A DNA stretch of 64,000 nucleotides, from contig OZ241907.1 of the NCBI GenBank assembly GCA_965203515.1, forward strand, positions 989,730 through 1,053,729, in the 5' to 3' direction. Made by a program: the position numbers and the translations under genes. Positions 1 through 64,000 of this stretch are shown piece by piece. Under the pieces are notes generated by a model. That model saw nothing but the letters and a program-made list of their open reading frames with translations, ran no database searches and was not told the origin of the DNA. Positions within the stretch are counted from its first letter, which is position 1. Every line of letters begins with the position of its first letter. The stretch comes from Spirochaetia bacterium (GTDB lineage Bacteria; Spirochaetota; Spirochaetia; SZUA-6; Bin103).

Positions 1-31
1 CGGGCGGCGCGGGATGCGGTAGGTTGCCGGC

Positions 32-751
32 ATGCCGACGGTCCTGATTCTCGCCGCCCTGGACGAGGAGGTGGAGGCGTTCCGCGGAGCGCACGAGCTG
101 ACGCCGGTCGAGGAGGGGACGCCCTTCGCCGCCTTCCGGTTCCGGGTGAGCGGCGCCGGCGCGGTGCTGATGCGCACCGGGGTCGGCAAGGCGTTCGCGG
201 CGATGGTGGCGCAGCGCGCGATCGACCGCGTGCGGCCCGACTACCTGATCGTCACCGGCATCGCCGGCAGCGTGCGCGACGGGCTGCAGCCGGGCGACGT
301 GGTGGTGGGCCGGGACTGCGTGCAGCACGACCTGGACGCCACGGCGCTGGGGTTCGAGCTGGGCCGGGTGCCGTACACCGAGCACCGCATCCTGCGCGCC
401 GACCCGCGGCTGGTGGAGCTGGCGCTGGCCGTGCCGGTGGCGGGCCGGCGCGTGGTGGCCGGCCGCATCCTGACCGGGGATCAGTTCATCAGCGATCCCG
501 ATGCCGCGCTGCGCGCACGGCTGCGCGGTCTGGACGGCGACGTGGTGGAGATGGAGGGCGCGGCGATCGCGCTGGTGGCGACCGTCAACCGCGTGCCGTT
601 CGTGATCGTCCGCTCGGTATCCGACCGGGCCGACGCCGCCGCGCCGTCCGACTTCGGCGCCTTCCTGCGCCGCGCGGCGGCAAACTCCCGCACCGTCTGC
701 GCGGGCCTCCTCGACCGGCTCGGCCGGCTGCCGCCGCCGGCTCAGCCGTGA
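32..751 (+). CDS. mtnN: 5'-methylthioadenosine/S-adenosylhomocysteine nucleosidase (PNP_UDP_1 family)
   Basis: 239 aa translation with the EMEGAA motif and overall MTA/SAH nucleosidase layout; ATG start with upstream SD-like GGT-AGG. Confidence 0.8.
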   Translation: MPTVLILAALDEEVEAFRGAHELTPVEEGTPFAAFRFRVSGAGAVLMRTGVGKAFAAMVAQRAIDRVRPDYLIVTGIAGSVRDGLQPGDVVVGRDCVQHDLDATALGFELGRVPYTEHRILRADPRLVELALAVPVAGRRVVAGRILTGDQFISDPDAALRARLRGLDGDVVEMEGAAIALVATVNRVPFVIVRSVSDRADAAAPSDFGAFLRRAAANSRTVCAGLLDRLGRLPPPAQP

Positions 752-1275
752 GCGACGAGGGAGGTGAAGGCAACGCGCTTCCCGATCGCGGAAACGACCC
801 GGATGCCCTTGTAATTCTCTACCTGCGGCGCCTCTTTCGCCCGTACCGGCTGCTTGTCCAGCCTTGAGCTGCTTCGTGCTCCGATCAGCGCGTACCGTGC
901 CCTTGCAGGCGATGTATCGGTCCGGAAGTGTACTGCGCACATCGTCTGGAGATAGCGCAAGATCGGTAACGACCGCCGCAGTTGCTCGTAGCCTTTGGTG
1001 CCATCGTGCAACGTCTGCTTGAGCTCCAGGAACAGTCCCCCGTCCCGCTTGTCATCGCGGAAGACGATCAGGTAGTCGCAGGCTTTTTTCCAGGGTCCAT
1101 CCTTGATGCCGGCAAGACTGCCGATCCGATTCAGGTCGATGACGATCGCGCCCTTCGGGAGGCCGGCGACGGTCACCCGCATGACGTTGGATTCTTCGAG
1201 TACGACTGCCCGTCCCGGAAGCGGAAGCACTACGGTCTTGTCGGCAAGAATCTGTTCGATGTGCTGCGCCAGCAC
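742..1275 (-). CDS. small partner protein of the upstream ATPase; possibly a TOPRIM-like RloB/DUF4276-type effector
   Basis: ORF immediately follows the ATPase stop (1278) on the same strand, with a GTG at 1275 (alternative ATG at 1182). Possible TOPRIM-like motifs: VVLEES (acidic) and DYLIVFRDD (DxD-like). Low-GC codon usage is shared with the ATPase. Start is uncertain. Confidence 0.4.
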   Translation of the reverse strand: MLAQHIEQILADKTVVLPLPGRAVVLEESNVMRVTVAGLPKGAIVIDLNRIGSLAGIKDGPWKKACDYLIVFRDDKRDGGLFLELKQTLHDGTKGYEQLRRSLPILRYLQTMCAVHFRTDTSPARARYALIGARSSSRLDKQPVRAKEAPQVENYKGIRVVSAIGKRVAFTSLVAHG

Positions 1276-1277
1276 CG

Positions 1278-2714
1278 CTATGCTTCGTCCGTCAGTCTTG
1301 ATGAAAGCGCGTTTGCCACCGTGTTGATCTCGTCGATGGTCTTGTCGAACACCGGCATGTCGATGCCGAACCGGTCGACGGTGCACTTCGTCAACCCGTT
1401 GTTCTCGGCCACGTATGCGCTGATCGACTCGGGCCGAAGCAAGTCATGAGGATGGTACTTGAACTCGCTCACCAATTTCTCCTTGTCTTCGAACGGCTGA
1501 CTCAACATGACGAGGTTGTTGAACTCCTTGATCAGATAGTCGCTGTGGGTGGTGATCAACACCTTCACGCCCGCATTCACGAATCGCGCCAGCAGCCGCG
1601 CCAGTCGTATCTGGTTCATGGTATCGAGATGACTCTCCGGCTCGTCGACGATGAGCAGATGGTTCTTCCGGACGACGTGTCTGAGGTAGAAGTAGAAGTC
1701 CGACAGTCCGCGCGCCGAAGACGAAGCGGCGTGCAGGGGAATGTTGAAGCTGCGGCCTCGTCCGCGCGACTTGGAAATGAACCTTATCTCGTCACCCGAA
1801 GTTCCGTAGTAGCCATCCATCATGTCCTTGACGTAATCGTAGAGCTTGTGCTCGTGAAGCTCGCCCTTGTCCCTTCGCCGCTCCGGAATGCTCCTGGTAT
1901 AGTCGATGTTGTCCTTGATCGGCATGGCGTACCGGCTGGTGGCTCGATCGATGACCAGAAATGGAGCGGCGCGTTCACGGTTCTTGTCATCGGCCATCTT
2001 CTGCAGCAGATCGACGAGTTGATTCTTGGTAAAATCGAGTTCCCGATAGAACAGCGAGATGCCAAAGCGTTCGGCCGACAGGATGAACGGATCAGGAAGC
2101 ATACCGGTGAGCAGAAACCCGACGTAGAGGTTGGCTGCGTAGTACTCAAGTCGGGAGCTCGCGGTCTTCGATCGATCCGCGTGGACGGTCCATGTTACGG
2201 TGCTGCCGTCGTACGCTATCGAAAGGCCGGTCGGTTCGTTCGACAGTCGGGCCGGAACGGCGCCGTTGCCTCCGCTGATCACTTCGATCGATGCATCTTT
2301 GAATTCGTCAGGTATGCTGAAAACCGCAGACATCGCTTGCTCCGAGAAATCGTCGCTCAGGCGTTGGAGAACTGCCGCCTGCTGTCGTGCGATCGTTTCT
2401 CGACTCAACGGGAATTCGGCGCTCCCGTCACGGACGAGCCGCTCGGCCGCTGGCCGAAGATCGGGGAACATTGCGGATCGTTCCTCGCCGAGCAGGAGGC
2501 TATGGGATTCCGACCAGCGCTTCCACATTTTCAGAAATCCGTACAGAGCATAGGCGACATAGGTCTTGCCGGTGTTGTTGCGTCCGGCGATGATCGTGAG
2601 GTCTCCAAGTTCCAGGTCCGCGGTTTTCACCGGTCCCAGATTCCGGAATCGAAACGTGAGCGGCGCCGGTCTGGGGTCGTTGATCCGATCCGTGGTTGAC
2701 GCTCGTACCATCAT
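1278..2714 (-). CDS. AAA_21/AAA_15-type ABC-like ATPase (OLD/RloA/AbiL-like family)
   Basis: Walker A GRNNTGKT near the N-terminus; Walker B plus D-loop LLIVDEPESHLD; TTHSDYLI H-motif near the C-terminus. Start ATG at 2714 (MMVRASTT). GC is clearly lower than the flanks. Confidence 0.75.
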   Translation of the reverse strand: MMVRASTTDRINDPRPAPLTFRFRNLGPVKTADLELGDLTIIAGRNNTGKTYVAYALYGFLKMWKRWSESHSLLLGEERSAMFPDLRPAAERLVRDGSAEFPLSRETIARQQAAVLQRLSDDFSEQAMSAVFSIPDEFKDASIEVISGGNGAVPARLSNEPTGLSIAYDGSTVTWTVHADRSKTASSRLEYYAANLYVGFLLTGMLPDPFILSAERFGISLFYRELDFTKNQLVDLLQKMADDKNRERAAPFLVIDRATSRYAMPIKDNIDYTRSIPERRRDKGELHEHKLYDYVKDMMDGYYGTSGDEIRFISKSRGRGRSFNIPLHAASSSARGLSDFYFYLRHVVRKNHLLIVDEPESHLDTMNQIRLARLLARFVNAGVKVLITTHSDYLIKEFNNLVMLSQPFEDKEKLVSEFKYHPHDLLRPESISAYVAENNGLTKCTVDRFGIDMPVFDKTIDEINTVANALSSRLTDEA

Positions 2715-2733
2715 CCGTACACTACCACATCGC

Positions 2734-3309
2734 ATGACGCGGGATGACGGTCCGCTTTCGGCGGCGGTGCGCGCGGTGATCCGCGACGTGGCCGACTTTC
2801 CGCGGCCGGGCATCATGTTCCGGGACATCACGCCGGTGTTCGGCGCGATCGGCCTGCCGTTGCGCATCGCGTCCTGGATGGCGGCCGCGTTCGCGGCCGA
2901 TCCCGGCGGCAGCGGCTGCGACGGCGGCGACCACCACATCGACGCGGTCGCCTGCGTGGAGGCGCGCGGCTTCATGCTCGGGCCGCTGGTGGCGCGTGAG
3001 CTGGGCGTGGGCCTGATCCCGGTGCGCAAGCCGAACAAGCTGCCGCGCGCGACGCTGCGTCAGGACTATGACCTGGAATACGGCACCGACGCGTTGGAGA
3101 TGCACGCCGACGCCTGCGGCGCGGGGCAGCGCGTTCTGCTGGTCGACGACGTGCTGGCCACCGGCGGCACCGCGGCGGCCGCCTGCCGGTTGATCCAGCG
3201 CGCCGGCGCCAGCGTGGCGGGCGCCGCGTTCCTGATCGAGCTGGACGGCCTGGACGGCGCTCGGCGGCTGCCGGCGCCCAGCCGCAGCCTGCTGGTGCTG
3301 CCGGCGTGA
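2734..3309 (+). CDS. apt: adenine phosphoribosyltransferase
   Basis: PRTase motif VLLVDDVLATGGTA and an Apt-like N-terminal region (FPRPGIMFRDITP); ATG at 2734. Confidence 0.8.
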   Translation: MTRDDGPLSAAVRAVIRDVADFPRPGIMFRDITPVFGAIGLPLRIASWMAAAFAADPGGSGCDGGDHHIDAVACVEARGFMLGPLVARELGVGLIPVRKPNKLPRATLRQDYDLEYGTDALEMHADACGAGQRVLLVDDVLATGGTAAAACRLIQRAGASVAGAAFLIELDGLDGARRLPAPSRSLLVLPA

Positions 3310-3512
3310 ACGGCGCTCCGCGCGTGCCGCTGCTGCTGATGCGGATCGGCTGCGTGATGGTGGCGGCCGGCGTCGCGCTGGCGTACCTGGCCTGGGCGCT
3401 CGCCTATGCCCGGGTCAGCCTGGCGGCGATCGCCGGTCCGGTCGGCGCGGTGCTGCTGGTCGGGGTGGCGCTGTTCGTGGTCGGCGCGTTGACCGGCGCC
3501 GGGCGGCGCTGA
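3306..3512 (+). CDS. hypothetical small membrane protein
   Basis: 68 aa with two hydrophobic segments; overlaps the apt stop (GTGA). No recognisable family. Confidence 0.3.
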   Translation: MNGAPRVPLLLMRIGCVMVAAGVALAYLAWALAYARVSLAAIAGPVGAVLLVGVALFVVGALTGAGRR

Positions 3513-3534
3513 GCTCGCCGCAGGACCGCTTGCC

Positions 3535-5352
3535 TCAGGACGCCTCTTCGCGCTTCATCTGCCGCCGGTAGAGGTCGGCGTACACGCCGTCGAGCGCCAT
3601 CAGCTCGTCGTGCGTGCCGCGCTCGACGATGCCGTAGTCCTTGAGCACGAACAGGCGGTCGGCGGCCCGCACCGTGCTGAGCCGGTGGGCGATGATGATA
3701 GCCGTCCGCCCCTGCAGCAGCCGGTGCAGCGCGGCCTGGATCACCGCCTCGGTCACCACGTCGACGCTGGAGGTCGCCTCGTCCAGGACGATCAGCCGCG
3801 GGTCGGCGAGCAGCGCCCGGGCGATGGCGACGAGCTGGCGCTGGCCGACCGACAGGTTGGTGCCGAACTCCAGTATCTGCGTGTCGTACCCGTCCGGCAG
3901 CCGCTCGACGAACCGGTGCAGGCCGACCGCCCGGGCGGCGCCGACGACCGCATCATCGGGCGCCGCGGGCGCGCCGAAGCGGACGTTGTCGGCGATCGAG
4001 CCCGGAAACAGGAACGGGTCCTGCGCGACCAGCGCCATCTGCGCGCGCAGCGTGCGCTGCTGCACCGACCGCACGTCGATGCCGTCGATCAGCACCTGAC
4101 CGGCGGTGACGTCGTAGAACCGGGAGATCAGGTTGGCGATGGTCGTCTTGCCGGAGCCGGTCTCGCCGATCAGCGCCACGGTCTGTCCCGGCTCGATGGC
4201 AAGGTCGATCTCCTCCAGCACCGGCTGATCGGGCTGGTAGGCGAAGGAGACGCCGCGCAGCTCGACACGGCCCGCGATCCGCCGCATCGCCGGAGCGTCC
4301 GGAGCGTCGACGACGATCGGCTCGGTGTCCAGCAGCTCCAGCACCTTCTCGCCGCCGGCCATCGCCGACTGCATGGAGGCGTAGAGCTGGCTGAGCTCCT
4401 GAATCGGCTGGAAGAAGCGGCTCACGTAGGCCAGGAAGGCGACCATCACGCCGAGCGAGACCGCGTCGTCGCCGTAGGCAAGGCCGCCGAACAGCAGCAC
4501 CGCGGCCGTGGCCGCCAGCGCCAGAAACTCGACCGCCGGCGTGAAGGCCAGCGACAGCGAGAGCGCGCGGATCTGCGCGTCGCTGGCGTCTCGATTGCGG
4601 CGGTCGAACCGCGCGGCGGCCGCCGGCATCTGCGCGAACGCCCGGATCACGCGCATCCCGCCGATCGCCTCCGCCAGGTTGCCGACCATGGCGGCGATCG
4701 CCGTCCGCGTGGAGCGAAACGCGCGCCGCGCCAGACGCGAGAAGATCAGGGTCGCTACCACCATCACCGGCACCACGGCAAAGGTCGCCAGCGCCAGCTC
4801 CGTGTCCATGATCAGCATGGCGACCACGATGCCGATCAGCACCAGCGAGTCGCCGATGATCTGCACCAGCCCCTGGGACAACACCTCGTTGATGGTGGCG
4901 ACGTCGTTGATCACCCGCGAAATGGTGACGCCTACCGGATGCTCGGTGTGGTAGCGCAGCGACAGCCGCTGCAGGTGGCGGAACAACTGCGCCCGCATCG
5001 TGGCCAGCATCCGCTGGCCGACCCACGACAGCAGGTAGGTCTGCAGCGCGTGCGCGGCATAGGTTCCCAGGAACGTCAGGACCAGCAGGCCGCTGATCAG
5101 CGCCAGGCGCGGCAGGTCGCCGGCGGCGATGGCGTCGTCGATGGCGAGCTGAATGAGCCACGGCGCCGCCAGGCTCAGGGTGGTGACCGCCAGCATGGCC
5201 ACCGACGCGGCCGCCATGTGCTTGCGGTACGGACGCAGGTAGGCGGTCAGGCGGCGGATGACGTGCGGGTCGATCGCGCGTCCTTCGCCGCCGGCGTGCG
5301 CCCGCAGCATCGACCGCGGCCCGCCCCCCATCCCCGTGGAAAAAGTGCTCAT
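3535..5352 (-). CDS. ABC transporter permease/ATP-binding protein (exporter, MsbA/MdlB-like)
   Basis: N-terminal 6-TM region followed by an NBD with Walker A GETGSGKTT, signature LSVGQRQ and Walker B ILDEATS; ATGA overlap with the upstream partner gene. Confidence 0.85.
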   Translation of the reverse strand: MSTFSTGMGGGPRSMLRAHAGGEGRAIDPHVIRRLTAYLRPYRKHMAAASVAMLAVTTLSLAAPWLIQLAIDDAIAAGDLPRLALISGLLVLTFLGTYAAHALQTYLLSWVGQRMLATMRAQLFRHLQRLSLRYHTEHPVGVTISRVINDVATINEVLSQGLVQIIGDSLVLIGIVVAMLIMDTELALATFAVVPVMVVATLIFSRLARRAFRSTRTAIAAMVGNLAEAIGGMRVIRAFAQMPAAAARFDRRNRDASDAQIRALSLSLAFTPAVEFLALAATAAVLLFGGLAYGDDAVSLGVMVAFLAYVSRFFQPIQELSQLYASMQSAMAGGEKVLELLDTEPIVVDAPDAPAMRRIAGRVELRGVSFAYQPDQPVLEEIDLAIEPGQTVALIGETGSGKTTIANLISRFYDVTAGQVLIDGIDVRSVQQRTLRAQMALVAQDPFLFPGSIADNVRFGAPAAPDDAVVGAARAVGLHRFVERLPDGYDTQILEFGTNLSVGQRQLVAIARALLADPRLIVLDEATSSVDVVTEAVIQAALHRLLQGRTAIIIAHRLSTVRAADRLFVLKDYGIVERGTHDELMALDGVYADLYRRQMKREEAS

Positions 5353-7202
5353 CGGGAACCCGGTCGGGTCGCGCCGGCCGCCGCCCGCGCCAAGCGGCCG
5401 ACACCGGAGTGTTCGTCACCGGAGTGTTCGTCATGGGAATGGCCGTCACCGGATACGGCGGCGGGCGGGCGGGGCGGCGCCTGCCCGGCGGAGGCGAAGA
5501 TGGCGCCGTACAGCGGCGAGCGTGCCAGCAGTTCCTCATGGGCGCCGTAGGCGGCGATCCGGCCTTCGTCGAGCACCACGACCGCATCCGCGTCCCTGCA
5601 GGTGCTGGCGCGTTGCGCGATCACGATCATGGTGCGCCCGCCGGCGGAGCGGCGCAGCGTCGACAGGATCCGGCCCTCGGTGCGCGCGTCCACGCTGGAG
5701 GTGGCGTCGTCCAGGATCAGGATGCGCGGATCGGTCAGCAGCGCGCGGGCGATGGCGATGCGCTGCTTCTGTCCGCCGGAGAGGGTGACGCCGCGTTCGC
5801 CCACCCACGTGTCGTAGCCCTCCGGCAATCCCTCGATGAAGCTGCGTATCTGGGCCGCTTCCGCCGCCGCCTCGATCTCTTCCGTCGCGGCGTCCGGACG
5901 GCCGAAGGCGATGTTCTCGCCGATGGTGGCGGCGAACAGCACCGTGTCCTGCAGGACGACGCCGATCTGCGAGCGCAGCGACGCCAGGGTGACGCCGCGC
6001 AGGTCGATGCCGTCGATCTCGATCGCGCCGCGGGTCGGGTCGTGCAGGCGCAGCAGGAGCGAGATCAGGGTCGTCTTGCCCGATCCGGTGCCGCCGAGCA
6101 CCGCCAGTCGGCTGCCGGCCGGGATGGTCAGGTCGATGTCGGTGAGCGCCTCCGGCTGGTCCTCTCCGCCGAACGCGAAGCCGACGCGGCGAAAGCGCAC
6201 CTCGCCCCGGCCGCGGGGCAGCGGCCGCGCGTTCGGCGCCTCCGGGATGGCGACCGGGGCGTCCAGTATCTCCGCGACCCGCTCCGCCGACGCCAGCCCC
6301 TGCACGGTCAGCGGCAGCATGGCCCCGACGCGGCGTACCGGCGCGAAGAGCTGCGTCAGGTAGGTGGTGAACGCCACCAGCAGGCCGAGGCTCTCGCCGC
6401 GCACGACCATCAGGCCGCCGATGCCGACCACCACCACCAGACCGAGGTTGGCGATCAGCGACAACAACGGCGTATGGATCGCCTTCAACCGGGTGTTGAG
6501 CGCCGAGATCACGAACCATCGGTCTACCTCGCGCTGGAACCGCACCGTCTCGCGCTGCTCCTGCGCGAACGCCTTGACCAGGCGCGCGCCCTGCAGGTTC
6601 TGCTCCAACGCCGACGTCATCACGCCGAGCTGCTGCTGGAGCCGGGTCGCCAGCGGCCGCTGCTGCCGGCCGAAGATGAACGCCTGCACCGCCAGGAAGG
6701 GGACCGGGATCAGCGACGCGGCGCCCAGCACCGGGTTCATCGCCAGCATGAACGCCAGCGTCCCGGCAAACAGCAGGGCCGCGTCCATGACCCGCAGGAG
6801 CGCCTTGCTGACCACGAACCGCAGGCGCTCGACGTCCTGGATCGCGCGCTGCAGGATCTGCCCGGTCTCCATCCGTTCGATGAAGGAGATCTCCACCACG
6901 CCGAGCCGGAGGAAGAGCTCATTGCGCAGGTCGTAGGCGAGCCGCTGCGCGGCGACTTCCGCCAGACGCCCGTGCAGGAACCCGAACAGCGCCCGGGCGG
7001 CGGCCAACCCGACCAGCGCGATCACCGAACGGATCAGTACGGTGCGGTCGCCGGCGATGATGCCGCGGTCGACGATCCAGCGGACGAACAGCGGGATGAC
7101 GACGAGCGCGGCCGTGTGCGCGACCAACGCCGCGTACGCCGCCGCCATGAGGTGGCGGTACGGGCGCAGGTAGCGGAGGAAGCGACGGAACAGGATCGCC
7201 AA
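5349..7202 (-). CDS. ABC transporter permease/ATP-binding protein (heterodimer partner)
   Basis: TM domain plus NBD (GGTGSGKTT, LSGGQKQR, ILDDATS). The C-terminal tail carries an HSGDEHSGDE repeat that mirrors a DNA direct repeat at about 5403-5432. Confidence 0.85.
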   Translation of the reverse strand: MAILFRRFLRYLRPYRHLMAAAYAALVAHTAALVVIPLFVRWIVDRGIIAGDRTVLIRSVIALVGLAAARALFGFLHGRLAEVAAQRLAYDLRNELFLRLGVVEISFIERMETGQILQRAIQDVERLRFVVSKALLRVMDAALLFAGTLAFMLAMNPVLGAASLIPVPFLAVQAFIFGRQQRPLATRLQQQLGVMTSALEQNLQGARLVKAFAQEQRETVRFQREVDRWFVISALNTRLKAIHTPLLSLIANLGLVVVVGIGGLMVVRGESLGLLVAFTTYLTQLFAPVRRVGAMLPLTVQGLASAERVAEILDAPVAIPEAPNARPLPRGRGEVRFRRVGFAFGGEDQPEALTDIDLTIPAGSRLAVLGGTGSGKTTLISLLLRLHDPTRGAIEIDGIDLRGVTLASLRSQIGVVLQDTVLFAATIGENIAFGRPDAATEEIEAAAEAAQIRSFIEGLPEGYDTWVGERGVTLSGGQKQRIAIARALLTDPRILILDDATSSVDARTEGRILSTLRRSAGGRTMIVIAQRASTCRDADAVVVLDEGRIAAYGAHEELLARSPLYGAIFASAGQAPPRPPAAVSGDGHSHDEHSGDEHSGVGRLARAAAGATRPGSR

Positions 7203-7312
7203 GCGGACAGTATACCGACGGCGACGGGCCGGGCAACCCGCCCGGCCGGCCCGCCGCGCCGCTGCCGGCTACGGCTCAGGCGGCGGCCCCGGCCGCCGCC
7301 TGAGCCGTACGC

Positions 7313-7798
7313 TCAGCCGTACGCCGATCCCAACCCCATCGCGCGGCGCCACGCCGCCACCTGGCCCAGGTGGTGTCCTTCGTGCATGGTCATCAGGGCG
7401 GCGGTGAAGTCGCCGACCGTGGGAAAGCGCTCGCGAACGCGCGGCGGCGCCGGCTGCCGCAGCCGCTCGGCGTCCGCCGCCGTCACCGCCTTGGCCACCC
7501 GCTCGTGCTGCGCGCGGAGCTGCTCCAGCAGCTCCGCCTTGCCGGGAAAGTCGGCGGCGTCCCCGCTGGGGATCGACCCCACGCGGCATGCCTCCCGCCA
7601 CGCGTCGGGAAAGGTGGACGGCAGCCCCAGCGCTCCGGCAAGCGCGTCGGACGTCGCGCCGAGATGGCCGAGCGTCCACGCCGGATGATTGATGACGCCG
7701 TGCGGCTGAGCGACCATCTGCTGATCCGTGAGGTCGGCGACGAGCCGCTCGGCGCGCTTGAGATTCAGGTCGTAGACGAACAACAGATGCTGCATCAT
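7313..7798 (-). CDS. DinB/YfiT-like (DinB_2 family) metal-dependent protein
   Basis: 161-aa C-terminal part of a long ORF with the HEGHHLGQ motif; the true start is the MMQHLL ATG at 7798. The upstream part of the ORF is antisense shadow. Confidence 0.65.
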   Translation of the reverse strand: MMQHLLFVYDLNLKRAERLVADLTDQQMVAQPHGVINHPAWTLGHLGATSDALAGALGLPSTFPDAWREACRVGSIPSGDAADFPGKAELLEQLRAQHERVAKAVTAADAERLRQPAPPRVRERFPTVGDFTAALMTMHEGHHLGQVAAWRRAMGLGSAYG

Positions 7799-7942
7799 CG
7801 ATCTCTCCCTGAGGCCCGGCGGCGGCCGGCGCCGCCCCGAGCGAAGTAGGACCGGCGCACTATAGCGCCGTCGGTCCGCGGCCTGCCATCCGTGATCCGG
7901 TATCGCCGGAAGCCGTTGCGTCGGGTGGTACGATGCGCGGCC

Positions 7943-9394
7943 ATGGAACAGACGCGAATCGGCCTGCTGCATCCGGGCCAGATGGGCTCGGCGGTGGGCC
8001 GGGTGCTGGCGGAAGCCGGGCATCGGGTTCTGTGGGTGTCGGCGGACCGGTCGTCCAAGTCGTGCGAGCGTGCGGCGGCGGCCGGCCTGGAAGACGCCGG
8101 CAGCCTGCAGGCGCTGGCCGCGCAGGCGGAGGTGATCCTGTCGATCTGTCCGCCGCACGCGGCGTCCGCAGTCGCCGAGCAGGTGGCCGCCGCCGGGTTC
8201 ACCGGCATCTACGCCGACTGCAACGCCATCTCGCCGCGCCGCACCCGCGCCGTCGAGGCGACGATCGCCGGCGCCGGCGCGACCTGCGTCGACGGGGGCA
8301 TCGTCGGCGGACCGCCGGCCGGCGGTCCGCCGCGCACGTCGCTCTATCTGTCGGGCTCGGCCGCCGGCCGGGTGGCCGCCTGCTTCCCGGCCGAAGCGCT
8401 GCGCGCGCCGGTGCTCTCGGACCGCATCGGCGCGGCCTCCGCGCTGAAGATGTGCTACGCGGCCAACACCAAGGGCACGTCGGCCCTGTTCGCGTCGATC
8501 CTGGCGCTGGCCGAGCGCGAGGGGGTGCGGGACGCGCTGGAACGGCAGTGGGGGCCGGGGCTGACCGCAACGGCGCACCGGCGCGCCGCCGACAGCGCCC
8601 CCAAGGCGTGGCGCTTCGAGGGCGAGATGCGCGAGATTTCGGCGACCTTCGCCGACGCCGGCCTGCCGGGCGGCTTTCACGCCGCGGCCGCCGCGATCTA
8701 CGCGCGGCTGGCCCCGTTCAAGGGGCGCTCCGAGCCGCCGGAACCGGGCGAGGTGCTCGCCGCGCTCCCGCGCGGACCCGGTTCCCGGCGCCCGTCCGGC
8801 GACGAACCCTTGCATGCCGGCGGCCTCTCCACCGGCGCGACGCTGCTGGACTTCTGGCGCTGGTCGGGCGCCGATCTGCTGAACAACGTGTGGCGCGGCG
8901 TGCTGGCCGAGTTCCTGGTCGCCCGCGCGCTCGACGTGACGCACGAACCGCGCGTCGAGTGGGCGGGCTACGACCTGCGTACCCGGTCGGGCGTCAAAGT
9001 CGAGGTGAAGAGCGCCGCCTACGTGCAGGCGTGGCACCAGAATGGCCCGTCGGCCATCCAGTTCGACATCGCCCCGCGCAAGCAGGTCTGGGACGCGGCG
9101 ACCAACAGGACCACGGTGTTCCCGCAGCCGAAGCGTCCGGCCGACGTCTACGTCTTCTGCGTGCTGGGGCGTGACGATCTGACCGATATTCCCGACCCGC
9201 TCGACGTCGACCAGTGGGCGTTCTACGTCCTCGGGCGGGCGTTCCTGGACCGCGAGCTGCCGATCCAGCAGACCATCGGCATCAAACCATTGCGCTCCCT
9301 GATGCGGCGCGCATCGGGCGGGCCGGCCGGCCCGATGCGCTACGGCGATCTGCGCGCGGCGGTCGAGCGGGCGGCCGAGCGTCCCGCCGGCTGA
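7943..9394 (+). CDS. NAD(P)-binding DUF1932/6PGDH-like dehydrogenase domain fused to a C-terminal PD-(D/E)xK nuclease-like domain
   Basis: N-terminal Rossmann G-x-G-x-x-G (GLLHPGQMGSAVG) and DUF1932-like body to about residue 290. The C-terminal roughly 190 aa carry E...D...EVK motifs (LAEF, GYDLRT, VEVKSAAY) typical of a restriction-endonuclease fold. The two parts may be separate genes if an internal non-ATG start is used. Confidence 0.55.
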   Translation: MEQTRIGLLHPGQMGSAVGRVLAEAGHRVLWVSADRSSKSCERAAAAGLEDAGSLQALAAQAEVILSICPPHAASAVAEQVAAAGFTGIYADCNAISPRRTRAVEATIAGAGATCVDGGIVGGPPAGGPPRTSLYLSGSAAGRVAACFPAEALRAPVLSDRIGAASALKMCYAANTKGTSALFASILALAEREGVRDALERQWGPGLTATAHRRAADSAPKAWRFEGEMREISATFADAGLPGGFHAAAAAIYARLAPFKGRSEPPEPGEVLAALPRGPGSRRPSGDEPLHAGGLSTGATLLDFWRWSGADLLNNVWRGVLAEFLVARALDVTHEPRVEWAGYDLRTRSGVKVEVKSAAYVQAWHQNGPSAIQFDIAPRKQVWDAATNRTTVFPQPKRPADVYVFCVLGRDDLTDIPDPLDVDQWAFYVLGRAFLDRELPIQQTIGIKPLRSLMRRASGGPAGPMRYGDLRAAVERAAERPAG

Positions 9395-9486
9395 CCGGCG
9401 CGCCGGAGCGGTCGACCACGGCTCGTTCCGCCGTATTCGCGCTACGCCGGTTGCCGGCCCCGCATCGCCTCGCTACAACCGTCTCC

Positions 9487-11196
9487 ATGCGTACCGTCCC
9501 CGAATCGCAGAAGTTCATCATCGCCGATCACAATACCGTCACGGCCGCGGAGCTGCCGCCCTGCCCAAATCCGCGCGGCTGGTACCATTCGGTCGCCGGC
9601 ATCAAGGATACCGCCGACGGTCTGGTCGCCACCTACCGCCTGTCCGATTCGCACACCGCGGTCTCTACGCACGTCATGGTCGCCCGCTCGCGCGACGGCG
9701 GCCGGACCTGGTCGGAGCACCGCTCCATCTCGCGCCGCAACGTCTGGGAGCACCATGCCTGCTGGGTCGCGCCGCAGCTCAGCCGGCTTGCCGACGGGCG
9801 GTTGGTGATCATCTGCGACGAGGGCCACCGGTCGAGCGGCGCCGACTGGCCGCCCCTCACCCGCTGGCAGCAGCGCCCGCCGCGCGGCATGGCCAATCAC
9901 CTGTTCTGGAGCGATGACGACGGCGCCACCTGGAGCGACCCGGTGCGGATCGACGACGTCGGCGGCGAACCGGGCTATGTCACCGAGCTCGGCGACGGCA
10001 CGCTGCTCTACACCCGCACGGAGTCGGCCCGGTTCGCGGCGATGGATGACCCGCCGGAGCACTGGGGGGACATCTACTATCGCAACCGGGCGGTCGCCTC
10101 CACCGACGGCGGCCGCACCTGGACGCCGCGGGCGCTGGTGGCGGACGGCCCCTACCATGGCGACTGCGAGGTCGGCACCGTGGAGGTCGAGCCCGGCCAT
10201 CTGCTGGCGCTCACCCGCATCGGCTTCTGCGGCGGCCGGCTGGGCCAACCCAGCCGCATCGTCCGCAGCCGGGACGGCGGCCGCACCTGGGGAACGCCGG
10301 AGCTTTCGCCGATCTACGGGCAGCGCACCGTGGTCCGCAGGCTCCGCTCCGGCAAGCTGCTGGTCACCTACCGCAACCGCTGGGGGACGCCGGCGAGCTG
10401 CGCGTTCCTGTGGGACCCGGCCGAGACGCTCGGCTTCGAGCCGACCTCGTACCTCATCGAGCGGGACCGCTGTCGCCTGGAGGACGGCGTGATGGCGTGC
10501 GCGACCGCCGGCGGCCGCCGGCGCGAGGTGGAGTTCTCGCTCTACCCGGCGATCACCTCCAAGGCCGAGGCGACCCTGGAGGTCGACCTCCGCCGCGAGC
10601 GCGGCCCCGGCGCCGTGCTGCTGTCGGCCGGCTTCGGCGTGCGGATCGAGGACGGCTGCGTGCGTCTGGTGAAGTTCGCGACCGGGCGGCACGAGACCGG
10701 CTCCCTGCAGGAGGCGCGCCCGTGGCAGGGACGCGGCGCGGTCCGCGCCGACCTCGACACCGGCGCGTTCCGCCGCTACCGCCTGGAACGCACCCCCGAC
10801 GCCTGCCGGCTCCTGGTCGACGGACAGGTCGTGCTGGCCAGCGACGACCCCGACCTGCGGCAGCGCGTGGTCCGCTTCGGCGCCGGCGGCGAGCTGACGT
10901 CGCGGTGGCGCCGCGCGCAGGCGCGGGTGCGCAACCCGGACGACTACTCGATCGACTGGAGCTGGGACGGCGCGCGCGGGTTTCCCGACCAGTTCCAGCG
11001 CGACCGCGTGGTCGTGCTCGACTACACCGCCGACTCCGGCTACGGCGACTGGACCCAGCTCGACGACGGCGCCATCGTGGCGGCCGACTACTCCAGCGCG
11101 GACTTCCGTACCATAAACGCGGGCGGCCCGCAGCCGGTGCTGAAGGCGTTCCGCCTGACCGAGGAGGAACTGGCGCCGGCCGGAGGATCGCCGTGA
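9487..11196 (+). CDS. BNR-repeat exo-alpha-sialidase-like glycoside hydrolase
   Basis: Four Asp-box/BNR motifs (SRDGGRTW, SDDDGATW, STDGGRTW, SRDGGRTWG); start ATG MRTVPESQ at 9487. Confidence 0.7.
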   Translation: MRTVPESQKFIIADHNTVTAAELPPCPNPRGWYHSVAGIKDTADGLVATYRLSDSHTAVSTHVMVARSRDGGRTWSEHRSISRRNVWEHHACWVAPQLSRLADGRLVIICDEGHRSSGADWPPLTRWQQRPPRGMANHLFWSDDDGATWSDPVRIDDVGGEPGYVTELGDGTLLYTRTESARFAAMDDPPEHWGDIYYRNRAVASTDGGRTWTPRALVADGPYHGDCEVGTVEVEPGHLLALTRIGFCGGRLGQPSRIVRSRDGGRTWGTPELSPIYGQRTVVRRLRSGKLLVTYRNRWGTPASCAFLWDPAETLGFEPTSYLIERDRCRLEDGVMACATAGGRRREVEFSLYPAITSKAEATLEVDLRRERGPGAVLLSAGFGVRIEDGCVRLVKFATGRHETGSLQEARPWQGRGAVRADLDTGAFRRYRLERTPDACRLLVDGQVVLASDDPDLRQRVVRFGAGGELTSRWRRAQARVRNPDDYSIDWSWDGARGFPDQFQRDRVVVLDYTADSGYGDWTQLDDGAIVAADYSSADFRTINAGGPQPVLKAFRLTEEELAPAGGSP

Positions 11197-11221
11197 ACCG
11201 AGCGCGCTACGACCTCCCGTC

Positions 11222-11587
11222 GTGAGCCCCGCAGCCGCCGCCCCCTGCCCAGACGCACGCCGCGCGCGTTTCTTCAACACTGCGGGGCCGGTGGTGGCCG
11301 CCGATCACTACTGCATTCCGCCGCTGCAGCGGGTGAATCTGGGCCCGGCGCCCGAGACCATCCGCGCCGACGACCTGCAGTACGTGCGCGACCTGGGGCT
11401 GGTGGCGGTCGATCCGCCGGTGCGCATCGCAAATCCGATCTACCGGGAGGTCATTCCGCGCGCCATCACGTGGACGACCCAGGAGTTCCTGCCGCACGAC
11501 CCCGCCTGGTACGTGGAACCCGGCGCCGCTCTTCAGGCGCAGTCGGGATGGCCTTCGGTCCAGCGGCCGAACGGCACGTCGGTCTGA
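11222..11587 (+). CDS. hypothetical protein; possible orphan N-terminal gene fragment
   Basis: 121-aa ORF (FFNTAGPVVAADHY) in the convergent intergenic space; overlaps the 3' end of the PhyH gene. No clear family. Confidence 0.25.
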   Translation: MSPAAAAPCPDARRARFFNTAGPVVAADHYCIPPLQRVNLGPAPETIRADDLQYVRDLGLVAVDPPVRIANPIYREVIPRAITWTTQEFLPHDPAWYVEPGAALQAQSGWPSVQRPNGTSV

Positions 11588-12516
11588 CCGCCCTGGTTGA
11601 TCGTCGCCATGCGCGAGCGCGTCCGCAGCCAGCTCTCCCGCCACCGCCCGGCGTCGCGCAGCTCCAGGTGCGGGGCCTTGCGGCTGCGCGCGATGAAGCC
11701 GGGAAACGCCTCGCGGCCGGTGTGCTGGCCGATCGGGTTGTAGCGCAGGTCGAAGCTCCAGCGCACCTCCTCGCTGACGTTGGCCAGCGAGCCGTGCACG
11801 GTCTGCTTGTGGAGGCAGATCAGGTCGCCGCGCCGGGTCGGCAAGGGAATCGTCCTGTCGGTCTCGAACAGCTTCTCGGGGATGGTCCTGGTCCCCGGCC
11901 CGGTGTAGTCGAGGCAGTGCTGCAGCAGGCCGTTGCGATGGCTGCCGGGCACCACCTTGAGGCAGCCCATCTCCACCGGCGTGTCGGTGAGGCTGAACCA
12001 GACGGTGAGCATGTCGGTGTCGTCCGCCTCCGGGGTGACCACGCCGTGATCCTGGTGCCATTCCGTGGCGGCCAGCACCGGCTTGCCGCCGTTCTTCGGC
12101 AGGTACTGCTCCGGCGGCTTGATGCGCACGTGCTGCACGGGGTTGGAGTAGATCTCCGGCCCGATCAGCGCTTCGGCCACGTCCAGGATCGGCGCCGCGG
12201 TCAGGGCGTCGAGCACCGCCTGACCGGCCCAGAACGGCGTCCGCTCGGTCACGTTGCTGAACGGCAGCGAAAAGTCGAAGTACTGGGCGTGCGCGCGGCC
12301 GGTCTCCGCGTAGATCTTCGTGACCCGTCTGTCGAACGGCAGGTCGGCGTAGGTCGAATCGATCTCGCCATCGGCGCAGAGCTCGCCGGCAAGGCGGTCG
12401 AGCACGCCCTCATACTCCGCGATCACGGGGTCGAGATAGCGTTCCGGCGGAATGACGTCCTCCACCAGAAGATAGCCGTCGACGTGGAACCGCTCGATCT
12501 GCTGCGTTGTCAGCAT
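11533..12516 (-). CDS. phytanoyl-CoA dioxygenase (PhyH) family Fe(II)/2-oxoglutarate oxygenase
   Basis: PhyH-like HxD...H pattern (WHQDHG ... HGSLAN). Start MLTTQQIERFHV with AAAGGAGGA SD-like sequence; alternative ATG at 12534. Confidence 0.75.
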   Translation of the reverse strand: MLTTQQIERFHVDGYLLVEDVIPPERYLDPVIAEYEGVLDRLAGELCADGEIDSTYADLPFDRRVTKIYAETGRAHAQYFDFSLPFSNVTERTPFWAGQAVLDALTAAPILDVAEALIGPEIYSNPVQHVRIKPPEQYLPKNGGKPVLAATEWHQDHGVVTPEADDTDMLTVWFSLTDTPVEMGCLKVVPGSHRNGLLQHCLDYTGPGTRTIPEKLFETDRTIPLPTRRGDLICLHKQTVHGSLANVSEEVRWSFDLRYNPIGQHTGREAFPGFIARSRKAPHLELRDAGRWRESWLRTRSRMATINQGGQTDVPFGRWTEGHPDCA

Positions 12517-12749
12517 CGCATCCTCCTTTGGCATCAGCCGTCCTTGCGAGTACCGCCGCGGATCATGTGACAGGGGATTGCGTGTACGCAACCCCGTGCG
12601 CGTCCTTGGTGAGAATACGGACCGCAATGATACGCTGAAACATGCTCGACGAAGGGGACGGTCCGGTCGACGTGGTCGGAGCGGCGGCGGTGCTCGGCGT
12701 CGTCTATCGGCCCGAGGCGGTGGAGGTGGACGTTTCTCGGCGATCTTGA

Positions 12750-14138
12750 TTACCGGTCTACGCTTTCGGCAGCAGGGCTGAACGGAACCGGCGTCTGCCG
12801 ATCCTCGCCGGGGCGGCCGAATCCGGCGCCGACGTGGCGGTAGCGGTGATGGGCGGCGCACAGCAGGCGGAGATTGTTCGGCTCGGCGGCGCCGCCGCGG
12901 GCATACGGCACGACGTGATCGATCTGCAGCAGGTGTTGGGAGCCGCAGCGGCGCCCGCTGGTGCCGTCCACGTAACGGCAGCGGCCCCGGTCGCGCCGCC
13001 AGACCTCGCGCTTGACCGCCGCCGGGATGGCGCGGCCGGTCACGCCGCCGGCCTTCGCTGCCGAAGTTTCGGTCCGCGCAGGCGGCGCAGCCCGCGCCAC
13101 GCCCGCCGTCGCAGCCTGCCGGCCGGGGCGCCGCGTCTTCGCCGCCGAAGTGGTGTCGCCCGCCGGCTTCGCTGCCGAAGTGTCCGGGCTGTCAGCGGCT
13201 TCGTCTCCCGGCTGCGCCGGTGCCTGAGCCGATACCTTCGCCGCCGAAGGAGCGGCGCGGTCCGCGCCGGCCTCCTGCTTCGCTGCCGAGGCAGCGCCGC
13301 GAGCCGAGGCCGCCTGCGTCTTCGGCGCCGAAGTTTGCTCGGCCCCTTTGGCCGGCGCGGCGCGCCGCCCGCGCGGCGGCCGGGCCGGGTCGTGGCGGTC
13401 GAGCCCTTCCCGCACCAGCCGCGCCATGAGCTGCCCCAACGTCAGGTGCGGGTCAACGTGAGACAGGAGCCCCTTGAGCCGCTCCAAGCCGCGCCGGCAC
13501 TCATCGCCGATGGCCGCCTTGAGTTCCCAGCGCCCGCCGCCCAGGGGCCGCACCCGATCCGCCGACGCCGCCAGCTCCGGGTCCACCTCGGCCAGCAACT
13601 GCATCACCTGCCGGCTGCTCTTGCCGGACGCCTGCTCCACCAGCTCCCGCCGCGCCTCCAGGTCCAGTACCGGCGCCGGCGCCGGCTTCCGCTCCGCCGG
13701 CCGCTCCGGCGCCGAGCCGTCCTGCGACCGAGCGGCAGCCCCGAACCCGGCCCGCGGCGCGCTTCGCGCCGCCCGTTCCTTCCTGCGCTCCTGCCGGTCG
13801 AAGGCGTTCTGCAACTGCGCGGCCGCGTTCAGCGTCATCGAGCCATTCCGCAGGCGCTCGCGCACGCCGTCGACGTCCGCGCAGAGCCGCATCGCCTTGA
13901 TGCGCCGCCACGCTGCGGCGTCGCTGTAACCCAGCTCGCGCACCGCGTAGTCGAACAGGCTGGAGAACCCGCGGCGCAGATACAGGCGGCGCTTATGAAT
14001 CTCGCGCAGGTGGTCGATCACGACCACTTCGAGATGGTGTTCGATGCCGGACAGTTCCTTGGTTCGCTCCAGCAAGCGGTCGTCTGAGAGGGCGGAAACG
14101 GTAGTGGTGACGGCCCCGTCGGAAGCACGATTGTACAT
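12750..14138 (-). CDS. HNH endonuclease with DUF222-like N-terminal domain (REP13E12-type)
   Basis: C-terminal HNH motif CRYVDG...CGSQHLLQIDHVVPYARGG...NLRLLCAAHH; N-terminal DUF222-like region; central low-complexity SAAK repeats. Confidence 0.7.
   Translation of the reverse strand: MYNRASDGAVTTTVSALSDDRLLERTKELSGIEHHLEVVVIDHLREIHKRRLYLRRGFSSLFDYAVRELGYSDAAAWRRIKAMRLCADVDGVRERLRNGSMTLNAAAQLQNAFDRQERRKERAARSAPRAGFGAAARSQDGSAPERPAERKPAPAPVLDLEARRELVEQASGKSSRQVMQLLAEVDPELAASADRVRPLGGGRWELKAAIGDECRRGLERLKGLLSHVDPHLTLGQLMARLVREGLDRHDPARPPRGRRAAPAKGAEQTSAPKTQAASARGAASAAKQEAGADRAAPSAAKVSAQAPAQPGDEAADSPDTSAAKPAGDTTSAAKTRRPGRQAATAGVARAAPPARTETSAAKAGGVTGRAIPAAVKREVWRRDRGRCRYVDGTSGRRCGSQHLLQIDHVVPYARGGAAEPNNLRLLCAAHHRYRHVGAGFGRPGEDRQTPVPFSPAAESVDR
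13055..13340. repeat. intragenic imperfect tandem repeats (GCYGCCGAAG units, encoding SAAK on the minus strand)
   Basis: At least six copies of GC(T/C)GCCGA(A/G)G spaced about 30-50 nt apart inside the HNH gene. Confidence 0.6.
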
Positions 14139-14652
14139 GACATAAGTATAACCATGGAAACTACTTGAGTCAAGTTATTCGGCCCGGAAGATGCCACCTG
14201 CGGGCGTGAATCGGCGGCGCATTTCCAAGCGGATAGGCTGGACGTTCCGTCAGATGCTACTGCCGAGAATGTCGCCGGCGTCGAGCGGCAGGCTTTCTTA
14301 CGGCCCCAGGCGGCCTCGTCGATCGCGTAGTCGAGGAGGAGGTCGCAGGCGGTGGAAACGTCGCTCCAGCCGCAGGCGTCGAGCACGGCGCGGTCCATGG
14401 TGGCGTGCAGCGGTACTCGTAGTACGCCTTTCCGGCGGCTTCGAGGGCGGGATCGGTATCAACAATTTGGAAGTGCGCCCCTTTCGGGGGTGGGCGGGAG
14501 CGGCCGGCGGCCCCGGCGAATCCGATACCGGCCCGTACCCTTGGCCTTGGCAGGAACGTCCAACCGCCGCCCGCGGCCGCTCGTGTGCGTACTCGGCGCG
14601 TCTTGTGTGGTAGATCGCTCTGACAGCGACCTGTGCAATCAGTCCGATGTGG

Positions 14653-15007
14653 TCAGGTCAAGTCGAATCTAGCCGGAGCCCACACGACTTCCGCCAGTCT
14701 TTGATACAGCTTCTGCCGTTTATCGATGGTCGACTTGCTGAACGTCGGTTCAGCCTCAAACTGGAGGTCGTGCTTCTCGATGAGTCGACGGAAACTCGGA
14801 TTATTTTCATACGCCAGCGGATGAAGCGACCGAGCTAACGGGTTCTGTCCATGGTAATGTTTTACCTTTGTCGGGGTACGGCATATCGCCATAGCTGGCG
14901 TTGAAGTCCTTGGGAAGCAATAGCAATGCTCCCAGTCTGTTTCGGTGTTCCTGGAATTCCGATTCGGTCTGAAATTCGGTTCGGTGTTGGTCAAAGTGGT
15001 CGGCCAA
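14653..15007 (-). pseudogene. frameshifted C-terminal remnant of a DUF1524 (GmrSD-like HNH) endonuclease
   Basis: Frame A (14807-15007) encodes HRNRLGALLLLPKDFNASYGDMPYPDK, a DUF1524-like HNH core. The continuation IDKRQKLYQRLAEVVW lies in another frame (14653-14806). N-terminal DUF262 part is absent; local GC is low. Confidence 0.4.
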
Positions 15008-15099
15008 GACATGCTCGACTTCGGGAAGCCGGCACGCGGCTCAACCGCGACCTTGCAAGGTACGTCGTCCCGATCGCCGCTTTCTGCGGGGTAGCGGGG

Positions 15100-16143
15100 T
15101 CAGCGGCCGGGGCTGGTGGCGGGGCCGCGGCCGTATTCGTTGACGGGGTTGCGGTAGATCGAGTGGTAATGCCCGCCGGCGGCGCCGAGCGCGCCTTGGG
15201 TGGAGAACTCGATGAGCAGGGTCGGTCCCTGGATGCGGTAGTAGATGGCGCCCGAACCATCGGCCGGTCCGTGCCAGGCGAAGCGCACCTCGGCCAGTTC
15301 CGCTTCGATCTCGGCCAGCCGGCGTTGCGCCGCGGCCGGCGGCATGACGCCCACCCACAGGCCGATCAGGTCGATGAGCTGCCGCCGGTGGTGCGCCGAC
15401 CAGTCGCCGGCGCGGCTCCCTTCCGGCGGCGGTATCACGCCGTCGCGGCCGGCGCCGGCATACAACTCCCGCGGCCGGCTGCCCGCCAGGGCGGCGGTCC
15501 GGTGGCCGGCGGGCAGGGCGGCCAGCAGGGCGGCGCCGGCGGCGGCCCGGTCGCGCAGCGGCGCCAGCTCCAACCCATCCAGCGTGAACGTGGCCGGCTC
15601 GATGCCGATGAACGACGGCGACATGCTCATGGCGCCGCCGGTCACCGTGACGTTGAGTGCCAAGTGGTGGCCGCCGAACTGCCATTTCCAGTCGCCGCCG
15701 GCCACCGGATCGCCGAAGAAGGCGAGCCAGTAGTTGTCCGGGCTCCAGCCGAGGCGGGACGCCCGCGCATTGCCGGCAAGCACGGTCTCGGCCGCTATCA
15801 CCCCCTGCACCAGCTCGGCCCCCTGGGGACTCAGCGCCGCCGCCAGGTAGTCGAACAGGGCCGCTCGCTGAACGTCGTTCAAGTCACCGGCGCGCACCCC
15901 GTTGCGCGCGAACCGCACCATCCGCGCCGGCAGGTTCGACCAGTTGACGATGAGCGGGCTGGCCGCCGGCAGCACTGCCGTGCGCGCCTGCGCCGGGTCG
16001 AGCGTGCCGAGGAATCGGTTGGCGGCGGCCGCGGCGGCCATGATCTCGCCGCCAACGGAGGAATCGGCGGCCGCGCCGGGGGTGACCGACAGCAGGACGC
16101 CGGCGCCGAGCACGCCGGCGAGCGAACGGACCGAGCATGTCAT
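15100..16143 (-). CDS. secreted DUF3500-family protein
   Basis: Signal-peptide-like N-terminus (MTCSVRSLAGVLGAGVLLSV); remainder resembles DUF3500 proteins. Confidence 0.55.
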   Translation of the reverse strand: MTCSVRSLAGVLGAGVLLSVTPGAAADSSVGGEIMAAAAAANRFLGTLDPAQARTAVLPAASPLIVNWSNLPARMVRFARNGVRAGDLNDVQRAALFDYLAAALSPQGAELVQGVIAAETVLAGNARASRLGWSPDNYWLAFFGDPVAGGDWKWQFGGHHLALNVTVTGGAMSMSPSFIGIEPATFTLDGLELAPLRDRAAAGAALLAALPAGHRTAALAGSRPRELYAGAGRDGVIPPPEGSRAGDWSAHHRRQLIDLIGLWVGVMPPAAAQRRLAEIEAELAEVRFAWHGPADGSGAIYYRIQGPTLLIEFSTQGALGAAGGHYHSIYRNPVNEYGRGPATSPGR

Positions 16144-16217
16144 GCCCCGATTGTGCACGAAGCACGATCTGCTCACCGCCGCGCTGACGGCGCGGGACGG
16201 GTAGGGGGCCGGGCTGC

Positions 16218-17351
16218 TCAGAGGCGGGCGTCGAGCTCGGCCAGCGTGAAGCGGACGCTGACGATCGACTGCCGCTCGGCGCCGGGCCGGTACTTGACGT
16301 AGGCGGTGACCACGAAGGTGTCGTCGGGCAACCGCTCGATCGAGGAATACGAGCCGTCGACGCCGGCGTGGCTGGTCAGCAACCGCACCCGGTACGCTCC
16401 TTCGCGCCCGGCGAGGACGTCGTCGCAGGCGCCGACCCACAGCGACAGGTCGCCCCGTTCCGGGCAGCCGGGGGCCGTGTTGCGCATGCTCACCAGCAGG
16501 CGCCCGTCGCGGGCGTACCGGTGCCGGTGGCGGTCGCCGGTGAGCCCCAGCGGCAGCTCGCGCGGCCCGGACCAGGTTGCTCCCTCGTCATCGGAGGTGA
16601 TGAACAGCGACCGGCTGGTGTACTCCCAGCGGCCGGTGTTGTCGCGCAGCAGGCAGAGCAGCCGGCCGTCGGGCGAGCGGATCAGCTCCGGTTCGCCGGG
16701 GATGCGGGGCGGGCAGTCCAGGACGATGCGCCAGCGGCTCCAGGTCAGCCCGCCGTCAGAGGAGATGCTCTGCGCGATGCGGTTGCCCGCGTGCCCGCCC
16801 GGCGTCATGGGCATGCGGGCGTTCGGGTCCTCGCCGCGCCGGATGTTGCTGATCCCCAGCAGACGCGCGCCGCCGTCGATCGGGACGATCGAGCAGAACG
16901 GCATCACGCATTCCAGGCCGTTGGAGGCCATCGGCGTCCAGGTGCGGCCGCCGTCCTCCGAATGCGCCTGATGCATCGTGTTCTCCGGCCCGGCGCGAAG
17001 CTGCCGGCCGGCGCGCCCGGCGAACACCAGCAGGCGGGCGGTTCCCTGCGGGTCGGTGAGCCGGTAGATGGCGGGGCAGTTCTGGACCGTGCCCCAGCTT
17101 GCGGGTACCGGCAGCAGCCCGCTCCAGGTCAGCCCGCCGTCGGTGCTCTTCACGAGCGGCCCGCAACGCCCGCCGTGCTCGTAGCTGAACGCGCAGAACA
17201 TGGTCCTGCCGTCCGGCATCAGCACGGTCGTGGGGCTGCAGTAGTAGGTCTCCTCCGTGCCGGCGGCGACGATCACGTGGCGGTCGGACTCGTCGGACAG
17301 GTCGATCAGCGGTATGGGGAGCGCGGACCGGTTCGGAGACCGGCCGGTCAT
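16218..17351 (-). CDS. BNR-repeat sialidase-like glycoside hydrolase
   Basis: Asp-box motifs STDGGLTW, SEDGGRTW, SSDGGLTW, SDDEGATW; ATGA overlap with the upstream PhyH gene. Confidence 0.75.
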   Translation of the reverse strand: MTGRSPNRSALPIPLIDLSDESDRHVIVAAGTEETYYCSPTTVLMPDGRTMFCAFSYEHGGRCGPLVKSTDGGLTWSGLLPVPASWGTVQNCPAIYRLTDPQGTARLLVFAGRAGRQLRAGPENTMHQAHSEDGGRTWTPMASNGLECVMPFCSIVPIDGGARLLGISNIRRGEDPNARMPMTPGGHAGNRIAQSISSDGGLTWSRWRIVLDCPPRIPGEPELIRSPDGRLLCLLRDNTGRWEYTSRSLFITSDDEGATWSGPRELPLGLTGDRHRHRYARDGRLLVSMRNTAPGCPERGDLSLWVGACDDVLAGREGAYRVRLLTSHAGVDGSYSSIERLPDDTFVVTAYVKYRPGAERQSIVSVRFTLAELDARL

Positions 17352-18301
17352 GCCGGGTCGGTCATGCGGGGTCGGTCATGGGTGATCTCATCCTTGCCTC
17401 GTTGATAGCGGGCGACGTGATCGTTCCACGATCCGGGAACCGCCTGCGGGTCGGCGCTCCGCACCGGGAACGGCCGCAGCCGGCCGGCGGAGGCGCCGCA
17501 CTCGCGCAGGTAGGAGCGGGCCAGCCGGTCGGTCTCCGCGGTCGATCGCGCCGCGGGCGTCGGCAGGTAGCGCAGGTCGACGTTCCAGCGCACCGTGCGG
17601 GTGCGGTTCAGCTGGCTGCTGTGGTAGGTGAGGTTGGAGAAGACCGCCAGGTCGCCCCGGCGCATGACGAGCGGCTCCGGCGTGCCGCGCTCGATGACGT
17701 CCCGAGCGCTGCGCATGTTGCCGGCCTCGTCACGCGCGCCGTCCTGCAGTCCCCAGCGATGGCTGCCGGGGATCACCCACAGACAGCCGTTGCGCTCATC
17801 CACGTCGACCAGCGGCACCCACGCGGTGACGATGCGCAGCCGGTGCGTCGGGACGCGCGTGGCGCTGTTGAAGTACTGCGCGTCCTGATGCCAGTGGAAG
17901 TGCCGCAGCCGGTTGTCGGCGAACGTCTGCGGCAGCTTGCAGCGGATGTGGAAGCTCCACAGGTACGTGATCTCCGGGCCCAGGAGCGCTTCCAGCACGT
18001 CGAGCACCGCCGGGCAGACGGCGATGCGGAAGAACTCCTCGGTCCGGGCAAGCCGGCCCCAGGCGACCGGCAGGTCGAGCCGGCCGGTCGGGTCGAGGTC
18101 GGCGAGCCGCGTCAGGAACGGGCTGCCGCGGCAGGCGTCGGCGATCTTTCCATCGCGCAGGAGGCGCTCGGCCAGATCGCCGACCGCCCGTTCCAGCAGG
18201 CCGGTCGCCGGCCGGAGCACCTCCCTCGATACGGCGCCGGGCACGATGACGTACCCCTGGCGCTCGTAGCGGTCGAGCAGCGTTGCGGCCGGCGTCGGCA
18301 T
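17348..18301 (-). CDS. PhyH-family dioxygenase
   Basis: HWHQDAQ ... H motifs; start MPTPAATLLDRYERQGYVIVPG; translationally coupled to the downstream sialidase. Confidence 0.75.
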   Translation of the reverse strand: MPTPAATLLDRYERQGYVIVPGAVSREVLRPATGLLERAVGDLAERLLRDGKIADACRGSPFLTRLADLDPTGRLDLPVAWGRLARTEEFFRIAVCPAVLDVLEALLGPEITYLWSFHIRCKLPQTFADNRLRHFHWHQDAQYFNSATRVPTHRLRIVTAWVPLVDVDERNGCLWVIPGSHRWGLQDGARDEAGNMRSARDVIERGTPEPLVMRRGDLAVFSNLTYHSSQLNRTRTVRWNVDLRYLPTPAARSTAETDRLARSYLRECGASAGRLRPFPVRSADPQAVPGSWNDHVARYQRGKDEITHDRPRMTDPA

Positions 18302-18309
18302 GGAATCCG

Positions 18310-19893
18310 CTACCTGCCGGCGGCGGCCAGCGACTCCAGGAGCCGGTCGAGGCCGGCGTTCATCATGTCCTGCACGTAGCCGTCCCACGAAGCGGCGACG
18401 TCGATCGCGCCGGTGATCGCCTTCCAGGCGAATTCCTGCTCGATCGTCTTGAGGTTGCCGGCCAGGGCGCGCTCATCCTCGTTCCAATCGGGGCTGAAGC
18501 CGATACCGGGGCCGAGCGTCTGATTGGCCTCGATCCAGGACTGCAGCGCGTGGCGGTTCGGCGCGATGTACACCTTGTCGACCGGCGGCACGATGTGCGC
18601 GGGGCTGATCATGCGCACGCCGAGCAGCGCGCCGGAGGGGCCGTCCTTGGCCGAGCCGGTCCCCGGGATGGCGACGTGATAGCCGTTCCGATCGATCTGC
18701 CAGGTCTCGTCCCGTTCGCCGCCGTAGAAGACGTTGGCGTACACCTCGGCGTCCGAGAACTGATCTTCCAGGATCTGCATGATCTTGATCAGGACCTCGT
18801 CGCTGGTGTTGGCGCCGATCGCGATCGGACTCCAGTTGGGGTTGCGGTACCAGGTGCCGCGGCCGCCGGTCGGTCCCACCGGGGTGATCGAGTAGGCGAT
18901 GTCGGCATCGGGATGGGTTTCGCGCAGCGCTCCCCACGGCCCGGCGCCGTACTGGGACTGCCAGGCGTCCAGCTCCGACCACGCCCCGAACTCGTCGTTG
19001 GCCATGGCCCGCACCACGTCGGCGCGCACCGCGGTCGGCGTGTCGGGATGGATGATCTCCTGCTCCCACCAGGTGTTGACGTAGATCAGCGCGTCCCGGT
19101 AGGCGGGGTCCACCAACGAGTAGTAGCCGGCGCCGTCGCGCACGTCCCAGACGTGCAATTGGATGCCGAAGGCGCCGAACACGTTGGGCAGGACCGTGCG
19201 CTGAAAGTCCGGACTGTTCTTCCACACCATGTAGCCGTAGGAGTCCTTGCGGCCGTCGCCGTCGGGGTCGGCGTTGCGGAACCTCAGCAGCAGGTCCTCG
19301 ATCTCCTCGATGCTGTCCGGGCCGCGGAAGAACTCGCGGTCGGGCACCGGTTCGGGCTCGTAGCCGACGGCGCGCATCCAGTCGGCGCGGAAGCCGATCA
19401 CCTGTCCGGTCGATGCCATCGACAGGGCGGTCGGGATCGCGTAGTTGGCGCCGTCGACGGTGGTCCGCTCCCACATCGCGTCGCCGGTGTAGTGCTCCTG
19501 CCACCGCATCCAGTTGGGCATGTGCTCCATGATCAGCTCGCGGGGCACCGGCCGGACCATGCCGGTGTCGACGCACTCGCCGAGCGATGCTTTACAGGCG
19601 CCCAGGTTCGGCAGGTCGCCGGTCGCCAGACGGACCTGGATGGCCGCCGTGTCGTACGCGTCGATGTCGTACCACGGCTCCAGGTTCACGCCGTACCGCT
19701 CTTCGAGGTAGCGCTCGGTCCAGGTGTCGGGCCCCAGCGTCGTGCCGCGCGGCGTGAACGGGATCAAGCTGATCGTCAGCCGCTCGCCGGCGGCAGCCTC
19801 CGATTCGGCGGCGCCGAACGCCGCGGCCGCCGCGGCGAGCAGCACCAGCGCCGCGGCCGACCGCCGCAACGCGGTTCTCGTCGTCTCTCTCAT
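18310..19893 (-). CDS. ABC transporter extracellular solute-binding protein (family 1, oligosaccharide-type)
   Basis: Signal peptide plus Ala-rich region, about 520 aa SBP-like; GGAGGAG SD upstream of the ATG at 19893. Confidence 0.8.
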   Translation of the reverse strand: MRETTRTALRRSAAALVLLAAAAAAFGAAESEAAAGERLTISLIPFTPRGTTLGPDTWTERYLEERYGVNLEPWYDIDAYDTAAIQVRLATGDLPNLGACKASLGECVDTGMVRPVPRELIMEHMPNWMRWQEHYTGDAMWERTTVDGANYAIPTALSMASTGQVIGFRADWMRAVGYEPEPVPDREFFRGPDSIEEIEDLLLRFRNADPDGDGRKDSYGYMVWKNSPDFQRTVLPNVFGAFGIQLHVWDVRDGAGYYSLVDPAYRDALIYVNTWWEQEIIHPDTPTAVRADVVRAMANDEFGAWSELDAWQSQYGAGPWGALRETHPDADIAYSITPVGPTGGRGTWYRNPNWSPIAIGANTSDEVLIKIMQILEDQFSDAEVYANVFYGGERDETWQIDRNGYHVAIPGTGSAKDGPSGALLGVRMISPAHIVPPVDKVYIAPNRHALQSWIEANQTLGPGIGFSPDWNEDERALAGNLKTIEQEFAWKAITGAIDVAASWDGYVQDMMNAGLDRLLESLAAAGR

Positions 19894-19952
19894 CTGCACT
19901 CTCCTCCTCGGGGTCGGGATCGTTGCGCCATCGTATCAGAAATCGTCCTGGC

Positions 19953-20900
19953 TCAGCCCTTGACCGAGCCGAGCATGATGCCCTTCACGAAATAGCGCTG
20001 TATGAACGGGTAGACCAGCACGATCGGCCCGATCGACACGAACAGGAGCGCCGCCTTGACCGTCTCGGCGGTGATGTTGCGAATGTCCAGATCGGTCAGC
20101 AGCTCCAGTTCCGAGGTGACCTGATTTTCGATCAGCACCCGGCGCAGCAGCACCTGCAGGACGGTCAGATCGCGGCGCGGCGTGAACACCAGGGGAAAGA
20201 ACCAGTCGTTCCAGTGCGCGACCGCCGCCCACAACGCCACGGTCGCCACGACCGGGGTCGACAGCGGCACGATGATGCGGAACAGCACCTGCGTGAGGTT
20301 GGCGCCGTCGATGGTCGCGCTCTCGGTCATCTCGGCCGGGATCTCGCGGAAGAAGTTGCGCATGATGATGATGTAGTAGGCGCTGGCCGCCATGTGCAGG
20401 ATCCAGGCGGCGCGGGTGTTGAGCAGGCCGAGCTGCCGGTACCAGAGGAACGTCGGGATCAGACCGCCGGAGAAGAACATGGTGAACACGATGAAGAAGG
20501 TGATCGCCTTGATCCCCGGCAGCGTCCGGTCGGCAAGCCCGTAGGCGGCGGTGAAGCTGACCAGCAGGATCACGGCGGTGCCGGCGGCGGTCTTGAACGC
20601 CGAGTTCAGATAGGCGGTGCCCAGGATGTCGTTGCCGAACACCTGCCGGTAGTTGCGCAGCGTCGCGTCCGCCGGCCACAGCTTGATGCGGTCCTGCACC
20701 GAAGCGGCCGGCGTGTTGAAGGAATCGACCAGCATCGACCAGAACGGGTACAGGATCGACAGCGCGAACAGCGCCATCACCGCGTAGGCGAGCGCATCGA
20801 CCGTGCGGTCCTCCAGCAAGCGTCGGCGTGCCGCCGCCGGCGTACCGCCGTCGGCGTGCCGCCGCGTTCCGGCCCTTGCCGACACCGGCGCTCCGGTCAC
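19953..20900 (-). CDS. carbohydrate ABC transporter permease (MalG-like)
   Basis: 6-TM permease with EAA-like loop; GTG start at 20900 overlaps the upstream permease stop. Confidence 0.8.
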   Translation of the reverse strand: MTGAPVSARAGTRRHADGGTPAAARRRLLEDRTVDALAYAVMALFALSILYPFWSMLVDSFNTPAASVQDRIKLWPADATLRNYRQVFGNDILGTAYLNSAFKTAAGTAVILLVSFTAAYGLADRTLPGIKAITFFIVFTMFFSGGLIPTFLWYRQLGLLNTRAAWILHMAASAYYIIIMRNFFREIPAEMTESATIDGANLTQVLFRIIVPLSTPVVATVALWAAVAHWNDWFFPLVFTPRRDLTVLQVLLRRVLIENQVTSELELLTDLDIRNITAETVKAALLFVSIGPIVLVYPFIQRYFVKGIMLGSVKG

Positions 20901-21796
20901 GTCAGCGAGTACGCGCCCGCCTGCCCCAGGCGCTTGACGAACAGGTTTGCGGCGACCAGCGCGGCCAGACCGACCAGGTTCTGGAACAGGCCGGCGGCCG
21001 CGGCAAAGCTGTACCGGAACTCCTCCAGCCCCATGCGGTAGATGTAGGTGCCGAGTATGTCGCCGAAATCGTACACCAGCGGGTTGTAGAGGTTGAATAT
21101 CTGGTCGAAGCCGTGCTCCAGGATGTTGCCGAGCTGCAGCAGGAACAGGATGACGATCACGAAGGTGATGGAGGGCAGGGTGATGTGGCGCATCTTCCGG
21201 ATGCGCCCGGCGCCGTCGATCTCGGCCGACTCGTAGAGGCCCGGATCGATGCCGCTGATCGCCGCCAGGTAGATGATCGACCCCCAGCCGATCCCCTTCC
21301 AGATGTCCGACGCCAGGACGATGCCCAGGAACCAGTCCGAGCGCTGCAGGAACAGGATCGGGCCCCCGCCGCCGAGCGCCTCGACCAGCAGGTTGAGCGG
21401 GCCGTTGCTGGCGGTCAGCGGCCGGATCATGCTGGCCACCACCACCCACGACAGGAAGTGCGGCAGGTAGCTGATCGTCTGCACCACGCGCTTGAAGCGC
21501 AGGTGTCTGATTTCGTTCAACAGCAGCGCAAAGACGATCGGCATGAAGAAGGCGATGCCCATGCGCAGCACGCCGTTGATGAAGATCGTGTTGCGCAGCA
21601 CGCGGAAGAAATCGGGGGCCGCCAGCAGGCGGTCGAAGTACTTCCAGCCCGCCCAGGGGCTGCCGAACAGGCCCAGGGTGACGTTGAACTGCTTCCAGGC
21701 CAGCACGATGCCGGCCATCGGCACGTAGCGGAACACCACGAACAGCAGCAACGCCGGGATCAGGAGCAGGTAGCGCTCCCGGTACTTGCGGATCAC
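20897..21796 (-). CDS. carbohydrate ABC transporter permease (MalF/LplB-like)
   Basis: Polytopic permease (FINGVLRMG...EAA-like loop). GTG start at 21796 forms a GTGA overlap with the stop of the large helicase gene. Confidence 0.75.
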   Translation of the reverse strand: MIRKYRERYLLLIPALLLFVVFRYVPMAGIVLAWKQFNVTLGLFGSPWAGWKYFDRLLAAPDFFRVLRNTIFINGVLRMGIAFFMPIVFALLLNEIRHLRFKRVVQTISYLPHFLSWVVVASMIRPLTASNGPLNLLVEALGGGGPILFLQRSDWFLGIVLASDIWKGIGWGSIIYLAAISGIDPGLYESAEIDGAGRIRKMRHITLPSITFVIVILFLLQLGNILEHGFDQIFNLYNPLVYDFGDILGTYIYRMGLEEFRYSFAAAAGLFQNLVGLAALVAANLFVKRLGQAGAYSLT

Positions 21797-24700
21797 CGGT
21801 CCGGCGGCGGATCGGCGATGAGCGACAGTTGCTCGATCTTGCGGGTCACCCGCGCGACGTCGCGCTTCCGGTCGCGGCGCCGCCAGATCGCCAGCGCGTC
21901 GTGGTGCCGCCCCTCGCGTTCGTACACGCGCGCCAGCCCGATCTCGTCGCCGGCCGCCTGGCAGCAGCGGCGCGCGTCGTCGAAGTGCCCGGCGTCCCGA
22001 AAGGTCCTGGCCGCATCCCGCAGCTCGCCGGCTTCTTCCAGGAGGCGTCCGGCCCGGCCGTGGTCGTCGTGCAGCCGGCACACGCTCGCCGCCTCATGCA
22101 CGTCGCCGAGTTCGCGCAGCACCTCGGCCGCCGTCCGGTAGTGGGTGGGGCTGCGCGCGAACAGCAGGTAGTTCCCGGCGGTCGGCGTGACGTCGTGCAG
22201 CCGCGCATCCAGCTCGTCCAGTTCGCCTATCAAACCGCACAGCTGCAGTTCGGGATCGCCGGTCTCCTCGATCGCGCGCGCGAGCCGCTCGGCGAAGGAC
22301 GCCCGCCGCCACTGCTCATCATCCGGGTCGTTCGCGATATGCCGGGTCATGATCAGGACGATCTGGTTGAGCAGGCGCAGATCGATGAGCATCTCGCACA
22401 ACTCGTCGAACAGGGGGATCGTCATGCTGGCGTACCTGGGCTGGGAGGCCAGGATGCCGGCGACGCGCTCGCGCCGGTCGACTTCGTCGCCGCGGTACAG
22501 GCCGGCGTGCAGCAGGCGCACGACGATCTCCAGGTAGGCGTCGGACTGATTCCACAGACCCTCCAGCGAGCCGTCCCGGGCGCGCGCAAGCCGCTCCAAT
22601 TCGTCGAGCGGAAGCACCAGGTCGGGCCGTGCGTCGAGATAGGCGGAGGCGCGGTCGGCGTAACCATGCCGCAGAAAGAAGCGGATCGCCTCTTCGTGCC
22701 GTTCGAGCCGCGCATACTCCCCGCAGACATCGTCGACGTAGGGCGCCCCCCTTGCCGGCCCCCCGATGACCAACTCCAGCGCCAGGAAGTGGGCCAGGGC
22801 GCGTTCGTGCTCGCCGGCCGCCCGCAGGCGCCTGCCGGCACGGTTCAACTGCTCGATCCGCTCGGGGCGTCCTTCCCACGCGTGGAACACGTACGCGCAC
22901 AGGTAGTCGATCTCCTTCTTCTGGAGGTCGGGATCGCCGGTGCGGGCGATCTCCTGCGCCGCTTCGCGGTACCGGCCGACCCGCCCCAGACAGGCGGCGG
23001 CGGGCGCGTGCGCGCCGGCCTGCCGGTACAGTTCGATGGCGCGCGGAAGCTGCCCCTGCCGGCGTTCGAAGATGCGCGCCGCCGCCTCGGTCCGCCCCAG
23101 GGCGGCCAGGCGGACCGCCGCCTTGATCCCCGGCCGCTTCGGGCTGATCGCCGCCAGTCGCCGTTCCAGGTCGGCCCGGTTGCGCTCCGCGCGCCCGACG
23201 TAGGTGCGGAAGCACTCGATGGCTCGATCCAGGTTGTCCAGTTTCTCGAACAGCAGGCCCGCTTCGTAATACGCCTCGCTGCGCAGCAGGCAGCGCAGCA
23301 ACGCGTGATCGTCTTTCAGGCGCCGGTACAGGGGAACGGCCTTGTGGTGCTGGCCGGCGCGTTCGAACTCGTGGGCCGCCTCCTCCGGCAGGCCGGCGCG
23401 CCGGAACTGCACCGCCGCGGCGGCGTGATCGCCGGCGAGTTTCAGGTGGCGCGCCGCATCGGCTCGCCGGTCGCGGCTCAGGTAGTGCTCGGCGAGCAGG
23501 CGGTGCTCGCCGGCCCGCTCCCAGTTGCGCACCATGCGCTGCTCGTCGCCCAGTTGCCGCCATCGCGCGGCGGCCTTGACGTAGCGGCCGTCCGCCTCGA
23601 AGTGGCGCGCGTCGCAGGTCAGGGCGCGGCGTTCGTCGCCGGCGCGGCGCCACGCGCGCGCCGCTTCGCGGAAGGCTTCGCCGCGCTCCAGGTTCTCCGC
23701 CGCCCGCGCCGGGTAGCCGCGCCCGGCGAACAGGTCGGCCGCGGCGCGGTGATCGCCCTCCCGTTCCAGCCGGTGCGCGCGCGCCAGCTCCTCCCTGGCC
23801 GGCGCGGCGGCGTTGCGGTAGCACTCCTCGGCGGCGGCGAAGTGCTCGCGGTCGAAGAAGTAGTCCCCCTGGAGCTCCCACTCGGCGGGGCTCGACACGC
23901 GCTGCCAGAGGGTGGCGAGCGCCTGCGGGTCGCCGGAGCGGAACACGTGCTCGGCCAGCCCGCCGATCGTCCAGACCGGTCCGGCGTCCGGACCGTCCCA
24001 GATCACCAGGGTGTTGCGCGCGCGCGTCACGGCCACGTACAGCAGGTTGATCTCGTGCCGGACGTGCGGCGCGTCCGCGTCCGCGTGGCGGCGTTCCTGG
24101 GCGATGCGGCGCCAGCGCGCCGCCGAGCCGTCCGACTCCGTGAACCGCCAGAGCAGCACGGCGTCGAACTCCAGGCCCTTGGCGTCGTTGATGGTGAACA
24201 CCAGCTCGGTCCGCAGCTCCGCGCGCAGGCGGTCGCGTTCCGCCGGCGTGCGCACCAGCACGACCTGACCGGCGCCGGCGCGGCGCATGGCGCGCAGCAG
24301 CTCCGGTTCGGAGACGCCGTCGACCAGCAGCGGCGGCCGGCCGCGGAAGGTCCAGCGCTCGGCGATCTCGCCGCCGGCCAGACCGACCAGCGACCGTTTC
24401 AGCGCCAGCAGCTCGTTGGCCAGGGCGACGATGTTGCCGACGCTGCGGAAGTTGACGCTGAGGTTGATCACCTCCGGGACGCGCAGGCCGCGCTCGTAGT
24501 AGCGGGCGCGCACCTCCTCCCAGCGGAATCCGCTGGGGTTGATGATCTGCTTGGGGTCGCCGGCCAGCACCGTGCGCAGCGGGTCGGCGGCCAGCCGGAA
24601 CAGCAGCGCCAACTGCACGTCGGTGAAGTCCTGCACCTCGTCGCACACGACCAGGTCGTAGCGGAATCGGTCATCGTCCTGCTCCAGCCGTTGCAGGGCG

Positions 24701-26232
24701 GCGCGCGTCAGGTCGATCTCGTCGAAGCGGGAGCTCCGCTCCAGGCGGTCCTGGTAGTACTCGGCGATCCGGTGGATGTCGCGGCGGTCGAACGGGAAGT
24801 TGGGCGCCCGCTTGCGGCCCAGGCTTTCGTATTCGCGCAACGTCAGCAGCGGCCGGCCGAGGCGCGCCGCCTGCTTGTCGAGCAGGCGCAACGCCGCCTC
24901 CAGCAGGGCCGTCTGGTCGGCGAAGCGCGGCGCGTCCCCGTCGCGCACGCCGGCGGCGAACTCCTGCAGCGTCGCGATCGAGGTGCGGCGTTCGCGCACC
25001 GCGTCGAGCTTGGCGCCGAGCTCCAGGTTGCCCAACCGCACCAGGTACTCGGCCAGCTCGGCGCGCTCCCGCATGGTCGCCTGCGAGCGGACGAAGCGCT
25101 CGGCCAGCTCCGCGAAGCGCCGGCGGCTCACGGGCGGCTTGGCGCCCTTGATGATCGAGCGTATCTCCTCCCACACCAGCTCGGCGTCGTAGCGGTTGGC
25201 GCCCGGATGGTTGTGGAAGATGTCGCGGAACTCCCGCAGCCCGGCCGGCGGCTGCGCGGACGCCGGCCCGCCGGCGGAGAGGATCTCGCGCAGCAGCTCG
25301 GCGAAGGTGGCGAAGCGCGCCGCCTCCGGGGCCGCTTCCAGGTCGGTCGCCGTCACCAGGCCGCGGTAGATGCGCTCCGAGAAGCGCTTCAGGTGCGGGC
25401 TGCCGGTGACGAACAGGGCGCGCTCGCGGGCCGCCGCGGAGGCGGCGGCGGGGATGCCGGCGTCCGGGCCGTCACCGTCCGCGGCGCCGGCGAGCTGGCG
25501 GGCGCGGTGGCGCAGCAGGTAGTAGACGGCGATGGTCGTCTTGCCGCTGCCGGCGGTTCCCGACAGCAGCACCGGCGGCTCGCTGTGCAGCAGGCGCGCC
25601 TGCTCGCCGGTCAGGAAGAGGTAGAGTTGCACGCCGTCGGGGTCTGCGGCGGCCAGCAGCCGGCGCCATTCTTCGTCGTCGACGACCAGCCAGCGCTGCG
25701 GCCCGGCGTCCGGCGCGTCGCCGTCCGGGGCGCCGCCGGCGCGGGCGGTGGCCGGTGCGGTGGAGAACGGGCGCTCGATCGCCGCGCCCAGGTGCTCGTC
25801 GGGCAGGTCGTCCAGGATCAGGTCCGGGACCTCTTCGGCCTGGTCGGCGTGGAAGTCCAGGAACGGCGCGTTGGCGGCGACGATGCGGCGCTCGGCCGCG
25901 GTGACGTCGTCGTGCTTGACCACGCCCCAGACGTAGATGCGGGTCGCGCCGGCGCCGCCGGCAGGGCCGCCGGGCGCGGCGGCGGCGGGCGGGCGCCCCA
26001 GCGTGAACAGGATGCGGTCGCCGCGCGTCAGCCGCGCCTCGAAGACGGAGCGCCCGCCCCTGAGCTTCTTGACGCGGACGCCGATGTCCCACATGCCGTG
26101 CCGCAGGAATTCCAGCTTCTCGCGCAGGCGCTCCTTCTGGCGGCTGCCGAGCGAGGCGAGGTGCGATCGGACCGCGTCGTGGAGGAGCAGGAGGTATTGT
26201 CGTTGCTGCATGAGTGGACGGCGCCGCGCCAT
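21793..26232 (-). CDS. large multidomain protein: RelE/ParE-like N-terminal domain, UvrD-like SF1 helicase core and C-terminal alpha-solenoid (TPR-like, about 19-aa) repeats
   Basis: N-terminus (KKLRGGRSVFEARLTRGDRILFTLG...TRIYVWGVVKHDDV) aligns by eye to RelE/ParE toxins. Helicase motifs: Walker A GTAGSGKTT; motif II VCDEVQDFT; motif III GDPKQII; motif IV NFRS; motif V/VI KGLEFDAV and VAVTRAR. C-terminal 740 aa are repetitive xxAGxxxxAAxxFxRAG units. The 1489-aa ORF on the opposite strand is a GC shadow. Confidence 0.8.
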   Translation of the reverse strand: MARRRPLMQQRQYLLLLHDAVRSHLASLGSRQKERLREKLEFLRHGMWDIGVRVKKLRGGRSVFEARLTRGDRILFTLGRPPAAAAPGGPAGGAGATRIYVWGVVKHDDVTAAERRIVAANAPFLDFHADQAEEVPDLILDDLPDEHLGAAIERPFSTAPATARAGGAPDGDAPDAGPQRWLVVDDEEWRRLLAAADPDGVQLYLFLTGEQARLLHSEPPVLLSGTAGSGKTTIAVYYLLRHRARQLAGAADGDGPDAGIPAAASAAARERALFVTGSPHLKRFSERIYRGLVTATDLEAAPEAARFATFAELLREILSAGGPASAQPPAGLREFRDIFHNHPGANRYDAELVWEEIRSIIKGAKPPVSRRRFAELAERFVRSQATMRERAELAEYLVRLGNLELGAKLDAVRERRTSIATLQEFAAGVRDGDAPRFADQTALLEAALRLLDKQAARLGRPLLTLREYESLGRKRAPNFPFDRRDIHRIAEYYQDRLERSSRFDEIDLTRAALQRLEQDDDRFRYDLVVCDEVQDFTDVQLALLFRLAADPLRTVLAGDPKQIINPSGFRWEEVRARYYERGLRVPEVINLSVNFRSVGNIVALANELLALKRSLVGLAGGEIAERWTFRGRPPLLVDGVSEPELLRAMRRAGAGQVVLVRTPAERDRLRAELRTELVFTINDAKGLEFDAVLLWRFTESDGSAARWRRIAQERRHADADAPHVRHEINLLYVAVTRARNTLVIWDGPDAGPVWTIGGLAEHVFRSGDPQALATLWQRVSSPAEWELQGDYFFDREHFAAAEECYRNAAAPAREELARAHRLEREGDHRAAADLFAGRGYPARAAENLERGEAFREAARAWRRAGDERRALTCDARHFEADGRYVKAAARWRQLGDEQRMVRNWERAGEHRLLAEHYLSRDRRADAARHLKLAGDHAAAAVQFRRAGLPEEAAHEFERAGQHHKAVPLYRRLKDDHALLRCLLRSEAYYEAGLLFEKLDNLDRAIECFRTYVGRAERNRADLERRLAAISPKRPGIKAAVRLAALGRTEAAARIFERRQGQLPRAIELYRQAGAHAPAAACLGRVGRYREAAQEIARTGDPDLQKKEIDYLCAYVFHAWEGRPERIEQLNRAGRRLRAAGEHERALAHFLALELVIGGPARGAPYVDDVCGEYARLERHEEAIRFFLRHGYADRASAYLDARPDLVLPLDELERLARARDGSLEGLWNQSDAYLEIVVRLLHAGLYRGDEVDRRERVAGILASQPRYASMTIPLFDELCEMLIDLRLLNQIVLIMTRHIANDPDDEQWRRASFAERLARAIEETGDPELQLCGLIGELDELDARLHDVTPTAGNYLLFARSPTHYRTAAEVLRELGDVHEAASVCRLHDDHGRAGRLLEEAGELRDAARTFRDAGHFDDARRCCQAAGDEIGLARVYEREGRHHDALAIWRRRDRKRDVARVTRKIEQLSLIADPPPDR

Positions 26233-26310
26233 CGTACCCCATCCGGCGGGGTGGGTGCGTCACCCCCAGTGGACCGGACCGAGCGCCTTGACGCTTGACG
26301 TCCGCCGTCA

Positions 26311-26619
26311 ATGCTCGCCAAGCTGGGGGCCGTCGTGATTCTTGGATACCGGGACAAGCGAACCGAGCGGTTCGCCTCCGGAGAACGGGTCCCGGCGTTC
26401 CAGGAATTCGAGAGGCAGGCGGCGAAGCGACTGGCGATCCTGGACGCGGCACCGTCATTGGACACGTTGAGAGCGTTGCCAAGCAATCGTCTGGAAGCCC
26501 TCAAAGGGGATAGACAAGGGCAGTACGCGATTCGGGTAAACCTGCAATGGCGTATCTGCTTCTCATGGCCCACGAGCAGTCAGGGTCCGATCGATGTCGA
26601 AATCATCGACTATCATTAG
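26311..26619 (+). CDS. higB: HigB toxin (RelE/ParE superfamily plasmid-maintenance killer protein)
   Basis: RLEALKGDRQGQYAIRVNLQWRICFSW...VEIIDYH matches the HigB consensus; precedes higA. A GTG at about 26335 is an alternative start. Confidence 0.8.
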   Translation: MLAKLGAVVILGYRDKRTERFASGERVPAFQEFERQAAKRLAILDAAPSLDTLRALPSNRLEALKGDRQGQYAIRVNLQWRICFSWPTSSQGPIDVEIIDYH

Positions 26620-26678
26620 GAGAGCGAGGTGTAGCAATGTGATACGTAACTGAGCAGCAGCTTATGAACTTTGTCTAA

Positions 26679-26993
26679 ATGGAGATGAGAATGTTTAAGA
26701 GAGCCGTTCATCCTGGAGAGGTTCTGCGAGACGAGCTCGCGGAAATGGGAGTGAGCCGGACCACCTTTGCGCGCGAAATCGCCGTGCCGCCGAATCGTGT
26801 CGGACAGATCATCGCCGGAAAGCGTTCCGTGACGGGGGACACTGCCTTGCGATTCGGGCATTGGTTCGGAGTCGATCCTCAATTCTGGCTGAATCTGCAG
26901 GCTCAGTTCGACTTGGTGACCGCCGATCAGCGAGTCGGAGCGGTCATCCGGGAGCTGCCCACCGCAGACCGAGTCGAGACCGGGTATGAATGA
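26679..26993 (+). CDS. higA: HigA antitoxin (XRE-family HTH)
   Basis: VHPGEVLRDEL...GDTALRFGHWFGVDPQFWLNLQAQFDL is a near-textbook HigA. Confidence 0.85.
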   Translation: MEMRMFKRAVHPGEVLRDELAEMGVSRTTFAREIAVPPNRVGQIIAGKRSVTGDTALRFGHWFGVDPQFWLNLQAQFDLVTADQRVGAVIRELPTADRVETGYE

Positions 26994-26999
26994 ACCCGC

Positions 27000-27974
27000 T
27001 CAACGTTGATCGATCGTCTCGGCTCGCGTGAAGTTCATGTACCTGCCGGACGAAATCCGGCGCGCCCGCTGGCGACCGGTGACGCCGAGCGCGGCCCGCG
27101 TCGCCTCGTCGTCCAGACCGCCATGGCCGATCAAGGCGCGGGCGGCGGCAAGGCTGATCGGCGCTCGCCAGATCGGCCAAGTGAAGGAGAAGGCGCCGTG
27201 ATCCCGGGAGCCGCCGAGTAGCTCCAATCGAATGTCCGGTCCCCTCCGACGCGGCGTCACGGTCAAGACGGACAGACCGACCGCGGCGAGTCGGTTGGCG
27301 CCGTGCTGGGTGGTCTCCTTGGTCTTCGCGTCGGTCGGATCGGTCGCGCGAAGTGCGTGGCGCACGTCCTCATGCGGGTCCCAGCGAAACGACTGCGTCG
27401 CATCCAACCGTTCCCACGGGAGGAACAGCGCTTCGCGAAGGCACTCGCCTTCCGTGATCGCGACCTTGGAGCGGCCCGTGCCTCGGGCAGGAGGCGTCCG
27501 TTCCTGCAGCACGGAGCCCAACCGTTCCAGGAAGTGTTGGCGACCTTGGCCGAACAACAGACACAGCGGCGTCGGTTCCGCTTCCTGTTGCTTGTCCCGA
27601 TCGCGAATCGCGGCGTCACTCACCAGTGCCGCCCACAGGTCGGCGGCATAGCGATCATCGCGGGACGCGCGGAGCTTTCCGGCGGCGTCCTCCGGCGACA
27701 ACTTCAAGTCCTTGACCGGTTCGAAGCGATGCCGGCCAGCCAGTTCCGCCAGCCCGGCCGCTACGGCCGTCACGATCGAATCTTCCGACACCGGCTGAGC
27801 CACGTGCAGCACCGGCCGCACCGGCGGGTCGTCGACAGTCCACGAGACTCGCGGCAGCCACGACGGCTCGGCTTCTTCGAGAACCCGCAGCAGCCCCAGC
27901 AGCGCCATGAAGGCGAGCAGATTGTCCGGCTCGAGGCCGCTCAGACGGTGGCGTATCTCTGCGTTCATTGCCAT
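27000..27974 (-). CDS. CRISPR-associated protein, putative Cas8u-like large subunit (Csb3/Cas8u1-type; tentative)
   Basis: Last gene of the effector operon; its ATG shares one base with the cas3 stop (TGATG). About 324 aa with no family recognisable by eye. Assignment rests on position and the gene order csb1-csb2-cas3-csb3 recalled for type I-U/I-G variants. Confidence 0.4.
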   Translation of the reverse strand: MAMNAEIRHRLSGLEPDNLLAFMALLGLLRVLEEAEPSWLPRVSWTVDDPPVRPVLHVAQPVSEDSIVTAVAAGLAELAGRHRFEPVKDLKLSPEDAAGKLRASRDDRYAADLWAALVSDAAIRDRDKQQEAEPTPLCLLFGQGRQHFLERLGSVLQERTPPARGTGRSKVAITEGECLREALFLPWERLDATQSFRWDPHEDVRHALRATDPTDAKTKETTQHGANRLAAVGLSVLTVTPRRRGPDIRLELLGGSRDHGAFSFTWPIWRAPISLAAARALIGHGGLDDEATRAALGVTGRQRARRISSGRYMNFTRAETIDQR

Positions 27975-30922
27975 CAACTCCCGTCGGACGCTCGATGGTC
28001 GGCAAGGCGCAGGATCGTCTCCAGCCGCGCAAGTCCCCAGGTCCCATAGTTCCGTTTGAGCCGCTCGAACATGGTGGCCCAATCAAGGCCGTCGTAGGCG
28101 AAGGCGAGCGACTGCGGCCCCGGACCGGGTCCCACGCGCCATCGGTCGACATCCAGGCAGCGGGACAGACCGTGCCCGGCGGTGCTTGCCTGCGGGTCGG
28201 CGAAGCCGAAGAACGGCCGCCCCAGTCCGTGGTGGGTCCCGATGAGCCACAACACGAGAGCGGGATCATGCGCCTCCGCAAAGCGACGGTGCGCCATCGC
28301 CATCCGTACCGACAGCGCCTCATGCCGCCACCCGTCCGGCAAGCCGGCTCGCTGCCACGCGTTTGGCGAGGATGGTCTTCCGCTCTTGGCCCGCGGCGGA
28401 CCGTCGGGACGGTTCCACCAGTCGCCGCCGGACAGAAACGTCTGGAAGCGTGAGTCGGCCTTTCCGGCGTCGTGCAGGAACGCGGCGAGGCTCAGGTCGG
28501 CGGCTACCTTCGCCGGCATGCCAAGAGTTCGCGTGAAGCGCTCTACGAACGCGACGACATCGCTGCAATGGTCATTCACCGTGACCGGATGGCCCGGTTG
28601 GCGCGACGTGTGCGAGAGCGTTTCGTCTTCGGTGACCGGCGCTGCCAGATCACTTTCGCTGGATTCTCCCATGAGGCCGTGAGGCGCCACGAGGATGGCG
28701 CCGCTCGCGGGATTGCCTTGTTCGTAAGGGAAGTGCAACCTGATCCGTCCTCTCGCGTCTCTGAGCGACATGAGCGGTGCGCGGACGCAGCGCGGCGGCA
28801 TGTCCTCGTCGGTCGTACCGGCGTCAGCTTCCGCGGTCTCGGCCGGGAGTGCGTCCAGAAGGAGTTCCACCAGCTCGCGCCCGTCGGCCCCGTCGGCTCC
28901 GAGCGCTTCCTCGACGCGTTCCCACTCCGCATCGCTGCGGACCGTGTCGCGGGCTACGCGGACCGAGTAGCGCCGGTGGCGATAGGGCCACATCGCTTCG
29001 TGGGCCATGTCCCTGACGGGCCGTTGTCGATCGGTCGAGCGCCCCGGTTCCTTGGCGATCGGGTTCCAGCCGAATTCGTCGCACCCGCCGTACTCCGCGG
29101 GAACGATCAGCAGGTCGCCGGGTCGCAGGTCCTCCGCGCTGACGATCCCGGTCCGAGGGTCGTCGGACCCAGCCCATCGAAATACCTTCGTTCCCGTCCG
29201 CTCCGTTCGTCCGGCCCGGTCTGACTCGTCCCGCGCCGGCACGTCGGCGATAGCCGCGCGCGCAGAACGGCCGTTCAGCCATGCGGTCACAGACCAGATC
29301 GGAAGCTCAACCATCTCGGCGGTGCGTGGCGGAACCAGCTCCATGATCGTCTTGAGATCGGTGCCGGTTTCGTCGCTCAGGTCGGATGAGTCAATGTCGC
29401 TTCGCCATACGAGGGATACGTCGGCGGACGCGCGATCGGCTCCATGGAGGAACAGACCGACCTCCGGGTCGGCGGCCGGCGGCGGCGAGGTCTGCGACCA
29501 GAGATCGAGATATGCAGGCATCAGAACCGGCGCCTGCGCGCGGGGAGCGGCAAGTTCGGCGGCATCGAGAGCAGCCTCGTTCAGGCGGCGTTGGAACGCC
29601 GTCACGCCGAAGTCCAGGTCACCATCGCCGGCGATCAGGGTAAGGGCGTTCCAGGTCTTGCGAATGCGGTCGCCGTAGATGGGATCGTCGGCCTTCTTGC
29701 TCAATTCGTCGGCCATCACGAGGATGGCGCCGGCTGCCGGAATCGCTCGGCCGGCGCGGTTCAATCGTCCGAAGCGCTGGCGGAGCGCATCGAGAGGGGC
29801 GGCCTGCGTTACCAACCCGTCGAGGTCGAGATCGACCCCCACCTCCAGGCACTGGGTGGCGACGACGAACAAGGCGGCAGCGTCATCGCGGGCGCCGGTA
29901 TGATATGGAGCAAGCTGGCACGCGATCCGGTCTCGGTCGACGTCGCGCGAACGGCCGATCATCAGCAGGGCCTCAGACGAAGATGCGCTCTTGCTCCGCA
30001 GCTTGCGGAAGATCTCGCGCGCCAGATCTACCCGGTTCACGACGACGCCGACCGCCGGCGACGGCACGCCGCCGGTTCGCAACCGATCCGCCATCTTGAT
30101 GGCGGCATCGGTAAAGGCATCCGCAGCGGGTGTCCGAACCGGCTTCTCCAGGCTGGTCGGTTTCGATGCTTCGAGCCGCTCCTTCAGGATGGGATGGACG
30201 CGATCGTCGGGCGTAAGGGAAAAGGTCCGTTGTTCCGAATCCCCCGGCGTCGCCGAGAGGAGAGCGGTCTTGATACGCGTGCCCCCGATCTGTTGCACGT
30301 CGGCGAGGGTACGCCGGAACGGTTCGGACAGATGCGCTTCGTCGAGGAGGATCAAGCTGTCCGAACCCAGGAGGCCGGCGTGTACGGGTCTCATACGGTT
30401 GGAGACCCCGTAACCGCGGAACAGAAGTCGTGATCCGACCTGATCGACGGTCGAGCAGACGATCGTCGGCTGCGTCGGGGTTCGTGCCCAGTCATGTTCC
30501 AGTGGCGCTCCGCCGCGCAGCTTCCGAGCAACGAGCGGCGGCGCGCCGTCGCCGGCCAGGAGTTGCAGCCGGTCCGCGACTTCCCGGACCACCGCGCTGC
30601 CGTTCTTCTCGTCGGACGGAGGAGCGGCGAGGGCGCTGGCTATTCTCTCGGCCCGTGCGAACGCGTCATCCACCACCAGCCGCCGGTCGACGACCAGCGC
30701 CATCCTCAACGCTGCCTTCCGCGGCGCGTCCGCGCGCAGCGCCAGATGAAACACGGCAATATCCAAGGCCGCCGTCTTGCCGGCGCCGGTAGGCAAGTCC
30801 AATACCGGCGGCCAAGCATCGTCTTCGGCAAGCAGATCGATCAGTGCCTGCTGCCAGGGGAACGGATCGTGGTCGTGCACTGCGCGGAAGTAGTGGGCGA
30901 AATCGCTCGGACCAAGCTGCAT
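27974..30922 (-). CDS. cas3: Cas3 helicase with C-terminal HD nuclease domain
   Basis: DEAH-box helicase motifs (LDLPTGAGKT, LLDEAH) and C-terminal HD motifs (FLHDAGK, WRHEALS, GTHHG). HD at the C-terminus is typical of type I-G. Start ATG MQLGPSDF at 30922. Confidence 0.85.
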   Translation of the reverse strand: MQLGPSDFAHYFRAVHDHDPFPWQQALIDLLAEDDAWPPVLDLPTGAGKTAALDIAVFHLALRADAPRKAALRMALVVDRRLVVDDAFARAERIASALAAPPSDEKNGSAVVREVADRLQLLAGDGAPPLVARKLRGGAPLEHDWARTPTQPTIVCSTVDQVGSRLLFRGYGVSNRMRPVHAGLLGSDSLILLDEAHLSEPFRRTLADVQQIGGTRIKTALLSATPGDSEQRTFSLTPDDRVHPILKERLEASKPTSLEKPVRTPAADAFTDAAIKMADRLRTGGVPSPAVGVVVNRVDLAREIFRKLRSKSASSSEALLMIGRSRDVDRDRIACQLAPYHTGARDDAAALFVVATQCLEVGVDLDLDGLVTQAAPLDALRQRFGRLNRAGRAIPAAGAILVMADELSKKADDPIYGDRIRKTWNALTLIAGDGDLDFGVTAFQRRLNEAALDAAELAAPRAQAPVLMPAYLDLWSQTSPPPAADPEVGLFLHGADRASADVSLVWRSDIDSSDLSDETGTDLKTIMELVPPRTAEMVELPIWSVTAWLNGRSARAAIADVPARDESDRAGRTERTGTKVFRWAGSDDPRTGIVSAEDLRPGDLLIVPAEYGGCDEFGWNPIAKEPGRSTDRQRPVRDMAHEAMWPYRHRRYSVRVARDTVRSDAEWERVEEALGADGADGRELVELLLDALPAETAEADAGTTDEDMPPRCVRAPLMSLRDARGRIRLHFPYEQGNPASGAILVAPHGLMGESSESDLAAPVTEDETLSHTSRQPGHPVTVNDHCSDVVAFVERFTRTLGMPAKVAADLSLAAFLHDAGKADSRFQTFLSGGDWWNRPDGPPRAKSGRPSSPNAWQRAGLPDGWRHEALSVRMAMAHRRFAEAHDPALVLWLIGTHHGLGRPFFGFADPQASTAGHGLSRCLDVDRWRVGPGPGPQSLAFAYDGLDWATMFERLKRNYGTWGLARLETILRLADHRASDGS

Positions 30923-30927
30923 GCGCG

Positions 30928-32454
30928 TCAACCCCCCGGACCGCGCAGACCGCGGCACAACCCCAACCCGGTAAAGCGGCCGGCACCGAGCAATACCGGG
31001 CCTTCGGTCACGTCGCCGAAGTCGATGACGGCGTGCACCAGCGCCCGGCTGGCAAGCTGCTCCGGGACGTTCCAGCGCATCCACGGCGGCTCCCCGGACG
31101 ACGGCCGCGACGGCGGCGCGCCTTCTATCGCAGAGTGCTTGCCTACCTGAATCCGGTTGAGATCCGGGCGGGGCAGCCCGGTGTTCTCGCACGCACGCGC
31201 CACCAGATCGCGGACCTCGGTATCGTCGCGGCGTTTGAGATGACGATCCAGCACGATCGGGGTTACGCTGGCCCACACTCGCGCCGGCCGCACGTAGGGA
31301 TCAGGGGAGAGGGAGCGTTTGGTTTCCGTCCCGACGGGCGCCAGCCGCAACGGTGCGCGGAGCGGCGCTCCTTTCAGTTCCAGCACCCGCCGCTCCTCAC
31401 CCGGGTCGTACCGCGCGATCGTCTCGAAGGCCGCCCGGAATCCGGGAATATCGGGCAGTCTGGTTTGCGGCGGGGGCACCAGGGCAAAGCCGAACACCCG
31501 TCCATCCGCATGCGGGAAGCCGGTGAACGCCAGCGGCACGATCGCAAGGTGAGGGTAGCGGGTGGGTGCTCGATCCGGCGTGTGCCCGGAGACGACCTCC
31601 GGGATACGATGCGCCAAGTCGATACGCCGGTACCCGCTCATCAGCGCCCGTCGCAGGGCTCGGCAGACCAACGCCGCGGCGCGGATGTCGGGAACGGTTC
31701 CGGAAATCGCCTCAAGTACGAGCCAACCGGGCGGCTGAGGGTCCGCAGCCGGTTCCGGGGCGGGCGGAACAACCGCCGCTCCGGGGGAGATCACCGGCCG
31801 TATTGGGTTGGTGCGGTACGCGCGCTCCAGTTCTTCCAGGCGGCCGGGATAGATATGCCGTCGGGCCGGGGCCGCGGCGTGTTCCTGCGCCGTGCCGTTT
31901 CCATAGGCGAATCGGCAGCGAACCAGGCTGGCCGAATGACCGACGTAGCCGACGTCGCGCGCGATGTTGTCCAACGCGCGCACCATGGCAGGTTCCGGCG
32001 ACTGATGCCACGCCAGCGTCATGAGCGGATCGTCGGGGCGAGCCACGGGAAACCGGCGCTCTTTCCGGGTCCGGGTCTCCGGGAGCACCGATTGTGCCGT
32101 CACCCAATCCTTGAAGCCGCTCGCGGGCGGCCGAATACCGCGTGCCAAATAGTCGCGGAACCATTTCAACTGCCCGAGGTCCCGCGCCGGTGTCGCCGAA
32201 TCGTTCGGCGGCACGAATACCTCCGGTGTGGTGCGTGCCGTGTGGCCACTGGCATGCACGTCCGGCGGCGACTGCCGTTCGAGCCATTCGAGCGCCTGTC
32301 GCTCCTCGGCGCGTTCGCCGCGTGCAGCCCACGCGGAAACGAGCGCCGAGAACACCCGATCCGTCTGTGGCGGCCAATCCGGCGCCGTATTCGCCGGTCC
32401 GCGGGCGGCTCGACAGACGCCGGTCAGGAACTCGATCTCCAGGGCGAGGCTCAT
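30928..32454 (-). CDS. csb2: Cas5-Cas6 fusion (Csb2/GSU0054 family)
   Basis: Starts MSLALEIEFLTGVCRAA (Csb2-like); about 509 aa; ATGA overlap with the cas7 stop. Confidence 0.7.
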   Translation of the reverse strand: MSLALEIEFLTGVCRAARGPANTAPDWPPQTDRVFSALVSAWAARGERAEERQALEWLERQSPPDVHASGHTARTTPEVFVPPNDSATPARDLGQLKWFRDYLARGIRPPASGFKDWVTAQSVLPETRTRKERRFPVARPDDPLMTLAWHQSPEPAMVRALDNIARDVGYVGHSASLVRCRFAYGNGTAQEHAAAPARRHIYPGRLEELERAYRTNPIRPVISPGAAVVPPAPEPAADPQPPGWLVLEAISGTVPDIRAAALVCRALRRALMSGYRRIDLAHRIPEVVSGHTPDRAPTRYPHLAIVPLAFTGFPHADGRVFGFALVPPPQTRLPDIPGFRAAFETIARYDPGEERRVLELKGAPLRAPLRLAPVGTETKRSLSPDPYVRPARVWASVTPIVLDRHLKRRDDTEVRDLVARACENTGLPRPDLNRIQVGKHSAIEGAPPSRPSSGEPPWMRWNVPEQLASRALVHAVIDFGDVTEGPVLLGAGRFTGLGLCRGLRGPGG

Positions 32455-33674
32455 TCTTCTTCGTCGCGACCCGCGCCTTCGAGCGCCAGCTCGCGGCTGC
32501 GCCGAACGATTTCGACCAGCTTGGGCTGTGGAGTCAGCGTGAGCGACCGGAAGCCAAAGCCGGCCTTCTCGGCATTCCGGTACGATTCGAGATACAGCTC
32601 CCGCGCCTCCGCCCGGTCCAACTCGATCGTCTCCGTGGTACCGTCGGCGTGCACTACCTCCAACGGGGCGGCTCCATCGCACACAAGGTCGCAACGGGAA
32701 CGCAACGCGTAACCGTACGCATCCTGTTCGCAGAGCGCTACCAGACCGAGCGCGGCGAGCAGCGCCCGCCCGGCGGTATCGCGAGTGCCACCGCCGAACC
32801 GCAACCGTCTCAGCCCGGCCAGCGTGATCACTGCCCGGTGCTCGGCATAGGCACAGGTCACGCCAAGAGGCTGAATGGAAGGTGCGATATTGCTGTGATT
32901 GATCTCGGAAGGGCGGACCTTCTTGGCGCCTTTGCCGGCACCGCCTTGTTCCGTACTCCAGCCTGCTGGTCCCTTGAACACTTCGACTTTGCGGAGAACG
33001 CCTAGCGGATCGATGCGGCTGCCGGTACGCCGGCCAGCGTTCCGAGGCTCCGTTGTCCGGGCTTGTGGGTCCATTTCGACTTCTACCGGAGTGTCCACCC
33101 CGATGATCTCCGAGACGAGCGCACGCGGGAACTTGGCGCCAAGTCCGCCTCCTTCACCCTGGCTGTGCCATGCGCCGAAGATCAGCGCCGTCGGGGACAG
33201 CTCGAGCAATGCGGTCGCGTCAGCCGGCTTCGCCGCGGCGAGGCGGCGGCCCTGCTCGCTCTGCATGAACGGTACACCGTCCAGGAAGCTGTCACGCAGA
33301 ATCGCGTCGTACACGCGGTGCGGCGCCTCCAGTGAGGTGATCCGCTCCAGCGGATGCAGGCCGGCATCGCTGAAGTCCACGGTGACGTACGGCAGAGGCA
33401 GTGCGTCTCCGTCAGTGGCGGCACTCAGCAGCGCCTCTTCGAGTCGATTTGCCTGGCTCTGGACACTGTCGATCAGAACGCACCACACGTCCTTGCCATC
33501 GTTCCGCCGACGTTCGAACACGTGGCGCGGTGGGTCTCTGTGCTGTTCACCGGGATAGGTTGGCGGAAAGATCTTGTCGCCGACGCCGCCAGCGGGCTGC
33601 AGACGCCGGATCCGGCGGATGGCAGCATGGCTGGAGATGGCGTCATTCAGTATCGAGATGGAACTCATAGTCAC
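32451..33674 (-). CDS. csb1: Cas7 (Csb1 family) backbone protein of type I-G Cascade
   Basis: N-terminal RLQPAGGVGDKIFPPTYPG is Csb1-like; 407 aa. GTG start at 33674; alternative ATG at 33668. Confidence 0.7.
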   Translation of the reverse strand: MTMSSISILNDAISSHAAIRRIRRLQPAGGVGDKIFPPTYPGEQHRDPPRHVFERRRNDGKDVWCVLIDSVQSQANRLEEALLSAATDGDALPLPYVTVDFSDAGLHPLERITSLEAPHRVYDAILRDSFLDGVPFMQSEQGRRLAAAKPADATALLELSPTALIFGAWHSQGEGGGLGAKFPRALVSEIIGVDTPVEVEMDPQARTTEPRNAGRRTGSRIDPLGVLRKVEVFKGPAGWSTEQGGAGKGAKKVRPSEINHSNIAPSIQPLGVTCAYAEHRAVITLAGLRRLRFGGGTRDTAGRALLAALGLVALCEQDAYGYALRSRCDLVCDGAAPLEVVHADGTTETIELDRAEARELYLESYRNAEKAGFGFRSLTLTPQPKLVEIVRRSRELALEGAGRDEEE

Positions 33675-34460
33675 TCCTGTCTTTGGTCTTCGATCTGAAG
33701 ATCGTCGTCATCCCGTGGGGATGGGTCGTCGAATCCGAACGTGTCGTGTATTTCATGATACTCTCCACGAAACCATGACGTCAACTCTGAACGCCCCGAA
33801 GGGTAGTTACGTATTTCCTTTCGACCGCTTATGATACGCATCTTACGTTCACGATGAATGCGCTTGGTCATCTGCTGTGCCTCCAAATGGATGATTTTGC
33901 TCTGCAAGGATACTCGAAAATACAAGGAGACGAGGCCGGAGTCAAGTGTGGACTCCGGAAAGGAACGGCCGTCTCGGCCGCTCTGCAAGGGTACTCCCTT
34001 TAATCAGGCCCCAGCCCCGATCATGGTGGAGCCGGGGGGCCTCCCAAGATACTGCCTCAAGTCAGCGGTGACAACCTTCGTGCATCGCTGCTGCATCGAG
34101 GGGCCTGCTGAGAAGCCGGTCTTCGCGCTCAAGCTCTGATCCTGCGAGCGGCGCGGCCGGGCGATCCTCCATCGAGCCTGCTCGTGCTCGCCGCGGATCG
34201 GGCCGCGGCGCAGTGATGTGTCGCTGTGGTGTCAAGCACGCTTGCTCAAGGTCGCCGTCCGGTGCAGCCGAACATTGAAGAAGGCAGCCTATCCCGTGGG
34301 GACGAACGGCAGGCACAACGTGGGGCAGGAACCGGTTCCCTCCGATCGGAACCGGGCGGCGGACCGCGCGGGTCCGCGTGCCGACCCCCACCTGAAGCAA
34401 GGGGAGTGCTCATCTTCTCCCGCCGCCGCGCCGGAGGACCGCCCGCTGATTCCGGCGCGC

Positions 34461-36101
34461 ATGGTCAACGAGTTCCAATACTGCCCGCGGTTGGCGTACC
34501 TGGAATGGGTCCAGGGCGAATGGGCGGATTCGGCGGACACCGTGGAGGGGCGCTACGCGCACCGGCGGGTGGACCGCAACGGCGGCGCGCTGCCCGCGCC
34601 GGCGGACGTCGACCGGGAGGTCAAGCTGCATGCGCGGTCGGTCACCTTGTCATCGCCCCGGCTGGGGCTGATCGCGCGCATGGACCTGATCGAGTCGGAC
34701 GGAGCCGAGGTCGTACCGGTCGACTACAAGCGCGGCAAGCGACCGCACGTCGAGCGCGGTGCGTACGAGCCGGAGCGGGTGCAGCTCTGCGTGCAGTGCC
34801 TGATCCTGCGCGAACACGGCTACGCGTGCGACGAAGGCGTGCTGTACTTCGCCGCCAGCCGGGAGCGAGTGCGCGTGGCGTTCGACGACGAACTGATCCG
34901 GACGACGCGGCGGGCGATCAATGGGCTGCGCGACGTGGCCGCCGCCGGCGTGCTCCCGCCGCCGCTGGATGACAGCCCGAAGTGCCCGCGCTGCTCGCTG
35001 GTCGGCATCTGCCTGCCGGACGAGATCAATCATCTCAGCCTGTTGTCCCACTCCCAAGCGGCGCCCCGGCCGATCGCGGTGCCGTCCACCGATGCGCTTC
35101 CGCTCTACGTGCAGGCGCACGGAGCGAAGGTGGCCAAGTCGGGCGAGACCCTGGTCGTCAGCGTCGACGACCGCAAGGTGGCGAAGGCACGGCTCGTCGA
35201 CGTGTCCCAGGTGGTCCTCATGGGAAGCGTGTACCTCACCACGCCGTGCCTGCAGGAACTGATGTGGCGAAACATCCCCGTCACCTGGCACAGCCACGGC
35301 GGTTGGTTCTACGGGCATACGGTCGGCAACGGCCACAAGAACGTGGAACTGCGGACCGCCCAGTACCGGGCGAGCTTCGACGCCTCGACCTGCCTGCGCT
35401 TCGCCCGCGACGTGGTATGGGCCAAGATCGCGAACTGCCGCACCCTGCTGCGGCGCAACTGGAAGCGGCCCGACGACAACCGGGACGTGCTGATCGAACT
35501 GAAGGAGGACGGCCGGCAGGCGCGGCGGGCGGACTCTCTGGCCGCGCTGCTCGGCATCGAGGGGGCCGCGGCGGCGCGCTACTTCCGCGCGCTTCCTGCG
35601 CTGTTGAGCGACAGCGCGGCGGAACAGGCCGCGTTCGACTTCCACAAGCGAAATCGGCGTCCGCCGACCGATCCGGTCAACGCGTTGCTGTCGTTCGCGT
35701 ACTCGCTGCTGGTCCGCGCCTGGACCGTGACGCTCACGGCGGTCGGGTTCGACCCGTTTCGGGGACTGTACCACCAGCCGCGTTACGGCCGGCCCGCGCT
35801 GGCGCTCGACCTGATGGAGCCGTTCCGGCCGCTGATCGCCGACTCGGTGGTGATGCAGGCGATCAACAACGGCGAGGTGCGCCCGGCGGACTTCACGACC
35901 GTGACGGGCAGCGTCGCTCTGACCCCGGACGGCCGCCGCCGCGTCATTTCGGCCTTCGAGCGCCGTCTGAGCCATGAGATCGTCCATCCGCTGTTCGGCT
36001 ACCGCGTCAGCTACCGCCGGCTGATGGAAATGCAGGCGCGGCTGCTGGGTCGCTTCCTGCTGGGAGAGATACCGGTGTATCCGAACTTCACCACCCGGTG
36101 A
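34461..36101 (+). CDS. cas4-cas1: Cas4-Cas1 fusion
   Basis: N-terminal Cas4 with [12 protein letters not shown] and C-terminal cysteines ([11 protein letters not shown]), then a Cas1 body. ATG at 34461; ORF is open upstream to 34218 (GTG). Confidence 0.9.
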
Positions 36102-36111
36102 CGGCGGACTG

Positions 36112-36402
36112 ATGGCCGACCATTTGTACTTGGTCGCCTATGACATCGCCGATCCCCGGCGCTGGCGCATGGTGTTCAGGCTGATGAACGGATACGGGGA
36201 ATGGCTTCAGCTCTCGGTGTTCCAGTGCCGGATGAATCGCACCCGTCGAGTGGAGTTGGTTGCGCGTCTCGACGGAGTGATAGATCATGGCGAGGATCAT
36301 GTGGTGCTGGTCGACCTGGGTCCCGCGGACAACGTGCAGCCGCGCGTCGTGAGCCTGGGGAAGCCGTTCCACCCGGTGCGGCGGGAGCCGATGGTCGTAT
36401 GA
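36112..36402 (+). CDS. cas2: Cas2
   Basis: 96 aa, [19 protein letters not shown]...; typical Cas2 immediately after cas1. Confidence 0.9.
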
Positions 36403-36475
36403 CCGCCCGCCGGCGAGTAGCGAGCGCTTCGGTGCCGCCGGGTACCCGGGGAGCGCTCGCGGGTAGCGTAGGTCT

Positions 36476-36504
36476 TTGACATTCTGAACGTTATGGTATA
36501 TGGT
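36476..36504 (+). promoter_or_regulatory. CRISPR leader promoter (TTGACA-17-TATGGT) within the 36403-36610 leader
   Basis: AT-richer leader between cas2 and the first repeat; -35 TTGACA at 36476-36481 and -10 TATGGT at 36499-36504, oriented toward the array. Confidence 0.45.
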
Positions 36505-36610
36505 GAAGCTGTCCCGTGAGGGGGGTCCGCTCATCATGCCATCGGTCTTCCGTCCAGCTCTCGCGGCCCGATTGTCTATTCGACGACCCGTCGAGAGTTG
36601 GACGGGGTAC

Positions 36611-39600
36611 GTTTCCGGGGGAGAAATCCCCCGGCCTCATTGAAGCGAGTCGAAGCGCGGGCCGGACGGCGAGCCATGGCAGCCGGTTTCCGGGGGAGAA
36701 ATCCCCCGGCCTCATTGAAGCATTTTCTTCGTGACCGAAGAAAAATGGAAGTCCTTTTCGTTTCCGGGGGAGAAATCCCCCGGCCTCATTGAAGCGGACC
36801 CGCAGGCGGCGCAGCGCTCCTGAGACACGAGGTGTTTCCGGGGGAGAAATCCCCCGGCCTCATTGAAGCGCCACCGCGTCGACCAGCACCTGCAGATCCT
36901 CGGGCGGAGTTTCCGGGGGAGAAATCCCCCGGCCTCATTGAAGCGCCCAGACCTGTAGCGGAGACCCGTCAGCCATGCGCACCTGTTTCCGGGGGAGAAA
37001 TCCCCCGGCCTCATTGAAGCAACGTGGTCGAAGTCTGCGACTCGACCTGGCTGCGGTAAGTTTCCGGGGGAGAAATCCCCCGGCCTCATTGAAGCCAGCT
37101 CCGCAAAGGAGCCGCAGAGCTCGGGACATCGTTGTTTCCGGGGGAGAAATCCCCCGGCCTCATTGAAGCTCTCGTCGTATCGGGCCCGCCGTGCCGTCCA
37201 TTTGTCGTGTTTCCGGGGGAGAAATCCCCCGGCCTCATTGAAGCGAGACTCGAGCGGGCGGACGCGCTGGCTCCCCCCCGGCGGTTTCCGGGGGAGAAAT
37301 CCCCCGGCCTCATTGAAGCAAGAATCTTGTCAAGTATTGCTTTGGTGTATGACTTCGCTGCGGGTTTCCGGGGGAGAAATCCCCCGGCCTCATTGAAGCG
37401 GCAGGTGCTGCAGTCACGTCTGGTGCTCTGATCTGTTTCCGGGGGAGAAATCCCCCGGCCTCATTGAAGCGGTCGACTCCGGGTCCTCCCAGCGTGTGTC
37501 GAGATAGGTTTCCGGGGGAGAAATCCCCCGGCCTCATTGAAGCAGATTATCCGGCGTCAGCTCGTCGCGGCTGCTGCACGCGTTTCCGGGGGAGAAATCC
37601 CCCGGCCTCATTGAAGCGATGAGTGCATAGCACGATGGACGCGGACGGCCAATCGGTTTCCGGGGGAGAAATCCCCCGGCCTCATTGAAGCGGGTACAGC
37701 GTCAACCGAGCCCAACACGTGTTGGGTAGTTTCCGGGGGAGAAATCCCCCGGCCTCATTGAAGCATTCAACCCTCCTACCTTGAGTATACGGAATACCTG
37801 GGGTTTCCGGGGGAGAAATCCCCCGGCCTCATTGAAGCACAAGGCTCAGACCGGCCAGGACAATGCCGGCATGGGAAGTTTCCGGGGGAGAAATCCCCCG
37901 GCCTCATTGAAGCGTGGACGGAATGGCAGACGATCGGGGCGCAGCGAAGGGGGGGCGTTTCCGGGGGAGAAATCCCCCGGCCTCATTGAAGCACCTTCTT
38001 GGCGCCCCAGCCCTTCGCGGCCAGCTCCGGGTTTCCGGGGGAGAAATCCCCCGGCCTCATTGAAGCACGCTCCACCTCCGGCTGCCGCTGCGCCCGGTGC
38101 TCCGCGCGTTTCCGGGGGAGAAATCCCCCGGCCTCATTGAAGCGCCTCGACCATCTTGTCCTGCCAGGCGGATACTCCAGTTTCCGGGGGAGAAATCCCC
38201 CGGCCTCATTGAAGCCTGGCGGTGGACTACCTGTTCAACCCGATCCCAGACGTTTCCGGGGGAGAAATCCCCCGGCCTCATTGAAGCGACCCGTTATTAT
38301 CTGATTCCACCCACAGGCCAAGGGTGTTTCCGGGGGAGAAATCCCCCGGCCTCATTGAAGCCCAATCTTGCGTTGCGCTTGGTGGAGCGAGGTCTCATTG
38401 AGTTTCCGGGGGAGAAATCCCCCGGCCTCATTGAAGCATGACCAGTACAGGCGGACAATATCGATTCGTTCAGCTAGGTTTCCGGGGGAGAAATCCCCCG
38501 GCCTCATTGAAGCAGATGTTCGGCGGTGATGCGGCGGACGTGCTCGGTACGGCGGTTTCCGGGGGAGAAATCCCCCGGCCTCATTGAAGCGTATTATGGC
38601 GTGCGCACCGTTGCAGCAATTGACGTCTCAGTTTCCGGGGGAGAAATCCCCCGGCCTCATTGAAGCTACCACTGCAGATCGGTGACGGCAGCGGCCATCA
38701 GCGCGTTTCCGGGGGAGAAATCCCCCGGCCTCATTGAAGCATGTTCAGCGCGCCGTTGTCCGTGATATTCCAGAGCAGTTTCCGGGGGAGAAATCCCCCG
38801 GCCTCATTGAAGCTGGCAGATGGCCGTGTCCAGTACAGAGAAGCTGGGTTTCCGGGGGAGAAATCCCCCGGCCTCATTGAAGCATAACGTTACCAACGTT
38901 TTTTTCGTGATCGGAGTTGACTGTTTCCGGGGGAGAAATCCCCCGGCCTCATTGAAGCAGCCGGCGTAGGTCTCGCCGTCGTCAAAGGTGACGGTGTTTC
39001 CGGGGGAGAAATCCCCCGGCCTCATTGAAGCTCAAGTAGTTTGCGGTATTTCTGACAGGCTGTTCAGGTTTCCGGGGGAGAAATCCCCCGGCCTCATTGA
39101 AGCGACAAGTAGTATGGATGCCATCGAAGACGGCATATCCATGTTTCCGGGGGAGAAATCCCCCGGCCTCATTGAAGCCTGGACGTGCTGACCGGCGACC
39201 CGGACCTGCCGCACCTGCAGTTTCCGGGGGAGAAATCCCCCGGCCTCATTGAAGCTTTTCGTGATTTTCCCGAAAAGAATTTGCATCCGGGGGTTTCCGG
39301 GGGAGAAATCCCCCGGCCTCATTGAAGCTGGCGCGTGAGCAATAATTCGGCGCAGAATTTCAAGGTTTCCGGGGGAGAAATCCCCCGGCCTCATTGAAGC
39401 ACGGACGGCCGACCACAAGCCCACGCTACTAGAGTGGTATGTTTCCGGGGGAGAAATCCCCCGGCCTCATTGAAGCAGCAGCCCGAAGACGCCCTCGTCG
39501 ATGTGCGACATCGCCGTTTCCGGGGGAGAAATCCCCCGGCCTCATTGAAGCGCGTAGGCGATCGTCGTCGAGATCGACGCGATCTTGCCTGTTTCCGGGG

Positions 39601-40676
39601 GAGAAATCCCCCGGCCTCATTGAAGCGCCTTGTCGCCCTTGGCCTTGTCGCCGTCCGCAGACCCCTGCAAGTTTCCGGGGGAGAAATCCCCCGGCCTCAT
39701 TGAAGCGCGGCCGACCTTCCGGCCCTCCTGGAAGAGCTTGTTGAGTTTCCGGGGGAGAAATCCCCCGGCCTCATTGAAGCGCGGCGATCGGCGTGTCGTC
39801 GTCGAGCGAGGCCAAAGGGGTTTCCGGGGGAGAAATCCCCCGGCCTCATTGAAGCAGAGGAATCAACTTTATAGACCAAAGGAGAAACAGAAGTTTCCGG
39901 GGGAGAAATCCCCCGGCCTCATTGAAGCGAGGCCAGGCGGCAGCCGTCACGAACATCAACCAAGGCGCGTTTCCGGGGGAGAAATCCCCCGGCCTCATTG
40001 AAGCTTACGCACGAAGGCTGATTTGTCAGTCGGGGAGCCGGGTTTCCGGGGGAGAAATCCCCCGGCCTCATTGAAGCGGAGACGGTCAAGGGTAGGAGCC
40101 GCCCGTAGCCCGGTACGGTTTCCGGGGGAGAAATCCCCCGGCCTCATTGAAGCACACAAACGGTGAAAAGTGATAGGATGACAGTATGAGTTTCCGGGGG
40201 AGAAATCCCCCGGCCTCATTGAAGCAAGGCTGACGGAACGCAGGGGCACAGCTTGTTCAATGCGTTTCCGGGGGAGAAATCCCCCGGCCTCATTGAAGCC
40301 TGAATGCCTCTGCTGCACGTTGACGAAGTTTCCGAGTTTCCGGGGGAGAAATCCCCCGGCCTCATTGAAGCGTCGGCCGTCGGCCGTCCACGCCGGCGGC
40401 GTGCTGCTAGTTTCCGGGGGAGAAATCCCCCGGCCTCATTGAAGCGTCGCCGCCTGCGACGTGGAGTTGACCGACGACGGCACGGACGTTTCCGGGGGAG
40501 AAATCCCCCGGCCTCATTGAAGCGTCAACGTGCGCGGCGGACACGAGCTCGTAGGCCTGTTTCCGGGGGAGAAATCCCCCGGCCTCATTGAAGCAACAAA
40601 TACGACGAGACGAACGGAGCCCCGATCTTCGGGATCGACAGTTTCCGGGGGAGAAATCCCCCGGCCTCATTGAAGC
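36611..40676 (+). CRISPR. CRISPR array, leader-proximal part: about 55 repeats of GTTTCCGGGGGAGAAATCCCCCGGCCTCATTGAAGC (36 nt)
   Basis: Perfect 36-nt repeats with 35-45 nt unique spacers (period about 72-76). The repeat has an internal hairpin CCGGGGGA-GAAA-TCCCCCGG and ends ATTGAAGC. Confidence 0.97.
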
Positions 40677-40786
40677 TGCAACAACGTGGTCGTCACGGCG
40701 ACTAACAATGAGGGGCTTCCGGGTTTCGTGTGGGTAGGGCGCCCTGACGGTGGCGGTGGCGCCGCCAGCAAGGCTACGCTGGCGCC

Positions 40787-41752
40787 ATGCGTGACAAGGA
40801 ACTGTACGGCAGGATTCTGGGCGTCGAGGCACCGTGGCGAGTGGCCGACGTCGAACTGAACCTTCAGCAGGGCGAGATCGTGGTCCACGTCGAGCACGGC
40901 GGGCCGCTCACCTGCCCGCGCTGCGGCCAAGCCGCGCGCCGCTACGACAGCAGGCAACGGCGGTGGCGCCATCTGGACACCTGCCAGTACCGCACGGTTC
41001 TGGCCGCCGACGTACCGCGGTCTCAGTGCCGGCAGCACGGGGTCAAGCAGATCGAGGTGCCGTGGAGCGAAGGCCGCTCGCGGCTGACCGCGCTGTGCGA
41101 GGCGGTCGTGATCGACTGGCTGCAGCACGCCACGATCGCGGCGGTGGCGCAGCAGATGCGGCTCAGCTGGGACGAGGTCGACGGAGTGATGCAGCGCGCG
41201 GTGCACCGCGGCTTACAGCGGCGCGAGGTGCAGCTGCCGCCGCGGATCGGCGTGGACGAGACGTCGTTTCAGAAGCGCCATGAGTACGTGACGGTGATCA
41301 ACGATCTGGACGGGCACGTCGTGCACGTGGCCGATGGCCGCCGCAAGGAGGTGTTGGAGGAGTTCTACCAGCAGTTTGACCATGAGCAGTTGGCTGCTGT
41401 CGAGACGGTCGCCATGGACATGTGGGAGCCGTACATCATCGCGACCGCCGCCTACGTGCCGGACGCGGAGCTCAAGATCGCGTTCGACAAGTTTCACGTC
41501 GCCCGGCACCTCGGCAACGCCGTTGACCAGGTACGGCGAGCCGAGAGCCGCCGGCTGGCCGGCAGCGGTGATGATCGGCTGAAGGGCAGCCGCTATGCGT
41601 GGCTGACCAACCCCGAGCACATGGATGCCGAGCGTTGGCGGCAGTTCGCTGACTTGCGGGACAGCGCGCTGCAGACCGCGCGCGCCTGGGGCTACAAGGA
41701 ACATGCGATGACGCTGTGGAAGTACCGCTCTCGCGGGTGGGCGTGGAGTTGA
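40787..41752 (+). pseudogene. ISL3-family transposase, N-terminal portion (interrupted by IS3 insertion)
   Basis: 322 aa with a zinc-finger-like N-terminus (CPRCGQ) and the ISL3 DDE region; ends ...LWKYRSRGWA where the nested IS begins. Confidence 0.8.
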
Positions 41753-43063
41753 CCCGCTTTCGTGGACACATCAAGAGTGAGGACGAGAGGAGGGAATACG
41801 ATGGCGAGAACGCATCAAGCGTATCCACAGGAGTACCGCCAGCAGATGGTCGAGCTGATCCGTGCCGGCCGCACGCCGGAGGACCTGGCGCAGGAGTTTG
41901 AGCCGTCTGCCGGCTCGATCCGCAACTGGGTCGCGCAGGACGAGCGCGACGCCGGGCAGCGCAGCGACGGGCTCATCGGTGAGGAACGTCAGGAGTTGCG
42001 CCGCCTGCGCCGCGAGAACAAGCAGCTACGGATCGAGCGTGACATCTTAAAAAAGCAGCGGCTTGGTTCGCACGGGAGAGCGACTCGATCCCGGAGCGGG
42101 ATTCCGGTTCGTGAAGGCGAATCAGGCCACGTGGCCGGTGCGCACCCTCTGCCAGGTGCTGGGTCTCTCCCCCAGCGGCTACTACGCATGGGTGCGCCGC
42201 AGGCCGTCGGCGCGAGCGCGGCGGGACGCGCAGTTGATGGGGCGCATCAAGGAGGTCTGGACCGCCAACCGCGAGGTGTACGGCCGGCTGCGGATACACG
42301 CGGAGTTGCAGGCAGCCGGCGAACGGGTCAGCGCGAAGCGGGTCGGGCGACTGATGCGGCGCGCCGGGATCGCGGGGGTGAGCCGCCGGCGTACGACGCG
42401 CACGACTACGCGCGAGCAGCGAGCGGAGCGGGTAGCCCCAGACTTGGTAGAGCGGAACTTCGCGGCGACCGAGGCGGATCGGTTGTGGGTGGCCGATATC
42501 ACCTATGTGACGACGTGGGCGGGATTTCTGTACGTGGCGGTGGTGCTTGATGCGTGGAGTCGGCGCGTGGTCGGCTGGTCGATGGCCGCGCACCTGCGGA
42601 CCGAACTGGTCCTGGATGCGCTGAACATGGCGATCTGGCGGCGTCGGCCGCAGGGCGTGGTGCACCACAGCGACCAGGGCGCGCAGTACACGTCGATCGC
42701 CTTCGGGCAGCGGTGCCGGCAGGCCGGAGTGAGACCGTCGACCGGCTCGGTGGGCGATGCGTATGACAACGCGCTGTGCGAGAGCTTCTTTGCGACGCTG
42801 GAGTGCGAGTTACTGGATCGTCACCGGTTCGGCGGTCGGGCCGAAGCGCGCATGGCGGTATTCGAGTTCATCGAGGGGTTCTACAACCGGCGCCGGCGCC
42901 ACTCGGCACTGGGCTACCGGTCGCCGGTTGCCTTCGAGGCCGACGAAGCCGAGGCAGCAGCATGACGATCGGCTTGACGGCCAACGCCATCGCGAGGACT
43001 GTTCCTCTGCGACGGGGTTGTGCACATCAGAGGTTACCCGTCCACCAAACCGGGACAACTCCA
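41744..43063 (+). mobile_element. IS3-family insertion sequence nested inside the ISL3 transposase gene
   Basis: About 1320 bp. Terminal inverted repeats TGGAGTTGACCCGCTTTCGTGGAC at 41744 and GTCCACCAAACCGGGACAACTCCA ending at 43063 (19/23 matches), starting TG and ending CA. Likely 3-bp GCG duplication. Removing it restores the ISL3 reading frame (RGWA-RKAWQAWY). Confidence 0.7.
41801..42965 (+). CDS. IS3-family transposase OrfA/OrfB with programmed -1 frameshift
   Basis: OrfA (MARTHQAYPQEYRQQMVELIRAG, HTH) to about 42060; slippery A-AAA-AAG at about 42045. OrfB in the -1 frame (42063-42965) carries an rve DDE integrase core (WVADITYV ... HSDQGAQYTS ... ESFFATLECE). Confidence 0.85.
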
Positions 43064-43361
43064 GGCGCGCAAGGCGTGGCAGGCGTGGTACCGGTCGGCG
43101 ATCCGGTGTCGTCTGGAGCCGGTCAAGCGGGTAGCGCGGATGGTCAAGCGTCATCTGGAAGGGATCGTGACGGCGGTGGTGCAGGGGGTGAGCAACGCGC
43201 GGGCGGAGTCGATCAACGCGGGGGTGCAGAGGTTGAAGTACGCAGCGCGCGGCTTTCGCAACCGGCAGAGGTTCCGCAACGCCATCTACTTTCACCTCGG
43301 CGGCCTTGACCTCTACCCTGCCGGTGTCGGCCGTGACCACCTCGTCCACACGAAAGCCTGA
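43020..43361 (+). pseudogene. ISL3-family transposase, C-terminal portion
   Basis: QARKAWQAWYRSAIRCRLEPVKRVARMVKRHLEGI...AAR GFRNRQRFRNAIYFHLGGLDL matches ISL3 transposase C-termini. Confidence 0.8.
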
Positions 43362-43379
43362 AGACCCAACAATGATTGG

Positions 43380-46096
43380 GTTTCCGGGGGAGAAATCCCC
43401 CGGCCTCATTGAAGCATCTGGCGGCTCGGCTACCGCTTCACGGTCTGCACGCCGTCCAGTTTCCGGGGGAGAAATCCCCCGGCCTCATTGAAGCAGGCCG
43501 GTCCCACGATGCGGTTCAGCGTCTTGTAGAGTTTCCGGGGGAGAAATCCCCCGGCCTCATTGAAGCGACGTCGTGCAGCGGGGCGCTGACGCCGAAGTAG
43601 CTGAGCCCCGGCAGTTTCCGGGGGAGAAATCCCCCGGCCTCATTGAAGCGACCTGGCTGCGGTGACGGGCTGCCCGACCTGGAGAGGGTTTCCGGGGGAG
43701 AAATCCCCCGGCCTCATTGAAGCTGTTGCAAAGACTCGATATGCATTCGGTAGTTGCGCATGTTTCCGGGGGAGAAATCCCCCGGCCTCATTGAAGCTTT
43801 ACCGCCGATCTGTGTCTTGTACTCGGCCGCGGACCGGGTTTCCGGGGGAGAAATCACCCGGCCTCATTGAAGCGAAATTCATCGACCTGACGCGAGAATT
43901 CATCCAGGACGGTTTCCGGGGGAGAAATCCCCCGGCCTCATTGAAGCCCTCCTATCGTGGTCGCATATTCCGCGGCCGAGCGGTTTCCGGGGGAGAAATC
44001 CCCCGGCCTCATTGAAGCAAGGTCATGCGGCCGTCGCCGGGACCCCATGTATCGCGTTTCCGGGGGAGAAATCCCCCGGCCTCATTGAAGCGCACGCCGC
44101 GCGGCTCGCTGCCGTGGGACCGCGAGGCGGTTTCCGGGGGAGAAATCCCCCGGCCTCATTGAAGCACTGCTTTGCCGATGAACGACTCGTCCCACTTGGC
44201 TTTGAGTTTCCGGGGGAGAATCCCCCGGCCTCATTGAAGCCCTTCGAGCTTGACCTTCACCGTCTCCCCCTCCTTCGAGTTTCCGGGGGAGAAATCCCCC
44301 GGCCTCATTGAAGCATGGCGGGGCCGGATGCCGGCGACGGCGAGGATCAGGACGATGTTTCCGGGGGAGAAATCCCCCGGCCTCATTGAAGCTTTGCGCA
44401 ACCGCTTGACGCTCGTAAAGCGCCTACCTTGTTTCCGGGGGAGAAATCCCCCGGCCTCATTGAAGCCGCTGTCCCCGGTGGTGCGGTCGCGCCTGGTCGC
44501 CCACGTTTCCGGGGGAGAAATCCCCCGGCCTCATTGAAGCAATGGTTTGTTCAATGGTGGACGCTGGTTTCCGGGGGAGAAATCCCCCGGCCTCATTGAA
44601 GCATGCAGGCCGTCGCCGCCACGACGACGATCGACGACGTGGGTTTCCGGGGGAGAAATCCCCCGGCCTCATTGAAGCCGGTTGCCAGCGGCAAACTGCA
44701 CCGCCACCGCACGTTTCCGGGGGAGAAATCCCCCGGCCTCATTGAAGCATCACCCGGTAGTCCGCCTCGATCTGCCGCCGCACGGCGTTTCCGGGGGAGA
44801 AATCCCCCGGCCTCATTGAAGCATGCACTCCTCGATCAGCTTGTGCGCCACCTGCAGCCGCTCGTTTCCGGGGGAGAAATCCCCCGGCCTCATTGAAGCG
44901 TCTGTGCCGAGCGGTCGGAAGACGATGATCCACGGCTGTTTCCGGGGGAGAAATCCCCCGGCCTCATTGAAGCGCCGCGCCGATCTTCGCGTCGGTGATT
45001 GCGGCCACTGCCAAGTTTCCGGGGGAGAAATCCCCCGGCCTCATTGAAGCGTCTGTGCCGAGCGGTCGGAAGACGATGATCCACGGCTGTTTCCGGGGGA
45101 GAAATCCCCCGGCCTCATTGAAGCGAGGCGGCGGCGAAGTCCACCCCCGACGCCTCCAGGCTGTTTCCGGGGGAGAAATCCCCCGGCCTCATTGAAGCAT
45201 CGGGGAAGTGAGGGCCGGCAAGCGGCGGGGCGTGGTGCGTTTCCGGGGGAGAAATCCCCCGGCCTCATTGAAGCAACTCCGCCTCGGCGCCGTGAAGCGC
45301 GCCCTTGGCCTTGTCGGCGTTTCCGGGGGAGAATCCCCCGGCCTCATTGAAGCGGATCGTCCCAGGCGCCGGTCTGCCCCTCGATGCCGAAGTTTCCGGG
45401 GGAGAAATCCCCCGGCCTCATTGAAGCAGCATGGCAGCCGTGATCCTGTCTACCTTCACAGCCGCGGTTTCCGGGGGAGAAATCCCCCGGCCTCATTGAA
45501 GCGCGCCCGGCACGTGGCGCGCGCGCACCGGACAGGCGACAGTTTCCGGGGGAGAAATCCCCCGGCCTCATTGAAGCTAGCGCCCCGGGGTCCGCCGGCG
45601 CTGGATCGACGCCCCGTTTCCGGGGGAGAAATCCCCCGGCCTCATTGAAGCGTGGTCGAGAGACTGGCGCCGGACGCCACCCGCCCCTTGTTTCCGGGGG
45701 AGAAATCCCCCGGCCTCATTGAAGCGTCGGCTGGCCGTGGACGTGAGCCGGCATCTCGCTGGAGGTTTCCGGGGGAGAAATCCCCCGGCCTCATTGAAGC
45801 GATGTCTGACCCGGCGGCGCCGCCGGACCCTCTGACCGTTTCCGGGGGAGAAATCCCCCGGCCTCATTGAAGCACTTCCGATACGCCGTCGACCGAACGC
45901 GGCCGTGGAAGTTTCCGGGGGAGAAATCCCCCGGCCTCATTGAAGCCTGTCCGATGCGGTGGCATCGGTCTTCGGCCTGGGACATGTTTCCGGGGGAGAA
46001 ATCCCCCGGCCTCATTGAAGCGGTCCGAGGCTGTGCATGCTCCCGCGGCGGCCCACGTCGGTTTCCGGGGGAGAAATCCCCCGGCCTCATTGAAGC
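43380..46096 (+). CRISPR. CRISPR array, leader-distal part: about 37 repeats of the same 36-nt unit
   Basis: Same repeat as at 36611-40676. Degenerate variants at about 43838 (CACCCGG), 44206 and 45319 (35 nt, one A lost). A duplicated spacer at about 44900-44937 and 45051-45088. Array ends at about 46096. Confidence 0.97.
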
Positions 46097-46213
46097 TCGG
46101 CTGGCCGACGATGATCTCGGGGACGACTCAGACCTCGTGTCACTCCGCCAATGGCCGTATGCGGAGTTCTTGCCGATCGCGCTGCAGTTCGATATGCTGT
46201 TCGAGCGGGTCGG

Positions 46214-46450
46214 ATGGCTGAAGAGAACGTAGACAGCGACTACCACGGGCGCCCCTATCGCCGCCGCCGCCGCCCCACCCTCGAGGAGCTCCTGCAGCAG
46301 CCCCTGCCGCCGGAGCATTGGGACTTGATGGTGCGGCGGCCGGACGGCAGCTTGGCCGTCCACGCCCGCGGCGGCTGGTATGTCTTCGACGAGGAACAGG
46401 CGCAGCCGGACTTCGACCGCCCGATAAGTCGCCCAAAGCCCTTCAAGTAG
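46214..46450 (+). CDS. hypothetical small protein
   Basis: 78-aa ORF (MAEENVDSDYHGRPYRRRRR...) followed by a strong hairpin; no family recognised. Confidence 0.25.
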   Translation: MAEENVDSDYHGRPYRRRRRPTLEELLQQPLPPEHWDLMVRRPDGSLAVHARGGWYVFDEEQAQPDFDRPISRPKPFK

Positions 46451-46465
46451 CGTATGAGAGCCGAT

Positions 46466-46506
46466 GCCGTGTCGGGGGAGAGGACCGGCTGCCGGCTCTC
46501 CCCCCG
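46466..46506 (+). terminator. GC-rich stem-loop (TCGGGGGAGAG-loop-CTCTCCCCCGA), terminator-like
   Basis: 11-bp perfect stem read directly in the sequence; no U-tract, as is common in high-GC genomes. Confidence 0.3.
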
Positions 46507-46829
46507 ACGTTCCCTACGCGCCGCGGCCCTCCTTGGCGCGGCGCACCTCGGCGGCCACGCGGGCAGTGGTCTCATGCACATGCGCGCGCGAGCGCCTCGC
46601 GGGCGGTGGCAGGGCCGTAGGCATCTGCCTCGATGACGGCGTGCGCGGCCAGGTCCTCGGCGCGGTCCCGTTCGCCGCGGGAGGCCGCCTCGCGGGCGGC
46701 GCGGACATAGTCGGCGGCGATGCCGCCGATGCACACGTGCCCGGGGCGGCCTTGTGGTAAGCAAGTGAGCAGGTAGGCAAGGTGCCTTGATTTCGGCCGG
46801 CACGATCGGCCGATCCAGCCACCAGATCC

Positions 46830-46930
46830 CACCGGCGACATCAGAAAATCGGACTTCCGTGCTGCAGGCTCAGTTCGACTTCGGGTCCGACTGCCGAAGG
46901 GCCATTGACCTAGGTTGAAGGTTTGGGGTA
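46830..46930 (+). pseudogene. possible remnant of a higA-like gene C-terminus
   Basis: CTGCAGGCTCAGTTCGACTT (about 20 nt) is identical to the 3' end of higA at 26896-26915. Local translation reads ...LQAQFDFGSD...*. Confidence 0.3.
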
Positions 46931-46965
46931 TGTTCCGGGCAGTCGAGAGGGTAGGAACGTAAACC

Positions 46966-47598
46966 ATGACCACCGCCGAACCTGCGCTGGCAGCGCCGAC
47001 CTCCCAGGAGGCGCTGAACGCTCTGGTGCGCGACATCTTGCCGCCACAAGGCGCCTGGAGCGAGTCTGCTTATCTGTGGCTCACCGACCACGGCAATCGT
47101 CTGATCGAGTTCACTGACGGCCACGTACAGGAATTGCCGATGCCCACCTTCGAGCACCAGGCCGTGCTTCTGTTCCTCTACGGCCTGTTCCACGGCTACC
47201 TCCAGCCGCGCGGCGGCGTCGTGATGGTCGCTCCGTTGCGCATGCGCATCCGCGCCGGCAAGTTTCGCGAGCCCGATCTTCTGCTGCTGCGAAATCGTGC
47301 GGATCCGCGCTGCCGGAGTCCCTACTGGCTTGGGGCGGACTTGGTGGCGGAGGTGGTCAGTCCGGACGATCCTGCTCGGGACCTGGTGGAGAAACGCATG
47401 GACTACGCGGAGGCGGGCATCGCCGAGTACTGGATCGCCGACCCGCGCGCTGAGACGATCGGGGTGCTCACGCTGCAGGACGGCGCGTACGTCGAGCATG
47501 GCGTGTACCGGCGCGGAGCAACGGCGCGGTCGCCGCTGCTCCCCGACCTGGTCGCCGACGTGGCGGCATGTTTTGACGCCCCGACGGTCGGAGCTTGA
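46966..47598 (+). CDS. Uma2-family (DUF820) endonuclease
   Basis: Uma2-like motifs (PDLLLL..., EVVSPDD ... EYWIAD); promoter-like TTGACC-18-TATGTT at about 46900-46930. Confidence 0.75.
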   Translation: MTTAEPALAAPTSQEALNALVRDILPPQGAWSESAYLWLTDHGNRLIEFTDGHVQELPMPTFEHQAVLLFLYGLFHGYLQPRGGVVMVAPLRMRIRAGKFREPDLLLLRNRADPRCRSPYWLGADLVAEVVSPDDPARDLVEKRMDYAEAGIAEYWIADPRAETIGVLTLQDGAYVEHGVYRRGATARSPLLPDLVADVAACFDAPTVGA

Positions 47599-47611
47599 AT
47601 GCGACGTGCCC

Positions 47612-48049
47612 TCAGTTCGACGGCTCCTCGGCGCCGGAGATATAGATTCGGAAATGGTGGTCACGTGCGGGTCCGCATGAGTTGGCGTTGAAAAATCTGC
47701 AATAGACCGTTATACGGCTGTCTTCGATAGTGTAGTCGATGAGCGCGGGGAGGCTCACATCGGTAAAATAGATGGTCCATGGAGCTGAAAACCAAATCCG
47801 TTTATCCGCGCTCACCTCGACGCGCACCAGGCGGTCCTCGTCCACGGTCGGAGGGAGCTTCTTGCCGGCGTATAGTTCTTGTCCCGTGACGCGGTAGGGG
47901 CCAAGCTCCTGCAGCGCGTGGGAGTGCGCCGGAGCGGTATCGTGGGTGTGCTCCGGCACCGTGGTCGGACTGTTCTGGCACGCCACCGTCCCGGTCAGCA
48001 GCAGCGCCGCGGCGATCATCGAACCGAACGTCGTGGACTTCATGCCCAC
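47612..48049 (-). CDS. hypothetical lipoprotein
   Basis: Signal peptide with lipobox LLTGTVAC; lower-GC region. Confidence 0.5.
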   Translation of the reverse strand: MGMKSTTFGSMIAAALLLTGTVACQNSPTTVPEHTHDTAPAHSHALQELGPYRVTGQELYAGKKLPPTVDEDRLVRVEVSADKRIWFSAPWTIYFTDVSLPALIDYTIEDSRITVYCRFFNANSCGPARDHHFRIYISGAEEPSN

Positions 48050-48223
48050 CTCCTGGCCTGTCTTGTCATGCGCCCGCGGCCAATCGGGTCACGATGCCAC
48101 GACGCCGGCGACGGCCGGCGTTTCGACTACGCTGATGCGGCAGCGTCGCATGGCCGCGGCGCCGCGCGCAACCGCCGCCGTCCGCGCTTTCCGCATCGAC
48201 CGGTTATCGGCCATCATCACGAC

Positions 48224-49504
48224 ATGAGAAATCCTGGAATCGCCGTCCGGGGCGCCGTCGCGCTGGTCGCGGCGCTGGCGGCCGCAGCCCTGGCCGCGGC
48301 GGCGCCGGCAGGGCGCGCCGCCGGCTTCGACACCGGCGGCGCGCGGCGGTTCGATGAGGTGCGCGCGCTCTGGGTGGTCCGCTACGCGCTCTCCAGACCC
48401 GAAGCGGTGCGGGCGATGGTGGCGGAGGCGGCCGGCAGCGGCTTCAACACGTTGCTGGTGCAGGTGCGCGGCCGCGGAGACGCTCTGTACGCGTCGAGTC
48501 TGGAGCCACGCGCCGAGCTGCTGGCCAACGCCCCCCCGTTCGATCCGCTGCAGATCGTCATCGACGAAGCGCACGCGCGCGGCATGGCCGTGCACGCGTG
48601 GGTGAACACGCACCTGATCTGGGGGCCGGTCGACCCGCCGCGCAGCCCTGCGCATCTGGTGAACACCGATCCCGACTGGCTGGCGGTGCCGCGCAGCCTT
48701 GGCCGCGATCTGTACGACCGCGACCCGCGCGACCCCGCCTACCTGCGGCTCCTCATCCGGCACGCCAGAGCCAACACGGCCCGGTTCGAGGGGCTGTACA
48801 CCAGCCCTTCGCATCCGCAGGTGCACGAGCGGGTGGAGGCGGTGTGGATCGAACTGACCACCCGGTACGACCTGGACGGCATCCACTTCGACTACGTGCG
48901 GCTGCCGTCCCCGGAGTTCGACTACTCGCGCGGCGCGCTCGACCGGTTCCGCGCGTGGGTCAGGCCGCTCGTGCCGGCCGAGCGCTACGCCGACCTGACC
49001 GCGGCGTCCGCAAGCGACCCGTACGCGCTGGCCGACGCGCTGGGCGATCTCTGGGACCAGTTCCGGCGCGAGCAGGTCTCGGCGTTGGTGCGGCGCGTCT
49101 ACCGCTCCGTCAAGGAGGTGTGCCCCGATCTGATCGTCTCCGCGGCGGTCAAGGCCGACCCGCAGCACGCTCGCACGTACTACTTTCAGTCGTGGTGGGG
49201 ATGGTTGGCCGACGGCATCCTGGACGTGGCGGTGCCGATGGCGTACACGACCGATCCGGATCTCTTCACCGGCTGGGTCGACGTGGCGCGCGTGTCGGCC
49301 CCGGCGCGCGAGCGGGTCTGGATCGGCGTCGGCGCCTACAAGAACCCGGTCGACGCGACGTTGTGGCAGATCGAGCACGCCCGCGCGCAGGACGTCGGAG
49401 GCGTCGTCGTATTCGCCTACGACGCGGCCGCCAGCACGCCGGCGGAGGAGGGCGCCCCCACGCCGCTGCAGCGCATCGGCCGCGCGGCGTTCGGGCCGTC
49501 GTAG
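48224..49504 (+). CDS. glycoside-hydrolase-like family 10 (GHL10/DUF187-type) protein
   Basis: Signal peptide; motifs GFNTLLVQVR...DALY and DEAHARGMAVHAWVN typical of GHL10 TIM-barrel proteins. ATG MRNPGIAV at 48224. Confidence 0.65.
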   Translation: MRNPGIAVRGAVALVAALAAAALAAAAPAGRAAGFDTGGARRFDEVRALWVVRYALSRPEAVRAMVAEAAGSGFNTLLVQVRGRGDALYASSLEPRAELLANAPPFDPLQIVIDEAHARGMAVHAWVNTHLIWGPVDPPRSPAHLVNTDPDWLAVPRSLGRDLYDRDPRDPAYLRLLIRHARANTARFEGLYTSPSHPQVHERVEAVWIELTTRYDLDGIHFDYVRLPSPEFDYSRGALDRFRAWVRPLVPAERYADLTAASASDPYALADALGDLWDQFRREQVSALVRRVYRSVKEVCPDLIVSAAVKADPQHARTYYFQSWWGWLADGILDVAVPMAYTTDPDLFTGWVDVARVSAPARERVWIGVGAYKNPVDATLWQIEHARAQDVGGVVVFAYDAAASTPAEEGAPTPLQRIGRAAFGPS

Positions 49505-49524
49505 GCTCGGAACGAATCGGCGGC

Positions 49525-50331
49525 TCAGCTCGGCTCGATACCGAGCGCCAGCAGCGGCGCGATCATCTTGCGCAGCCGCGGGTCTTCCGACTCCGCGAAC
49601 GCGCGCGGCGCGGTGCTGGCGCCCATGGCGTTGCGGCGCTTCACCCAGCGCTTCTGGTGGCCGGAGATCGGGTTCGCCATGAACGCGAACGAGAGCTGAC
49701 GGCGCACGCCCGCGGCGCCGAACGCCGCGTGCGGCAGGTCCTCGGTGAACACGCACGCGTCGCCCAGCCGCGACGGCAGCGGCAGGTGCGGCACGTCCTG
49801 CGGGGCGATCCCCCACGGCAGTTCCGCCTGCAGGGTGCGGTTGCGGATCGGAAACAGATAGTCCGGCACGCCGACCCACCGGGAGTCGATCGACTCGAGC
49901 AGGTTGCGGTGCCCGCCGGGAACGATGCGCAGGCAGCCGTTGGTCTCGTCCAGGTCGTCCAGATAGAACGAGACCTTGATCGTGGCGAGCGGTTTCCGCA
50001 CGACGCCGCTGGCGCCATGCCACGGGGTATCGCCCACGTGCCACTGCGCGTCCGAGGCTTCGTAGGTGAAGTCGTGGCCCAGGATCTTCGCCGGGATGTC
50101 GTACACCCGATCATCCAGCATCAAGGCGCGGACGCGCTCGTCGACCGCCGCCACGTCGCCGATGCCGCCGCCCTCTCCGTCTCCGGCGGTATCGTCCGGC
50201 ACCTGCCCGCGCTCGCGGCCGAGCCGTTCGAGCGCCGCGCGGATCGCCAGCGCCTCGTCACGGGTGAGCAGGCCGGGCAGCGGCAGGAAGCCGAAGGCGA
50301 TGAAGTGCCAGACGTCTTCGGTGCCGATCAC
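49525..50331 (-). CDS. PhyH-family dioxygenase (paralog 3 of a tandem triplet)
   Basis: GTG start VIGTEDVWHFIAFGFLPLPG overlapping the upstream stop (GTGA); HxD...H motifs (PWHGASG, HAAFG). Confidence 0.7.
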   Translation of the reverse strand: MIGTEDVWHFIAFGFLPLPGLLTRDEALAIRAALERLGRERGQVPDDTAGDGEGGGIGDVAAVDERVRALMLDDRVYDIPAKILGHDFTYEASDAQWHVGDTPWHGASGVVRKPLATIKVSFYLDDLDETNGCLRIVPGGHRNLLESIDSRWVGVPDYLFPIRNRTLQAELPWGIAPQDVPHLPLPSRLGDACVFTEDLPHAAFGAAGVRRQLSFAFMANPISGHQKRWVKRRNAMGASTAPRAFAESEDPRLRKMIAPLLALGIEPS

Positions 50332-51140
50332 GTGTCGGGTCCTCCCTCGGGAAAGCCGAGCCCCTGCAGGCCGGTCACCATCGCCCGCAACCGGGGGTTC
50401 CGGTGGGTGAGCAGGGAGCGGGGCTGATAGGCGCCGTCCGGCATCATCGCCGCGCGCGCCTTGAGGTGGATCACCTGATCCTCCCGCCACGGGAACTGCA
50501 GAAAGGAGATGGCGATCTGGCGCCGCGGGAACCGGGTGCCGAACGCGCAGTGCAGCAGGTTCTCCGGGAAGACCAGCACGTCGCCCGGCTCGGTCGCCAG
50601 CGCCTGGTGCGGCACCTCCTCCGGGGCGAGCCCGAACGGCGGGTGCTGCCAGATGACGTCGCGGTTCTTGAGCCCGAAGAAGTAGTCCGGCACGTCGTGC
50701 CAGATCGGGTCGCCTACCCAGAGCCAGTCCCGATGCGTGCCGGGGATCACCCGCAACGCGCCGCTGTCGCCGTCCAGCGAATCGAGGTAGAGCGCGATCT
50801 TGATGTGGCGCAACGGCCAGCGGATCACCGCCGAATCGGCGTGCCACGGCGAATCGGAACCGTAGATGCCGCAGTTGAACCCCTCGAGCTGGAACCGCTC
50901 GCCGAGCAGCGTGCCGGCGATGTCGTGGATCAGGTCGTGGGCCAGGAACCAGTCGCGCAGCTCCCGCGAGGACGCCGGGTCGGCGCCGGCGACCGCCGTC
51001 GTGTCGGGGTCGACGCCGGAGCGGCGGATCGCCGCGTCGAACTCGCGCTCGATGAACGCGGTCTCATCGGCGTCGAACGCCCGCCGCAGGTGCAGGAATC
51101 CGAACGCCTGGAAGAGCGCGGCCTGGTCGGCGCTCAGCAC
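50328..51140 (-). CDS. PhyH-family dioxygenase (paralog 2)
   Basis: MLSADQAALFQAFGFLHL...; SPWHADSA ... LLHCAFG motifs. Confidence 0.75.
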   Translation of the reverse strand: MLSADQAALFQAFGFLHLRRAFDADETAFIEREFDAAIRRSGVDPDTTAVAGADPASSRELRDWFLAHDLIHDIAGTLLGERFQLEGFNCGIYGSDSPWHADSAVIRWPLRHIKIALYLDSLDGDSGALRVIPGTHRDWLWVGDPIWHDVPDYFFGLKNRDVIWQHPPFGLAPEEVPHQALATEPGDVLVFPENLLHCAFGTRFPRRQIAISFLQFPWREDQVIHLKARAAMMPDGAYQPRSLLTHRNPRLRAMVTGLQGLGFPEGGPDT

Positions 51141-51967
51141 CGGGCTGCCTCCGGCGGCGCGGCCGCCGGCTCGAAGCCCAGCGCGCTCCAGCGAGCGGCC
51201 AGGTCGCGCAGCGCCGGGTCGGCGCTCGCCGCGACCGCCGGCGGCATCCGGAACTCGCCGCGGGAGCAGGCGTCGCGCTCGCGGAGGAAGTGTATCTGCG
51301 CTCCCGTGCGCGGCTCGGCCGCATAGGAGACCTCGATCAGCCGGCGCGGTTCGCGGACGCCCAGCGCCGCGTGCAGGACGTCCGGCGCGTAGACCACCAC
51401 GTCGCCCGGCTCCGTGGGCGCCGGGAACGCCGGCAGCCGTTCATCGGTGACGCCCAGGGCGTTGTGGTCCCACCGCATCTGCGGGTTGCGCAGGCCGTAC
51501 AGGTAGTCCGGCGCCTGCTGCCAGCGCGGGTCGAGCAGGCGCAGGTAGTTGCGGTGCGAGCACGGCACGAAGCGCAGGCAGCCGTCCCGGGCGCCGGCCC
51601 GGTCCAGGGCCACGGCGACCGTGACGCGCTGCAACGGCCAGGGCGGCAGCTCGCCGCCGCCCTGCCACGGCAGGTCCTCCGTCAGCCGGCGACAGCGCAC
51701 GTGCAGCGGCAGCGATCCGAAGCCCAGGAGCTTGCGCGGGAGGTCGGCGATGCGCTCGTCGGTCAGCAGCCGCAGGCCCAGGTCGTCCCGGCTGCCCCAG
51801 GGCGAAACGGGCCGCCAGCCGTCCTCGTCCGGGGCCGCGGCGGCGACGGCCGCGGCGACCGCGTCGAACTCGGCGGCGAAGCGTTCGACCTCGCCGGCGC
51901 TGAACACGCCGGGCAGGCGCAGGTAGCCGAAGGTGTTGAACAGGGATACCGGGCCGTAGTCGAGCAT
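51134..51967 (-). CDS. PhyH-family dioxygenase (paralog 1)
   Basis: Start MLDYGPVSLFNTFGYLRLPG at 51967; the long upstream ORF extension is alternate-frame shadow. Confidence 0.75.
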   Translation of the reverse strand: MLDYGPVSLFNTFGYLRLPGVFSAGEVERFAAEFDAVAAAVAAAAPDEDGWRPVSPWGSRDDLGLRLLTDERIADLPRKLLGFGSLPLHVRCRRLTEDLPWQGGGELPPWPLQRVTVAVALDRAGARDGCLRFVPCSHRNYLRLLDPRWQQAPDYLYGLRNPQMRWDHNALGVTDERLPAFPAPTEPGDVVVYAPDVLHAALGVREPRRLIEVSYAAEPRTGAQIHFLRERDACSRGEFRMPPAVAASADPALRDLAARWSALGFEPAAAPPEAARC

Positions 51968-51984
51968 CGGCGGCAGCTCGGCGG

Positions 51985-52692
51985 TCAGTCCGGGGTGTAG
52001 CCGGACGGCTCCAGCACCACCAGGGTCGGGTGGCCGGCCTTGAAGGATGGCAGCGGCAGCTCGATCGTGTGATGGCGCGGTCGCACCAGCGGGTCGTGCG
52101 AGCGGTGCGCCAGGAAGTCTTCGACCGGCGTCATGCCGAAGCCGAGCGGCGGCAGCTCGTAGTGCATCGGCAGCACCCAGCGGGGCGCCAGCGCCTCGAA
52201 CATGCGGTCCAGCTCGGCGAACTTCGGGGTCAGCTTCTGTCCGGCCAGCGCGAACAGCGCGTCGCACTTGCCGGCGAACGGCGCCAGCTCCGCCGCGGTC
52301 AGCTCGTAGCCCAGGTCGCCCATGTGCATCAGCCACAGGCCGCCGGCCTTGAAGGCGTACAGGGCGTTGTCCTGCGGGCCGCGCGGATGATCGCGCGCCT
52401 CCGTCGCTTCCACGGTGACGACCGGCTCGCCGCCGATCGCCGCGGACCGGCCGCGGGCGGCGTCCAGCGCGTTGATCACGCGCGGGCTGCCGGCTACCGA
52501 CTCGACCGCGGAGTGCGCCTCGTCGGTGAGCGAGCTGACGATGACGGTATCGGCGGCCAGCGGCTCCAGCGGCGGCAGGCCGAGCCGGGCGGGCGGATAG
52601 GGGTCGGTGACGATCGCCGGGCGGCCGTCGATCCAGATGCGAAAGCAGGCGTGGCCCACGAACTCGACGTTGACTGACATCGGTGGGATCAT
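51985..52692 (-). CDS. MBL-fold metal-dependent hydrolase
   Basis: MBL-fold-like layout: VGHACFRIWIDGRPAIVTDPYPP, conserved HMGD and a later His; 235 aa. Confidence 0.7.
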   Translation of the reverse strand: MIPPMSVNVEFVGHACFRIWIDGRPAIVTDPYPPARLGLPPLEPLAADTVIVSSLTDEAHSAVESVAGSPRVINALDAARGRSAAIGGEPVVTVEATEARDHPRGPQDNALYAFKAGGLWLMHMGDLGYELTAAELAPFAGKCDALFALAGQKLTPKFAELDRMFEALAPRWVLPMHYELPPLGFGMTPVEDFLAHRSHDPLVRPRHHTIELPLPSFKAGHPTLVVLEPSGYTPD

Positions 52693-52703
52693 AGGCCGCC
52701 ACC

Positions 52704-53588
52704 ATGATTCGGACCAGACCGTTCGGCAGCACCGGCCATCACAGCACGCTGACCCTGTTCGGCGGGGCGGCGTTCAAGCCGACCTCGACCGAGGCGGATG
52801 CGGAGCGCGCCCTCGACCTGCTGTTCCGGCACGGCGTCAACCACATCGACACCGCGCACGGCTACGGCGGCGGCAACTCGGAGACCTTGATCGGCGGCTG
52901 GATGGAGCGGCACCGCGACCGCTTCTTCCTGGCCACCAAGACCGGCGCGCGGACCGCGGCGGGCGCCCGCGAGCAGGTGGAGCTCTCCCGCCGCAGGCTG
53001 CGCAGCGATGCGATCGACCTCATCCAGTTGCACAGCCTGACGGCGGAGGAGGACTGGGCCGCCGCGATGGGCGCCGGCGGCGCGCTGGAAGCGCTGGTCG
53101 ACTCGCGCGAGCGCGGGCACGTACGCTTCATCGGGGTCACCGGCCACGGGCTGGCGGCGCCGCGCATGCACCTGCGCAGCCTGGAACGCTTCCCGTTCGA
53201 CGCGGTGCTGCTGCCGATGAACTTCGTCCTGGCTCGCGACCGGCGCTACCGCGCCGATTTCGACGCGCTCAAGGCGGTGTGCGACCGCCGCGGCGTGGCG
53301 GTGCAGATCATCAAGTCGACGGCGCGGCGGCCGTGGGCGGGGCGCGAGCGCGAGCGCGGCCCCTGGTACGAGCCGCTGGCCGCGCCGGAGGACATCGCGC
53401 GCGCCGTGGCCTACGCCCTGAGCTTCGCGCCGGCGTTCATCAACACGATGGCCGACCTCGACCTGCTGCGGCTGGTGCTGCAGGCGGCGGAGGCGCCCGG
53501 AGCGCGTCCGTCCGACGCGGAGATGGAGGCGATGGCCGGCGGCCGCGGCATGCAGCCGATCTTCGAGGAACTGGCGATGATCCACTGA
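52704..53588 (+). CDS. aldo/keto reductase
   Basis: AKR motifs (DTAHGYGGGNSE, IQLHS, IGVTGHG). Confidence 0.8.
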   Translation: MIRTRPFGSTGHHSTLTLFGGAAFKPTSTEADAERALDLLFRHGVNHIDTAHGYGGGNSETLIGGWMERHRDRFFLATKTGARTAAGAREQVELSRRRLRSDAIDLIQLHSLTAEEDWAAAMGAGGALEALVDSRERGHVRFIGVTGHGLAAPRMHLRSLERFPFDAVLLPMNFVLARDRRYRADFDALKAVCDRRGVAVQIIKSTARRPWAGRERERGPWYEPLAAPEDIARAVAYALSFAPAFINTMADLDLLRLVLQAAEAPGARPSDAEMEAMAGGRGMQPIFEELAMIH

Positions 53589-53590
53589 CC

Positions 53591-55207
53591 ATGCCGCATC
53601 GCACCTCGGTGGCGGCCGCGGTCGCCGGCGGCCTGCAGGCGGCCGGCATCGACACCGTGTTCGGTCTGCCCGGCGGCGAGAACGTCCACCTCTTGGAAGC
53701 GTTGCGGCGGACCGGCGTCCGCTTCGTGCTGAGCGAGCATGAGAACGCCGCCGCCTTCATGGCGTCGGCCGCCGCGCAGCTCACCCGCCGGCCGTCCGTC
53801 TGCCTGACCACCCTGGGACCGGGGGCGGTCAACTGCACCGCCGGTATCGCGCACGCCTTCCTGGACCGCTGCCCGGTGCTGCTGATCACGGCGCAGATGC
53901 CGGCAGGATTGCAGCCCCGGCACACGCACCAGCTCGTCGACCTGCACCGGCTGTTCGCGCCGATCACCAAGGCGACCCTGGACCTCGCGCCGGCCGGCGC
54001 CGCCGAGACCGTAGCGGAGGCGTTGCGCATCGCGTCGGCCGGGGTGCCGGGACCCGTCCACCTGCAGCTCTCCAACGACGTGGCCCGGCTCGACGCGGAG
54101 CCGGCCGCCGACGGCGGCGGCGCCTCCGCCGTCGATGCGCCGCCGCAGGTGGTGCCGGCCGACCTGGACCGCGCCGCCGCCGGCCTGGCCGCCGCCGAGC
54201 GGCCGGTGGTGGTCGCCGGGCTGGGTTTGGAGCCGGAGGCGCCCTACCGGGCGCTTCGCAGGTTCGCCGAGCGGCTCGGCGCGCCGGTCCTGTCGACTCC
54301 CAAGGCCAAGGGCGCGCTGCCGGCGTCCCATCCGCTCGGCTCGGAGACGATCGGCCTGACCCGCACCGACCCCGGCTACGATCTGATCGCGGAGGCGGAC
54401 CGGGTGATCGCGGTCGGCATGGACGTGGTGGAGGTGGTGCTGCCCTGGTCGGCGCCGGCGCCGGTGCTCTGGGTCGCGCCGCGGCGTGACCGGATCGGCG
54501 CGGCGGCGGCCGAGCAGGCGCTGATCGGCCCGGTCGGCGCGACCCTCGCGCAGCTGACCGAGCGTCTGCGCGAACCCCGGAGCTGGGGAGCCCGGCGCGC
54601 CGCCCACTACCGGCAGGCGCGCCGCAGCCGCAGCCGCGCGGCGGCGGACCGGGCGGCTGCCGGAACGATCGCGCCGCAGGAGGTCCTGCGGGAAGCGCGG
54701 GCGGCGCTGCCGCCGGATGCGGTGGTCGCCACCGACGTCGGCTCGCACAAGATCCTGGCCGCGCTGGAGTGGGACGCGGAGCTGCCCAACCGCTATCTGG
54801 TCTCCAACGGGTTGTCGGTCATGGGTTTCGGACCGGCGGCGGCGGCCGGCGCGGCGCTGGCCGGGCGCGCGCCGGTGCTGTGCGTGACCGGGGACGCCGG
54901 CCTGCTCATGTGCGCCGGCGGGCTTGCCACCCTGGCGCGGCTGTCGACGCCGGTGCTGCTGGTGGTGCTGGTCGATGGCGCCCTCGACCTGATCCGCGCG
55001 CACCAGCGGCGCGCCGGCGCGGAGCCGTTCGGCACGGAGTTTCCGGCTCCGGACGCCGCCCGGATCGGCGCGGCGTTCGGTCTGCCGGCGGTCACGGTCG
55101 GCGCCGCCGCCGAGCTGCGGGCGGAGCTGGCCCGCGCTCTGCAGCGGCCCGGCGCCAGCGTGATCGGCGTGCGGATCGACCCGGCGTGCTATCGGGGTTC
55201 GTTCTGA
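53591..55207 (+). CDS. thiamine-pyrophosphate-dependent enzyme (acetolactate-synthase-like)
   Basis: N-terminal Pyr domain (FGLPGGENVHLLEAL) and C-terminal PP-domain GDAGLLMC motif. Real ATG at 53591; the ORF's upstream extension overlaps the AKR in another frame. Confidence 0.8.
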   Translation: MPHRTSVAAAVAGGLQAAGIDTVFGLPGGENVHLLEALRRTGVRFVLSEHENAAAFMASAAAQLTRRPSVCLTTLGPGAVNCTAGIAHAFLDRCPVLLITAQMPAGLQPRHTHQLVDLHRLFAPITKATLDLAPAGAAETVAEALRIASAGVPGPVHLQLSNDVARLDAEPAADGGGASAVDAPPQVVPADLDRAAAGLAAAERPVVVAGLGLEPEAPYRALRRFAERLGAPVLSTPKAKGALPASHPLGSETIGLTRTDPGYDLIAEADRVIAVGMDVVEVVLPWSAPAPVLWVAPRRDRIGAAAAEQALIGPVGATLAQLTERLREPRSWGARRAAHYRQARRSRSRAAADRAAAGTIAPQEVLREARAALPPDAVVATDVGSHKILAALEWDAELPNRYLVSNGLSVMGFGPAAAAGAALAGRAPVLCVTGDAGLLMCAGGLATLARLSTPVLLVVLVDGALDLIRAHQRRAGAEPFGTEFPAPDAARIGAAFGLPAVTVGAAAELRAELARALQRPGASVIGVRIDPACYRGSF

Positions 55208-55228
55208 CCCGACCGGCGGACCGTCCGC

Positions 55229-56035
55229 TCAGTCGCGCGGCTCGAAGCCCAGGTCGACCAGCGGCTGCACCATCTTGCGCTTGCGGGGATCGTCGCTGTC
55301 GATGAAGCTGCGCGGCGGGCGCAGTTCGCCGTCGGAGCACGCCTGCCGCTGCTTGAGCCAGCGCCGCTGCTCGTCGTCGACCGGATTGGCCACGAACGAG
55401 ATGGCGAGCTGGCGCCGCACGCCGGAGACCCCGAACGCGGCGTGGGGAAGGTCTTCGGTGAAGACCAGCACGTCGCCCAGGCTCGACTCCAGCGGGACGT
55501 GCGGCACCTCCTGCGGGCGCAGCCCCCAGGGCCGGAAGTCGTCCCTGGTGTTGCGGTTGCGCAGCGGGAGGTAGTAGTCGGGCGCCTGCGCCCAGCGCGG
55601 GTCGACCAGCCGCAGGTAGTTGCGGTGGGCGCCCGGCACGACGCGCAGGCAGCCGTTCCGGGCGGTCAGGTCGTCCAGATAGATCGAGACCTTGATGTGC
55701 GGCAGGCCCCAGGTGATCACGCCGCTGCCGCCGTGCCAGGGGGTGTCGCCGACGTGCGCGGCGGCCGCGGAACCTTCGTAGATGAAGTCGTGACCCAGGA
55801 TCTTGCGGGGTACGTCGAGCAGCCGTTCGTCCCCGATCAGCGCCGCGTGGCGCTCCCCGCGTTCGCAGACGTGGGCGACCTGGCGCGGCTGCGAGCCGTC
55901 GAAATCGGGGTAATCCTCGCGCAGGAGGCGGTCGAACTCCTCCCGCAGGGCGGCCGCCTCGCCGCGGCTGAACAGGCCGCGTAGCGGCACGTAGCCGAAG
56001 GCGATAAAGTGCGTCACGTGATTGTCATCCACCAT
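55229..56035 (-). CDS. PhyH-family dioxygenase
   Basis: [21 protein letters not shown]-terminus like the other paralogs; TPWHGGSG ... HAAFG. Confidence 0.7.
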
Positions 56036-56124
56036 ACCGATCCATCGGGCAGGGTCAGGGGCACCGTAGAACAACGGCGCGGCGCTGTGAACCTCACCGT
56101 GAACCGCGCCGGCCGGAGGCGGCC

Positions 56125-56874
56125 GTGAGCCGGCCGGTCGCGCTGGTGACCGGCGCCGGCAGCGGGGTGGGGCGGGCGACGGCGCTGGCGCTCTGCGGGC
56201 ACGGCTACACGGTCTACCTGGCCGGCCGGCGGGCCGACCGGCTCCGGGAGACCGCCCGGCAGGCGCAGGACCCGGAACGCGCGCTGGCGGCGCCCGCCGA
56301 CGTCACCGACGCCGACTCGGTAGCGGCGCTGTTCGACCGGATCCGACGGGATCTCGGCCGCCTCGATCTGTTGTTCAACAACGCCGGCGCCAACACGTCG
56401 GCGGTGCCGGCCGACGAGCTGGCCGTCGACCAGTGGCGAATGGTGATCGAGACCAACCTCACCGGGACTTTCCTGTGCACCCGGCAGGCGATGGCGCTGA
56501 TGAAGCGCCAGCGCCCGCGCGGCGGACGCATCATCAACAACGGCTCGGTCTCCGCGCAGGTGCCGCGCCCGCACGCCGCCGCCTACACGGCCGCCAAGTT
56601 CGGGGTGGCCGGCCTGACCCGGTCGACCAACCTGGACGGACGCGCCTTCGACATAGCCTGCGGCCAGATCGATATCGGCAACGCGGCGACCGAGATGACC
56701 GAACGGATGGACGACGGCGTCCTGCAGCCGGACGGCTCGCTGCGGCCGGAGCCGCGCATCGACGTGCGGCACGTGGCCGACGCGGTGCTCTACATCGCTT
56801 CGCTGCCGCTCGACGCCAACGTGCCGTCCATCACGGTGATGGCCACCGGCATGCCGATGTTCGGCCGCGGTTGA
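56125..56874 (+). CDS. SDR-family oxidoreductase
   Basis: TGAGSGVG Rossmann motif, NNAG, and YxxxK (YTAAK). Confidence 0.85.
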
Positions 56875-56948
56875 GTCGAGGCTCAGGCCGACGGCTGCCG
56901 GGTCGAACCGTACTTGCGGCGGACGCGCGACCTGACCACGCGCGGCCG

Positions 56949-57782
56949 TCAGTCGAAGGGCGCGACCGAACGCAGGAACGCGGCGCTCCGCGCGGCGGCC
57001 TCGCCAGGCCCGCTGAGACCCGCGAACGCCTGATGCACGGTCACGTAGCCGTCGTAGCCGGCGTCGGCCAGCGCCGCCAGGATGGCGCCGAAGGGCAGGC
57101 CGCCCTCCTCCCACATCGGCACGTGGTCGAACGCGACCGGTCCCCGGCACCAAGTATTCATGGTAGCTGATCCGCGCCCGTGGATACGGTGGTTCTGCAG
57201 GTAGACGTTGAAGACGTGCGGGGCAAGGCGGCCGATCGCCGGAGCCCCGTAGTCCTGACCGCAGTGGTCGAGATTCGCCGGCTCGTAGATCAGCCCGAAG
57301 TTGGGCCGGTCGATCGCCGCCAGCACCTCCAGCGACCGGTCGACCTCCTCGAACAGGCTGCGGGTATGGGACTGGTGCGCCAGACGGAGGCCGCGCTCGG
57401 CCGCCTGATCGGCGGCGCGCCGCGCGTGCGGGACGTCATCGTCCGACTTCATGCAGACGCGCAGCAGGTCGGCGCCCAACGCCTCGGCCAGATCGAGGTA
57501 GGGGCCGATGCCGCGCAGCGCCTCCGGGCCGCGCCGGTCGTCGTTCTCCGGGATCGGGAAGTCACCGGTCACCATCGACACGGCCAGTCCGGCTGCGTCC
57601 AGGGTCTGTCGGGCGCGGCGCACCTCGGCCGGCGGCGTATGCGTGCCGAGCTGCGAGGCGCGCATGCAGAGCGCCGCGTAGCCGTTGCCGGTGGCGATCC
57701 GGGCAAGATCGGCCAGGGAGGCGGTGGCGCGCCGCTTGTCGTCGAACGCCTCCGCCACCCGTACGGAGAGCGCCAGCTTCAC
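56949..57782 (-). CDS. sugar phosphate isomerase/epimerase (xylose-isomerase-like TIM barrel)
   Basis: 277 aa with the AP-endonuclease-2/TIM-barrel layout. Confidence 0.7.
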   Translation of the reverse strand: MKLALSVRVAEAFDDKRRATASLADLARIATGNGYAALCMRASQLGTHTPPAEVRRARQTLDAAGLAVSMVTGDFPIPENDDRRGPEALRGIGPYLDLAEALGADLLRVCMKSDDDVPHARRAADQAAERGLRLAHQSHTRSLFEEVDRSLEVLAAIDRPNFGLIYEPANLDHCGQDYGAPAIGRLAPHVFNVYLQNHRIHGRGSATMNTWCRGPVAFDHVPMWEEGGLPFGAILAALADAGYDGYVTVHQAFAGLSGPGEAAARSAAFLRSVAPFD

Positions 57783-57933
57783 GGTTGCGCCTCGGCCGGG
57801 CGGCGGTCACGGTGGGATCGGGTCATGCGCGCATGATACCCGGCGGCGGGCGCGCCGGGACAGGGTGACCGATTGGGGCCGGACGGAGGGGGGGTAGCCG
57901 CGCCGTTGCGGAACCGTTACACTCGCCCGCGAC

Positions 57934-58968
57934 ATGAGTTCCGCGGCGCCGCATGGCGGCGCAGGGTGGGGCGCGGACGACCTCCGATCGCTGCGCGCAG
58001 CCATCGCTCCGTATCGCAAGCCGTCGATGACGCGCACGTTGTGGAACGTCGGCAACTCGGTGCTGCCGTTCGTGGCGTGCATGACCGCGGCGGCGTTCCT
58101 GCTGCCGATCAGCTATCCGCTCTGCCTGCCGCTGATGGTGCTGGCGGCCGGCTTCAACATCCGCAACTTCATCATCATGCACGACGCCGGCCACGGGACG
58201 CTGTTCCGCAGCCGCCGGATGAACGGGCTGATCGGCCACGTGACCGGGATACTGACGCTGACGCCGCTGCGGGACTGGGCGCACAACCACGCGATCCACC
58301 ACGCCAGTTCGGGCAACCTGGACCGGCGCACCGATACCGACGTGAAGACGATCACGGTGCAGGAGTACCGGAATCGGACGCGGTGGGAGCGGCTGTGCTA
58401 CCGGTTGTACCGCAACCCGGTGGTGCTGCTGACGTTCGGGTCGGTGTGGACGTTCGTGTTCAACCATCGGCTGCCGAGGAAGATCACGAAGGGGAAGGGG
58501 CGCAGTTCGCTGTGGCTCACGAACGCGGGGATGGCGGTGACGGTGGCGGTGATGGTGTTGCTGGCGGGGTGGCGGTACGTGGCGCTGGTGTACCTGCCGA
58601 TGATCGGGCTGGCGGGAGTGATCGGGGTGTGGCTGTTCTACATGCAGCACCAGTTCGAGGATGCGTACTGGCGGCGGGACGGAGAGTGGCAGTACGGGGA
58701 GGCGGCGATGGAGGGAGCGTCGTACCTGCGGATGCCGGCGGTGCTGCAGTGGTTTACGGGGAACATCGGGTTTCACCACGTGCACCATCTGGACCCGCGG
58801 ATACCGTACTACCACCTGCCGAGCTGCCACCGGGCGCATCCGCTGATGGAGCGGGCGCCGGTGCTGACGGTGCTGGACACGGTGCTGTGCTTCCGGCGGA
58901 ACCTGTACGATGAGGAGCAGGGCCGCATGGTGAGCTTTCGCAGTCTGCGCGCCCAGCCCGCGGCCTGA
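57934..58968 (+). CDS. membrane fatty-acid desaturase
   Basis: Three His boxes (HDAGHG, HNHAIHH, HHVHH) with TM segments. Confidence 0.8.
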   Translation: MSSAAPHGGAGWGADDLRSLRAAIAPYRKPSMTRTLWNVGNSVLPFVACMTAAAFLLPISYPLCLPLMVLAAGFNIRNFIIMHDAGHGTLFRSRRMNGLIGHVTGILTLTPLRDWAHNHAIHHASSGNLDRRTDTDVKTITVQEYRNRTRWERLCYRLYRNPVVLLTFGSVWTFVFNHRLPRKITKGKGRSSLWLTNAGMAVTVAVMVLLAGWRYVALVYLPMIGLAGVIGVWLFYMQHQFEDAYWRRDGEWQYGEAAMEGASYLRMPAVLQWFTGNIGFHHVHHLDPRIPYYHLPSCHRAHPLMERAPVLTVLDTVLCFRRNLYDEEQGRMVSFRSLRAQPAA

Positions 58969-59118
58969 CCAAGCAAGCCCGGCCCGGCCTGACCGGCGGG
59001 CGAAGGTCCGCCGCCGTGAGAGGGTCCGCCGCCGTACCGGCACCGAGCGAGGATGGCGGGCAGGCGGCTCGTTTCCTACTGCCGCCCGGCCCCGGATCGG
59101 TACCTGTTGCACTTGGTA

Positions 59119-60195
59119 TCACTCTCGGAGCGCGCCCGACGGCGGGTCGCCGGGCAGGACGATCAGCGGGCCTGCCACCAGGGTGTCCGGGTCGACCGCC
59201 ACGCCGGCGGCGCGCACCTCCCAGTGCAGGTGCGGTCCGGTGGCCAGGCCGGTGCTGCCCACCGCGCCGAGCGTCTCTCCGGCCGACACGTACCAGCCTT
59301 CCCGCACCGCCAGGCTCTGCAGGTGGTAGTACAGCGAATAGACGCCGGGCAGATGCTCGACCACGACGGTCAACCCGGTGACCATGCGGTCGCGGGCCAT
59401 CACCACCGTACCGCCGCCGGCGGCGGCTACCGCCGTGCCGGCGGGAACCCCGAAGTCCACGCCGTTGTGGATCGTGGTGGCGGTGCTGCCGTCGGCGTAG
59501 CGGTAGCGCCGGCGGTCGCCGAAGCCGGCGGTGCGCCGGGCGTCCCCCAGCGGCAGCCGGAGCGGTCCGAAGTGCGGCCGCGCCACCGGCCGCGACGTGT
59601 CCAGCAGCAGCCAGAGCTCCCGCGACTCCGCCTGGCGGCGCGGATCGGTGGTGCGCCGCAGGTCCGACAGCTCGGCGCTCAGCGGGATATCGTCGACGGC
59701 GAACGCGCGCTCGGCGATGAGGATCGACTGCTCGTGCAGCACGCGCGCCGCCGCCTGCGGAGCGCTGGCCAACCACGCGGAGATCGTCAGCCGCGCCGGG
59801 GCGGCCGGAGCGGTGCTGGGGATGCCGATCATCGCCGTCCAGATCGTTGCCACCGGTCCCGAGCGCACCGCGAAGCCGCGGCCGACGACGCGCTCTCCGT
59901 CCGCCAGCTCGACCGTCAGGTCGAGCGCCGCAAGCGGCGCGGCGCTCGTCACGACGGCGCTCAGGGGGTCCCCCGGCATCAATGCGGACGGCGTCCGCAG
60001 CACCGAAACGGGAAGCGCCGCGCTTGACTGCGCGGCCAGCGCACCGGCGGCCAGCGTCCCGGCGGCCAGGGCCAGGCCGGTCGCGGTCAGGCCCCGACGC
60101 AGTGCCTGCCGGCGCAGACCCCGCCGGCGCAGACCCCGCCGGCGCAGGCTCCGCCGGCGCAGGCTCCGCCGGTGAAGCCGGCGACCGAGCGGCAT
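59119..60195 (-). CDS. M23-family metallopeptidase
   Basis: C-terminal HNGVDF and GSTGLATGPHLHWE motifs; Arg-rich repetitive N-terminus; start MPLGRR at 60195. Confidence 0.7.
   Translation of the reverse strand: MPLGRRLHRRSLRRRSLRRRGLRRRGLRRQALRRGLTATGLALAAGTLAAGALAAQSSAALPVSVLRTPSALMPGDPLSAVVTSAAPLAALDLTVELADGERVVGRGFAVRSGPVATIWTAMIGIPSTAPAAPARLTISAWLASAPQAAARVLHEQSILIAERAFAVDDIPLSAELSDLRRTTDPRRQAESRELWLLLDTSRPVARPHFGPLRLPLGDARRTAGFGDRRRYRYADGSTATTIHNGVDFGVPAGTAVAAAGGGTVVMARDRMVTGLTVVVEHLPGVYSLYYHLQSLAVREGWYVSAGETLGAVGSTGLATGPHLHWEVRAAGVAVDPDTLVAGPLIVLPGDPPSGALRE
60105..60175. repeat. four tandem copies of a 15-nt unit CCGCCGGCGCAGRCY
   Basis: Read directly in the sequence; encodes the (L/S)RRR repeats at the M23 N-terminus. 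Confidence 0.6.
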
Positions 60196-60329
60196 CGCTT
60201 TCAGCGTATGACGCCGGGCCGCGCCATCGGTAGTATCGACTCCGTGGCGCAACGCACCGTCGCGATCGTTACGGCGCCGGCGGGCGGGCGGTGAGCGCGG
60301 CGGACCGTCCCGGCCACCGTCTTGGCGAC

Positions 60330-61340
60330 TCAGTCCCAGGCGGCCATCTCGGCGCGCAGTTCGGCGGAAATCCCCTCCGCGCAGGCGCGCAGGGCGTTGT
60401 CGAGGTGGGCGGTCGTACGGGCGCCGAACAGCGTGCTGCCGACCGACCGGTTGGCGACCACCCAGGCGGCCGCCAGGTAGACCATCGACTCGCCCGTCTC
60501 GGCCGCCTTGGCGCGCAGTCGTTCGACGACCCGAAAGTTCCGCTCGGAGAAGTAGACGTCGCAATGGCCCGGTATCACGTGGAAGCGGGTCCGCGCCGGC
60601 AGCGCGTCCCGGTCCGGCGTGTACTTGCCGGCCAGAAAGCCGGCGCCGAGCGGGCTGTACGCCAGGAAGGTGATCTCCTGCTCCGCGCACACCGGCATGC
60701 TGTCGCGCTCCTCTTCGGGGCGAGCCAGGTTGTAGATGTTCTCCACGATCTCGATGCGCGCGTAGCCGCGGGAGGCGCTGATCGCCAGCGCGTCGCGGAG
60801 TTGCGCGCCGGTGAAGTTGCTGCAGCCCAGCGCCTGCACGCGGCCGTCGGACACGGCCCGATCGAGCGCGTCCAGGGACTCGTCCAGAGGCACCCGATCG
60901 TCGAAGTTGTGCATCATGTAGATCGGCACGGAGTCGAGCTGCAGCCGCTCCAGGCTGGCGTTCAGGGCGCGGTCGATGTTGTCCGGGGAGTTGCCGCTCG
61001 AAACCTTGGTGAGGATCGTCACCTCGCCGGCAACGCCCCGATCGCGCATCCAGGTGCCGATCATGCGCTCGGAGCTCGACACCTCCCCGGTCGTCTCGCG
61101 CACGTCCTCCACCCCCATCACGTCGCGCCGATACTGCCGGGCGTTGCCGCCGCCGTACCCCTCGGCGGTATCCAGCAGGGTCATGCCGTGCTCCACGGCG
61201 TAGTCGAGGATGCGGCGCGAGTCGTCTTCGCCGATCTCACGGCCGAACGTCGTCGTCCCAAGGGCGATGCGGCTGATCGTACGGCCGGTTCGCCCCAGCG
61301 GCGCCTGCGCCGCGTCGTCCTCCATCACGCTCCCTTCCAT
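60330..61340 (-). CDS. aldo/keto reductase
   Basis: AKR motifs (LDTAEGYGGG, IYMMHN, LGCSNF). ATG at 61340 (MEGSVMEDD) or 61325. Confidence 0.8.
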   Translation of the reverse strand: MEGSVMEDDAAQAPLGRTGRTISRIALGTTTFGREIGEDDSRRILDYAVEHGMTLLDTAEGYGGGNARQYRRDVMGVEDVRETTGEVSSSERMIGTWMRDRGVAGEVTILTKVSSGNSPDNIDRALNASLERLQLDSVPIYMMHNFDDRVPLDESLDALDRAVSDGRVQALGCSNFTGAQLRDALAISASRGYARIEIVENIYNLARPEEERDSMPVCAEQEITFLAYSPLGAGFLAGKYTPDRDALPARTRFHVIPGHCDVYFSERNFRVVERLRAKAAETGESMVYLAAAWVVANRSVGSTLFGARTTAHLDNALRACAEGISAELRAEMAAWD

Positions 61341-61380
61341 CTCGCCCCCTTCCTCATGGTGCTCGGCGGTGCACGGTAGC

Positions 61381-61818
61381 ATGCTCTCGATACGATGGCT
61401 GAGCGTGTGGGTGTACGCGGCGGCGTTGATCGTCGCCATGCTGGTGCCGTGGCCCCGGCCCATACGGATCGGCGGCGGCTGGATGGACGAGCTGGTGCAC
61501 TTCGGGGCGTGGACGGTGCTGGCGTTCCTGATTGCGGTCGCCTGCGGCAGGTCTCTGCCGACGATCGGCGCGGCGGCGTTGGCGGCGCTGGCGGCGATCT
61601 GCTTCGGGGCGCTGGTCGAAGTGCTGCAGCCGCTCACCGGCCGGTCGGCCGGGATGCTCGACCTCGCCGCCGACGCGCTCGGATCGGCCGTGGGAGCGGC
61701 CGCCGCGGCGGTCGTCGCGTGGAGCGGCGAGCGGGCGGCCGGGCAGAGGGCGGCTGGGCAGAGAGGGGCCGGGCAGGGGGCGGCCGGGAAGCGGGGCGGC
61801 CCGCGACAGCCGACGTGA
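61381..61818 (+). CDS. VanZ-family membrane protein
   Basis: About 145 aa with four hydrophobic segments and a VanZ-like layout (MLSIRWLSVWVY ... LVEVLQPLTGR). The C-terminal AGQR repeat tail may belong to another frame. Confidence 0.5.
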   Translation: MLSIRWLSVWVYAAALIVAMLVPWPRPIRIGGGWMDELVHFGAWTVLAFLIAVACGRSLPTIGAAALAALAAICFGALVEVLQPLTGRSAGMLDLAADALGSAVGAAAAAVVAWSGERAAGQRAAGQRGAGQGAAGKRGGPRQPT

Positions 61819-61916
61819 CGTGGCGTTGCCACGCTCCGAAAAATCTTCCAGAATCGGCATCAGCAGGGCACCGGAGCGTGTCATGCGCCGATTCGCTTCT
61901 CAAGAGAGGGTTCAGC

Positions 61917-62102
61917 ATGTCGAACGAAGTTCTGGTGGTCGCCTCCAAGATCAAGTCGTATATCAAGTCCACAGCGGGCTTTAACACGTCGGCGACGGCG
62001 ATCGACGCACTGTCGAACAAGGTGAAGGAAGTGTGCGACGCGGCGATCGACGCGGCGCGCAGGGATCGGCGCAAGACCGTAAAGGACCGGGATATCGCGT
62101 AG
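61917..62102 (+). CDS. small histone-fold-like DUF1931-family protein
   Basis: 61 aa MSNEVLVVASKIKSYIKS...DAAIDAARRDRRKTVKDRDI; GAGAGGG SD-like sequence upstream; locally lower GC. Confidence 0.45.
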   Translation: MSNEVLVVASKIKSYIKSTAGFNTSATAIDALSNKVKEVCDAAIDAARRDRRKTVKDRDIA

Positions 62103-62671
62103 ACGACGCAGATCGACCGGTCCGCGCGCCGGCCCCGGAGGACGTTGCGGAGCTGGCGGTGATCATCCTGGTGCGCGGGGTCTCCCGCGGCAGACCGCCG
62201 TCGGTCGCGCGGGACCCCGTCGGTCGCGCGCGACCGGGGCCGCATCTATCCGGCGTTCGCTGCTCGACGCTTCCTGGCGACGTGCTACCTGGGCGGACCC
62301 GCGCTTCCTGACTCGGGCGCTGCCGCGCGCCGTTGCGCTATGGGCGCGGATCGAGGGGAGGGGTTTGGATGAGGCGGCCGAAGGCCGCTCCCACGACCGT
62401 CCGCGACGACCAGTGCCTCGCCCCCAGGGCCCTCGCCCGTGCTGGGGCCTCGTCGAGCTGACCGGGGCGACATGCGCGTGGGGTCATCCCGCAAGCAAGA
62501 CAAGCAAGAACCGGTGACCGCCCGACCGGCGTAGCAGTGCCGCAGGGCGCAGTTCCGGCTGTCCGCGCCGAAAGCCGACCACGTCCGAGACGCCGCAGAG
62601 ACGCTCGACCGGCCGGTTTCCCGCGTGCGCGGGGTGGACAGGGAGTAGTGAGGAGTTGGTGAGGTATGACG

Positions 62672-62702
62672 AATCGGCCGCCGCTCCAGGGCGGCCGATT
62701 CG
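62672..62702. terminator. perfect 12-bp stem-loop GAATCGGCCGCC-loop-GGCGGCCGATTC just downstream of the rbp stop
   Basis: Read directly in the sequence; bidirectional terminator candidate. Confidence 0.35.
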
Positions 62703-62716
62703 CTAAGAAGCCGTTA

Positions 62717-63031
62717 TCAGCCCCTGAATCCGCCGCCGCCTCGGTCACGCCGGCCGCCGCCGCCACCGCCACCGCCACCGCCGCGTGCGCTGCGCGCTTC
62801 CTCGACGGTCAGGTACCGGCCGTCGAGCTCGGCGCCGTTCAAGCCGCGAACCGCGGCGGCGGCCTCCTCGTCCGAGCCCATCTCCACGAATCCGAAACCT
62901 CGCGAGCTGCCGGAGTAACGATCGGTCACCACCTCAGCGGATTCGACCTTGCCATGCTGTGCGAAGAGCTGGAACAGCGTCTCGTCGGTAGCGCTGAACG
63001 GCAATCCGCCGATATAGAGTCTTTTACCCAT
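62717..63031 (-). CDS. glycine-rich RNA-binding protein (RRM domain)
   Basis: RNP2 LYIGGL and RNP1 RGFGFVEM, with a Gly/Arg-rich tail. Confidence 0.85.
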   Translation of the reverse strand: MGKRLYIGGLPFSATDETLFQLFAQHGKVESAEVVTDRYSGSSRGFGFVEMGSDEEAAAAVRGLNGAELDGRYLTVEEARSARGGGGGGGGGGRRDRGGGGFRG

Positions 63032-63061
63032 TACGCTGCTATTCTACCAGGAATCGGAGGG

Positions 63062-64000
63062 TTAGGCAACGGACGCTTGGGAGCGCCATTCCGACGCCTC
63101 GTCCAGATGCTCCAGGTGTTCGGCGGAGAGCCGGTAGCCGGCCGCGCCGGCCAGCTCGACGACCTGCTCCGGGGTCGACGCGCCGACCACCGGGGCGGTG
63201 ACGCCCGGCTTTGCCAGCAGCCACGCGAGCGCCGCCTGCGCGATCGTGCGCCGGTCCCGGGAGGCGATCTTGCCGAGCTCGGCCACCAGAGCGGCGGCGC
63301 GGCCGGGGTCGAGGTCGTAGCCGTGCGGTCCGCTGCGCCAGCGCCCGTCGGGAATGGGTGCGCCCCGGAAGCGGCCGGTCAGGATGCCGCGGCCGAGCGG
63401 CCGGTACGGCAGCACCGCGACGCCGAGCGCGACCGCGGCCGCGGCCAGCTCGCGTTCGTAGCCGCCGCGCGCCAGCAGGCTGTAGTGCGGCTGGACGCTC
63501 GCGTAGGAGACGAGCCGCGACCGGGCGCTGATGCCCAGCGCGTGCGCGAGGCGCCAGGCCGGGACGTTGGAGCACCCCACGTAGCGGACCTTGCCCTGCC
63601 GGACCATCCGGTCCAGGGCGGACAGCGTCTCGTCGTCCGGCGTGCCGGGATCCGGCCAGTGGGTCTGGTAGAGATCGATCCAGTCGGTCCGCAGGCGCGC
63701 GAGGCTCGCCTCCACGGCGGCCAGCAGGTGCCGCCGGCTCAAGCCGCGGTCGGTCGGGTGCGGGCCGGTCGGCGATCCTCCCTTGGTGGCGATCACCAGC
63801 GCCTGCCGGTGGCCGCGCCGCCGCATCCAGTCGCCGACCGCCTCCTCGGCCGCGCCGACTCGGGGCCCGTAGACGTCGGCGGTGTCGATGAAGGTACCGC
63901 CGCATTCGACGAAGGCGTCGAGCACCGGCGCGCTCGTCTCGGCAAAGGGCTGCGCGCCGAACCCGGCCGTTCCCAGGCAGAGCTCGGAGACCATGAGGCC
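63062..64000 (-). CDS. aldo/keto reductase (5' end probably beyond the window edge)
   Basis: AKR motifs (DTADVYG, LYQTHW, VGCSN); the ORF runs to the window end. Confidence 0.75.
   Translation of the reverse strand, partial: GLMVSELCLGTAGFGAQPFAETSAPVLDAFVECGGTFIDTADVYGPRVGAAEEAVGDWMRRRGHRQALVIATKGGSPTGPHPTDRGLSRRHLLAAVEASLARLRTDWIDLYQTHWPDPGTPDDETLSALDRMVRQGKVRYVGCSNVPAWRLAHALGISARSRLVSYASVQPHYSLLARGGYERELAAAAVALGVAVLPYRPLGRGILTGRFRGAPIPDGRWRSGPHGYDLDPGRAAALVAELGKIASRDRRTIAQAALAWLLAKPGVTAPVVGASTPEQVVELAGAAGYRLSAEHLEHLDEASEWRSQASVA

Follow-up and report, generated by a model that had tools for sequence, protein, structure and literature searches.

The low-GC island between mtnN and apt in the window (the whole 64-kb stretch of DNA analyzed here) is very likely a two-gene anti-phage defense operon of the PD-T4-4/PDC-M47 group. 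WonAB of Vibrio cholerae falls in this broad family too, as do the operons described as "OLD-type ABC ATPase + novel restriction-endonuclease-fold." The pair thus adds a member to an anti-phage family known from earlier work, within a sub-branch (PDC-M47) that is experimentally unvalidated, and the island is a real but fairly ordinary defense island. A reading made from the sequence only had already recognized a horizontally acquired defense pair, in which an ABC-like ATPase is combined with a small effector, and PADLOC profiles, conserved pairing and empty-site comparison all agreed with it. The same reading considered the variant unassignable; the family can, however, be assigned as above.

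The genes for the ATPase (A) and its partner (B) occupy the mtnN-apt interval, as had been noted, and both are codirectional on the minus strand, which corrects the sequence-only reading (Table 1). The two flanking genes were confirmed by NCBIfam models, NF004079 for mtnN (187 bits; cutoff, 169) and NF002636 for apt (193 bits; cutoff, 125). The stop of A and the start of B are separated by 2 nt, and the 3' end of the B open reading frame (ORF) overlaps the mtnN stop by 10 nt. The GC profile was not uniform. The GC content was 58.2% in the island versus 75.4% in mtnN and 74.5% in apt, and the GC3 was 0.74 to 0.75 for the pair versus 0.94 to 0.95 for the flanks. The contrast suggested earlier was therefore real, but the values given for it (about 50% against about 70%) were wrong. 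No 2-kb stretch of the window has a lower GC content than the island; just 0.07% of the segments of equal size were as GC poor, and every one of them overlapped the island. A second low-GC stretch, at 36.4 to 41 kb of the window, was a CRISPR array, and an rRNA operon at that position was rejected.

Table 1. Features at the mtnN-apt junction, in positions of the window
Feature	Position	Strand	Remarks
mtnN (5'-methylthioadenosine/S-adenosylhomocysteine nucleosidase)	32-751	+	Left flank; Pfam PNP_UDP_1, 3.6e-46
Low-GC island at mtnN/apt junction	752-2733	none	58.2% GC; composition and empty-site comparison
Partner B, 177 aa, predicted divergent PD-(D/E)xK nuclease effector	1275-742	-	GTG at 1275, stop at 744-742
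Predicted catalytic core of B	1018-1077	-	D67, 1077-1075; E84, 1026-1024; K86, 1020-1018; Q98 at 984-982
Component A, OLD-type ABC ATPase, 478 aa	2714-1278	-	ATG at 2714, stop at 1280-1278
H-loop TTHSD, residues 388-392 (H390)	1553-1539	-	T388, T389, H390, S391 and D392 invariant (alignment A3)
Walker B/D-loop start LLIVDEPE, residues 353-360	1658-1635	-	D357, E358, P359 and E360 invariant (A3)
Mosaic tract in A, residues ~38-240, Walker A to Q-loop	2000-2600	-	Divergence from sister strains far exceeds that in other parts of the locus
Walker A GRNNTGKT, residues 44-51 (K50)	2585-2562	-	G44, N46, K50 and T51 invariant (A3)
Sigma-70-like site TTGACG-16-TACACT	2696-2723	+	Island edge, 11 nt upstream of apt ATG
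Spacer between divergent starts of the ATPase gene and apt	2715-2733	none	19 bp
apt (adenine phosphoribosyltransferase)	2734-3309	+	Right flank; Pfam Pribosyltran match

A matched the PADLOC profile PD-T4-4_A (PDLC04033) with an E value of 5e-105 (350 bits); residues 20 to 470 of its 478 aligned to positions 2 to 454 of the 460 in the profile. PDC-M47A was also matched (1.4e-85). Secondary PADLOC matches, to AriA (9e-20), GajA, Old and ATPase-Toprim_I-B, covered the ATPase core only, and matches to PtuA did not rank among the 25 best-scoring models listed, which extended down to an E value of 1.2e-6. In Pfam, A matched AAA_15 (3.6e-19) and AAA_21 (2e-13), and weakly SMC_N (4.3e-5, below the cutoff). 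An AbiEii or type IV toxin-antitoxin identity was rejected: the AAA_21 match reflects the ABC ATPase fold only, and no AbiEi/AbiEii-type partner was found with Pfam or PADLOC. NCBIfam gave only subthreshold matches to ABC transporter ATPases, and PHROGs assigned A to phrog_13167, a family of unknown function. [quoted passage not shown] The full set for ATP binding and hydrolysis was present (GRNNTGKT, SAERFG, ASSSARG, LLIVDEPESHLD and TTHSD), GRNNTGKT, TTHSD and the 2-nt gap having been read correctly before. The key residues were invariant in alignment A3, R216 as much as K50, D357/E358 and H390. No further domain follows the ABC core in A, and A is predicted to be the sensor or regulator of the pair.

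The small partner was more divergent. Since homologues of B are 175 to 186 aa long and start with MLAQH..., the 177-aa form was favored over the 146-aa form, which narrows the range of 145 to 178 aa proposed earlier. B matched three PDC-M47B profiles of PADLOC (1.2e-7, 1.3e-6 and 4e-6), and its direct match to PD-T4-4_B was marginal and confined to the core (E, 0.0066 to 0.017). The B family comprised 569 representative clusters, and 128 members were used for conservation and profile counts. PDC-M47B was matched by 93 of these 128 members and PD-T4-4_B by 35 (E ≤ 1e-3). When the family was compared using hhalign with three PD-T4-4_B-matching proteins, from an Escherichia coli Col plasmid, a Bernardetia plasmid and a P2-like Vibrio phage, the probability was 93 to 96.6% (E, 7e-10 to 3.5e-7), and the alignment spanned the CD...(E/D)LK...Q core. 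PADLOC matched the target pairs themselves to PD-T4-4_B (E, 1e-43 to 1e-12) and, in two of the three, to the A profile (3e-123 to 6e-185). D67, K86 and Q98 were invariant among the 128 members, and E84 was conserved in at least 90%. In an AlphaFold model of B (pLDDT, 93.5), D67 opens the strand formed by residues 68 to 73, E84 and K86 lie in the strand formed by residues 78 to 88, and Q98 lies in the next helix; this strand(D)-strand(ExK)-helix order is that of the PD-(D/E)xK core.

According to a Foldseek search, B had no match at an E value of ≤0.001 among PDB or viral structures (TM-scores, 0.2 to 0.3), and the weak matches were mostly to restriction-fold nucleases (BamHI, FokI, N.BspD6I, PfoI, DdmD, HamA and Upx). 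The nuclease fold is therefore argued from motif, topology and homology, which fit B as a predicted divergent PD-(D/E)xK nuclease. No match to B was found in Pfam at an E value of ≤1, in NCBIfam or among the PHROGs families, and a profile search of PDB sequences gave nothing meaningful. With no Pfam match at that threshold, TOPRIM, DUF4276, RloB and DUF4435 identities were rejected. The acidic motifs once taken as TOPRIM-like belong instead to a D...ExK signature of the restriction endonuclease type. No HNH match was found in Pfam or PADLOC, so the earlier view that B is not PtuB-like was correct.

The two genes travel together. In every examined locus where DNA upstream of B was available (8 contexts, in at least 6 different neighborhoods), B lay directly downstream of an AAA_15/AAA_21 ATPase of 471 to 489 aa, so the small ORF is conserved with the ATPase elsewhere. 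The two proteins also diverged in parallel, the identity of A being 59 to 52% where that of B was 43 to 32%. The dN/dS ratio was 0.24 to 0.37 for A and 0.36 to 0.58 for B, values that point to purifying selection. Both ORFs were full length relative to their families, and their compact arrangement was retained in at least three independent metagenome contigs. Small Col plasmids carried relatives, as did a P2-like phage in its immunity-integrase region.

The junction was compared among related metagenome-assembled genomes (MAGs). In one of them (L011; OZ253561), mtnN and apt overlapped by 8 nt (ATGGGTGA) with nothing between them, and in another (L019), the site was empty, with a gap of 175 bp. 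mtnN and apt were probably translationally coupled at first, and the island would have split that operon. Other relatives (L008, L009, L010, L012 and L013) had different cargo at the junction, namely NsnB-like ABC ATPases and PDC-S27-like, McrB/REase_II-like and AAA_16 proteins, and fragments of other systems also occurred there: L010 contains a 187-aa ATPase stub, and the AAA_16 gene of L004 is truncated. In relatives, unassigned genes for a 385-aa AAA_16 protein and a 157-aa protein adjoin the NsnB-like ATPase gene. Because related MAGs are either empty at this site or carry other ATPase-based defense cargo, we consider the mtnN-apt junction a defense hotspot. Relatives with flanking proteins 84 to 91% identical had diverged copies of the pair (63 to 77% amino acid identity) at this locus or next to it. 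The island is not a recent acquisition, and the junction behaves like a hotspot of long standing. No convincing flanking direct repeats were found (the best was an 11-nt match at chance level), no tRNA gene was present in the window, and no integrase or transposase gene lay within or adjoining the island. Site-specific integration was rejected on these grounds, and since an integrase, att repeats and a tRNA were all lacking, homologous recombination between the conserved flanks is the probable route of cargo exchange.

The island also showed variation at a finer scale. Compared with two sister strains (L001 and L002), the mosaic tract of A had 19 to 25 differences per 200 nt, versus 0 to 7 elsewhere in the locus. 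dN and dS were 0.079 and 0.204 in the tract and 0.011 and 0.032 in residues 241 to 478. The pattern may mean that near-identical strains have exchanged the insert between Walker A and the Q-loop by recombination, which would suit a sensor that determines specificity. At the island edge, the Sigma-70-like site was the sole match in the promoter scan, where 0.6 match was expected by chance; it is possibly a candidate replacement promoter for apt. B may have its own substrate or trigger, because it has no significant structural neighbor among solved or viral structures. A bolder proposal, which we regard as doubtful, is that the PDC-M47 branch could form a functionally distinct arm of the PD-T4-4/WonAB superfamily, with its own nuclease substrate or trigger, a recombination-swapped sensor insert and apt transcribed from the island-edge promoter. 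If so, the dependence of apt on that promoter would tie a housekeeping gene to the keeping of defense cargo.

By analogy with WonAB, a working model can be drawn for the pair. In the hotspot at the mtnN-apt junction, itself probably once translationally coupled, B lies 2 nt downstream of A and would be translationally coupled to it. A may dimerize to form composite ATP sites and bind B, its variable Walker A-Q-loop insert sensing a phage cue. ATP binding or hydrolysis would then allow B to cleave nucleic acid, perhaps an RNA of the translation machinery, and this cleavage would stop infection at the cost of the growth of the infected cell.

Other explanations were weighed against this one. The secondary matches of A to AriA, GajA, Old and ATPase-Toprim_I-B, which share an OLD-type ABC ATPase core, could mean that the pair is of the OLD, Gabija or PARIS type with a TOPRIM (or DUF4435/RloB-like) small partner. 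However, these core-only matches were 65 to 85 orders of magnitude weaker than those to PD-T4-4_A/PDC-M47A; besides being without a Pfam match, B had no PADLOC match to AriB, GajB or any TOPRIM-containing model, and its invariant residues are D...ExK...Q rather than the E...DxD of TOPRIM. We consider this identity extremely unlikely. Hardly more credible is a housekeeping or repair function, for example that of a RecF/SMC-like ATPase working with a nuclease for repair. The weak SMC_N match would fit it, and the ABC ATPase motifs are common to RecF, RecN and SbcC, but some close relatives have the pair and others do not (the sites of L011 and L019 are empty), the island is foreign in composition, the junction elsewhere holds other defense-type cargo, and relatives reside on Col plasmids and in a phage immunity-integrase region. 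No NCBIfam housekeeping model was matched at its cutoff, and no housekeeping family matched the pair. The cramped geometry raises another question, that of a decaying or silent remnant wedged between housekeeping genes with no room for a promoter of its own. The spacer to apt is 19 bp, also in L001 and L002, versus 268 bp in L004, B runs into the mtnN stop, no minus-strand promoter-like site for the pair was found in the consensus promoter scan, and the hotspot does contain fragments of systems (L010 and L004). Against such decay, neither ORF is truncated, no catalytic motif is damaged, the dN/dS ratios are 0.24 to 0.58, the compact layout recurs in independent contigs, and consensus promoter scans are unreliable at a genome GC content of about 70%. 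A nonfunctional remnant is therefore improbable.

Within the PD-T4-4/PDC-M47 assignment, direct, nonabortive cleavage of phage DNA rather than WonAB-like translation shutoff is a real possibility, if not the one we favor. Direct immunity was found for 7 of 11 systems with putative PD-(D/E)xK-like components (Vassallo et al., PMC9519451), and a preprint on nuclease-NTPase systems counts PD-T4-4 among those that cleave DNA (10.1101/2025.07.10.664194). On the other hand, WonAB, the only relative whose mechanism has been dissected, acts by blocking translation and spares DNA. The sequence of the pair holds nothing that separates DNA from RNA substrates.

These results extend ABC-ATPase-nuclease defense of the PD-T4-4/WonAB type to an uncultured high-GC lineage ("Spirochaetia bacterium" MAGs) and show PDC-M47, a PADLOC candidate, to be clearly linked in evolution to a validated system. 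They leave our knowledge of how such systems work unchanged. The mtnN-apt junction, as a defense hotspot in this lineage, could guide discovery among the neighboring cargo.

Among known systems, PDC-M47 has profiles that both A and B match. It is an unvalidated "phage defence candidate" of PADLOC v2, no paper mentioning it was found in a literature search, and since it is only a computational candidate, membership in it is uninformative on mechanism. PD-T4-4 came out of a functional selection for defense against T4 and derives from an ICE-like element of E. coli ECOR58 (Vassallo et al. 2022, PMC9519451); the text of that paper is silent on whether it is abortive or direct. The window pair resembles PD-T4-4 in being an operon of two genes, A followed directly by B, carried as accessory cargo, in its OLD-type ABC ATPase of about 460 to 480 aa with an end-to-end PD-T4-4_A match and in its small B with a CD...(E/D)LK...Q core of the predicted PD-(D/E)xK type. 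It differs in that A is only 26 to 31% identical to PD-T4-4_A-matching plasmid and phage proteins (PADLOC E, 2e-99 to 6e-185) and has an 18-aa N-terminal extension; B has 177 aa versus 198 to 209 aa and matches PDC-M47B better than PD-T4-4_B; and the pair lies in a chromosomal hotspot of a high-GC uncultured bacterium, not in an ICE, plasmid or prophage.

With OLD, Gabija (GajA), PARIS (AriA/AriB) and Septu (PtuA/PtuB), the pair has in common an ABC ATPase core of the OLD family and the general scheme of a sensing ATPase and a nuclease as effector. The layout had earlier been likened to OLD, PARIS and Septu; the pair belongs elsewhere, and Gabija does not apply either. The effectors of OLD, GajA and AriB are TOPRIM, whereas that of the window pair is a separate protein of the predicted PD-(D/E)xK type; PtuB is an HNH effector, unlike B; and the profile scores of the pair for these systems were far weaker and confined to the ATPase core. 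The mechanistic parallel drawn here is with WonAB, from the WASA-1 prophage of V. cholerae. Its activity depends on both genes, on the ATPase motifs and on the lysine of the nuclease, and it aborts infection through a shutdown of translation in which DNA is not degraded (Adams et al. 2025, PMC12137116). Its authors describe it as related to PD-T4-4 and report that inserts 1 and 2 and the C-terminal extension vary among these operons (PMC12137116). WonB is smaller (16 kDa) than B, and WonAB is prophage borne, downstream of a regulator. By the description in that paper rather than by sequence, both systems combine an OLD-type ABC ATPase with a small PD-(D/E)xK variant (a predicted one in B), and the window pair has the same classes of essential residues: the Walker A lysine, Q-loop arginine, Walker B glutamate, H-loop histidine and nuclease lysine.

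The two genes between mtnN and apt, encoding a 478-aa ABC-type ATPase (A) and its 177-aa partner, a putative nuclease (B), formed a compact island. The gap between A and B was 2 nt, the 3' end of B and the mtnN stop overlapped by 10 nt, and a spacer of 19 bp separated the divergent starts of A and apt. Homologues of B were 175 to 186 aa long and began with MLAQH. Therefore, the GTG codon giving the 177-aa form was taken as the start of B. The GC content was 58.2% in the island, compared with 75.4% in mtnN and 74.5% in apt, and GC3 was 0.74 to 0.75 in A and B versus 0.94 to 0.95 in the two flanking genes. The island was also the GC minimum among 2-kb stretches in the 64-kb window, and its composition is clearly foreign. 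The sequence-only reading had correctly placed two genes between mtnN and apt, but the strand had to be set to minus, and its GC figures (about 50% against about 70%) were too low on both sides.

Features of the window and of the related loci compared with it
Sequence	Feature	Position	Strand	Basis or remark
Window	mtnN (5'-methylthioadenosine/S-adenosylhomocysteine nucleosidase)	32-751	+	NCBIfam NF004079, 187 bits (cut-off 169)
Window	B, 177-aa ORF	GTG 1275 to stop 744-742	-	ORF reading
Window	A, 478-aa ATPase	ATG 2714 to stop 1280-1278	-	ORF reading
Window	Divergent tract of A (residues ~38-240)	2000-2600		
Window	Sigma-70-like site	2696-2723		TTGACG-16-TACACT
Window	apt (adenine phosphoribosyltransferase)	2734-3309	+	NCBIfam NF002636, 193 bits (cut-off 125)
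Window	Low-GC 1-kb bins	14001-15000; 26001-27000; 33001-34000		GC 0.59-0.62 vs background ~0.70-0.75
Window	CRISPR array	36611-40676	+	~55 repeats
Window	321-aa ORF between the arrays	40787-41752		
Window	CRISPR array	43379-46096	+	~36 repeats
L011	mtnN stop/apt start overlap	10700-10711		Empty site
L006	Pair with methyltransferase remnant	2330-6258		
L005	Pair with methyltransferase remnant	5492-9933		
L009	Alternative cargo	11491-14512		
L012	Alternative cargo	10728-15585		
L004	Alternative cargo	8633-9415		

A second low-GC stretch of the window was accounted for by two large CRISPR arrays, whose repeats of 36 to 37 nt matched Rfam CRISPR-DR16; further low-GC bins were also found.

A matched the PADLOC profile PD-T4-4_A from end to end (E = 5e-105; residues 20 to 470 on profile positions 2 to 454 of 460), and PDC-M47A at E = 1.4e-85. 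Matches to the PADLOC profiles of AriA, GajA, Old and PtuA were far weaker and confined to the common ABC core, and in Pfam only AAA_15 and AAA_21 were matched. All the ABC motifs were intact and invariant in an alignment of ten homologues: Walker A GRNNTGKT (K50), SAERFG (R216), ASSSARG, LLIVDEPESHLD (D357/E358) and TTHSD (H390).

No family was found for B in Pfam, NCBIfam or PHROG searches. In PADLOC, it matched PDC-M47B (E = 1.2e-7) and, marginally, PD-T4-4_B (E = 0.0066). A profile built from the first 15 homologues of B was searched against 1.84 billion proteins and recovered 569 representative clusters at E<=1e-3, 316 of them at E<=1e-10, nearly all of about 180 aa. Across 128 members, D67, K86 and Q98 were invariant and C66, Y68 and E84 were at least 90% conserved, giving the signature D-x16-E-x-K; PDC-M47B was matched by 93 of the 128 and PD-T4-4_B by 35. 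A tblastn search with A recovered PD-T4-4-type pairs on two plasmids, one from E. coli (a Col plasmid of 4.8 kb) and one from Bernardetia, and in a P2-like Vibrio phage, where the pair was flanked by the repressor and integrase genes. The A proteins of these pairs matched PD-T4-4_A at E = 2e-99 to 6e-185 and their B proteins PD-T4-4_B at E = 1e-43 to 1e-12. The B-family profile aligned with these B proteins at a probability of 93 to 96.6%, and the alignments covered the CD...(E/D)LK...Q core as well as the N-terminal region.

An AlphaFold model of B made with a deep alignment (pLDDT 93.5, pTM 0.90) had a strand (68 to 73) beginning at D67, a second strand (78 to 88) holding E84 and K86, and a following helix holding Q98. 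In this predicted structure, the order of strands and helix is that expected of a PD-(D/E)xK core. Foldseek gave no PDB or BFVD match at E<=1e-3; the weak matches were mostly to restriction-fold nucleases (BamHI, FokI, N.BspD6I, PfoI, Bse634I, DdmD, HamA, Upx, Mrr-like, VRR-NUC and UL24). A nuclease fold for B is thus supported by motif, topology and homology, without a significant structural match.

B lay directly downstream of a 471- to 489-aa AAA_15/AAA_21 ATPase at all examined loci with upstream DNA, including five within the clade (L001, L002, L004, L005 and L006); the same two genes were present on two short contigs (L003 and L007). On four distant contigs (L088, L090, L091 and L093), the pairing was kept among unrelated neighbours, with B 32 to 43% identical. 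The two proteins diverged in step, A being 59 to 52% identical where B was 43 to 32%. The dN/dS ratios were 0.24 to 0.37 for A and 0.36 to 0.58 for B, compared with 0.23 to 0.32 for mtnN and apt, and both genes are under purifying selection.

The divergence of A from two near-identical strains (L001 and L002), whose flanks were about 99% identical to the window, was concentrated in one tract, with a dN of 0.079 and a dS of 0.204 (dN/dS of about 0.39), versus 0.011 and 0.032 in A outside it. Each measure was 6 to 7 times higher in the tract than across the remaining locus. Because dN and dS rose jointly, these values suggest that the insert region of A was exchanged by recombination, rather than altered by point-mutational positive selection.

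Using mtnN as the query against species-representative genomes, we found 13 close loci, all in Spirochaetia bacterium MAGs, on contigs or chromosomes of 1.4 to 7.8 Mb. The site was empty in L011 (OZ253561), where the end of mtnN overlapped the start of apt by 8 nt (ATGGGTGA); in this genome, the two genes form a translationally coupled operon and no cargo separates them. Therefore, mtnN-apt was ancestrally a coupled operon, which the island split in the window, parting apt from mtnN. The edge of the island held a sigma-70-like site, 11 nt before the ATG of apt. This single match is a lead only, because 0.6 sites were expected by chance.

In L019, the mtnN-apt gap was 175 bp. In other genomes, the junction was filled by 1.4 to 5.1 kb of other cargo, with a GC content of 55 to 67% versus 70 to 74% in the adjacent mtnN. 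This cargo included NsnB-like ABC ATPases (L008, L009 and L012), a PDC-S27-like protein (L008), a McrB/REase_II-like AAA protein (L013), a 385-aa AAA_16-like protein (L009 and L012) and an ATPase stub (L010). One recurrent alternative cargo comprised the 385-aa AAA_16-like protein, a small protein of 104 to 157 aa and an NsnB-like ABC ATPase of 413 to 464 aa; in L012, it was interrupted by an ORF of about 690 aa. No PADLOC model matched its AAA_16-like and small proteins, and this cargo may therefore be an undescribed system.

The pair itself occupied the same site in L004 (mtnN 89 to 90% identical), where a truncated AAA_16 gene accompanied it. In L005 and L008, the pair lay on the opposite side of mtnN with an N6/N4 DNA methyltransferase gene; in L005, it was bounded by mtnN and an E1 dehydrogenase gene instead of by mtnN and apt. 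In L006, the pair and a remnant of the N6/N4 methyltransferase gene had a complete mtnN on one side and, on the other, an mtnN fragment of 123 aa in the same orientation, the pattern expected from a single crossover via mtnN homology. Another related genome (OZ242313.1; L015 and L018) carried two paralogues of mtnN, which shared 67% and 69% identity with the mtnN of the window and lay in contexts without apt. A search for flanking repeats, an integrase or a tRNA at the island found none. The island is accessory cargo in a defence hotspot, and cargo was probably exchanged by homologous recombination via the conserved flanks. The pair was 63 to 77% identical between lineages whose flanking proteins were 84 to 91% identical, and its GC content was 58.5 to 58.9% in all three relatives checked. 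This divergence and shared composition indicate that the island was not recently acquired.

The island is real, has well-defined limits and is a defence island of horizontal origin, and the ATPase/effector defence pair proposed by the sequence-only reading is supported, with its GC figures revised and its suggestion of a TOPRIM domain in B not supported. Homology, intact motifs, conserved pairing and accessory status were all established here. By analogy with its relatives, a dimer of A would sense infection, probably via the variable insert that separates Walker A from the Q-loop; B, licensed by ATP turnover in A, would then cleave nucleic acid, aborting the infection. We infer the trigger, the substrate, an abortive as opposed to a direct action, and expression in the host organism.

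PD-T4-4 was found by functional selection for T4 resistance (PMC9519451) and has been grouped with "nuclease-NTPase" systems, which combine PD-(D/E)xK and P-loop components and assemble into higher-order complexes (10.1101/2025.07.10.664194). In the WonAB system of V. cholerae, both genes are essential, as are the motif residues of the ATPase and the lysine of the nuclease; toxicity of WonB requires active WonA, and Lon degrades WonB (PMC12137116). When WonAB is activated, translation halts and DNA stays intact, which suggests an RNA target (PMC12137116). Judged by its protein sequences, the pair described here is assignable to the group of PD-T4-4 and PDC-M47, the latter a computational PADLOC phage defence candidate, and is related to WonAB, with its own sub-branch a candidate.

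Follow-up and report, generated by a model that had tools for sequence, protein, structure and literature searches.

A RelE-like fold joined to a UvrD-like helicase and a repeat tail: a candidate single-chain conflict protein in Spirochaetia

The toxins RelE, HigB and YoeB cut mRNA in the ribosomal A site. They are stand-alone proteins of about 90 residues and, being type II toxins, are paired with an antitoxin. In Cami1 (PDB 8phb), a CARF-RelE protein and ribosome-dependent RNase ancillary to type III CRISPR, a nuclease of the RelE fold is restrained by a regulatory domain of the same chain and not by an antitoxin. Motors of the SF1A UvrD/PcrA type are classically DNA enzymes, and the combination of an SF1 helicase with a nuclease effector in a single gene is known from Nhi, Hna and type II Mokosh. 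These employ other helicase subfamilies and other nuclease folds (PLD, Cap4-like) than the protein described here, and we know of no RelE-fold head or long solenoid tail in any of the three.

The protein investigated here is encoded in a stretch of 64,000 nucleotides from a Spirochaetia bacterium (contig OZ241907.1), hereafter the window. Its RelE-like head fronts an ATPase of 1479 residues, and the fusion gene, unlike the genes of the type II toxins, is without a cognate antitoxin gene. A prediction made from the sequence alone had proposed it as a candidate antiphage or abortive-infection effector, and that proposal was followed up by computational analysis of the protein, its relatives and their surroundings.

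Architecture of the fusion protein

The 1479-residue reading frame of the original prediction was verified on the minus strand, opening with ATG and closing with TGA (Table 1). Among the full-length homologs found (1400-1500 residues), the most distant are 37-44% identical and still covered over 98-99% of their length. All of them begin at the equivalent of M8, and the true start may therefore be at this codon. A 1489-residue ORF on the plus strand of the same region is a high-GC shadow. The GTGA overlap with the ABC permease start was likewise seen in the sequence as predicted, and the arrangement is lineage-specific.

Table 1. Coordinates of the fusion gene, its domains and its nearest neighbours in the window
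Feature	Position	Strand	Remarks
Whole ORF	21793..26232	-	1479 aa; GC3 0.93; full-length homologs; likely start M8 at 26211
RelE/HigB/YoeB-like (BECR-fold) N-terminal domain (predicted), residues 8-129	25846..26211	-	invariant K55, E65, R67, R73, H107
Linker, residues 130-180	25693..25845	-	variable, acidic, Pro/Ala-rich; low conservation and uneven length in the alignment
UvrD/PcrA-like SF1 helicase core, residues 181-760	23953..25692	-	Pfam, PDB profile search, motifs
Alpha-solenoid C-terminal tail, residues 761-1479	21796..23952	-	about 49 short helices, 13-residue period, TPR-like
Fast-evolving distal solenoid, residues ~1000-1477	21802..23235	-	sliding-window NG86 dN/dS
GTGA stop/start overlap	21793..21796	-	helicase TGA and GTG of ABC permease 20897..21796 (BPD_transp_1)
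5' intergenic region	26233..26310	.	contains synteny breakpoint 26249-26262, common to all close relatives
HigB-like gene	26311..26619		adjoins the helicase gene
HTH gene	26679..26993		pairs with HigB

The head is predicted to fold as a compact b-a-a-b-b-b(-b)-a domain which in the fold search matched the RelE/ParE (BECR) superfamily, and a RelE/HigB/YoeB endoribonuclease fold is assigned to it with homology resting on this predicted fold. Profile searches and structure prediction of the N-terminal domain, proposed originally as a check, gave divided results. The strings quoted for the RelE/ParE likeness are present and the predicted fold matches RelE/HigB, but sequence profiles supply no link. 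No RelE, ParE, HigB or YoeB family of Pfam matched the head at E <= 1, the PDB profile search returned no toxin at E <= 10, and hhalign reached E 0.18 for E. coli RelE and 0.68 for YoeB, neither being significant. A weak PDB match of the head to the McrB N-terminal domain (E 0.08) was set aside, as the fold search gave it no support.

K55, E65, R67, R73 and H107 are invariant in the head and D108 is nearly so. Given in domain numbering, K48, E58, R60, R66 and H100 are unchanged in 42 of 42 distant relatives, and a conserved NAPFLxF motif (121-127) closes the domain. By the non-significant alignment together with hand alignment, rather than superposed coordinates, E65, R67, R73 and H107 are placed at K52, K54, R61 and R81 of RelE, respectively. 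On this tentative register the invariant His of the head would be at the R81 position, where YoeB, HigB and YafQ also have a His, and the positions of YoeB R65 and H83 would be occupied by basic and His residues in the head too. The head had been said to lack the C-terminal catalytic Arg/Tyr. With the invariant His at R81 and Arg at K54 and R61, this would not simply hold; it is the equivalent of RelE Tyr87 alone that is absent.

The middle of the protein has the sequence hallmarks of a motif-complete UvrD/PcrA-like SF1 ATPase/helicase. Walker A reads GTAGSGKTT at 225-233 (K231), and motifs Ia (273-288), II (528-536, with D531 and E532), III (556-573), IV (591-601), V (679-694) and VI (730-745) were all located, their residues being invariant in the homolog alignment. 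Both Pfam domains score above their gathering thresholds (UvrD-helicase 44.2 bits, cut-off 23; UvrD_C 36.1 bits, cut-off 25.6), in agreement with the complete SF1 helicase first predicted, and PcrA was the best match in the PDB profile search (2e-10), followed by UvrD. Orthology to UvrD, PcrA, Rep, RecB, HelD or AddA was not found, since NCBIfam equivalog scores of 17-44 bits fall far short of the cut-offs (419-1168). A family-specific insert of about 240 residues, which contains ELVWEEIRSIIKGAKPP, separates motif Ia from motif II. An nSTAND3 match of the core, covering 30 residues of the P-loop, was below threshold (E 0.049).

The C-terminal 719 residues were modelled as an all-helical solenoid of 49 helices (AF2, pLDDT 91.8), and the long alpha-solenoid of the earlier reading is confidently recovered. 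Its repeat had been estimated at about 19 residues, but autocorrelation, with peaks at 13, 26, 39 and 52, and the AF2 model both give a unit of 13, consisting of a 10-residue helix and a 3-residue turn, and the tail is built as antiparallel helix hairpins of 26 residues each. A canonical 34-residue TPR was not recognised, as every Pfam TPR match in the tail remained below the gathering score.

The distal half of the tail diversifies rapidly. Sliding-window dN/dS in this region was 0.9-2.06 against L091 and 0.6-1.3 against L002, two close relatives, whereas head and motor gave 0.1-0.45, the linker 0.5-1.0 and the flanking control genes 0.15-0.48; these values are pairwise NG86 estimates from comparisons that are not independent of one another, and GC3 in the genome is 0.93. 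At the longest distances the distal solenoid retains 23-30% identity versus 54-60% for the head, and across phyla head and helicase are 47-60% identical.

Distribution and chromosomal setting

A profile of the head retrieved 208 clusters at 50% identity. A UvrD-like helicase was present in all eight multidomain matches tested, with varying tails. Head and helicase always travel together, and the tail is exchangeable, being TPR-like, ankyrin, short or absent. The ankyrin-tailed relatives on plasmids and islands have the same head (hhalign 95.4%, E 1.7e-8). The family itself is rare and scattered. A total of 90 loci, distributed over several phyla, came from 185,579 species genomes, and most members are on chromosomal-size contigs. 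Relatives range from soil Spirochaetes to plasmids and islands of cyanobacteria, Thermus and E. coli/Shigella, and occur also on Shigella pINV-type and E. coli F-type plasmids. The plasmid relatives adjoin ParA/ParB, replication initiators, integrases, DUF262/DUF3696, Tn3 and IS elements. In E. coli the ankyrin-tailed relative (WP_000686652.1 type) was found in 116 of 5426 genomes (about 2% of complete genomes), inside an island, and some genomes have tandem or diverged paralogs. An origin of the family in phages was rejected, as neither IMG/VR nor INPHARED contained relatives.

Database names of these proteins are limited to "UvrD-helicase domain-containing protein", "TPR repeat protein" and "hypothetical protein". 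The view that the architecture is not a described defence system was sustained. It is missing from PADLOC, from Pfam architectures and from recent surveys of multidomain RelE/BECR proteins, and full-text searching of the literature found no description of a head-helicase-solenoid protein. PADLOC-DB v2 holds no dedicated model, and its only matches are of the helicase core to GajB, DRT RTasHel, AbiO and mad8 models. The head-plus-helicase module constitutes an undescribed superfamily.

The gene borders on the neighbours named in the original prediction, namely a higBA pair (Table 1) and a type I-G CRISPR-Cas system with Cas3 carrying a C-terminal HD domain, GSU0054, GSU0053, a Cas4-Cas1 fusion, Cas2 and arrays. 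Synteny was analysed by blastn of seven relatives' loci (L081, L091, L092, L093, L001, L002 and L006) against the window. Close relatives keep the helicase gene in place while both flanks differ. Beside the resident gene the CRISPR-Cas island was inserted (about 26.26-48.27 kb of the window). The higBA pair, missing from a relative with 92% DNA identity, is an insertion of about 0.7 kb and more recent than CRISPR-Cas. In relatives the ABC block is absent or inverted. The suggestion that a transport operon had received the gene at its head is therefore rejected, because it stays put while both flanks are gained or lost. It is a resident chromosomal gene bordering a hot spot of turnover of CRISPR-Cas and TA cassettes.

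A conserved partner gene was found neither by all-against-all ORF clustering of 81 loci nor, with Pfam and PADLOC, as a recurring member of the 25 commonest families listed among 248 neighbours at 42 non-redundant loci. A cognate antitoxin was not found as a recurring neighbour in the 42 loci, and the closest relative lacks the neighbouring HTH gene. Of 9 independent lineages inspected, about 5-6 have TA, RM, Abi or CRISPR genes at most two genes away, a small count read with no formal background, and some loci have purely metabolic surroundings. The proposed survey of homolog neighbourhoods accordingly yielded frequent TA/RM/Abi/CRISPR neighbours, but also metabolic loci and no partner.

Possible functions

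A role in defence or conflict, by a self-contained effector-motor-sensor protein of the undescribed superfamily, is the preferred explanation and is given a probability of about 0.45. It is favoured because of the fast distal tail, the TPR/ankyrin swaps, the plasmids and islands, the tandem paralogs and the TA/RM/Abi/CRISPR neighbours. The protein would act alone in conflict or anti-phage function of the abortive-infection type, with neither antitoxin nor partner gene. The tail may bind a foreign or infection-associated ligand. The helicase would serve as the switch, by binding or hydrolysing ATP or by translocating, and until then the RelE-like head would be kept harmless in cis. Once released or positioned, the head would cut RNA, most likely ribosomal A-site mRNA, so that translation stops. 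Against a defence role are the metabolic surroundings at some loci, the strong conservation of head and helicase across phyla, and the awkward pairing of a classically DNA-acting SF1A motor with a ribosome-dependent RNase. Also vertical retention in the Spirochaetia clade with turnover of the flanks fits a housekeeping gene equally.

A housekeeping or stress factor of that kind, in which the RelE-like A-site-binding head brings a UvrD-like helicase to ribosomes or transcription-translation complexes, is considered unlikely, though not strongly so. The head would then be a regulated nuclease or a mere adaptor and the solenoid a scaffold, serving mRNA/ribosome quality control or clearance of stalled complexes as a counterpart of Ski2-Ski3 or Upf1-SMG. 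The fixed place of the gene between changing flanks, purifying selection on head and motor like that on neighbouring metabolic genes, high full-length conservation between phyla, several loci amid metabolic or translation-factor genes (e.g. BipA, sugar ABC) and the lack of copies in phages and viral contigs all agree with it. The family is, however, much too rare and too unevenly distributed for a core function. Carriage on plasmids and islands, diverged or tandem paralogs, swapped tail types, a distal-tail dN/dS near or above 1 and the lack of a conserved operon with translation or repair genes also speak against it. The mobile relatives could alternatively reflect a selfish or inter-element module, a cis-fused antitoxin-free toxin carried as plasmid or island cargo for addiction or competitor exclusion and not for phage defence, of which the chromosomal copies in Spirochaetia would be domesticated remnants. 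Small-plasmid relatives beside partition, replication, integrase, Tn3 and IS genes, the Shigella and E. coli plasmid copies, and TA modules as the commonest neighbours are in line with this improbable reading. It is countered by the failure to find a labile antitoxin-like partner or domain, by the size of a 1479-residue ATP-driven protein, unusual for addiction, by the chromosomal and stably inherited copy of the window, and by the chromosomal-size contigs that carry most members.

A partnership with the neighbouring CRISPR system, type I-G or type III, like that of Cami1 with type III, was suggested by cas genes directly adjoining the helicase gene in the window, L081, L091, L092, L002 and L006, the gene being co-oriented and 172 bp past the last cas gene in L091. 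All these loci, however, form one shallow clade of at least 80% protein identity, in which cas content and orientation vary (I-G on the same strand; I-G divergent plus type III; Cas02710). L093 and L001 (72% identity) have no cas genes there, cas neighbours occur in none of the other approximately 40 lineages, and the protein has no CARF or other signal-sensing domain. Since the adjacency is confined to one shallow and heterogeneous clade, the role as CRISPR accessory was rejected as largely refuted and is very improbable.

Comparison with described systems

A more specific version of the defence or conflict reading can tentatively be put forward; as a whole it is somewhat doubtful. The family would represent a new type of single-chain sensor for immunity or conflict, with an SF1 helicase in a STAND-like switch role gating a cis-held, antitoxin-free RelE-type and probably ribosome-dependent RNase, and with interchangeable TPR/ankyrin sensor tails. 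A RelE-family toxin would then be controlled in a new way, by a fused ATP-driven motor and sensor tail in place of an antitoxin. The 208-cluster superfamily escapes the Pfam RelE/ParE models, PADLOC and the recent surveys of multidomain BECR toxins alike. An ankyrin-tailed relative occurs in E. coli genomes and on plasmids of E. coli and Shigella, which allows the hypothesis to be tested directly in a model organism.

Among described proteins, Cami1 shares the cis-regulated RelE-fold nuclease proposed here. Its CARF domain binds cyclic oligoadenylate, whereas the regulator here would be the SF1 helicase with its solenoid, and the fusion family has neither CARF/SAVED nor a consistent CRISPR linkage. 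Gabija GajB and UvrD/PcrA/Rep have all helicase motifs in common with the fusion. The best PADLOC matches were the DRT RTasHel model (8.6e-12) and then GajB models from 2e-11 (partial), but no GajA/OLD neighbour recurs around the loci. A Mokosh match was absent from the PADLOC listings of the window protein and its relatives, and the E. coli relative matched Nhi only at 9e-6. UvrD/PcrA/Rep are set apart by NCBIfam equivalog cut-offs of 700-1100 bits, of which the fusion reaches 44, and by its insert, and the RelE-like head and solenoid tail are found only in the fusion family as compared with these helicases and GajB. In domain layout the fusion resembles Avs and the bacterial NLR-like STAND proteins, in which a single chain likewise runs from a nuclease-type effector at the N terminus through an NTPase to C-terminal repeats and the repeat array also evolves fastest. 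The NTPase of the fusion is an SF1 helicase and not STAND, and its effector is RelE-like; if the proposed role is true, the effector-NTPase-repeat layout known from innate immunity in bacteria would gain a new type of NTPase.

Architecture of the 1479-aa protein

Residues 1-180 of the 1479-aa protein are not covered by any model in Pfam, NCBIfam or PADLOC, and a profile of 31 homologous heads found no toxin among the PDB sequences. The AlphaFold2 model of the head (residues 8-129, pLDDT 78.6, pTM 0.72) has the element order strand, two helices, four strands, helix, and its fold matches include, in this order below the top one, RelE, YoeB, HigB2, YafQ and ParE. The by-eye assignment of the domain to RelE/ParE in the original prediction thus appears right at the level of the predicted fold. 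Alignment with E. coli RelE by hhalign was not significant (E 0.18) and gave a register identical to the hand alignment, in which KKLRG pairs with NKLRG, EARLTRGDRILFTL with IKLRSSGYRLVYQV and IYVWGVVKH with VFVISVGKR. The head had been said to lack the catalytic residues; the Tyr87 equivalent is indeed missing, but in this register, taken from a non-significant alignment, the positions of RelE K52, K54, R61 and R81 are held by E65, R67, R73 and H107. A His at the R81 position is used by YoeB (H83), YafQ and HigB. K55, E65, A66, R67, R73, F76 and H107 are invariant in 42 of 42 relatives that are far more distant, with D108 nearly invariant; conservation this strict in charged residues speaks for a pocket in the head that serves catalysis or RNA binding, and we infer that the head may have RNase activity.

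All SF1 motifs were located in the motor (residues 181-760) and are invariant across the homolog alignment, as the complete UvrD-type core predicted for it requires. Pfam UvrD-helicase and UvrD_C matched above gathering thresholds, and the nearest solved sequences were PcrA (2e-10) and then UvrD. With the NCBIfam equivalogs UvrD, PcrA, Rep, RecB, HelD and AddA the motor scored 17-44 bits versus the 419-1168 required, and judged by scores so far under the cut-offs the protein is not an ortholog of any named helicase. Motifs Ia and II are separated by a family-specific insert of about 240 residues, which includes an invariant ELVWEEIRSIIKGAKPP motif. Judged by its sequence, the motor may act on either DNA or RNA.

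The tail (residues 761-1479) was modelled with a pLDDT of 91.8 as 49 helices, mostly of 10 residues, with 3-residue turns between them. The long helical repeat array that had been proposed is therefore retained, but autocorrelation of the tail sequence peaks at 13, 26, 39 and 52 residues, giving a period of 13 and not about 19. Apart from this period and the head residues, the descriptive part of the original prediction is correct, including the GTGA shared by the TGA stop of the helicase gene and the GTG start of an ABC permease, and the HigB-like/HTH pair and type I-G CRISPR-Cas locus upstream (table).

Conservation declines along the protein, and identity at the greatest distance is 54-60% in the head, 47-58% in the helicase, 32-40% in the proximal solenoid and 23-30% in the distal solenoid (residues ~1000-1477). 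Pairwise Nei-Gojobori dN/dS against five close relatives was 0.11-0.41 for the head, 0.21-0.44 for the helicase, 0.26-0.58 for the proximal and 0.50-1.42 for the distal solenoid, values obtained from non-independent pairwise comparisons with synonymous sites constrained at GC3 0.93. Sliding windows over residues ~1000-1477 reached 0.9-2.1 and 0.6-1.3 against the relatives at two close loci (L091 and L002, respectively), and flanking genes of the same genome pairs, cas genes included, gave 0.15-0.48. In the distal tail these pairwise values may reflect either relaxed constraint or positive selection.

The codon-position GC pattern of the gene (GC3 0.93, GC2 0.49; genome ~70% GC) is typical of real genes. 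Since every homolog in the alignment starts at the equivalent of Met8, the true start may be at 26211. A plus-strand ORF spanning the whole gene gives a low-complexity nonsense translation and was rejected as a shadow; at 72% GC the mere length of an ORF says nothing.

Features of the window and of loci holding relatives
Feature	Sequence	Position	Strand	Remark
Downstream block	window	12600-21800		two ABC permeases, 529-aa protein, PhyH, BNR, DUF3500, 462-aa HNH protein
Helicase gene ORF	window	21793..26232	-	1479 aa, ATG start
Shadow ORF	window	21829..26298	+	1489 aa
HigB-like gene	window	26311..26619		Pfam 3e-12; upstream of helicase gene
HTH gene	window	26679..26993		upstream of helicase gene
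360-aa ORF	window	27000-28082	-	after cas3; no Pfam match
Cas3 with C-terminal HD domain	window	27974..31276	-	type I-G locus
GSU0054	window	30928..32694	-	type I-G locus
GSU0053	window	32451..33674	-	type I-G locus
CRISPR array, first piece	window	36760-40594
ISL3 N-terminal part	window	40787..41752		interrupted transposase gene in array
rve (IS3-family)	window	42063..42965		inside ISL3 gene
ISL3 C-terminal part	window	43020..43361		interrupted transposase gene in array
CRISPR array, second piece	window	43762-46096
Uma2-family putative restriction endonuclease gene	window	46966-47598	+	far edge of inserted island
Tandem paralogs	L100	3677-12446		8 bp apart; flanked by ABC permease gene fragments
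Ankyrin-tailed relative, enterobacterial	L090	6191-9103
Ankyrin-tailed relative, enterobacterial	L097	12049-14898
Ankyrin-tailed relatives	Shigella/E. coli plasmids H3-H15

A resident gene between mobile flanks

Comparison with close relatives shows that the helicase gene is resident and that its flanks are what move. In L081, where the encoded protein is identical, window 11773-26259 is matched at 98.8%; beyond that point the sequence diverges completely and carries a different I-G locus and type III genes. In L091 (92% DNA identity) the I-G operon is as in the window, co-oriented, and ends 172 bp before the helicase gene; higBA is lacking, so that window 26255-26980 was inserted recently, about 0.7 kb standing in place of 132 bp and putting higBA, on the opposite strand, between the helicase gene and the final cas gene. 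At this position L092 carries a Cas02710 gene. In L093 and L001 (72% protein identity) the gene is separated from a GHL10 region, which matches window 48269-53586, by no more than an MFS transporter and an aminotransferase. Window 26.26-48.27 kb is therefore a 22-kb inserted island; it contains higBA, the I-G cas genes, both array segments, IS elements and Uma2. Across the gene, the ABC/SBP/PhyH/BNR block (12.6-21.8 kb) is missing from L092 and L002 and rearranged in L093, with part of it inverted in L093 and L001. Every breakpoint lies at one of the gene borders, 26249-26262 and 21789-21804, and with both flanks changing it is these that are mobile. Insertion of the gene at the head of a transport operon, as originally predicted, is not supported by this synteny, in which the ABC block is itself an indel.

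The 5′ side (26249-48270) is a variation hot spot with at least five contents among close relatives: the co-oriented I-G operon, the same with higBA, a divergent I-G with type III, Cas02710, and the MFS transporter and aminotransferase alone. The window's I-G locus also has a Cas4-Cas1 fusion and Cas2, and the two array segments have one common 36-nt repeat; the array is parted by an ISL3-family transposase gene, itself split by an IS3-family (rve) element. A PADLOC Cas8g match (4e-79) somewhere within the upstream-neighbour gene set probably belongs to the 360-aa ORF; if so, the genes would run cas7-csb2-cas3-cas8g-like, an uncommon order in type I-G. A second Uma2 gene occurs near the tandem paralogs in L100. 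The 529-aa protein of the downstream block, which has no Pfam match, is a possible solute-binding protein.

Family, superfamily and neighbourhoods

A database search gave 324 homologs; in the homolog alignment, head, motor and tail all align. Of the 120 listed, the majority align over 98% or more of the query and are 1400-1500 aa long, with identity down to 37-44%, and the names are solely "hypothetical protein", "TPR repeat protein" and "UvrD-helicase domain-containing protein". In 185,579 genomes (one per species) 90 loci were found, nearly all belonging to metagenome-assembled Spirochaetota (including the window's high-GC Spirochaetia clade), Desulfobacterota and Marinimicrobia and to a single genome of Bacteroidota. 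A number of genomes have a second, diverged copy of the gene, among them Spirochaetia with two paralogs of the whole 1400-1500-aa gene; in one of these (L100) the pair is in tandem, and in two others it shares a contig, OZ244929.1 (L008, L017) and CBDBDQ010000005.1 (L010, L028), with match starts ~22-27 kb apart.

A head-only profile found 208 proteins among 1.84 billion cluster representatives. The same UvrD-like helicase follows the head in 8 of 8 multidomain matches scanned, with tails that are short (820-880 aa in total), of TPR or Sel1 repeats (1050-1200 aa in total) or longer; longer members have extra N-terminal parts. P0232 (1899 aa), P0227, P0254 and P0264 carry 50-280 additional residues ahead of the head, and in P0232 this extension weakly matches, below the Pfam threshold, an OB-fold nucleic-acid-binding domain (tRNA_anti-codon), a possible hint that nucleic acids are targeted. 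The head is clearly present (hhalign 97.6%, E 3e-12) in a 1095-aa relative encoded on a 29-kb plasmid of Crinalium, with ParA, DUF262/DUF3696 and integrases as neighbours. The head is also common to helicases annotated "ankyrin repeat domain-containing protein" from E. coli, Shigella, Polymorphobacter and Thermus plasmids (motif VKKL..YWRAKLSDKDRLLF..LVLE.I.NHAY), with hhalign 95.4% and E 1.7e-8 for a four-sequence alignment of which one member (Euhalothece) has no ankyrin annotation and looks nearer the window's family. In the enterobacterial proteins, which are distant relatives of ~950-970 aa annotated "ankyrin repeat domain-containing" or "hypothetical", the RelE-like head and the helicase are followed by ankyrin repeats in place of the TPR-like tail. 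The E. coli version occurs in 116 of 5426 complete genomes, mostly chromosomal, in an island with Ag43, Gp2-family, Rpn and IS66 genes; others lie on 101 Shigella plasmid records. These relatives are apparently uncharacterised. Searches of viral contigs and of deposited phage genomes gave no relative. Neither the 1479-aa protein nor five relatives have a dedicated PADLOC model, and a helicase fusion is not mentioned in two recent surveys of multidomain RelE/BECR proteins.

All-ORF clustering of 81 loci gave no recurring neighbour family, and no Pfam family occurred in more than 3 of 42 non-redundant loci (248 neighbours). PADLOC matches among the 248 were scattered and included mad3, HEC-01A, AriA, PtuA, NsnB, type I methyltransferase, PDC-S01, BrxC and SoFic. 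Where the gene calls carry Pfam annotation, TA, RM, Abi or CRISPR genes often lie directly beside the gene: type I restriction-modification (L082), DUF4258/MqsA and AbiEii (L083), a MazE pair, HigBA and Dam (L086), PIN-Phd (L099), and PIN-Phd and RHH near the tandem pair (L100). Other loci have metabolic-looking surroundings. The defence-type neighbours are suggestive, in a small sample without formal background.

Possible function and comparison with known systems

Head and motor form a conserved module with an exchangeable, fast-evolving repeat tail; there is no partner gene, and the distribution is patchy and partly on mobile elements. With a probability of about 0.45, the protein would be a self-contained conflict or defence protein: the tail would sense a ligand, the helicase would act as an ATP-dependent switch or translocase, and the RelE-like head would be the effector cutting RNA, probably on the ribosome. 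Because no antitoxin exists, toxicity would be held back in cis. The main rival, a housekeeping or stress role in surveillance of RNA, ribosome or transcription complexes, is rather unlikely; stable chromosomal residence and purifying selection on head and motor agree with it, whereas the paralogs, the plasmid copies, the changing tail and the scarcity of the family speak against it. A selfish addiction or exclusion module is a still less probable reading. The defence-island context does not hold as a family trait, adjacency to CRISPR being one lineage's island in the synteny of relatives, and a CRISPR-accessory role is largely excluded. For the single-gene antiphage candidate originally predicted, the conserved module, tail dynamics, lack of a partner and mobile relatives still speak for a possible defence function, but the lineage-specific island argument does not.

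The architecture is unusual, the superfamily is sizeable, and both are undescribed in the libraries and literature searched; the E. coli relative makes the defence hypothesis testable. With RelE/HigB/YoeB toxins the head has the fold in common, but neither the sequence-profile match nor the antitoxin. A RelE domain would be regulated in cis as in Cami1, although the protein has no CARF domain. The helicase motifs of UvrD/PcrA and GajB are present, but not their orthology or partner gene, and the tripartite logic is that of Avs/NLR-type proteins with a different NTPase class. The 1479-aa protein is best filed as resembling multidomain BECR toxins and effector-NTPase-repeat sensors, working like the RelE, Cami1, GajB and Avs groups and not as a member of them.

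Follow-up and report, generated by a model that had tools for sequence, protein, structure and literature searches.

Described type I-G systems and the spirochaetal locus

[quoted passage not shown] Among the described systems, the Cascade of Thioalkalivibrio sulfidiphilus (PDB 8b2x) contains Csx17, a 720-residue large subunit with a C-terminal Cas11-like helical bundle, and Cas3 has been found to be a stable subunit of this complex that is held via the large subunit Cas8g, with cleavage of the repeat 4 nt past the hairpin (PMC9638904). The genes are ordered cas3-cas8g-cas7-csb2 (PMC10482374). The system of Bifidobacterium animalis subsp. lactis consists of csb1, csb2, cas3, csb3, cas4-cas1 and cas2, with a ~350-residue protein (Csb3) in place of the long Cas8 and an array whose 36-nt repeats each form an 8-bp hairpin and carry a 12-nt tail (PMC7284854); Csb1, Csb2 and Csb3 co-purify with crRNA (bioRxiv 10.1101/2022.08.19.504415), and target binding requires Cas3 (PMC9335239). 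In Geobacter and Cereibacter, a ~290-residue Cas8g2 (Csx14, TIGR04106) is encoded directly after cas3, and the cas3-cas8g2 block stands ahead of cas7-csb2. The order cas7-csb2-cas3-cas8u1 has also been described (PMC11237760, PMC4223832), as have 36-nt repeats ending in TTGAAGC for csb1-csb2-cas3-cas8u1 systems (PMC11237760). In the type I-U locus on plasmid pTTJL1802 of Thermus thermophilus JL-18, cas7-csb2-cas3 is followed by a gene for a 336-residue protein, which is cas8U1 according to CRISPRone (PMC5529391).

The locus studied here lies at positions 27,000 to 46,096 of the window, by which we mean the whole 64,000-nucleotide stretch of DNA that was analysed. We assign it, with a probability of about 0.85, to the short-large-subunit variant of type I-G, named I-U_csb3 or 'cas3-cas8u1' in the literature. 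The first-pass annotation had proposed subtype I-G (formerly I-U) from a Cas4-Cas1 fusion, the Csb2 fusion and a Cas3 with C-terminal HD domain; all three have been found, and every profile match (TIGRFAM/NCBIfam, Pfam, PADLOC) has borne the subtype out. The components are the same as in B. animalis subsp. lactis, a 324-residue protein (X) taking the place of the long Cas8, and the repeats agree in length, hairpin and tail. With T. sulfidiphilus the locus shares Cas7, Csb2 and the Cas3 with C-terminal HD domain, whereas X lacks the helical bundle and the gene order differs; with Geobacter and Cereibacter it has the families of cas7, cas5/6, cas4-cas1 and cas2 and the short gene directly after cas3 in common, but the order of the two blocks is reversed. 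The order on pTTJL1802 is identical, and its 336-residue protein is a relative of X (hhalign 93.8%; E 5.5e-16 against NF049934), but one that has diverged further, its 59 bits falling short of the NF049934 cutoff of 65. On this plasmid, the annotation shows no adaptation genes within 7 kb on either side of the cas3 match, whereas they are present in the window. X is not new, and the gene order is not unusual. The variant has been described since 2011-2014 and is now covered by curated profiles, and the locus represents it in a well-preserved state. Its discovery value is small, but the sequence evidence links parallel names of one lineage, namely 'Cas3-extension family', Cas8u1, Cas8g (PADLOC) and the N-terminal domain of Csx17, with Csb3 as a sister family. 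A compact four-gene effector with built-in Cas3 could moreover interest genome engineering.

Gene order, divergent region and array

As had been annotated, the effector genes lie on the minus strand in the order cas7-csb2-cas3-X, and the adaptation genes and the array on the plus strand. The gene cas7g/csb1 (33674 or 33668 to 32451; TIGR02570 E 2e-22, PF09617 E 2e-51) likely starts with the ATG at 33668, for which an AGGAG Shine-Dalgarno site is present; a search of PDB sequences with the window Cas7 gave zero matches. Its stop is overlapped by the start of csb2 (ATGA), which extends from 32454 to 30928 and encodes 508 residues (TIGR02165 E 7e-87; PF09609), matched over the full length (residues 3-501 to profile positions 2-490 of 492). 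The helicase-nuclease Cas3g (30922 to 27974; 982 aa; TIGR02621 E 3e-232, full length; Pfam DEAD, Cas3-like_C_2 and Cas3_HD) carries its HD domain at the C-terminus (cas3_HD, residues 783-903 in the NCBIfam profile search), and the cas3 stop is overlapped by the ATG of X (TGATG), which extends from 27974 to 27000. On the plus strand, the cas4g-cas1g fusion (34461-36101; 546 aa; NF049935 E 4e-248, full length; Pfam Cas_Cas4 and Cas_Cas1) is followed by cas2 (36112-36402; TIGR01573, PF09827). Each of the six cas genes is intact and of full length against the I-G profiles.

The gene order had been called non-canonical, which holds relative to the Geobacter reference locus only, for the order is regular within the variant (68 of the 69 related genome loci have cas7-csb2-cas3-X). 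In plasmid loci of Thermus, Azotobacter, Streptomyces and Methylomagnum, cas7-csb2-cas3 is likewise followed by a fourth gene, which matches NF049934; a tblastn search of plasmids with X returned Rhodothermus only. A short cas8 gene has been found directly after cas3 in every locus examined, and the idea that X could be absent from homologous loci has failed, since it follows cas3 in all related ones. Adjacency of cas3 and cas8 is common to the Geobacter-type order and to cas7-csb2-cas3-X, and natural full-length Cas3g-X fusions exist (P0222, P0256, P0258, P0281). The adaptation genes are placed divergently in 9 of 80 related loci. A second cas3 in locus L021 was considered as a Csx17-type locus and rejected, being a truncated remnant beside an IS1380 element and a group II intron.

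Between the two operons, a divergent low-GC promoter region of 790 bp had been proposed, and its size (33675-34460, 786 bp), its composition (61% GC against 69% in the window, and 52% in the 326 bp adjoining cas7) and promoter-like sites on the minus strand (33784-33755 and 33945-33917) are in agreement with this; in the interval 33500-36700, four such sites have been found against 0.4 expected. The region may, however, contain a small ORF. A possible ORF of 66 codons on the minus strand (33871 to 33671) ends 2 nt before the cas7 ATG, has a GGAGG 8 nt upstream of its own ATG, and has counterparts in the corresponding position of L001 and L019, with 53-58% amino acid identity. It is a candidate coding sequence, with no match to family profiles, no clear coding signal in the codon-position counts and a GC3 of 0.50. 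HMMs built from the small ORFs of one clade have not found those of other clades, and a single conserved small-ORF family is therefore not supported, considering also the coding signal; it is a weaker possibility that the small ORFs upstream of cas7 in several clades represent an undescribed small accessory subunit.

The leader (36403-36610, plus strand) contains a promoter-like site, TTGACA-17-TATGGT, at 36476-36504. It is followed by an array of 92 repeats (36611-46096), in which the 36-nt repeat GTTTCCGGGGGAGAAATCCCCCGGCCTCATTGAAGC is present in 90 copies, of which 89 are exact and the one at 43838-43873 differs by one substitution, and two further copies have a 1-nt deletion (44206-44240 and 45319-45353). 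The repeat is predicted to form a hairpin with a stem of 8 bp, after which come 12 nt of tail with ATTGAAGC at the end, and its terminal TTGAAGC is that described for the cas8u1 systems. The leader-proximal part (36611-40676) holds 55 identical repeats and the distal part (43380-46096), which includes the three deviating copies, holds 37; the two are separated by an ISL3-family element of 2.66 kb (40712-43367, plus strand; Pfam transposase matches) that lies within a spacer and is bounded by inverted repeats and an 8-bp target duplication, AACAATGA. The transposase gene of this element is itself split, according to Pfam, by a nested IS3-family element (~41750-43057). The split of the array had not been mentioned in the first-pass annotation. 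Searches of a phage collection with both array halves have yielded no protospacer, and no self-targets of the spacers have been found within the window.

The short large subunit and its relatives

X matches the PADLOC profile PDLC01514 ('Cas8g, CAS-I-U effector_LS') with E 3e-79, residues 9-321 corresponding to profile positions 4-286 of 287, and the NCBIfam profile NF049934 ('type I-G CRISPR-associated protein, Cas3-extension family') with E 5e-49 and 167.5 bits (cutoff 65), residues 11-318 corresponding to positions 1-298 of 299. Of the two possibilities that had been left for X, a short large subunit of the Cas8u1/Csb3 type or something new, the former has been borne out by the PADLOC match, by homology both to Csb3 and to Csx17 (in its N-terminal part), and by the presence of X after cas3 in all related loci, and the latter has not. 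The NF049934 branch comprises 1280 clusters at 50% identity from at least 407 species, and its curators at NCBI have named it 'Cas3 extension' and not Cas8. Searches of Pfam with X have found no family, a Foldseek search of the PDB with its AlphaFold model (pLDDT 73) nothing below E 0.5, and a search of PDB sequences with a shallow profile (A1) zero matches.

Compared with deep profiles, the X family and Csb3 align over full length (hhalign 95.1%, E 3.4e-8, 282 columns), with ~17% identity within the alignment. Shallow profiles have been insufficient, X against four Csb3 sequences giving a probability of only 5.8%, and the significance is owed to the deeper ones. In the AlphaFold models, the secondary-structure elements occur in the same order, whereas the last strands of Csb3 are preceded by an additional helix. 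Unlike X, Csb3 has only 93 matches and none to NF049934, and the matches listed are restricted to Actinomycetota and named Csb3 or hypothetical. Judging from these alignments, X would be best described as a sister family of Csb3 (cd09764, Balac_1303 type) rather than a member, with homology at the superfamily level.

The X profile also matches Csx17 (8b2x_M; hmmsearch E 7e-5) in two collinear segments, and residues 7-48 and 284-339 of 720 are the only parts of Csx17 that align; Csx17 models in NCBIfam have given no match to X at E up to 10. The Csb3 model matches entry 8b2x in Foldseek (E 4e-5, probability 1.00), which is a comparison of model with model, since the large-subunit chain in 8b2x is an AlphaFold model docked into ~8 Å density (PMC9638904). 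X lacks the C-terminal half of this chain, which has been called Cas11-like by the authors of 8b2x, and with 324 residues it does not have the make-up of Cas8g1/Csx17 (~700 aa with a C-terminal Cas11-like bundle). X thus lies outside that family and yet probably works like its N-terminal domain. No homology to Cas8g2 (Csx14, GSU0052-type) has been detected for X with TIGR04106, with single sequences or with profiles (hhalign probability 0.5%), the resemblance being limited to an N-terminal motif of ~40 residues, nor has any been detected between Csb3 and Cas8g2. A cas3-adjacent protein of Actinomyces oris was rejected as a relative of X (local motif only, probability 2%).

Proposed working and alternative readings

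If the Thioalkalivibrio and Bifidobacterium systems are taken as models, transcription of the array would start from the leader, and the Cas6-like C-terminal domain of Csb2 would cut the repeat 4 nt after the hairpin, leaving an 8-nt 5' handle, AUUGAAGC, and staying on the 3' hairpin. About seven Cas7g subunits would coat the spacer, and X would sit on this backbone as the large subunit and hold Cas3g as a permanent subunit; the biochemistry behind this role comes from distant relatives (Csb3 at ~17% identity, Csx17 matching only in segments). Binding of a target next to a PAM would let Cas3g nick and unwind the invader DNA, and new PAM-selected spacers would be inserted at the leader end by Cas4-Cas1 and Cas2. 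A tentative and rather unlikely extension is that loss of the Cas11-like half has left the short-Cas8g variant with a large subunit that is a physical appendage of Cas3g, coupled to it in translation at this locus and fused to it in some genomes; a Cas3-X unit would then play the large-subunit role, and a Cascade devoid of Cas3 could not recognise targets.

The NCBIfam name, the position of X always directly after cas3 with overlapping stop and start, and the fusions could also be taken to mean that X forms a C-terminal, detachable part of Cas3g and modulates Cas3 without being a Cascade subunit, the effector having no large subunit at all. We consider this improbable, because X matches the Cas8g large-subunit profile over its full length, is homologous to Csx17 and Csb3, and Csb3 co-purifies with Csb1, Csb2 and crRNA in the absence of Cas3 (bioRxiv 10.1101/2022.08.19.504415). 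Furthermore, it is precisely Cas8g by which Cas3 is tethered in Thioalkalivibrio (PMC9638904), and 'Cas3 partner' and 'large subunit' are therefore one role and not alternatives. It is very improbable that X acts as a Cas6-like RAMP ribonuclease in crRNA processing, as was first suggested for Csb3, which has been called RAMP-like and credited with a conserved His following its first strand (Makarova 2011, PMC3150331). The N-terminus of X does form a beta-alpha-beta-beta-alpha unit with a nearly invariant His9 in model and alignment, but this His is not invariant across the wider family, purified B. animalis Csb3 is inert on repeat RNA (bioRxiv 10.1101/2022.08.19.504415), Cas6 activity is already supplied by Csb2, and fold and sequence matches point to a Cas8g large subunit.

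The nested insertion within the array could indicate that the locus is a decaying remnant and out of use, and degenerate relatives are known (e.g., L038, and L021 with its truncated second cas3). This is very improbable, as the six cas ORFs are of full length and the repeats on either side of the insertion are identical. The element lies 55 repeats from the leader, and the leader-proximal part of the array can therefore still be expressed; with 89 of 92 repeats identical and no cas gene disrupted, we read the locus as recently active.

A complete type I-G locus with a short large subunit

The locus is a complete and probably functional type I-G (formerly I-U) CRISPR-Cas system; it belongs to a known variant, that with a short Cas8g (Csb3/Cas8u1-like). 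All of its genes have been assigned to type I-G by NCBIfam, with Pfam in agreement, as proposed in the first-pass annotation, whose listed features for 27000-46096 have all been recovered at that span. On the minus strand, the closely spaced genes cas7g/csb1 (33674 or 33668..32451, TIGR02570), csb2 (32454..30928, TIGR02165, E 7e-87), cas3g (30922..27974, TIGR02621, E 3e-232) and X (27974..27000, 324 aa) form the effector operon, in which the csb2 start overlaps with the cas7 stop (ATGA) and the X start with the cas3 stop (TGATG). The HD domain of Cas3g occupies residues 783-903 of 982 (NCBIfam). The plus strand carries cas4-cas1 (34461..36101, NF049935 for Cas4g/Cas1g, E 4e-248) and cas2 (36112..36402, TIGR01573). 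The third-position G+C content of the effector genes (27000-33674) is 0.74-0.79 compared with 0.85-0.95 in flanking genes, which suggests that this operon was gained by horizontal acquisition; the values of cas2 (0.80) and cas4-cas1 (0.90) are nearer to those of the flanks. The nearest relatives are Spirochaetia metagenome-assembled genomes.

Two options had been considered for X, which stands where a Cas8u is expected: a short Cas8u1/Csb3-type large subunit or something new. A Pfam search of X has matched no family. The NCBIfam model NF049934 ("type I-G CRISPR-associated protein, Cas3-extension family") matches X with 167.5 bits at a cutoff of 65, and the comparison with Cas profile models suggested in the first-pass annotation has returned the PADLOC profile PDLC01514 ("Cas8g; CAS-I-U; effector_LS"), covering the full-length protein (E 3e-79); as both profiles match, X is not something new. 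Its family comprises 1820 matches in 90% clusters (1280 clusters at 50% identity), nearly all of 300-350 aa. A few family members of 1250-1350 aa (P0222, P0256, P0258, P0281) are natural full-length Cas3g proteins with the X domain at the C-terminus (TIGR02621, then NF049934), similar to the Cas3-Cse1 fusions of type I-E, and such fusions explain the NCBI name.

The first option holds, with further support from the homology of X to Csb3 and Csx17 (Cas8g1). A shallow profile of four Csb3 sequences (B. animalis Bl-04 plus three more), taken from the supplement to Makarova et al. (2011, PMC3150331), has aligned weakly and collinearly with X (hhalign 5.8%). With profiles deepened to 28 sequences for Csb3 and 43 for X, including the Thermus and Azotobacter proteins, the probability has been 95.1% (E 3.4e-8) over 282 columns, spanning both proteins end to end. 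The AlphaFold models of X (pLDDT 73) and Csb3 (pLDDT 89) have a common order of elements, which starts with a beta-alpha-beta-beta-alpha unit at the N-terminus and continues through a helical middle and a long helix to two hairpins, a pair of short helices and the terminal strands. A Foldseek search of the PDB with the Csb3 model has yielded a single significant match, 8b2x ("Structure of the type I-G CRISPR effector"; E 4.4e-5, probability 1.00, 649-residue target). By sequence, the deep X profile matches chain 8b2x_M ("Type I-G CRISPR Cascade large subunit CSX17", 720 aa) with E 7e-5 in two collinear segments, Csx17 residues 7-48 and 284-339. This makes X a short protein related to the alpha/beta domain at the N-terminus of Cas8g1/Csx17; the C-terminal part of Cas8g1/Csx17, a Cas11-like helical bundle according to the authors of 8b2x (PMC9638904), is absent from X. 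Homology between X and Cas8g2 (Csx14, TIGR04106) could not be demonstrated. Within one Cas8g2/Csx14 family, members are named either 'Csx14' or 'Csb3' by IMG, and the public naming of I-G large subunits is thus inconsistent.

Gene order among relatives and known systems

The gene order had been regarded as non-canonical. In a scan with one genome per species, 407 genomes have been found to contain a relative of X, and the best 80 of these loci have been fetched. Among them, cas7-csb2-cas3-X is contiguous on one strand in 68 of the 69 loci with enough upstream DNA, the lone exception being a deletion remnant (L038). The same order occurs on annotated plasmids of Thermus thermophilus, Azotobacter chroococcum, Streptomyces and Methylomagnum, where the fourth gene, labelled "hypothetical protein", matches NF049934; that of Thermus is cas8U1 according to CRISPRone (PMC5529391). 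Both I-U_csb3 and I-U_csx17 forms are known from Salinispora (PMC4223832), myxobacteria have "csb1-csb2 followed by cas3-cas8u1 or cas3-csx17" (PMC11237760), and the size of the large subunit is variable (PMC9638904). Cas7-csb2-cas3-X is therefore the regular order of the short-Cas8g variant. In the Geobacter-type locus of Cereibacter (cas3-cas8g2-cas7-cas5/6), the blocks [cas3-cas8] and [cas7-csb2] are swapped relative to the window, and in both orders a small cas8 gene directly follows cas3.

The divergence of effector and adaptation operons, also pointed out earlier, is present here and likewise in nine of the best 80 loci (L001, L002, L014, L019, L052, L055, L057, L063, L076), where the adaptation genes lie upstream; in 33 loci they are found downstream and share the effector strand, and in 37 they are out of reach. 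Decayed relatives are seen in L021 (11767-20263), where a second, truncated cas3g lies beside an IS1380 transposase, a group II intron reverse transcriptase and an integrase, and in L038 (1-9489), where the cas3 end with X, cas4-cas1 and cas2 remain. Another I-U layout is found on an Actinomyces oris plasmid (L087, 5820-12698), in the order cas3, an unassigned 303-aa protein, a Cas6e-like gene, cas7 and csb2; this 303-aa protein has just the short motif 'W-P-x-W ... L-x-x-I' in common with X.

The mechanism may be carried over to this locus from work on Thioalkalivibrio (PMC9638904, PMC10482374) and Bifidobacterium (bioRxiv 10.1101/2022.08.19.504415, PMC9335239). Csb2 would cut the repeats and remain on the 3' hairpin, polymerising Cas7g would coat the spacer, and the large subunit would sit on the belly of the complex and keep Cas3g as a constitutive subunit, by which the target would be nicked and unwound. 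A role of X as a Cas3 tether is consistent with the constant cas3-X adjacency, the stop/start overlap and the natural fusions.

Intergenic region, array and neighboring genes

The low-GC divergent region, noted earlier as 790 bp, measures 786 bp (33675-34460) with 61% G+C, 52% beside cas7, compared with ~69% in the window. Four promoter-like sites have been found in 33500-36700 (0.4 expected), among them two upstream of cas7 on the minus strand and TTGACA-17-TATGGT in the leader (36476-36504). A 66-codon ORF (33871..33671, minus strand) with a good Shine-Dalgarno sequence, GGAGG, stops 2 nt short of the cas7 ATG and is conserved in the two closest Spirochaetia loci (L001, 4115-4312; L019, about 4097-4288). 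At the corresponding position, loci of other clades (Vicinamibacterales, proteobacterial) carry conserved ORFs of their own, 60-90 codons long. A family search with the 66-codon ORF has given no match, homology of the pre-cas7 ORFs across clades could not be demonstrated by HMM detection, and codon-position analysis has revealed no clear coding signal; for this stretch, a small gene and a conserved 5' region are both conceivable.

A 208-nt leader (plus strand) connects cas2 to the array, which extends to 46096 on the same strand with the 36-nt repeat GTTTCCGGGGGAGAAATCCCCCGGCCTCATTGAAGC. Of 92 repeats, 89 are exact copies and one differs by a substitution; the two at 44206-44240 and 45319-45353 carry an identical 1-nt deletion (GAGAAATCC to GAGAATCC), which made them resemble long spacers. 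The fold of the repeat consists of an 8-bp stem and, on the 3' side, a tail of 12 nt ending in ATTGAAGC. This geometry is shared with the I-G repeats of Bifidobacterium (PMC7284854) and myxobacteria (PMC11237760) and is compatible with cleavage 4 nt past the hairpin, as in Thioalkalivibrio (PMC9638904). The spacers have matched neither a phage collection nor the rest of the window, and one 38-nt spacer is duplicated two units apart (44900 and 45051). The array is split by an ISL3-family element (40712-43367) inside a spacer. This element has inverted repeats of 22 bp (GGGGCTTCCGGGTTTCGTGTGG / GGGTCTTCAGGCTTTCGTGTGG) together with a target duplication of 8 bp (AACAATGA), and an IS3-family element nested in its transposase gene (about 41750-43057) divides that gene in turn.

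Adjoining the end of X, a HigB-like toxin and HTH antitoxin pair is encoded on the plus strand (26311-26619 and 26679-26993). The CRISPR locus is also flanked by a minus-strand gene (21793-26232) for a 1479-aa protein with a UvrD-type helicase core, C-terminal TPR repeats and weak GajB-like matches (PADLOC), which may be a defence gene. Just after the array, a Uma2-family putative endonuclease (46966-47598, plus strand) matches PDC-S03, a candidate defence family of PADLOC (E 6e-31).

Follow-up and report, generated by a model that had tools for sequence, protein, structure and literature searches.

A type I-G CRISPR array split inside a spacer by an ISL3 element with a nested IS3-family element

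The window, a stretch of 64,000 nucleotides from an uncultured high-GC Spirochaetia-like bacterium, harbours a type I-G (formerly I-U) CRISPR-Cas locus with its adaptation genes beside the array. A TPP enzyme encoded in the window shows 77-84% identity to "MAG: Spirochaetia bacterium" genomes. Profile searches matched the type I-G signatures Cas3g, Csb1/Cas7g, Csb2 (Cas5-Cas6), Cas4g/Cas1g and Cas2 (TIGR02621 with 773 bits, TIGR02570, TIGR02165, NF049935 with 834 bits, TIGR01573 and NF049934). With respect to these genes, the cas set upstream of the array is complete, and its reading frames are open. The cas4g/cas1g fusion gene (34218..36101, + strand) is given as the longest ORF, so its true start may be further downstream; its product matches Pfam Cas_Cas1 (7e-91) as well as Cas_Cas4, and its NF049935 score compares with a cutoff of 560. 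It is followed by cas2 (36112..36402, + strand; Pfam CRISPR_Cas2 7.9e-16; TIGR01573). The identical Cas2 protein is encoded on related contigs, where it lies beside the same leader. This putative leader (36403..36610, + strand) contains a promoter-like site, TTGACA-17-TATGGT, located by a promoter scan at 36476-36504, and both L005 and L006 have it ahead of their first repeat. With its start 208 bp past cas2, the array adjoins the adaptation genes.

The array is built from a 36-bp repeat, GTTTCCGGGGGAGAAATCCCCCGGCCTCATTGAAGC, of which a repeat scan of the window returned 90 copies with at most one mismatch. Two more repeats, each with a 1-nt deletion, bring the total to 92, and the Rfam family CRISPR-DR16 (RF01330) gives 91 matches, all on the + strand. 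The repeats form two blocks, likewise on the + strand throughout. The leader-proximal block (36611..40676) comprises 55 identical 36-bp repeats and 54 spacers according to both the repeat scan and Rfam. The distal block (43380..46096) comprises 37 repeats and includes all three variant repeats, one with a C>A exchange (43838-43873) and two from which an A is deleted (44206-44240 and 45319-45353). Spacers of the array have a median length of 38 nt and range from 26 to 47 nt. The initial annotation had placed the leader on the 55-repeat side, and both this placement and the orientation of the array are borne out by the cas4g/cas1g-cas2 genes and the promoter-like site just upstream.

Between the two blocks lies a gap of 2703 bp (40677-43379), in agreement with the 2.7 kb of foreign DNA that had been described between the leader-proximal 55 and the distal 37 repeats. 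This gap is the sole point in favour of two separate CRISPR arrays flanking a transposon island by chance. Such a coincidence has a negligible probability, because the repeats are identical and lie on one strand, and because neither a degenerate repeat nor a second leader is found in the gap, including the segment between the IS end and repeat 56. The gap holds IS DNA and 39 nt of spacer, and nothing else. The earlier proposal of one original array of about 92 repeats is therefore confirmed. The proper annotation is one type I-G array of 92 repeats rather than two arrays, interrupted by a dead ISL3 copy together with an IS3 copy, the integrity of which hangs on a single homopolymer base.

The ISL3 element has a length of 1332 bp and spans 40712-43367. 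ISL3 family members have terminal inverted repeats and generate an 8-bp target duplication, and both properties are found here. The left inverted repeat (IRL, 40712-40733) matches the right one (IRR, 43346-43367) at 19 of 22 positions, with 0 such pairs expected in shuffled sequences, and a perfect duplication of the octamer AACAATGA is located at 40704-40711 and 43368-43375. The left portion of the element (40712..41743, + strand) carries the IRL and codons 1-319 of the transposase gene, which starts with an ATG at 40787; the right portion (43064..43367, + strand) carries the transposase C-terminus and the IRR. The interrupted spacer is divided into a left part of 35 nt (40677..40711, + strand), the final 8 nt of which are the first copy of the octamer, and a right end (43368..43379, + strand) composed of the second copy and the last 4 nt, TTGG. 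Excision of the element in silico restores a 39-nt spacer, TGCAACAACGTGGTCGTCACGGCGACTAACAATGATTGG, the length of which is close to the array median. The 22-bp imperfect inverted repeats, the 8-bp duplication and the restored spacer are thus as the initial annotation had reported them. The reconstructed empty-site junction reads ...GGCGACTAACAATGATTGGGTTTCC....

The transposase gene of the ISL3 element is itself cut, after ...YRSRGWA, by a 1320-bp IS3-family element (41744..43063, + strand). Imperfect inverted repeats ending in TG...CA and a short target duplication of 3-5 bp, both traits of the IS3 family, are present. The inverted repeats (IRL 41744-41767, IRR 43040-43063) agree at 21 of 24 positions and read TGGAGTTG... 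and ...CAACTCCA. According to a frame analysis, OrfA starts at 41801, the OrfA tail (42055-42114) lies in the -1 frame, and the OrfB frame with the rve domain extends over 42051-42965, all on the + strand. OrfA matches HTH_Tnp_1 (3.7e-07) and OrfB matches rve (2e-24) together with HTH_21, rve_3 and rve_2 in Pfam. The length, ends and family first assigned to this element hold. The target duplication, initially taken to be GCG, required correction: it is the 4-bp sequence GGCG, present on both flanks (41740-41743 and 43064-43067), where intact ISL3 siblings carry a single GGCG. A 3-bp duplication was ruled out, since it leaves the ISL3 reading frame broken; only 4 bp restore the frame of 416 aa. 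The copy of the IS3 element in L001 (2944-4264) is flanked by a 3-bp duplication, TTC. It is 99.7% identical to the window copy, from which it differs by three substitutions and one A that is missing in the window.

Once restored, the 416-aa ISL3 transposase matches DDE_Tnp_ISL3 (4e-69) over the whole profile (1-240/240), as well as Zn_ribbon_ISL3 and HTH_Tnp_ISL3, and reaches 309 bits with the equivalog model NF033550 (cutoff 180). It has 93% identity to its cluster representative, P0121, and is 3-6 residues away from intact 416-aa siblings. Sibling copies of the element were found at 8 other sites; they measure 1331-1332 bp, have matching ends, and are flanked by a perfect 8-bp duplication in five cases. 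Three copies aligned over their full length (L007-L009) show 94.3% nucleotide identity, possess exactly the IRL and IRR ends of the window element, and read ...GGGTGGGCGCGGCAGG... with a single GGCG at the point of the IS3 insertion. The left end of the ISL3 element had no match in the JGI metagenomes. The window ISL3 is a member of its family and non-autonomous, its transposase ORF being interrupted after codon ~319, and the original verdict that it is dead stands.

The same cannot be said of the claim that the nested IS3 element looks intact. The slippery site A-AAA-AAG on which this view relied is indeed present (42049-42055) and in phase with OrfA, but a -1 shift at this site misses OrfB. 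The slippery run of the window copy is A6, and OrfB occupies the +1 frame relative to the OrfA start; a -1 shift at TTA-AAA-AAG leads into OrfA's own C-terminal tail, producing a 104-aa OrfA and no OrfB. The canonical -1 frameshift therefore cannot yield an OrfAB transposase from the sequence as read. Four IS3 copies found elsewhere, which are 98.9-99.7% identical to the window copy, all read TTAAAAAAAGC with an A7 run. In more than 100 relatives, OrfA has 104 aa and matches at full length, and only the A7 version reproduces such an OrfA. A conceptual OrfAB fusion made with A7 and a -1 shift scores 399 bits with NF033516 (cutoff 160) and covers the profile completely (1-369/369). The four A7 siblings thus conform to the canonical IS3 organisation, in which OrfA and OrfB are linked by a -1 frameshift on an A-rich heptamer: they have the 104-aa OrfA and an OrfB in the -1 frame behind the slippery heptamer, collinear with NF033516. 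The window copy, with its A6 run and its OrfB in the +1 frame, does not.

The A6 run may reflect either a genuine mutation or a homopolymer error of long-read sequencing. In the latter case, the true run would be A7, under-called in a long-read metagenome assembly, and the IS3 element would actually be intact. The chance of this is considerable, though somewhat short of even. It is favoured by the A7 run in all four siblings, which include the short-read scaffolds L002-L004 and the 101x contig L001, and by the fact that, the missing A aside, just three substitutions separate the window copy from that of L001. Furthermore, related contigs stem from long-read assemblies in which errors of this kind occur; the 3x contig differs from the window over 6.9 kb by 8 homopolymer-type indels and by no substitutions. 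However, the window is self-consistent at all exact repeats and every cas ORF is open, so it is not obviously error-rich. Runs of A are also genuine mutational hot spots, and the P0031 copy, which probably belongs to the same genome, reads A5 and is independently truncated, which demonstrates the existence of decayed copies. The contig with this A5-type copy has a length of 4,135,234 bp.

Searches with the half-spacer and with ORFs found no uninterrupted version of the array. The 35-nt left half-spacer had no match in genome_contigs or metagenome_contigs, and three ORFs in or beside the array, together with one recorded array ORF, retrieved nothing beyond L006 when used as queries. The pre-insertion state is therefore reconstructed and not observed. 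L006, the only same-strain contig found, has spacers 1-49 in common with the window and stops six repeats short of the insertion. Related arrays reached via a member of the Cas2 cluster (L010-L019) consist of the same repeat in 53 to >129 copies and have no spacer in common with the window; apparent shared spacers were artefacts of variant repeats. Two 20-mers of the restored spacer, used to look for its protospacer, had no match in viral_contigs. Array spacers that might target the two IS elements gave chance-level partial matches only (23/39 and 24/37).

Multi-copy insertion sequences and CRISPR repeats both provoke misjoins in metagenome assemblies, and no independent contig was found across the junctions. 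Two arrays, or distant parts of one, may thus have been joined artificially through a repeated IS. Such a chimera, however, would not account for a perfect 8-bp outer duplication plus a perfect 4-bp inner one, for the typical length of the spacer to which the two halves add up, or for the exact in-frame closure of the ISL3 ORF. An assembly artefact is accordingly very improbable.

The structure very probably results from two successive, untargeted transpositions into one long type I-G array. In the first, the ISL3 element would have entered the AT-rich octamer in the 55th spacer by DDE transposition, thereby duplicating 8 bp and destroying that one spacer. In the second, an IS3-family element of the 1321-bp type would have entered the ISL3 transposase gene at codon ~319, duplicating GGCG. 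This is the probable order of events, and the insertions may well have been neutral. The truncated transposase would leave the ISL3 element immobilised, unless a sibling copy provides transposase in trans. The IS3 copy as read would have lost one A from its A7 run, and the N-terminus of OrfA, its C-terminus and OrfB would therefore lie in three different frames.

The insert may attenuate the expression of the older, distal spacers, as first suggested. A scan of the + strand across the insertion found no terminator-like site. As both IS genes are co-oriented with the array, read-through or transcription driven by the IS is equally possible. Structurally, the 37 distal repeat-spacer units are intact, and they would be processed given read-through of the 2.7-kb insert by transcripts that start at the leader or in the IS genes. 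The locus offers a natural test of whether pre-crRNA transcription still reaches the distal third of a long array past a co-oriented insert of this size.

Nested ("Russian-doll") insertions are common in IS-rich genomes, and the present case does not differ from them in principle: a second IS sits in the transposase gene of the first and inactivates that element, with the two target duplications preserved. As an instance of a familiar kind of event it is clean but ordinary, since the occurrence of insertion sequences within CRISPR arrays is well established. A close parallel is IS6110, an IS3-family element that divides the ancestral direct-repeat/CRISPR array in two in the Mycobacterium tuberculosis complex; the array is a tolerated or hot-spot target there, and the insertion serves as a strain marker (PMC7820667). 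The window array is also split into two blocks by an insertion sequence. IS6110, however, lies in or overlaps a repeat at a documented hot spot, whereas the primary element here is an ISL3 inside a spacer, at a putative hot spot at most, and the IS3-family element of the window entered the ISL3 element and not the array. Tn7-like transposons that target cyanobacterial CRISPR arrays insert in the spacer area without damage to the repeats or to the array downstream (PMC11837452). They use Tns/TniQ machinery and recognise the repeat at a defined distance, in contrast to the single DDE transposase of the ISL3 element, the array insertions of which occur at differing distances and most copies of which lie outside arrays. 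Transposases of ISL3 and IS3 are all that the insert encodes; it has neither TnsA/B/C nor TniQ and is not a Tn7-like transposon. No new mechanism is revealed, and the value of the locus is mainly practical: a nested insertion with both duplications kept is a precise strain marker and gives the relative order of events.

Insertion sequences in arrays do recur among related strains, namely in L015 and L010. L015 represents a second, independent array insertion of the same ISL3 element, in an array with different spacers; it matches the left end of the window element at 54 of 54 nt, has the same orientation and starts 2 nt past a repeat. The ISL3 lineage might therefore be array-prone, entering the CRISPR arrays of this population more frequently than by chance, in the manner of IS6110 at the DR locus of M. 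tuberculosis. The GC content of the arrays (about 0.60, compared with 0.67-0.70 for the genome) is in line with this, as ISL3 targets lean towards AT-rich sequences. Even so, the idea is unlikely. Slightly more doubtful still is an actual preference of the lineage for the very large arrays of this high-GC Spirochaetia population, with the window and L015 as its two independent insertions; it might be due to the lower GC content of the spacer DNA or to a repeat-linked feature. If true, these bacteria, which are presumably host-associated, would provide insertion sequences with "safe havens" in their arrays, and array expression would recurrently be truncated or rewired by IS insertion. However, none of 8 distinct sites of copies fetched via the transposase protein is in an array, and the L015 case came from deliberate sampling of arrays. 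In these IS-rich genomes, the arrays also offer 7-10 kb of DNA that is presumably neutral. The window insertion lies 35 nt past the repeat and that of L015 lies 2 nt past it, so the fixed spacing of targeted elements is lacking. The array of L010 carries a different IS, with a Y1 transposase, which fits a passive landing pad.

The window probably derives from an uncultured, high-GC (~0.67) member of the Spirochaetia. One TPP-dependent enzyme that it encodes shares 77-84% identity with proteins from several Spirochaetia MAGs assembled from long reads, and identity drops to ~35% in the matches that come next. The CRISPR-Cas system of the window is of type I-G. A Cas4g/Cas1g fusion gene (34218-36101, + strand) and cas2 (36112-36402, + strand) lie upstream of the array, and Csb1/Cas7g, Csb2, Cas3g and a Cas3-extension protein are the products of a divergent - strand operon; the reading frames are open throughout these cas genes. 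Beside the cas operon, the stretch at 21793-28082 carries an ORF of 1479 aa. The corresponding gene of relatives encodes a UvrD-like helicase and is followed there by a HigB-like toxin gene. The stretch has the appearance of a defence island.

Across the full window, the repeat GTTTCCGGGGGAGAAATCCCCCGGCCTCATTGAAGC occurs in 90 copies at ≤1 mismatch, all on the + strand. Together with two further repeats, each lacking one A of an AAA run (44206-44240 and 45319-45353), the array comprises 92 repeats, 55 at 36611-40676 and 37 at 43380-46096, which is exactly the tally of the initial annotation. The Rfam CRISPR-DR16 model matches 91 of the 92, again all on the + strand. Among the 84 normally sized spacers, lengths run from 26 to 47 nt with a median of 38 nt, the 26-nt extreme being found at 44541-44566. 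The sole oversized interval between repeats is that at 40677-43379 (2703 bp), and no degenerate repeats were found within it or past either end of the array. Identical 38-nt spacers (GTCTGTGCCGAGCGGTCGGAAGACGATGATCCACGGCT) occur in the distal block at 44900-44937 and 45051-45088 with one other spacer between them, which could mean that one spacer was acquired twice or that the block was rearranged locally.

The 208 bp from cas2 to the first repeat contain a promoter-like TTGACA-17-TATGGT on the + strand and are conserved in L005 and L006, two other contigs with this leader. Three repeats are variants, namely a C>A substitution at 43838-43873 and the two identical 1-nt deletions (AAA to AA), and all three belong to the 37-repeat block. 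As the deletions sit in a homopolymer, they could be assembly errors. The exclusively distal variants, together with the conserved 208 bp and the promoter-like site before the first repeat, support the original assignment of the 55-repeat block, downstream of the cas genes, as leader-proximal and the 37-repeat block as distal. L006 shares both the leader and the first 49 spacers with the window and is therefore the same strain; its contig stops six repeats before the insertion.

The oversized interval opens with 35 nt of spacer, TGCAACAACGTGGTCGTCACGGCGACT followed by AACAATGA. The left end of an ISL3 element, GGGGCTTCCGGGTTTCGTGTGG, begins immediately afterwards at 40712, and its right end, CCACACGAAAGCCTGAAGACCC, stops at 43367, followed by AACAATGA, TTGG and the next repeat. 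Direct re-reading thus recovered the inverted repeats, which match at 19 of 22 positions, and the AACAATGA duplication where they had been placed. With 3 mismatches allowed, a search of the window for these ends returned no sites beyond the two, and 100 shuffled sequences gave none at all. Joining the flanks minus one AACAATGA yields a 39-nt spacer. The transposase ORF starts at 40787, is broken after ...KYRSRGWA and closes to 416 aa once the inner IS3 element is taken out. The restored protein has full-length Pfam matches to DDE_Tnp_ISL3 (4e-69), Zn_ribbon_ISL3 and HTH_Tnp_ISL3, scores 309 bits against NCBIfam NF033550 (cutoff 180), and has database relatives of 416 aa at 100% coverage; those in the closest cluster are just 3-6 residues away from it.

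The DNA of these closest members was taken as L007-L009 and L099-L106. Their ISL3 elements measure 1331-1332 bp and occupy eight distinct sites, five of which show a perfect 8-bp duplication. The copies in L007-L009 carry exactly the two ends seen in the window. Because independent copies share the size and, in L007-L009, the ends, the ISL3 boundaries are confirmed. Sibling copies disrupt N6_N4 methyltransferase, ABC-2 permease and MmeI-like restriction-modification genes (L099, L105 and L106, at ~1426-2757 in each), and the copy in L103 adjoins a ThsB-TIR gene; several insertion sites therefore lie in defence-type genes. The L103 copy (1426-2757) is flanked by the unrelated 8-mers TATCGGGA and GCTTTTCA, which suggests recombination between two copies, not simple insertion.

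The architecture initially annotated, an array split within a spacer by an ISL3 element that itself carries an IS3 element, therefore stands, with two factual corrections that both concern the inner element. This IS3 element spans 1320 bp (41744-43063), beginning with TGGAGTTGACCCGCTTTCGTGGAC at 41744 and closing with an inverted partner (21/24) that ends at 43063. Its termini are TG...CA, and GGCG flanks both sides. The duplication had been given as likely GCG; it is in fact the 4-bp GGCG, because, of the lengths tried (2-5 bp), 4 bp alone brings the ISL3 ORF back into frame (2, 3 and 5 bp were ruled out on this ground) and because intact siblings of the ISL3 element show ...CGCGGGTGGGCGCGGCAGG... 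across the insertion point, with GGCG once. Another copy of the IS3 element (L001:2944-4264) has the 3-bp duplication TTC, so the element makes 3- or 4-bp duplications. IS3-family duplications usually measure 3-5 bp, a range that covers both. OrfA carries the Pfam domain HTH_Tnp_1, and OrfB HTH_21, rve and rve_3. The sibling copy in L003 (1329-2298) is interrupted past position 1230 by ~1 kb containing a 353-aa ORF that had no Pfam match, followed by a diverged (92%) IS3 right end.

The second correction is that the IS3 element, previously read as intact, is not so as the sequence stands. OrfA runs from 41801, with TTA-AAA-AAG in phase at 42047-42055. Past this slippery site, the zero frame continues for 165 more codons, which matched no known protein family; the -1 frame reads AAAWFARESDSIPERDSGS and then stops, and OrfB lies in the +1 frame. 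From this arrangement, a canonical -1 shift would give OrfA and no OrfAB transposase. Adding one A to the run of six (A7 instead of A6) gives a 104-aa OrfA and places OrfB at -1 from the heptamer A-AAA-AAA. More than 100 database proteins, each likewise 104 aa long, match this OrfA with 100% coverage (best 99% identity), and the conceptual A7/-1 fusion spans positions 1-369 of the 369 of NCBIfam NF033516 (IS3 family transposase) with 399 bits. The four DNA copies at 98.9-99.7% identity, each from another sample than the window and three of them short-read scaffolds, all carry TTAAAAAAAGC (A7); a further copy, P0031, which probably belongs to the same genome as the window, has a run of five. 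The window's element differs from that in L001 by three substitutions and the missing A. A true frameshift is somewhat the likelier explanation of this missing A. An assembly error is quite conceivable: the related contigs are long-read metagenome assemblies, and over 6.9 kb compared with the window, the low-coverage L006 shows eight homopolymer-type indels and not one substitution.

The ISL3 and IS3 genes are co-oriented with the array, and no terminator-like sites were found on the + strand between 36000 and 46500. The effect of the insert on distal crRNA expression could therefore go either way, and the attenuation proposed earlier is a suggestion for one of the two directions.

An uninterrupted array was not found in the genome collection, the metagenome collection or the protein look-ups. 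A Cas2 cluster member led to ten related loci. The window's repeat recurs in eight of them, in arrays with 53 to >129 copies, and the remaining two break off at the first repeat; none has spacers in common with the window. ISs are also present in two of these arrays. In L010, a 602-bp insert between two repeats (18630-19231) encodes a 151-aa Y1_Tnp (IS200/IS605-type) protein. In L015, the contig end (14406-14497) consists of a repeat, TT and 54 nt in which every base agrees with the left end of the window's ISL3. This is a second, independent ISL3 insertion in the same orientation, into an array with different spacers. This recurrence prompted the idea that ISL3 targets arrays, which is improbable: none of the eight distinct sites reached via the transposase itself lies in an array, and the insertions in the window and L015 are at unequal distances from the repeat. 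Moreover, the arrays represent 7-10 kb of lower-GC, presumably dispensable DNA within IS-rich genomes. Passive accumulation of ISs in arrays explains the data.

Nested ISs are commonplace in IS-rich genomes, and ISs within CRISPR arrays are already well documented. The two array loci of Mycobacterium tuberculosis stem from a single ancestral array that was split by IS6110, an IS3-family element, and the DR region of this species counts as a hot spot (PMC7820667). Cyanobacterial Tn7-like elements target arrays, where they integrate within the spacer area (PMC11837452). The present case, an ISL3 element in a spacer of a type I-G array and an IS3 element nested in it, with both duplications kept, is a new instance that does not differ in kind.

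In the related genomes represented by L010 and L011 (1-10291), the same cas4/cas1 fusion-cas2 module and repeat adjoin type III-like genes (Cas10/Csm1, Csm2, RAMPs and Cas_APE2256) instead of type I-G effectors. The window segment at 4146-4178 agrees with spacer 2 of the L010 array in 31 of 35 positions (E = 1e-9). This segment, judged by eye, may encode a nucleotide-binding (Walker-A-like) motif, and the match may simply mirror its conservation.
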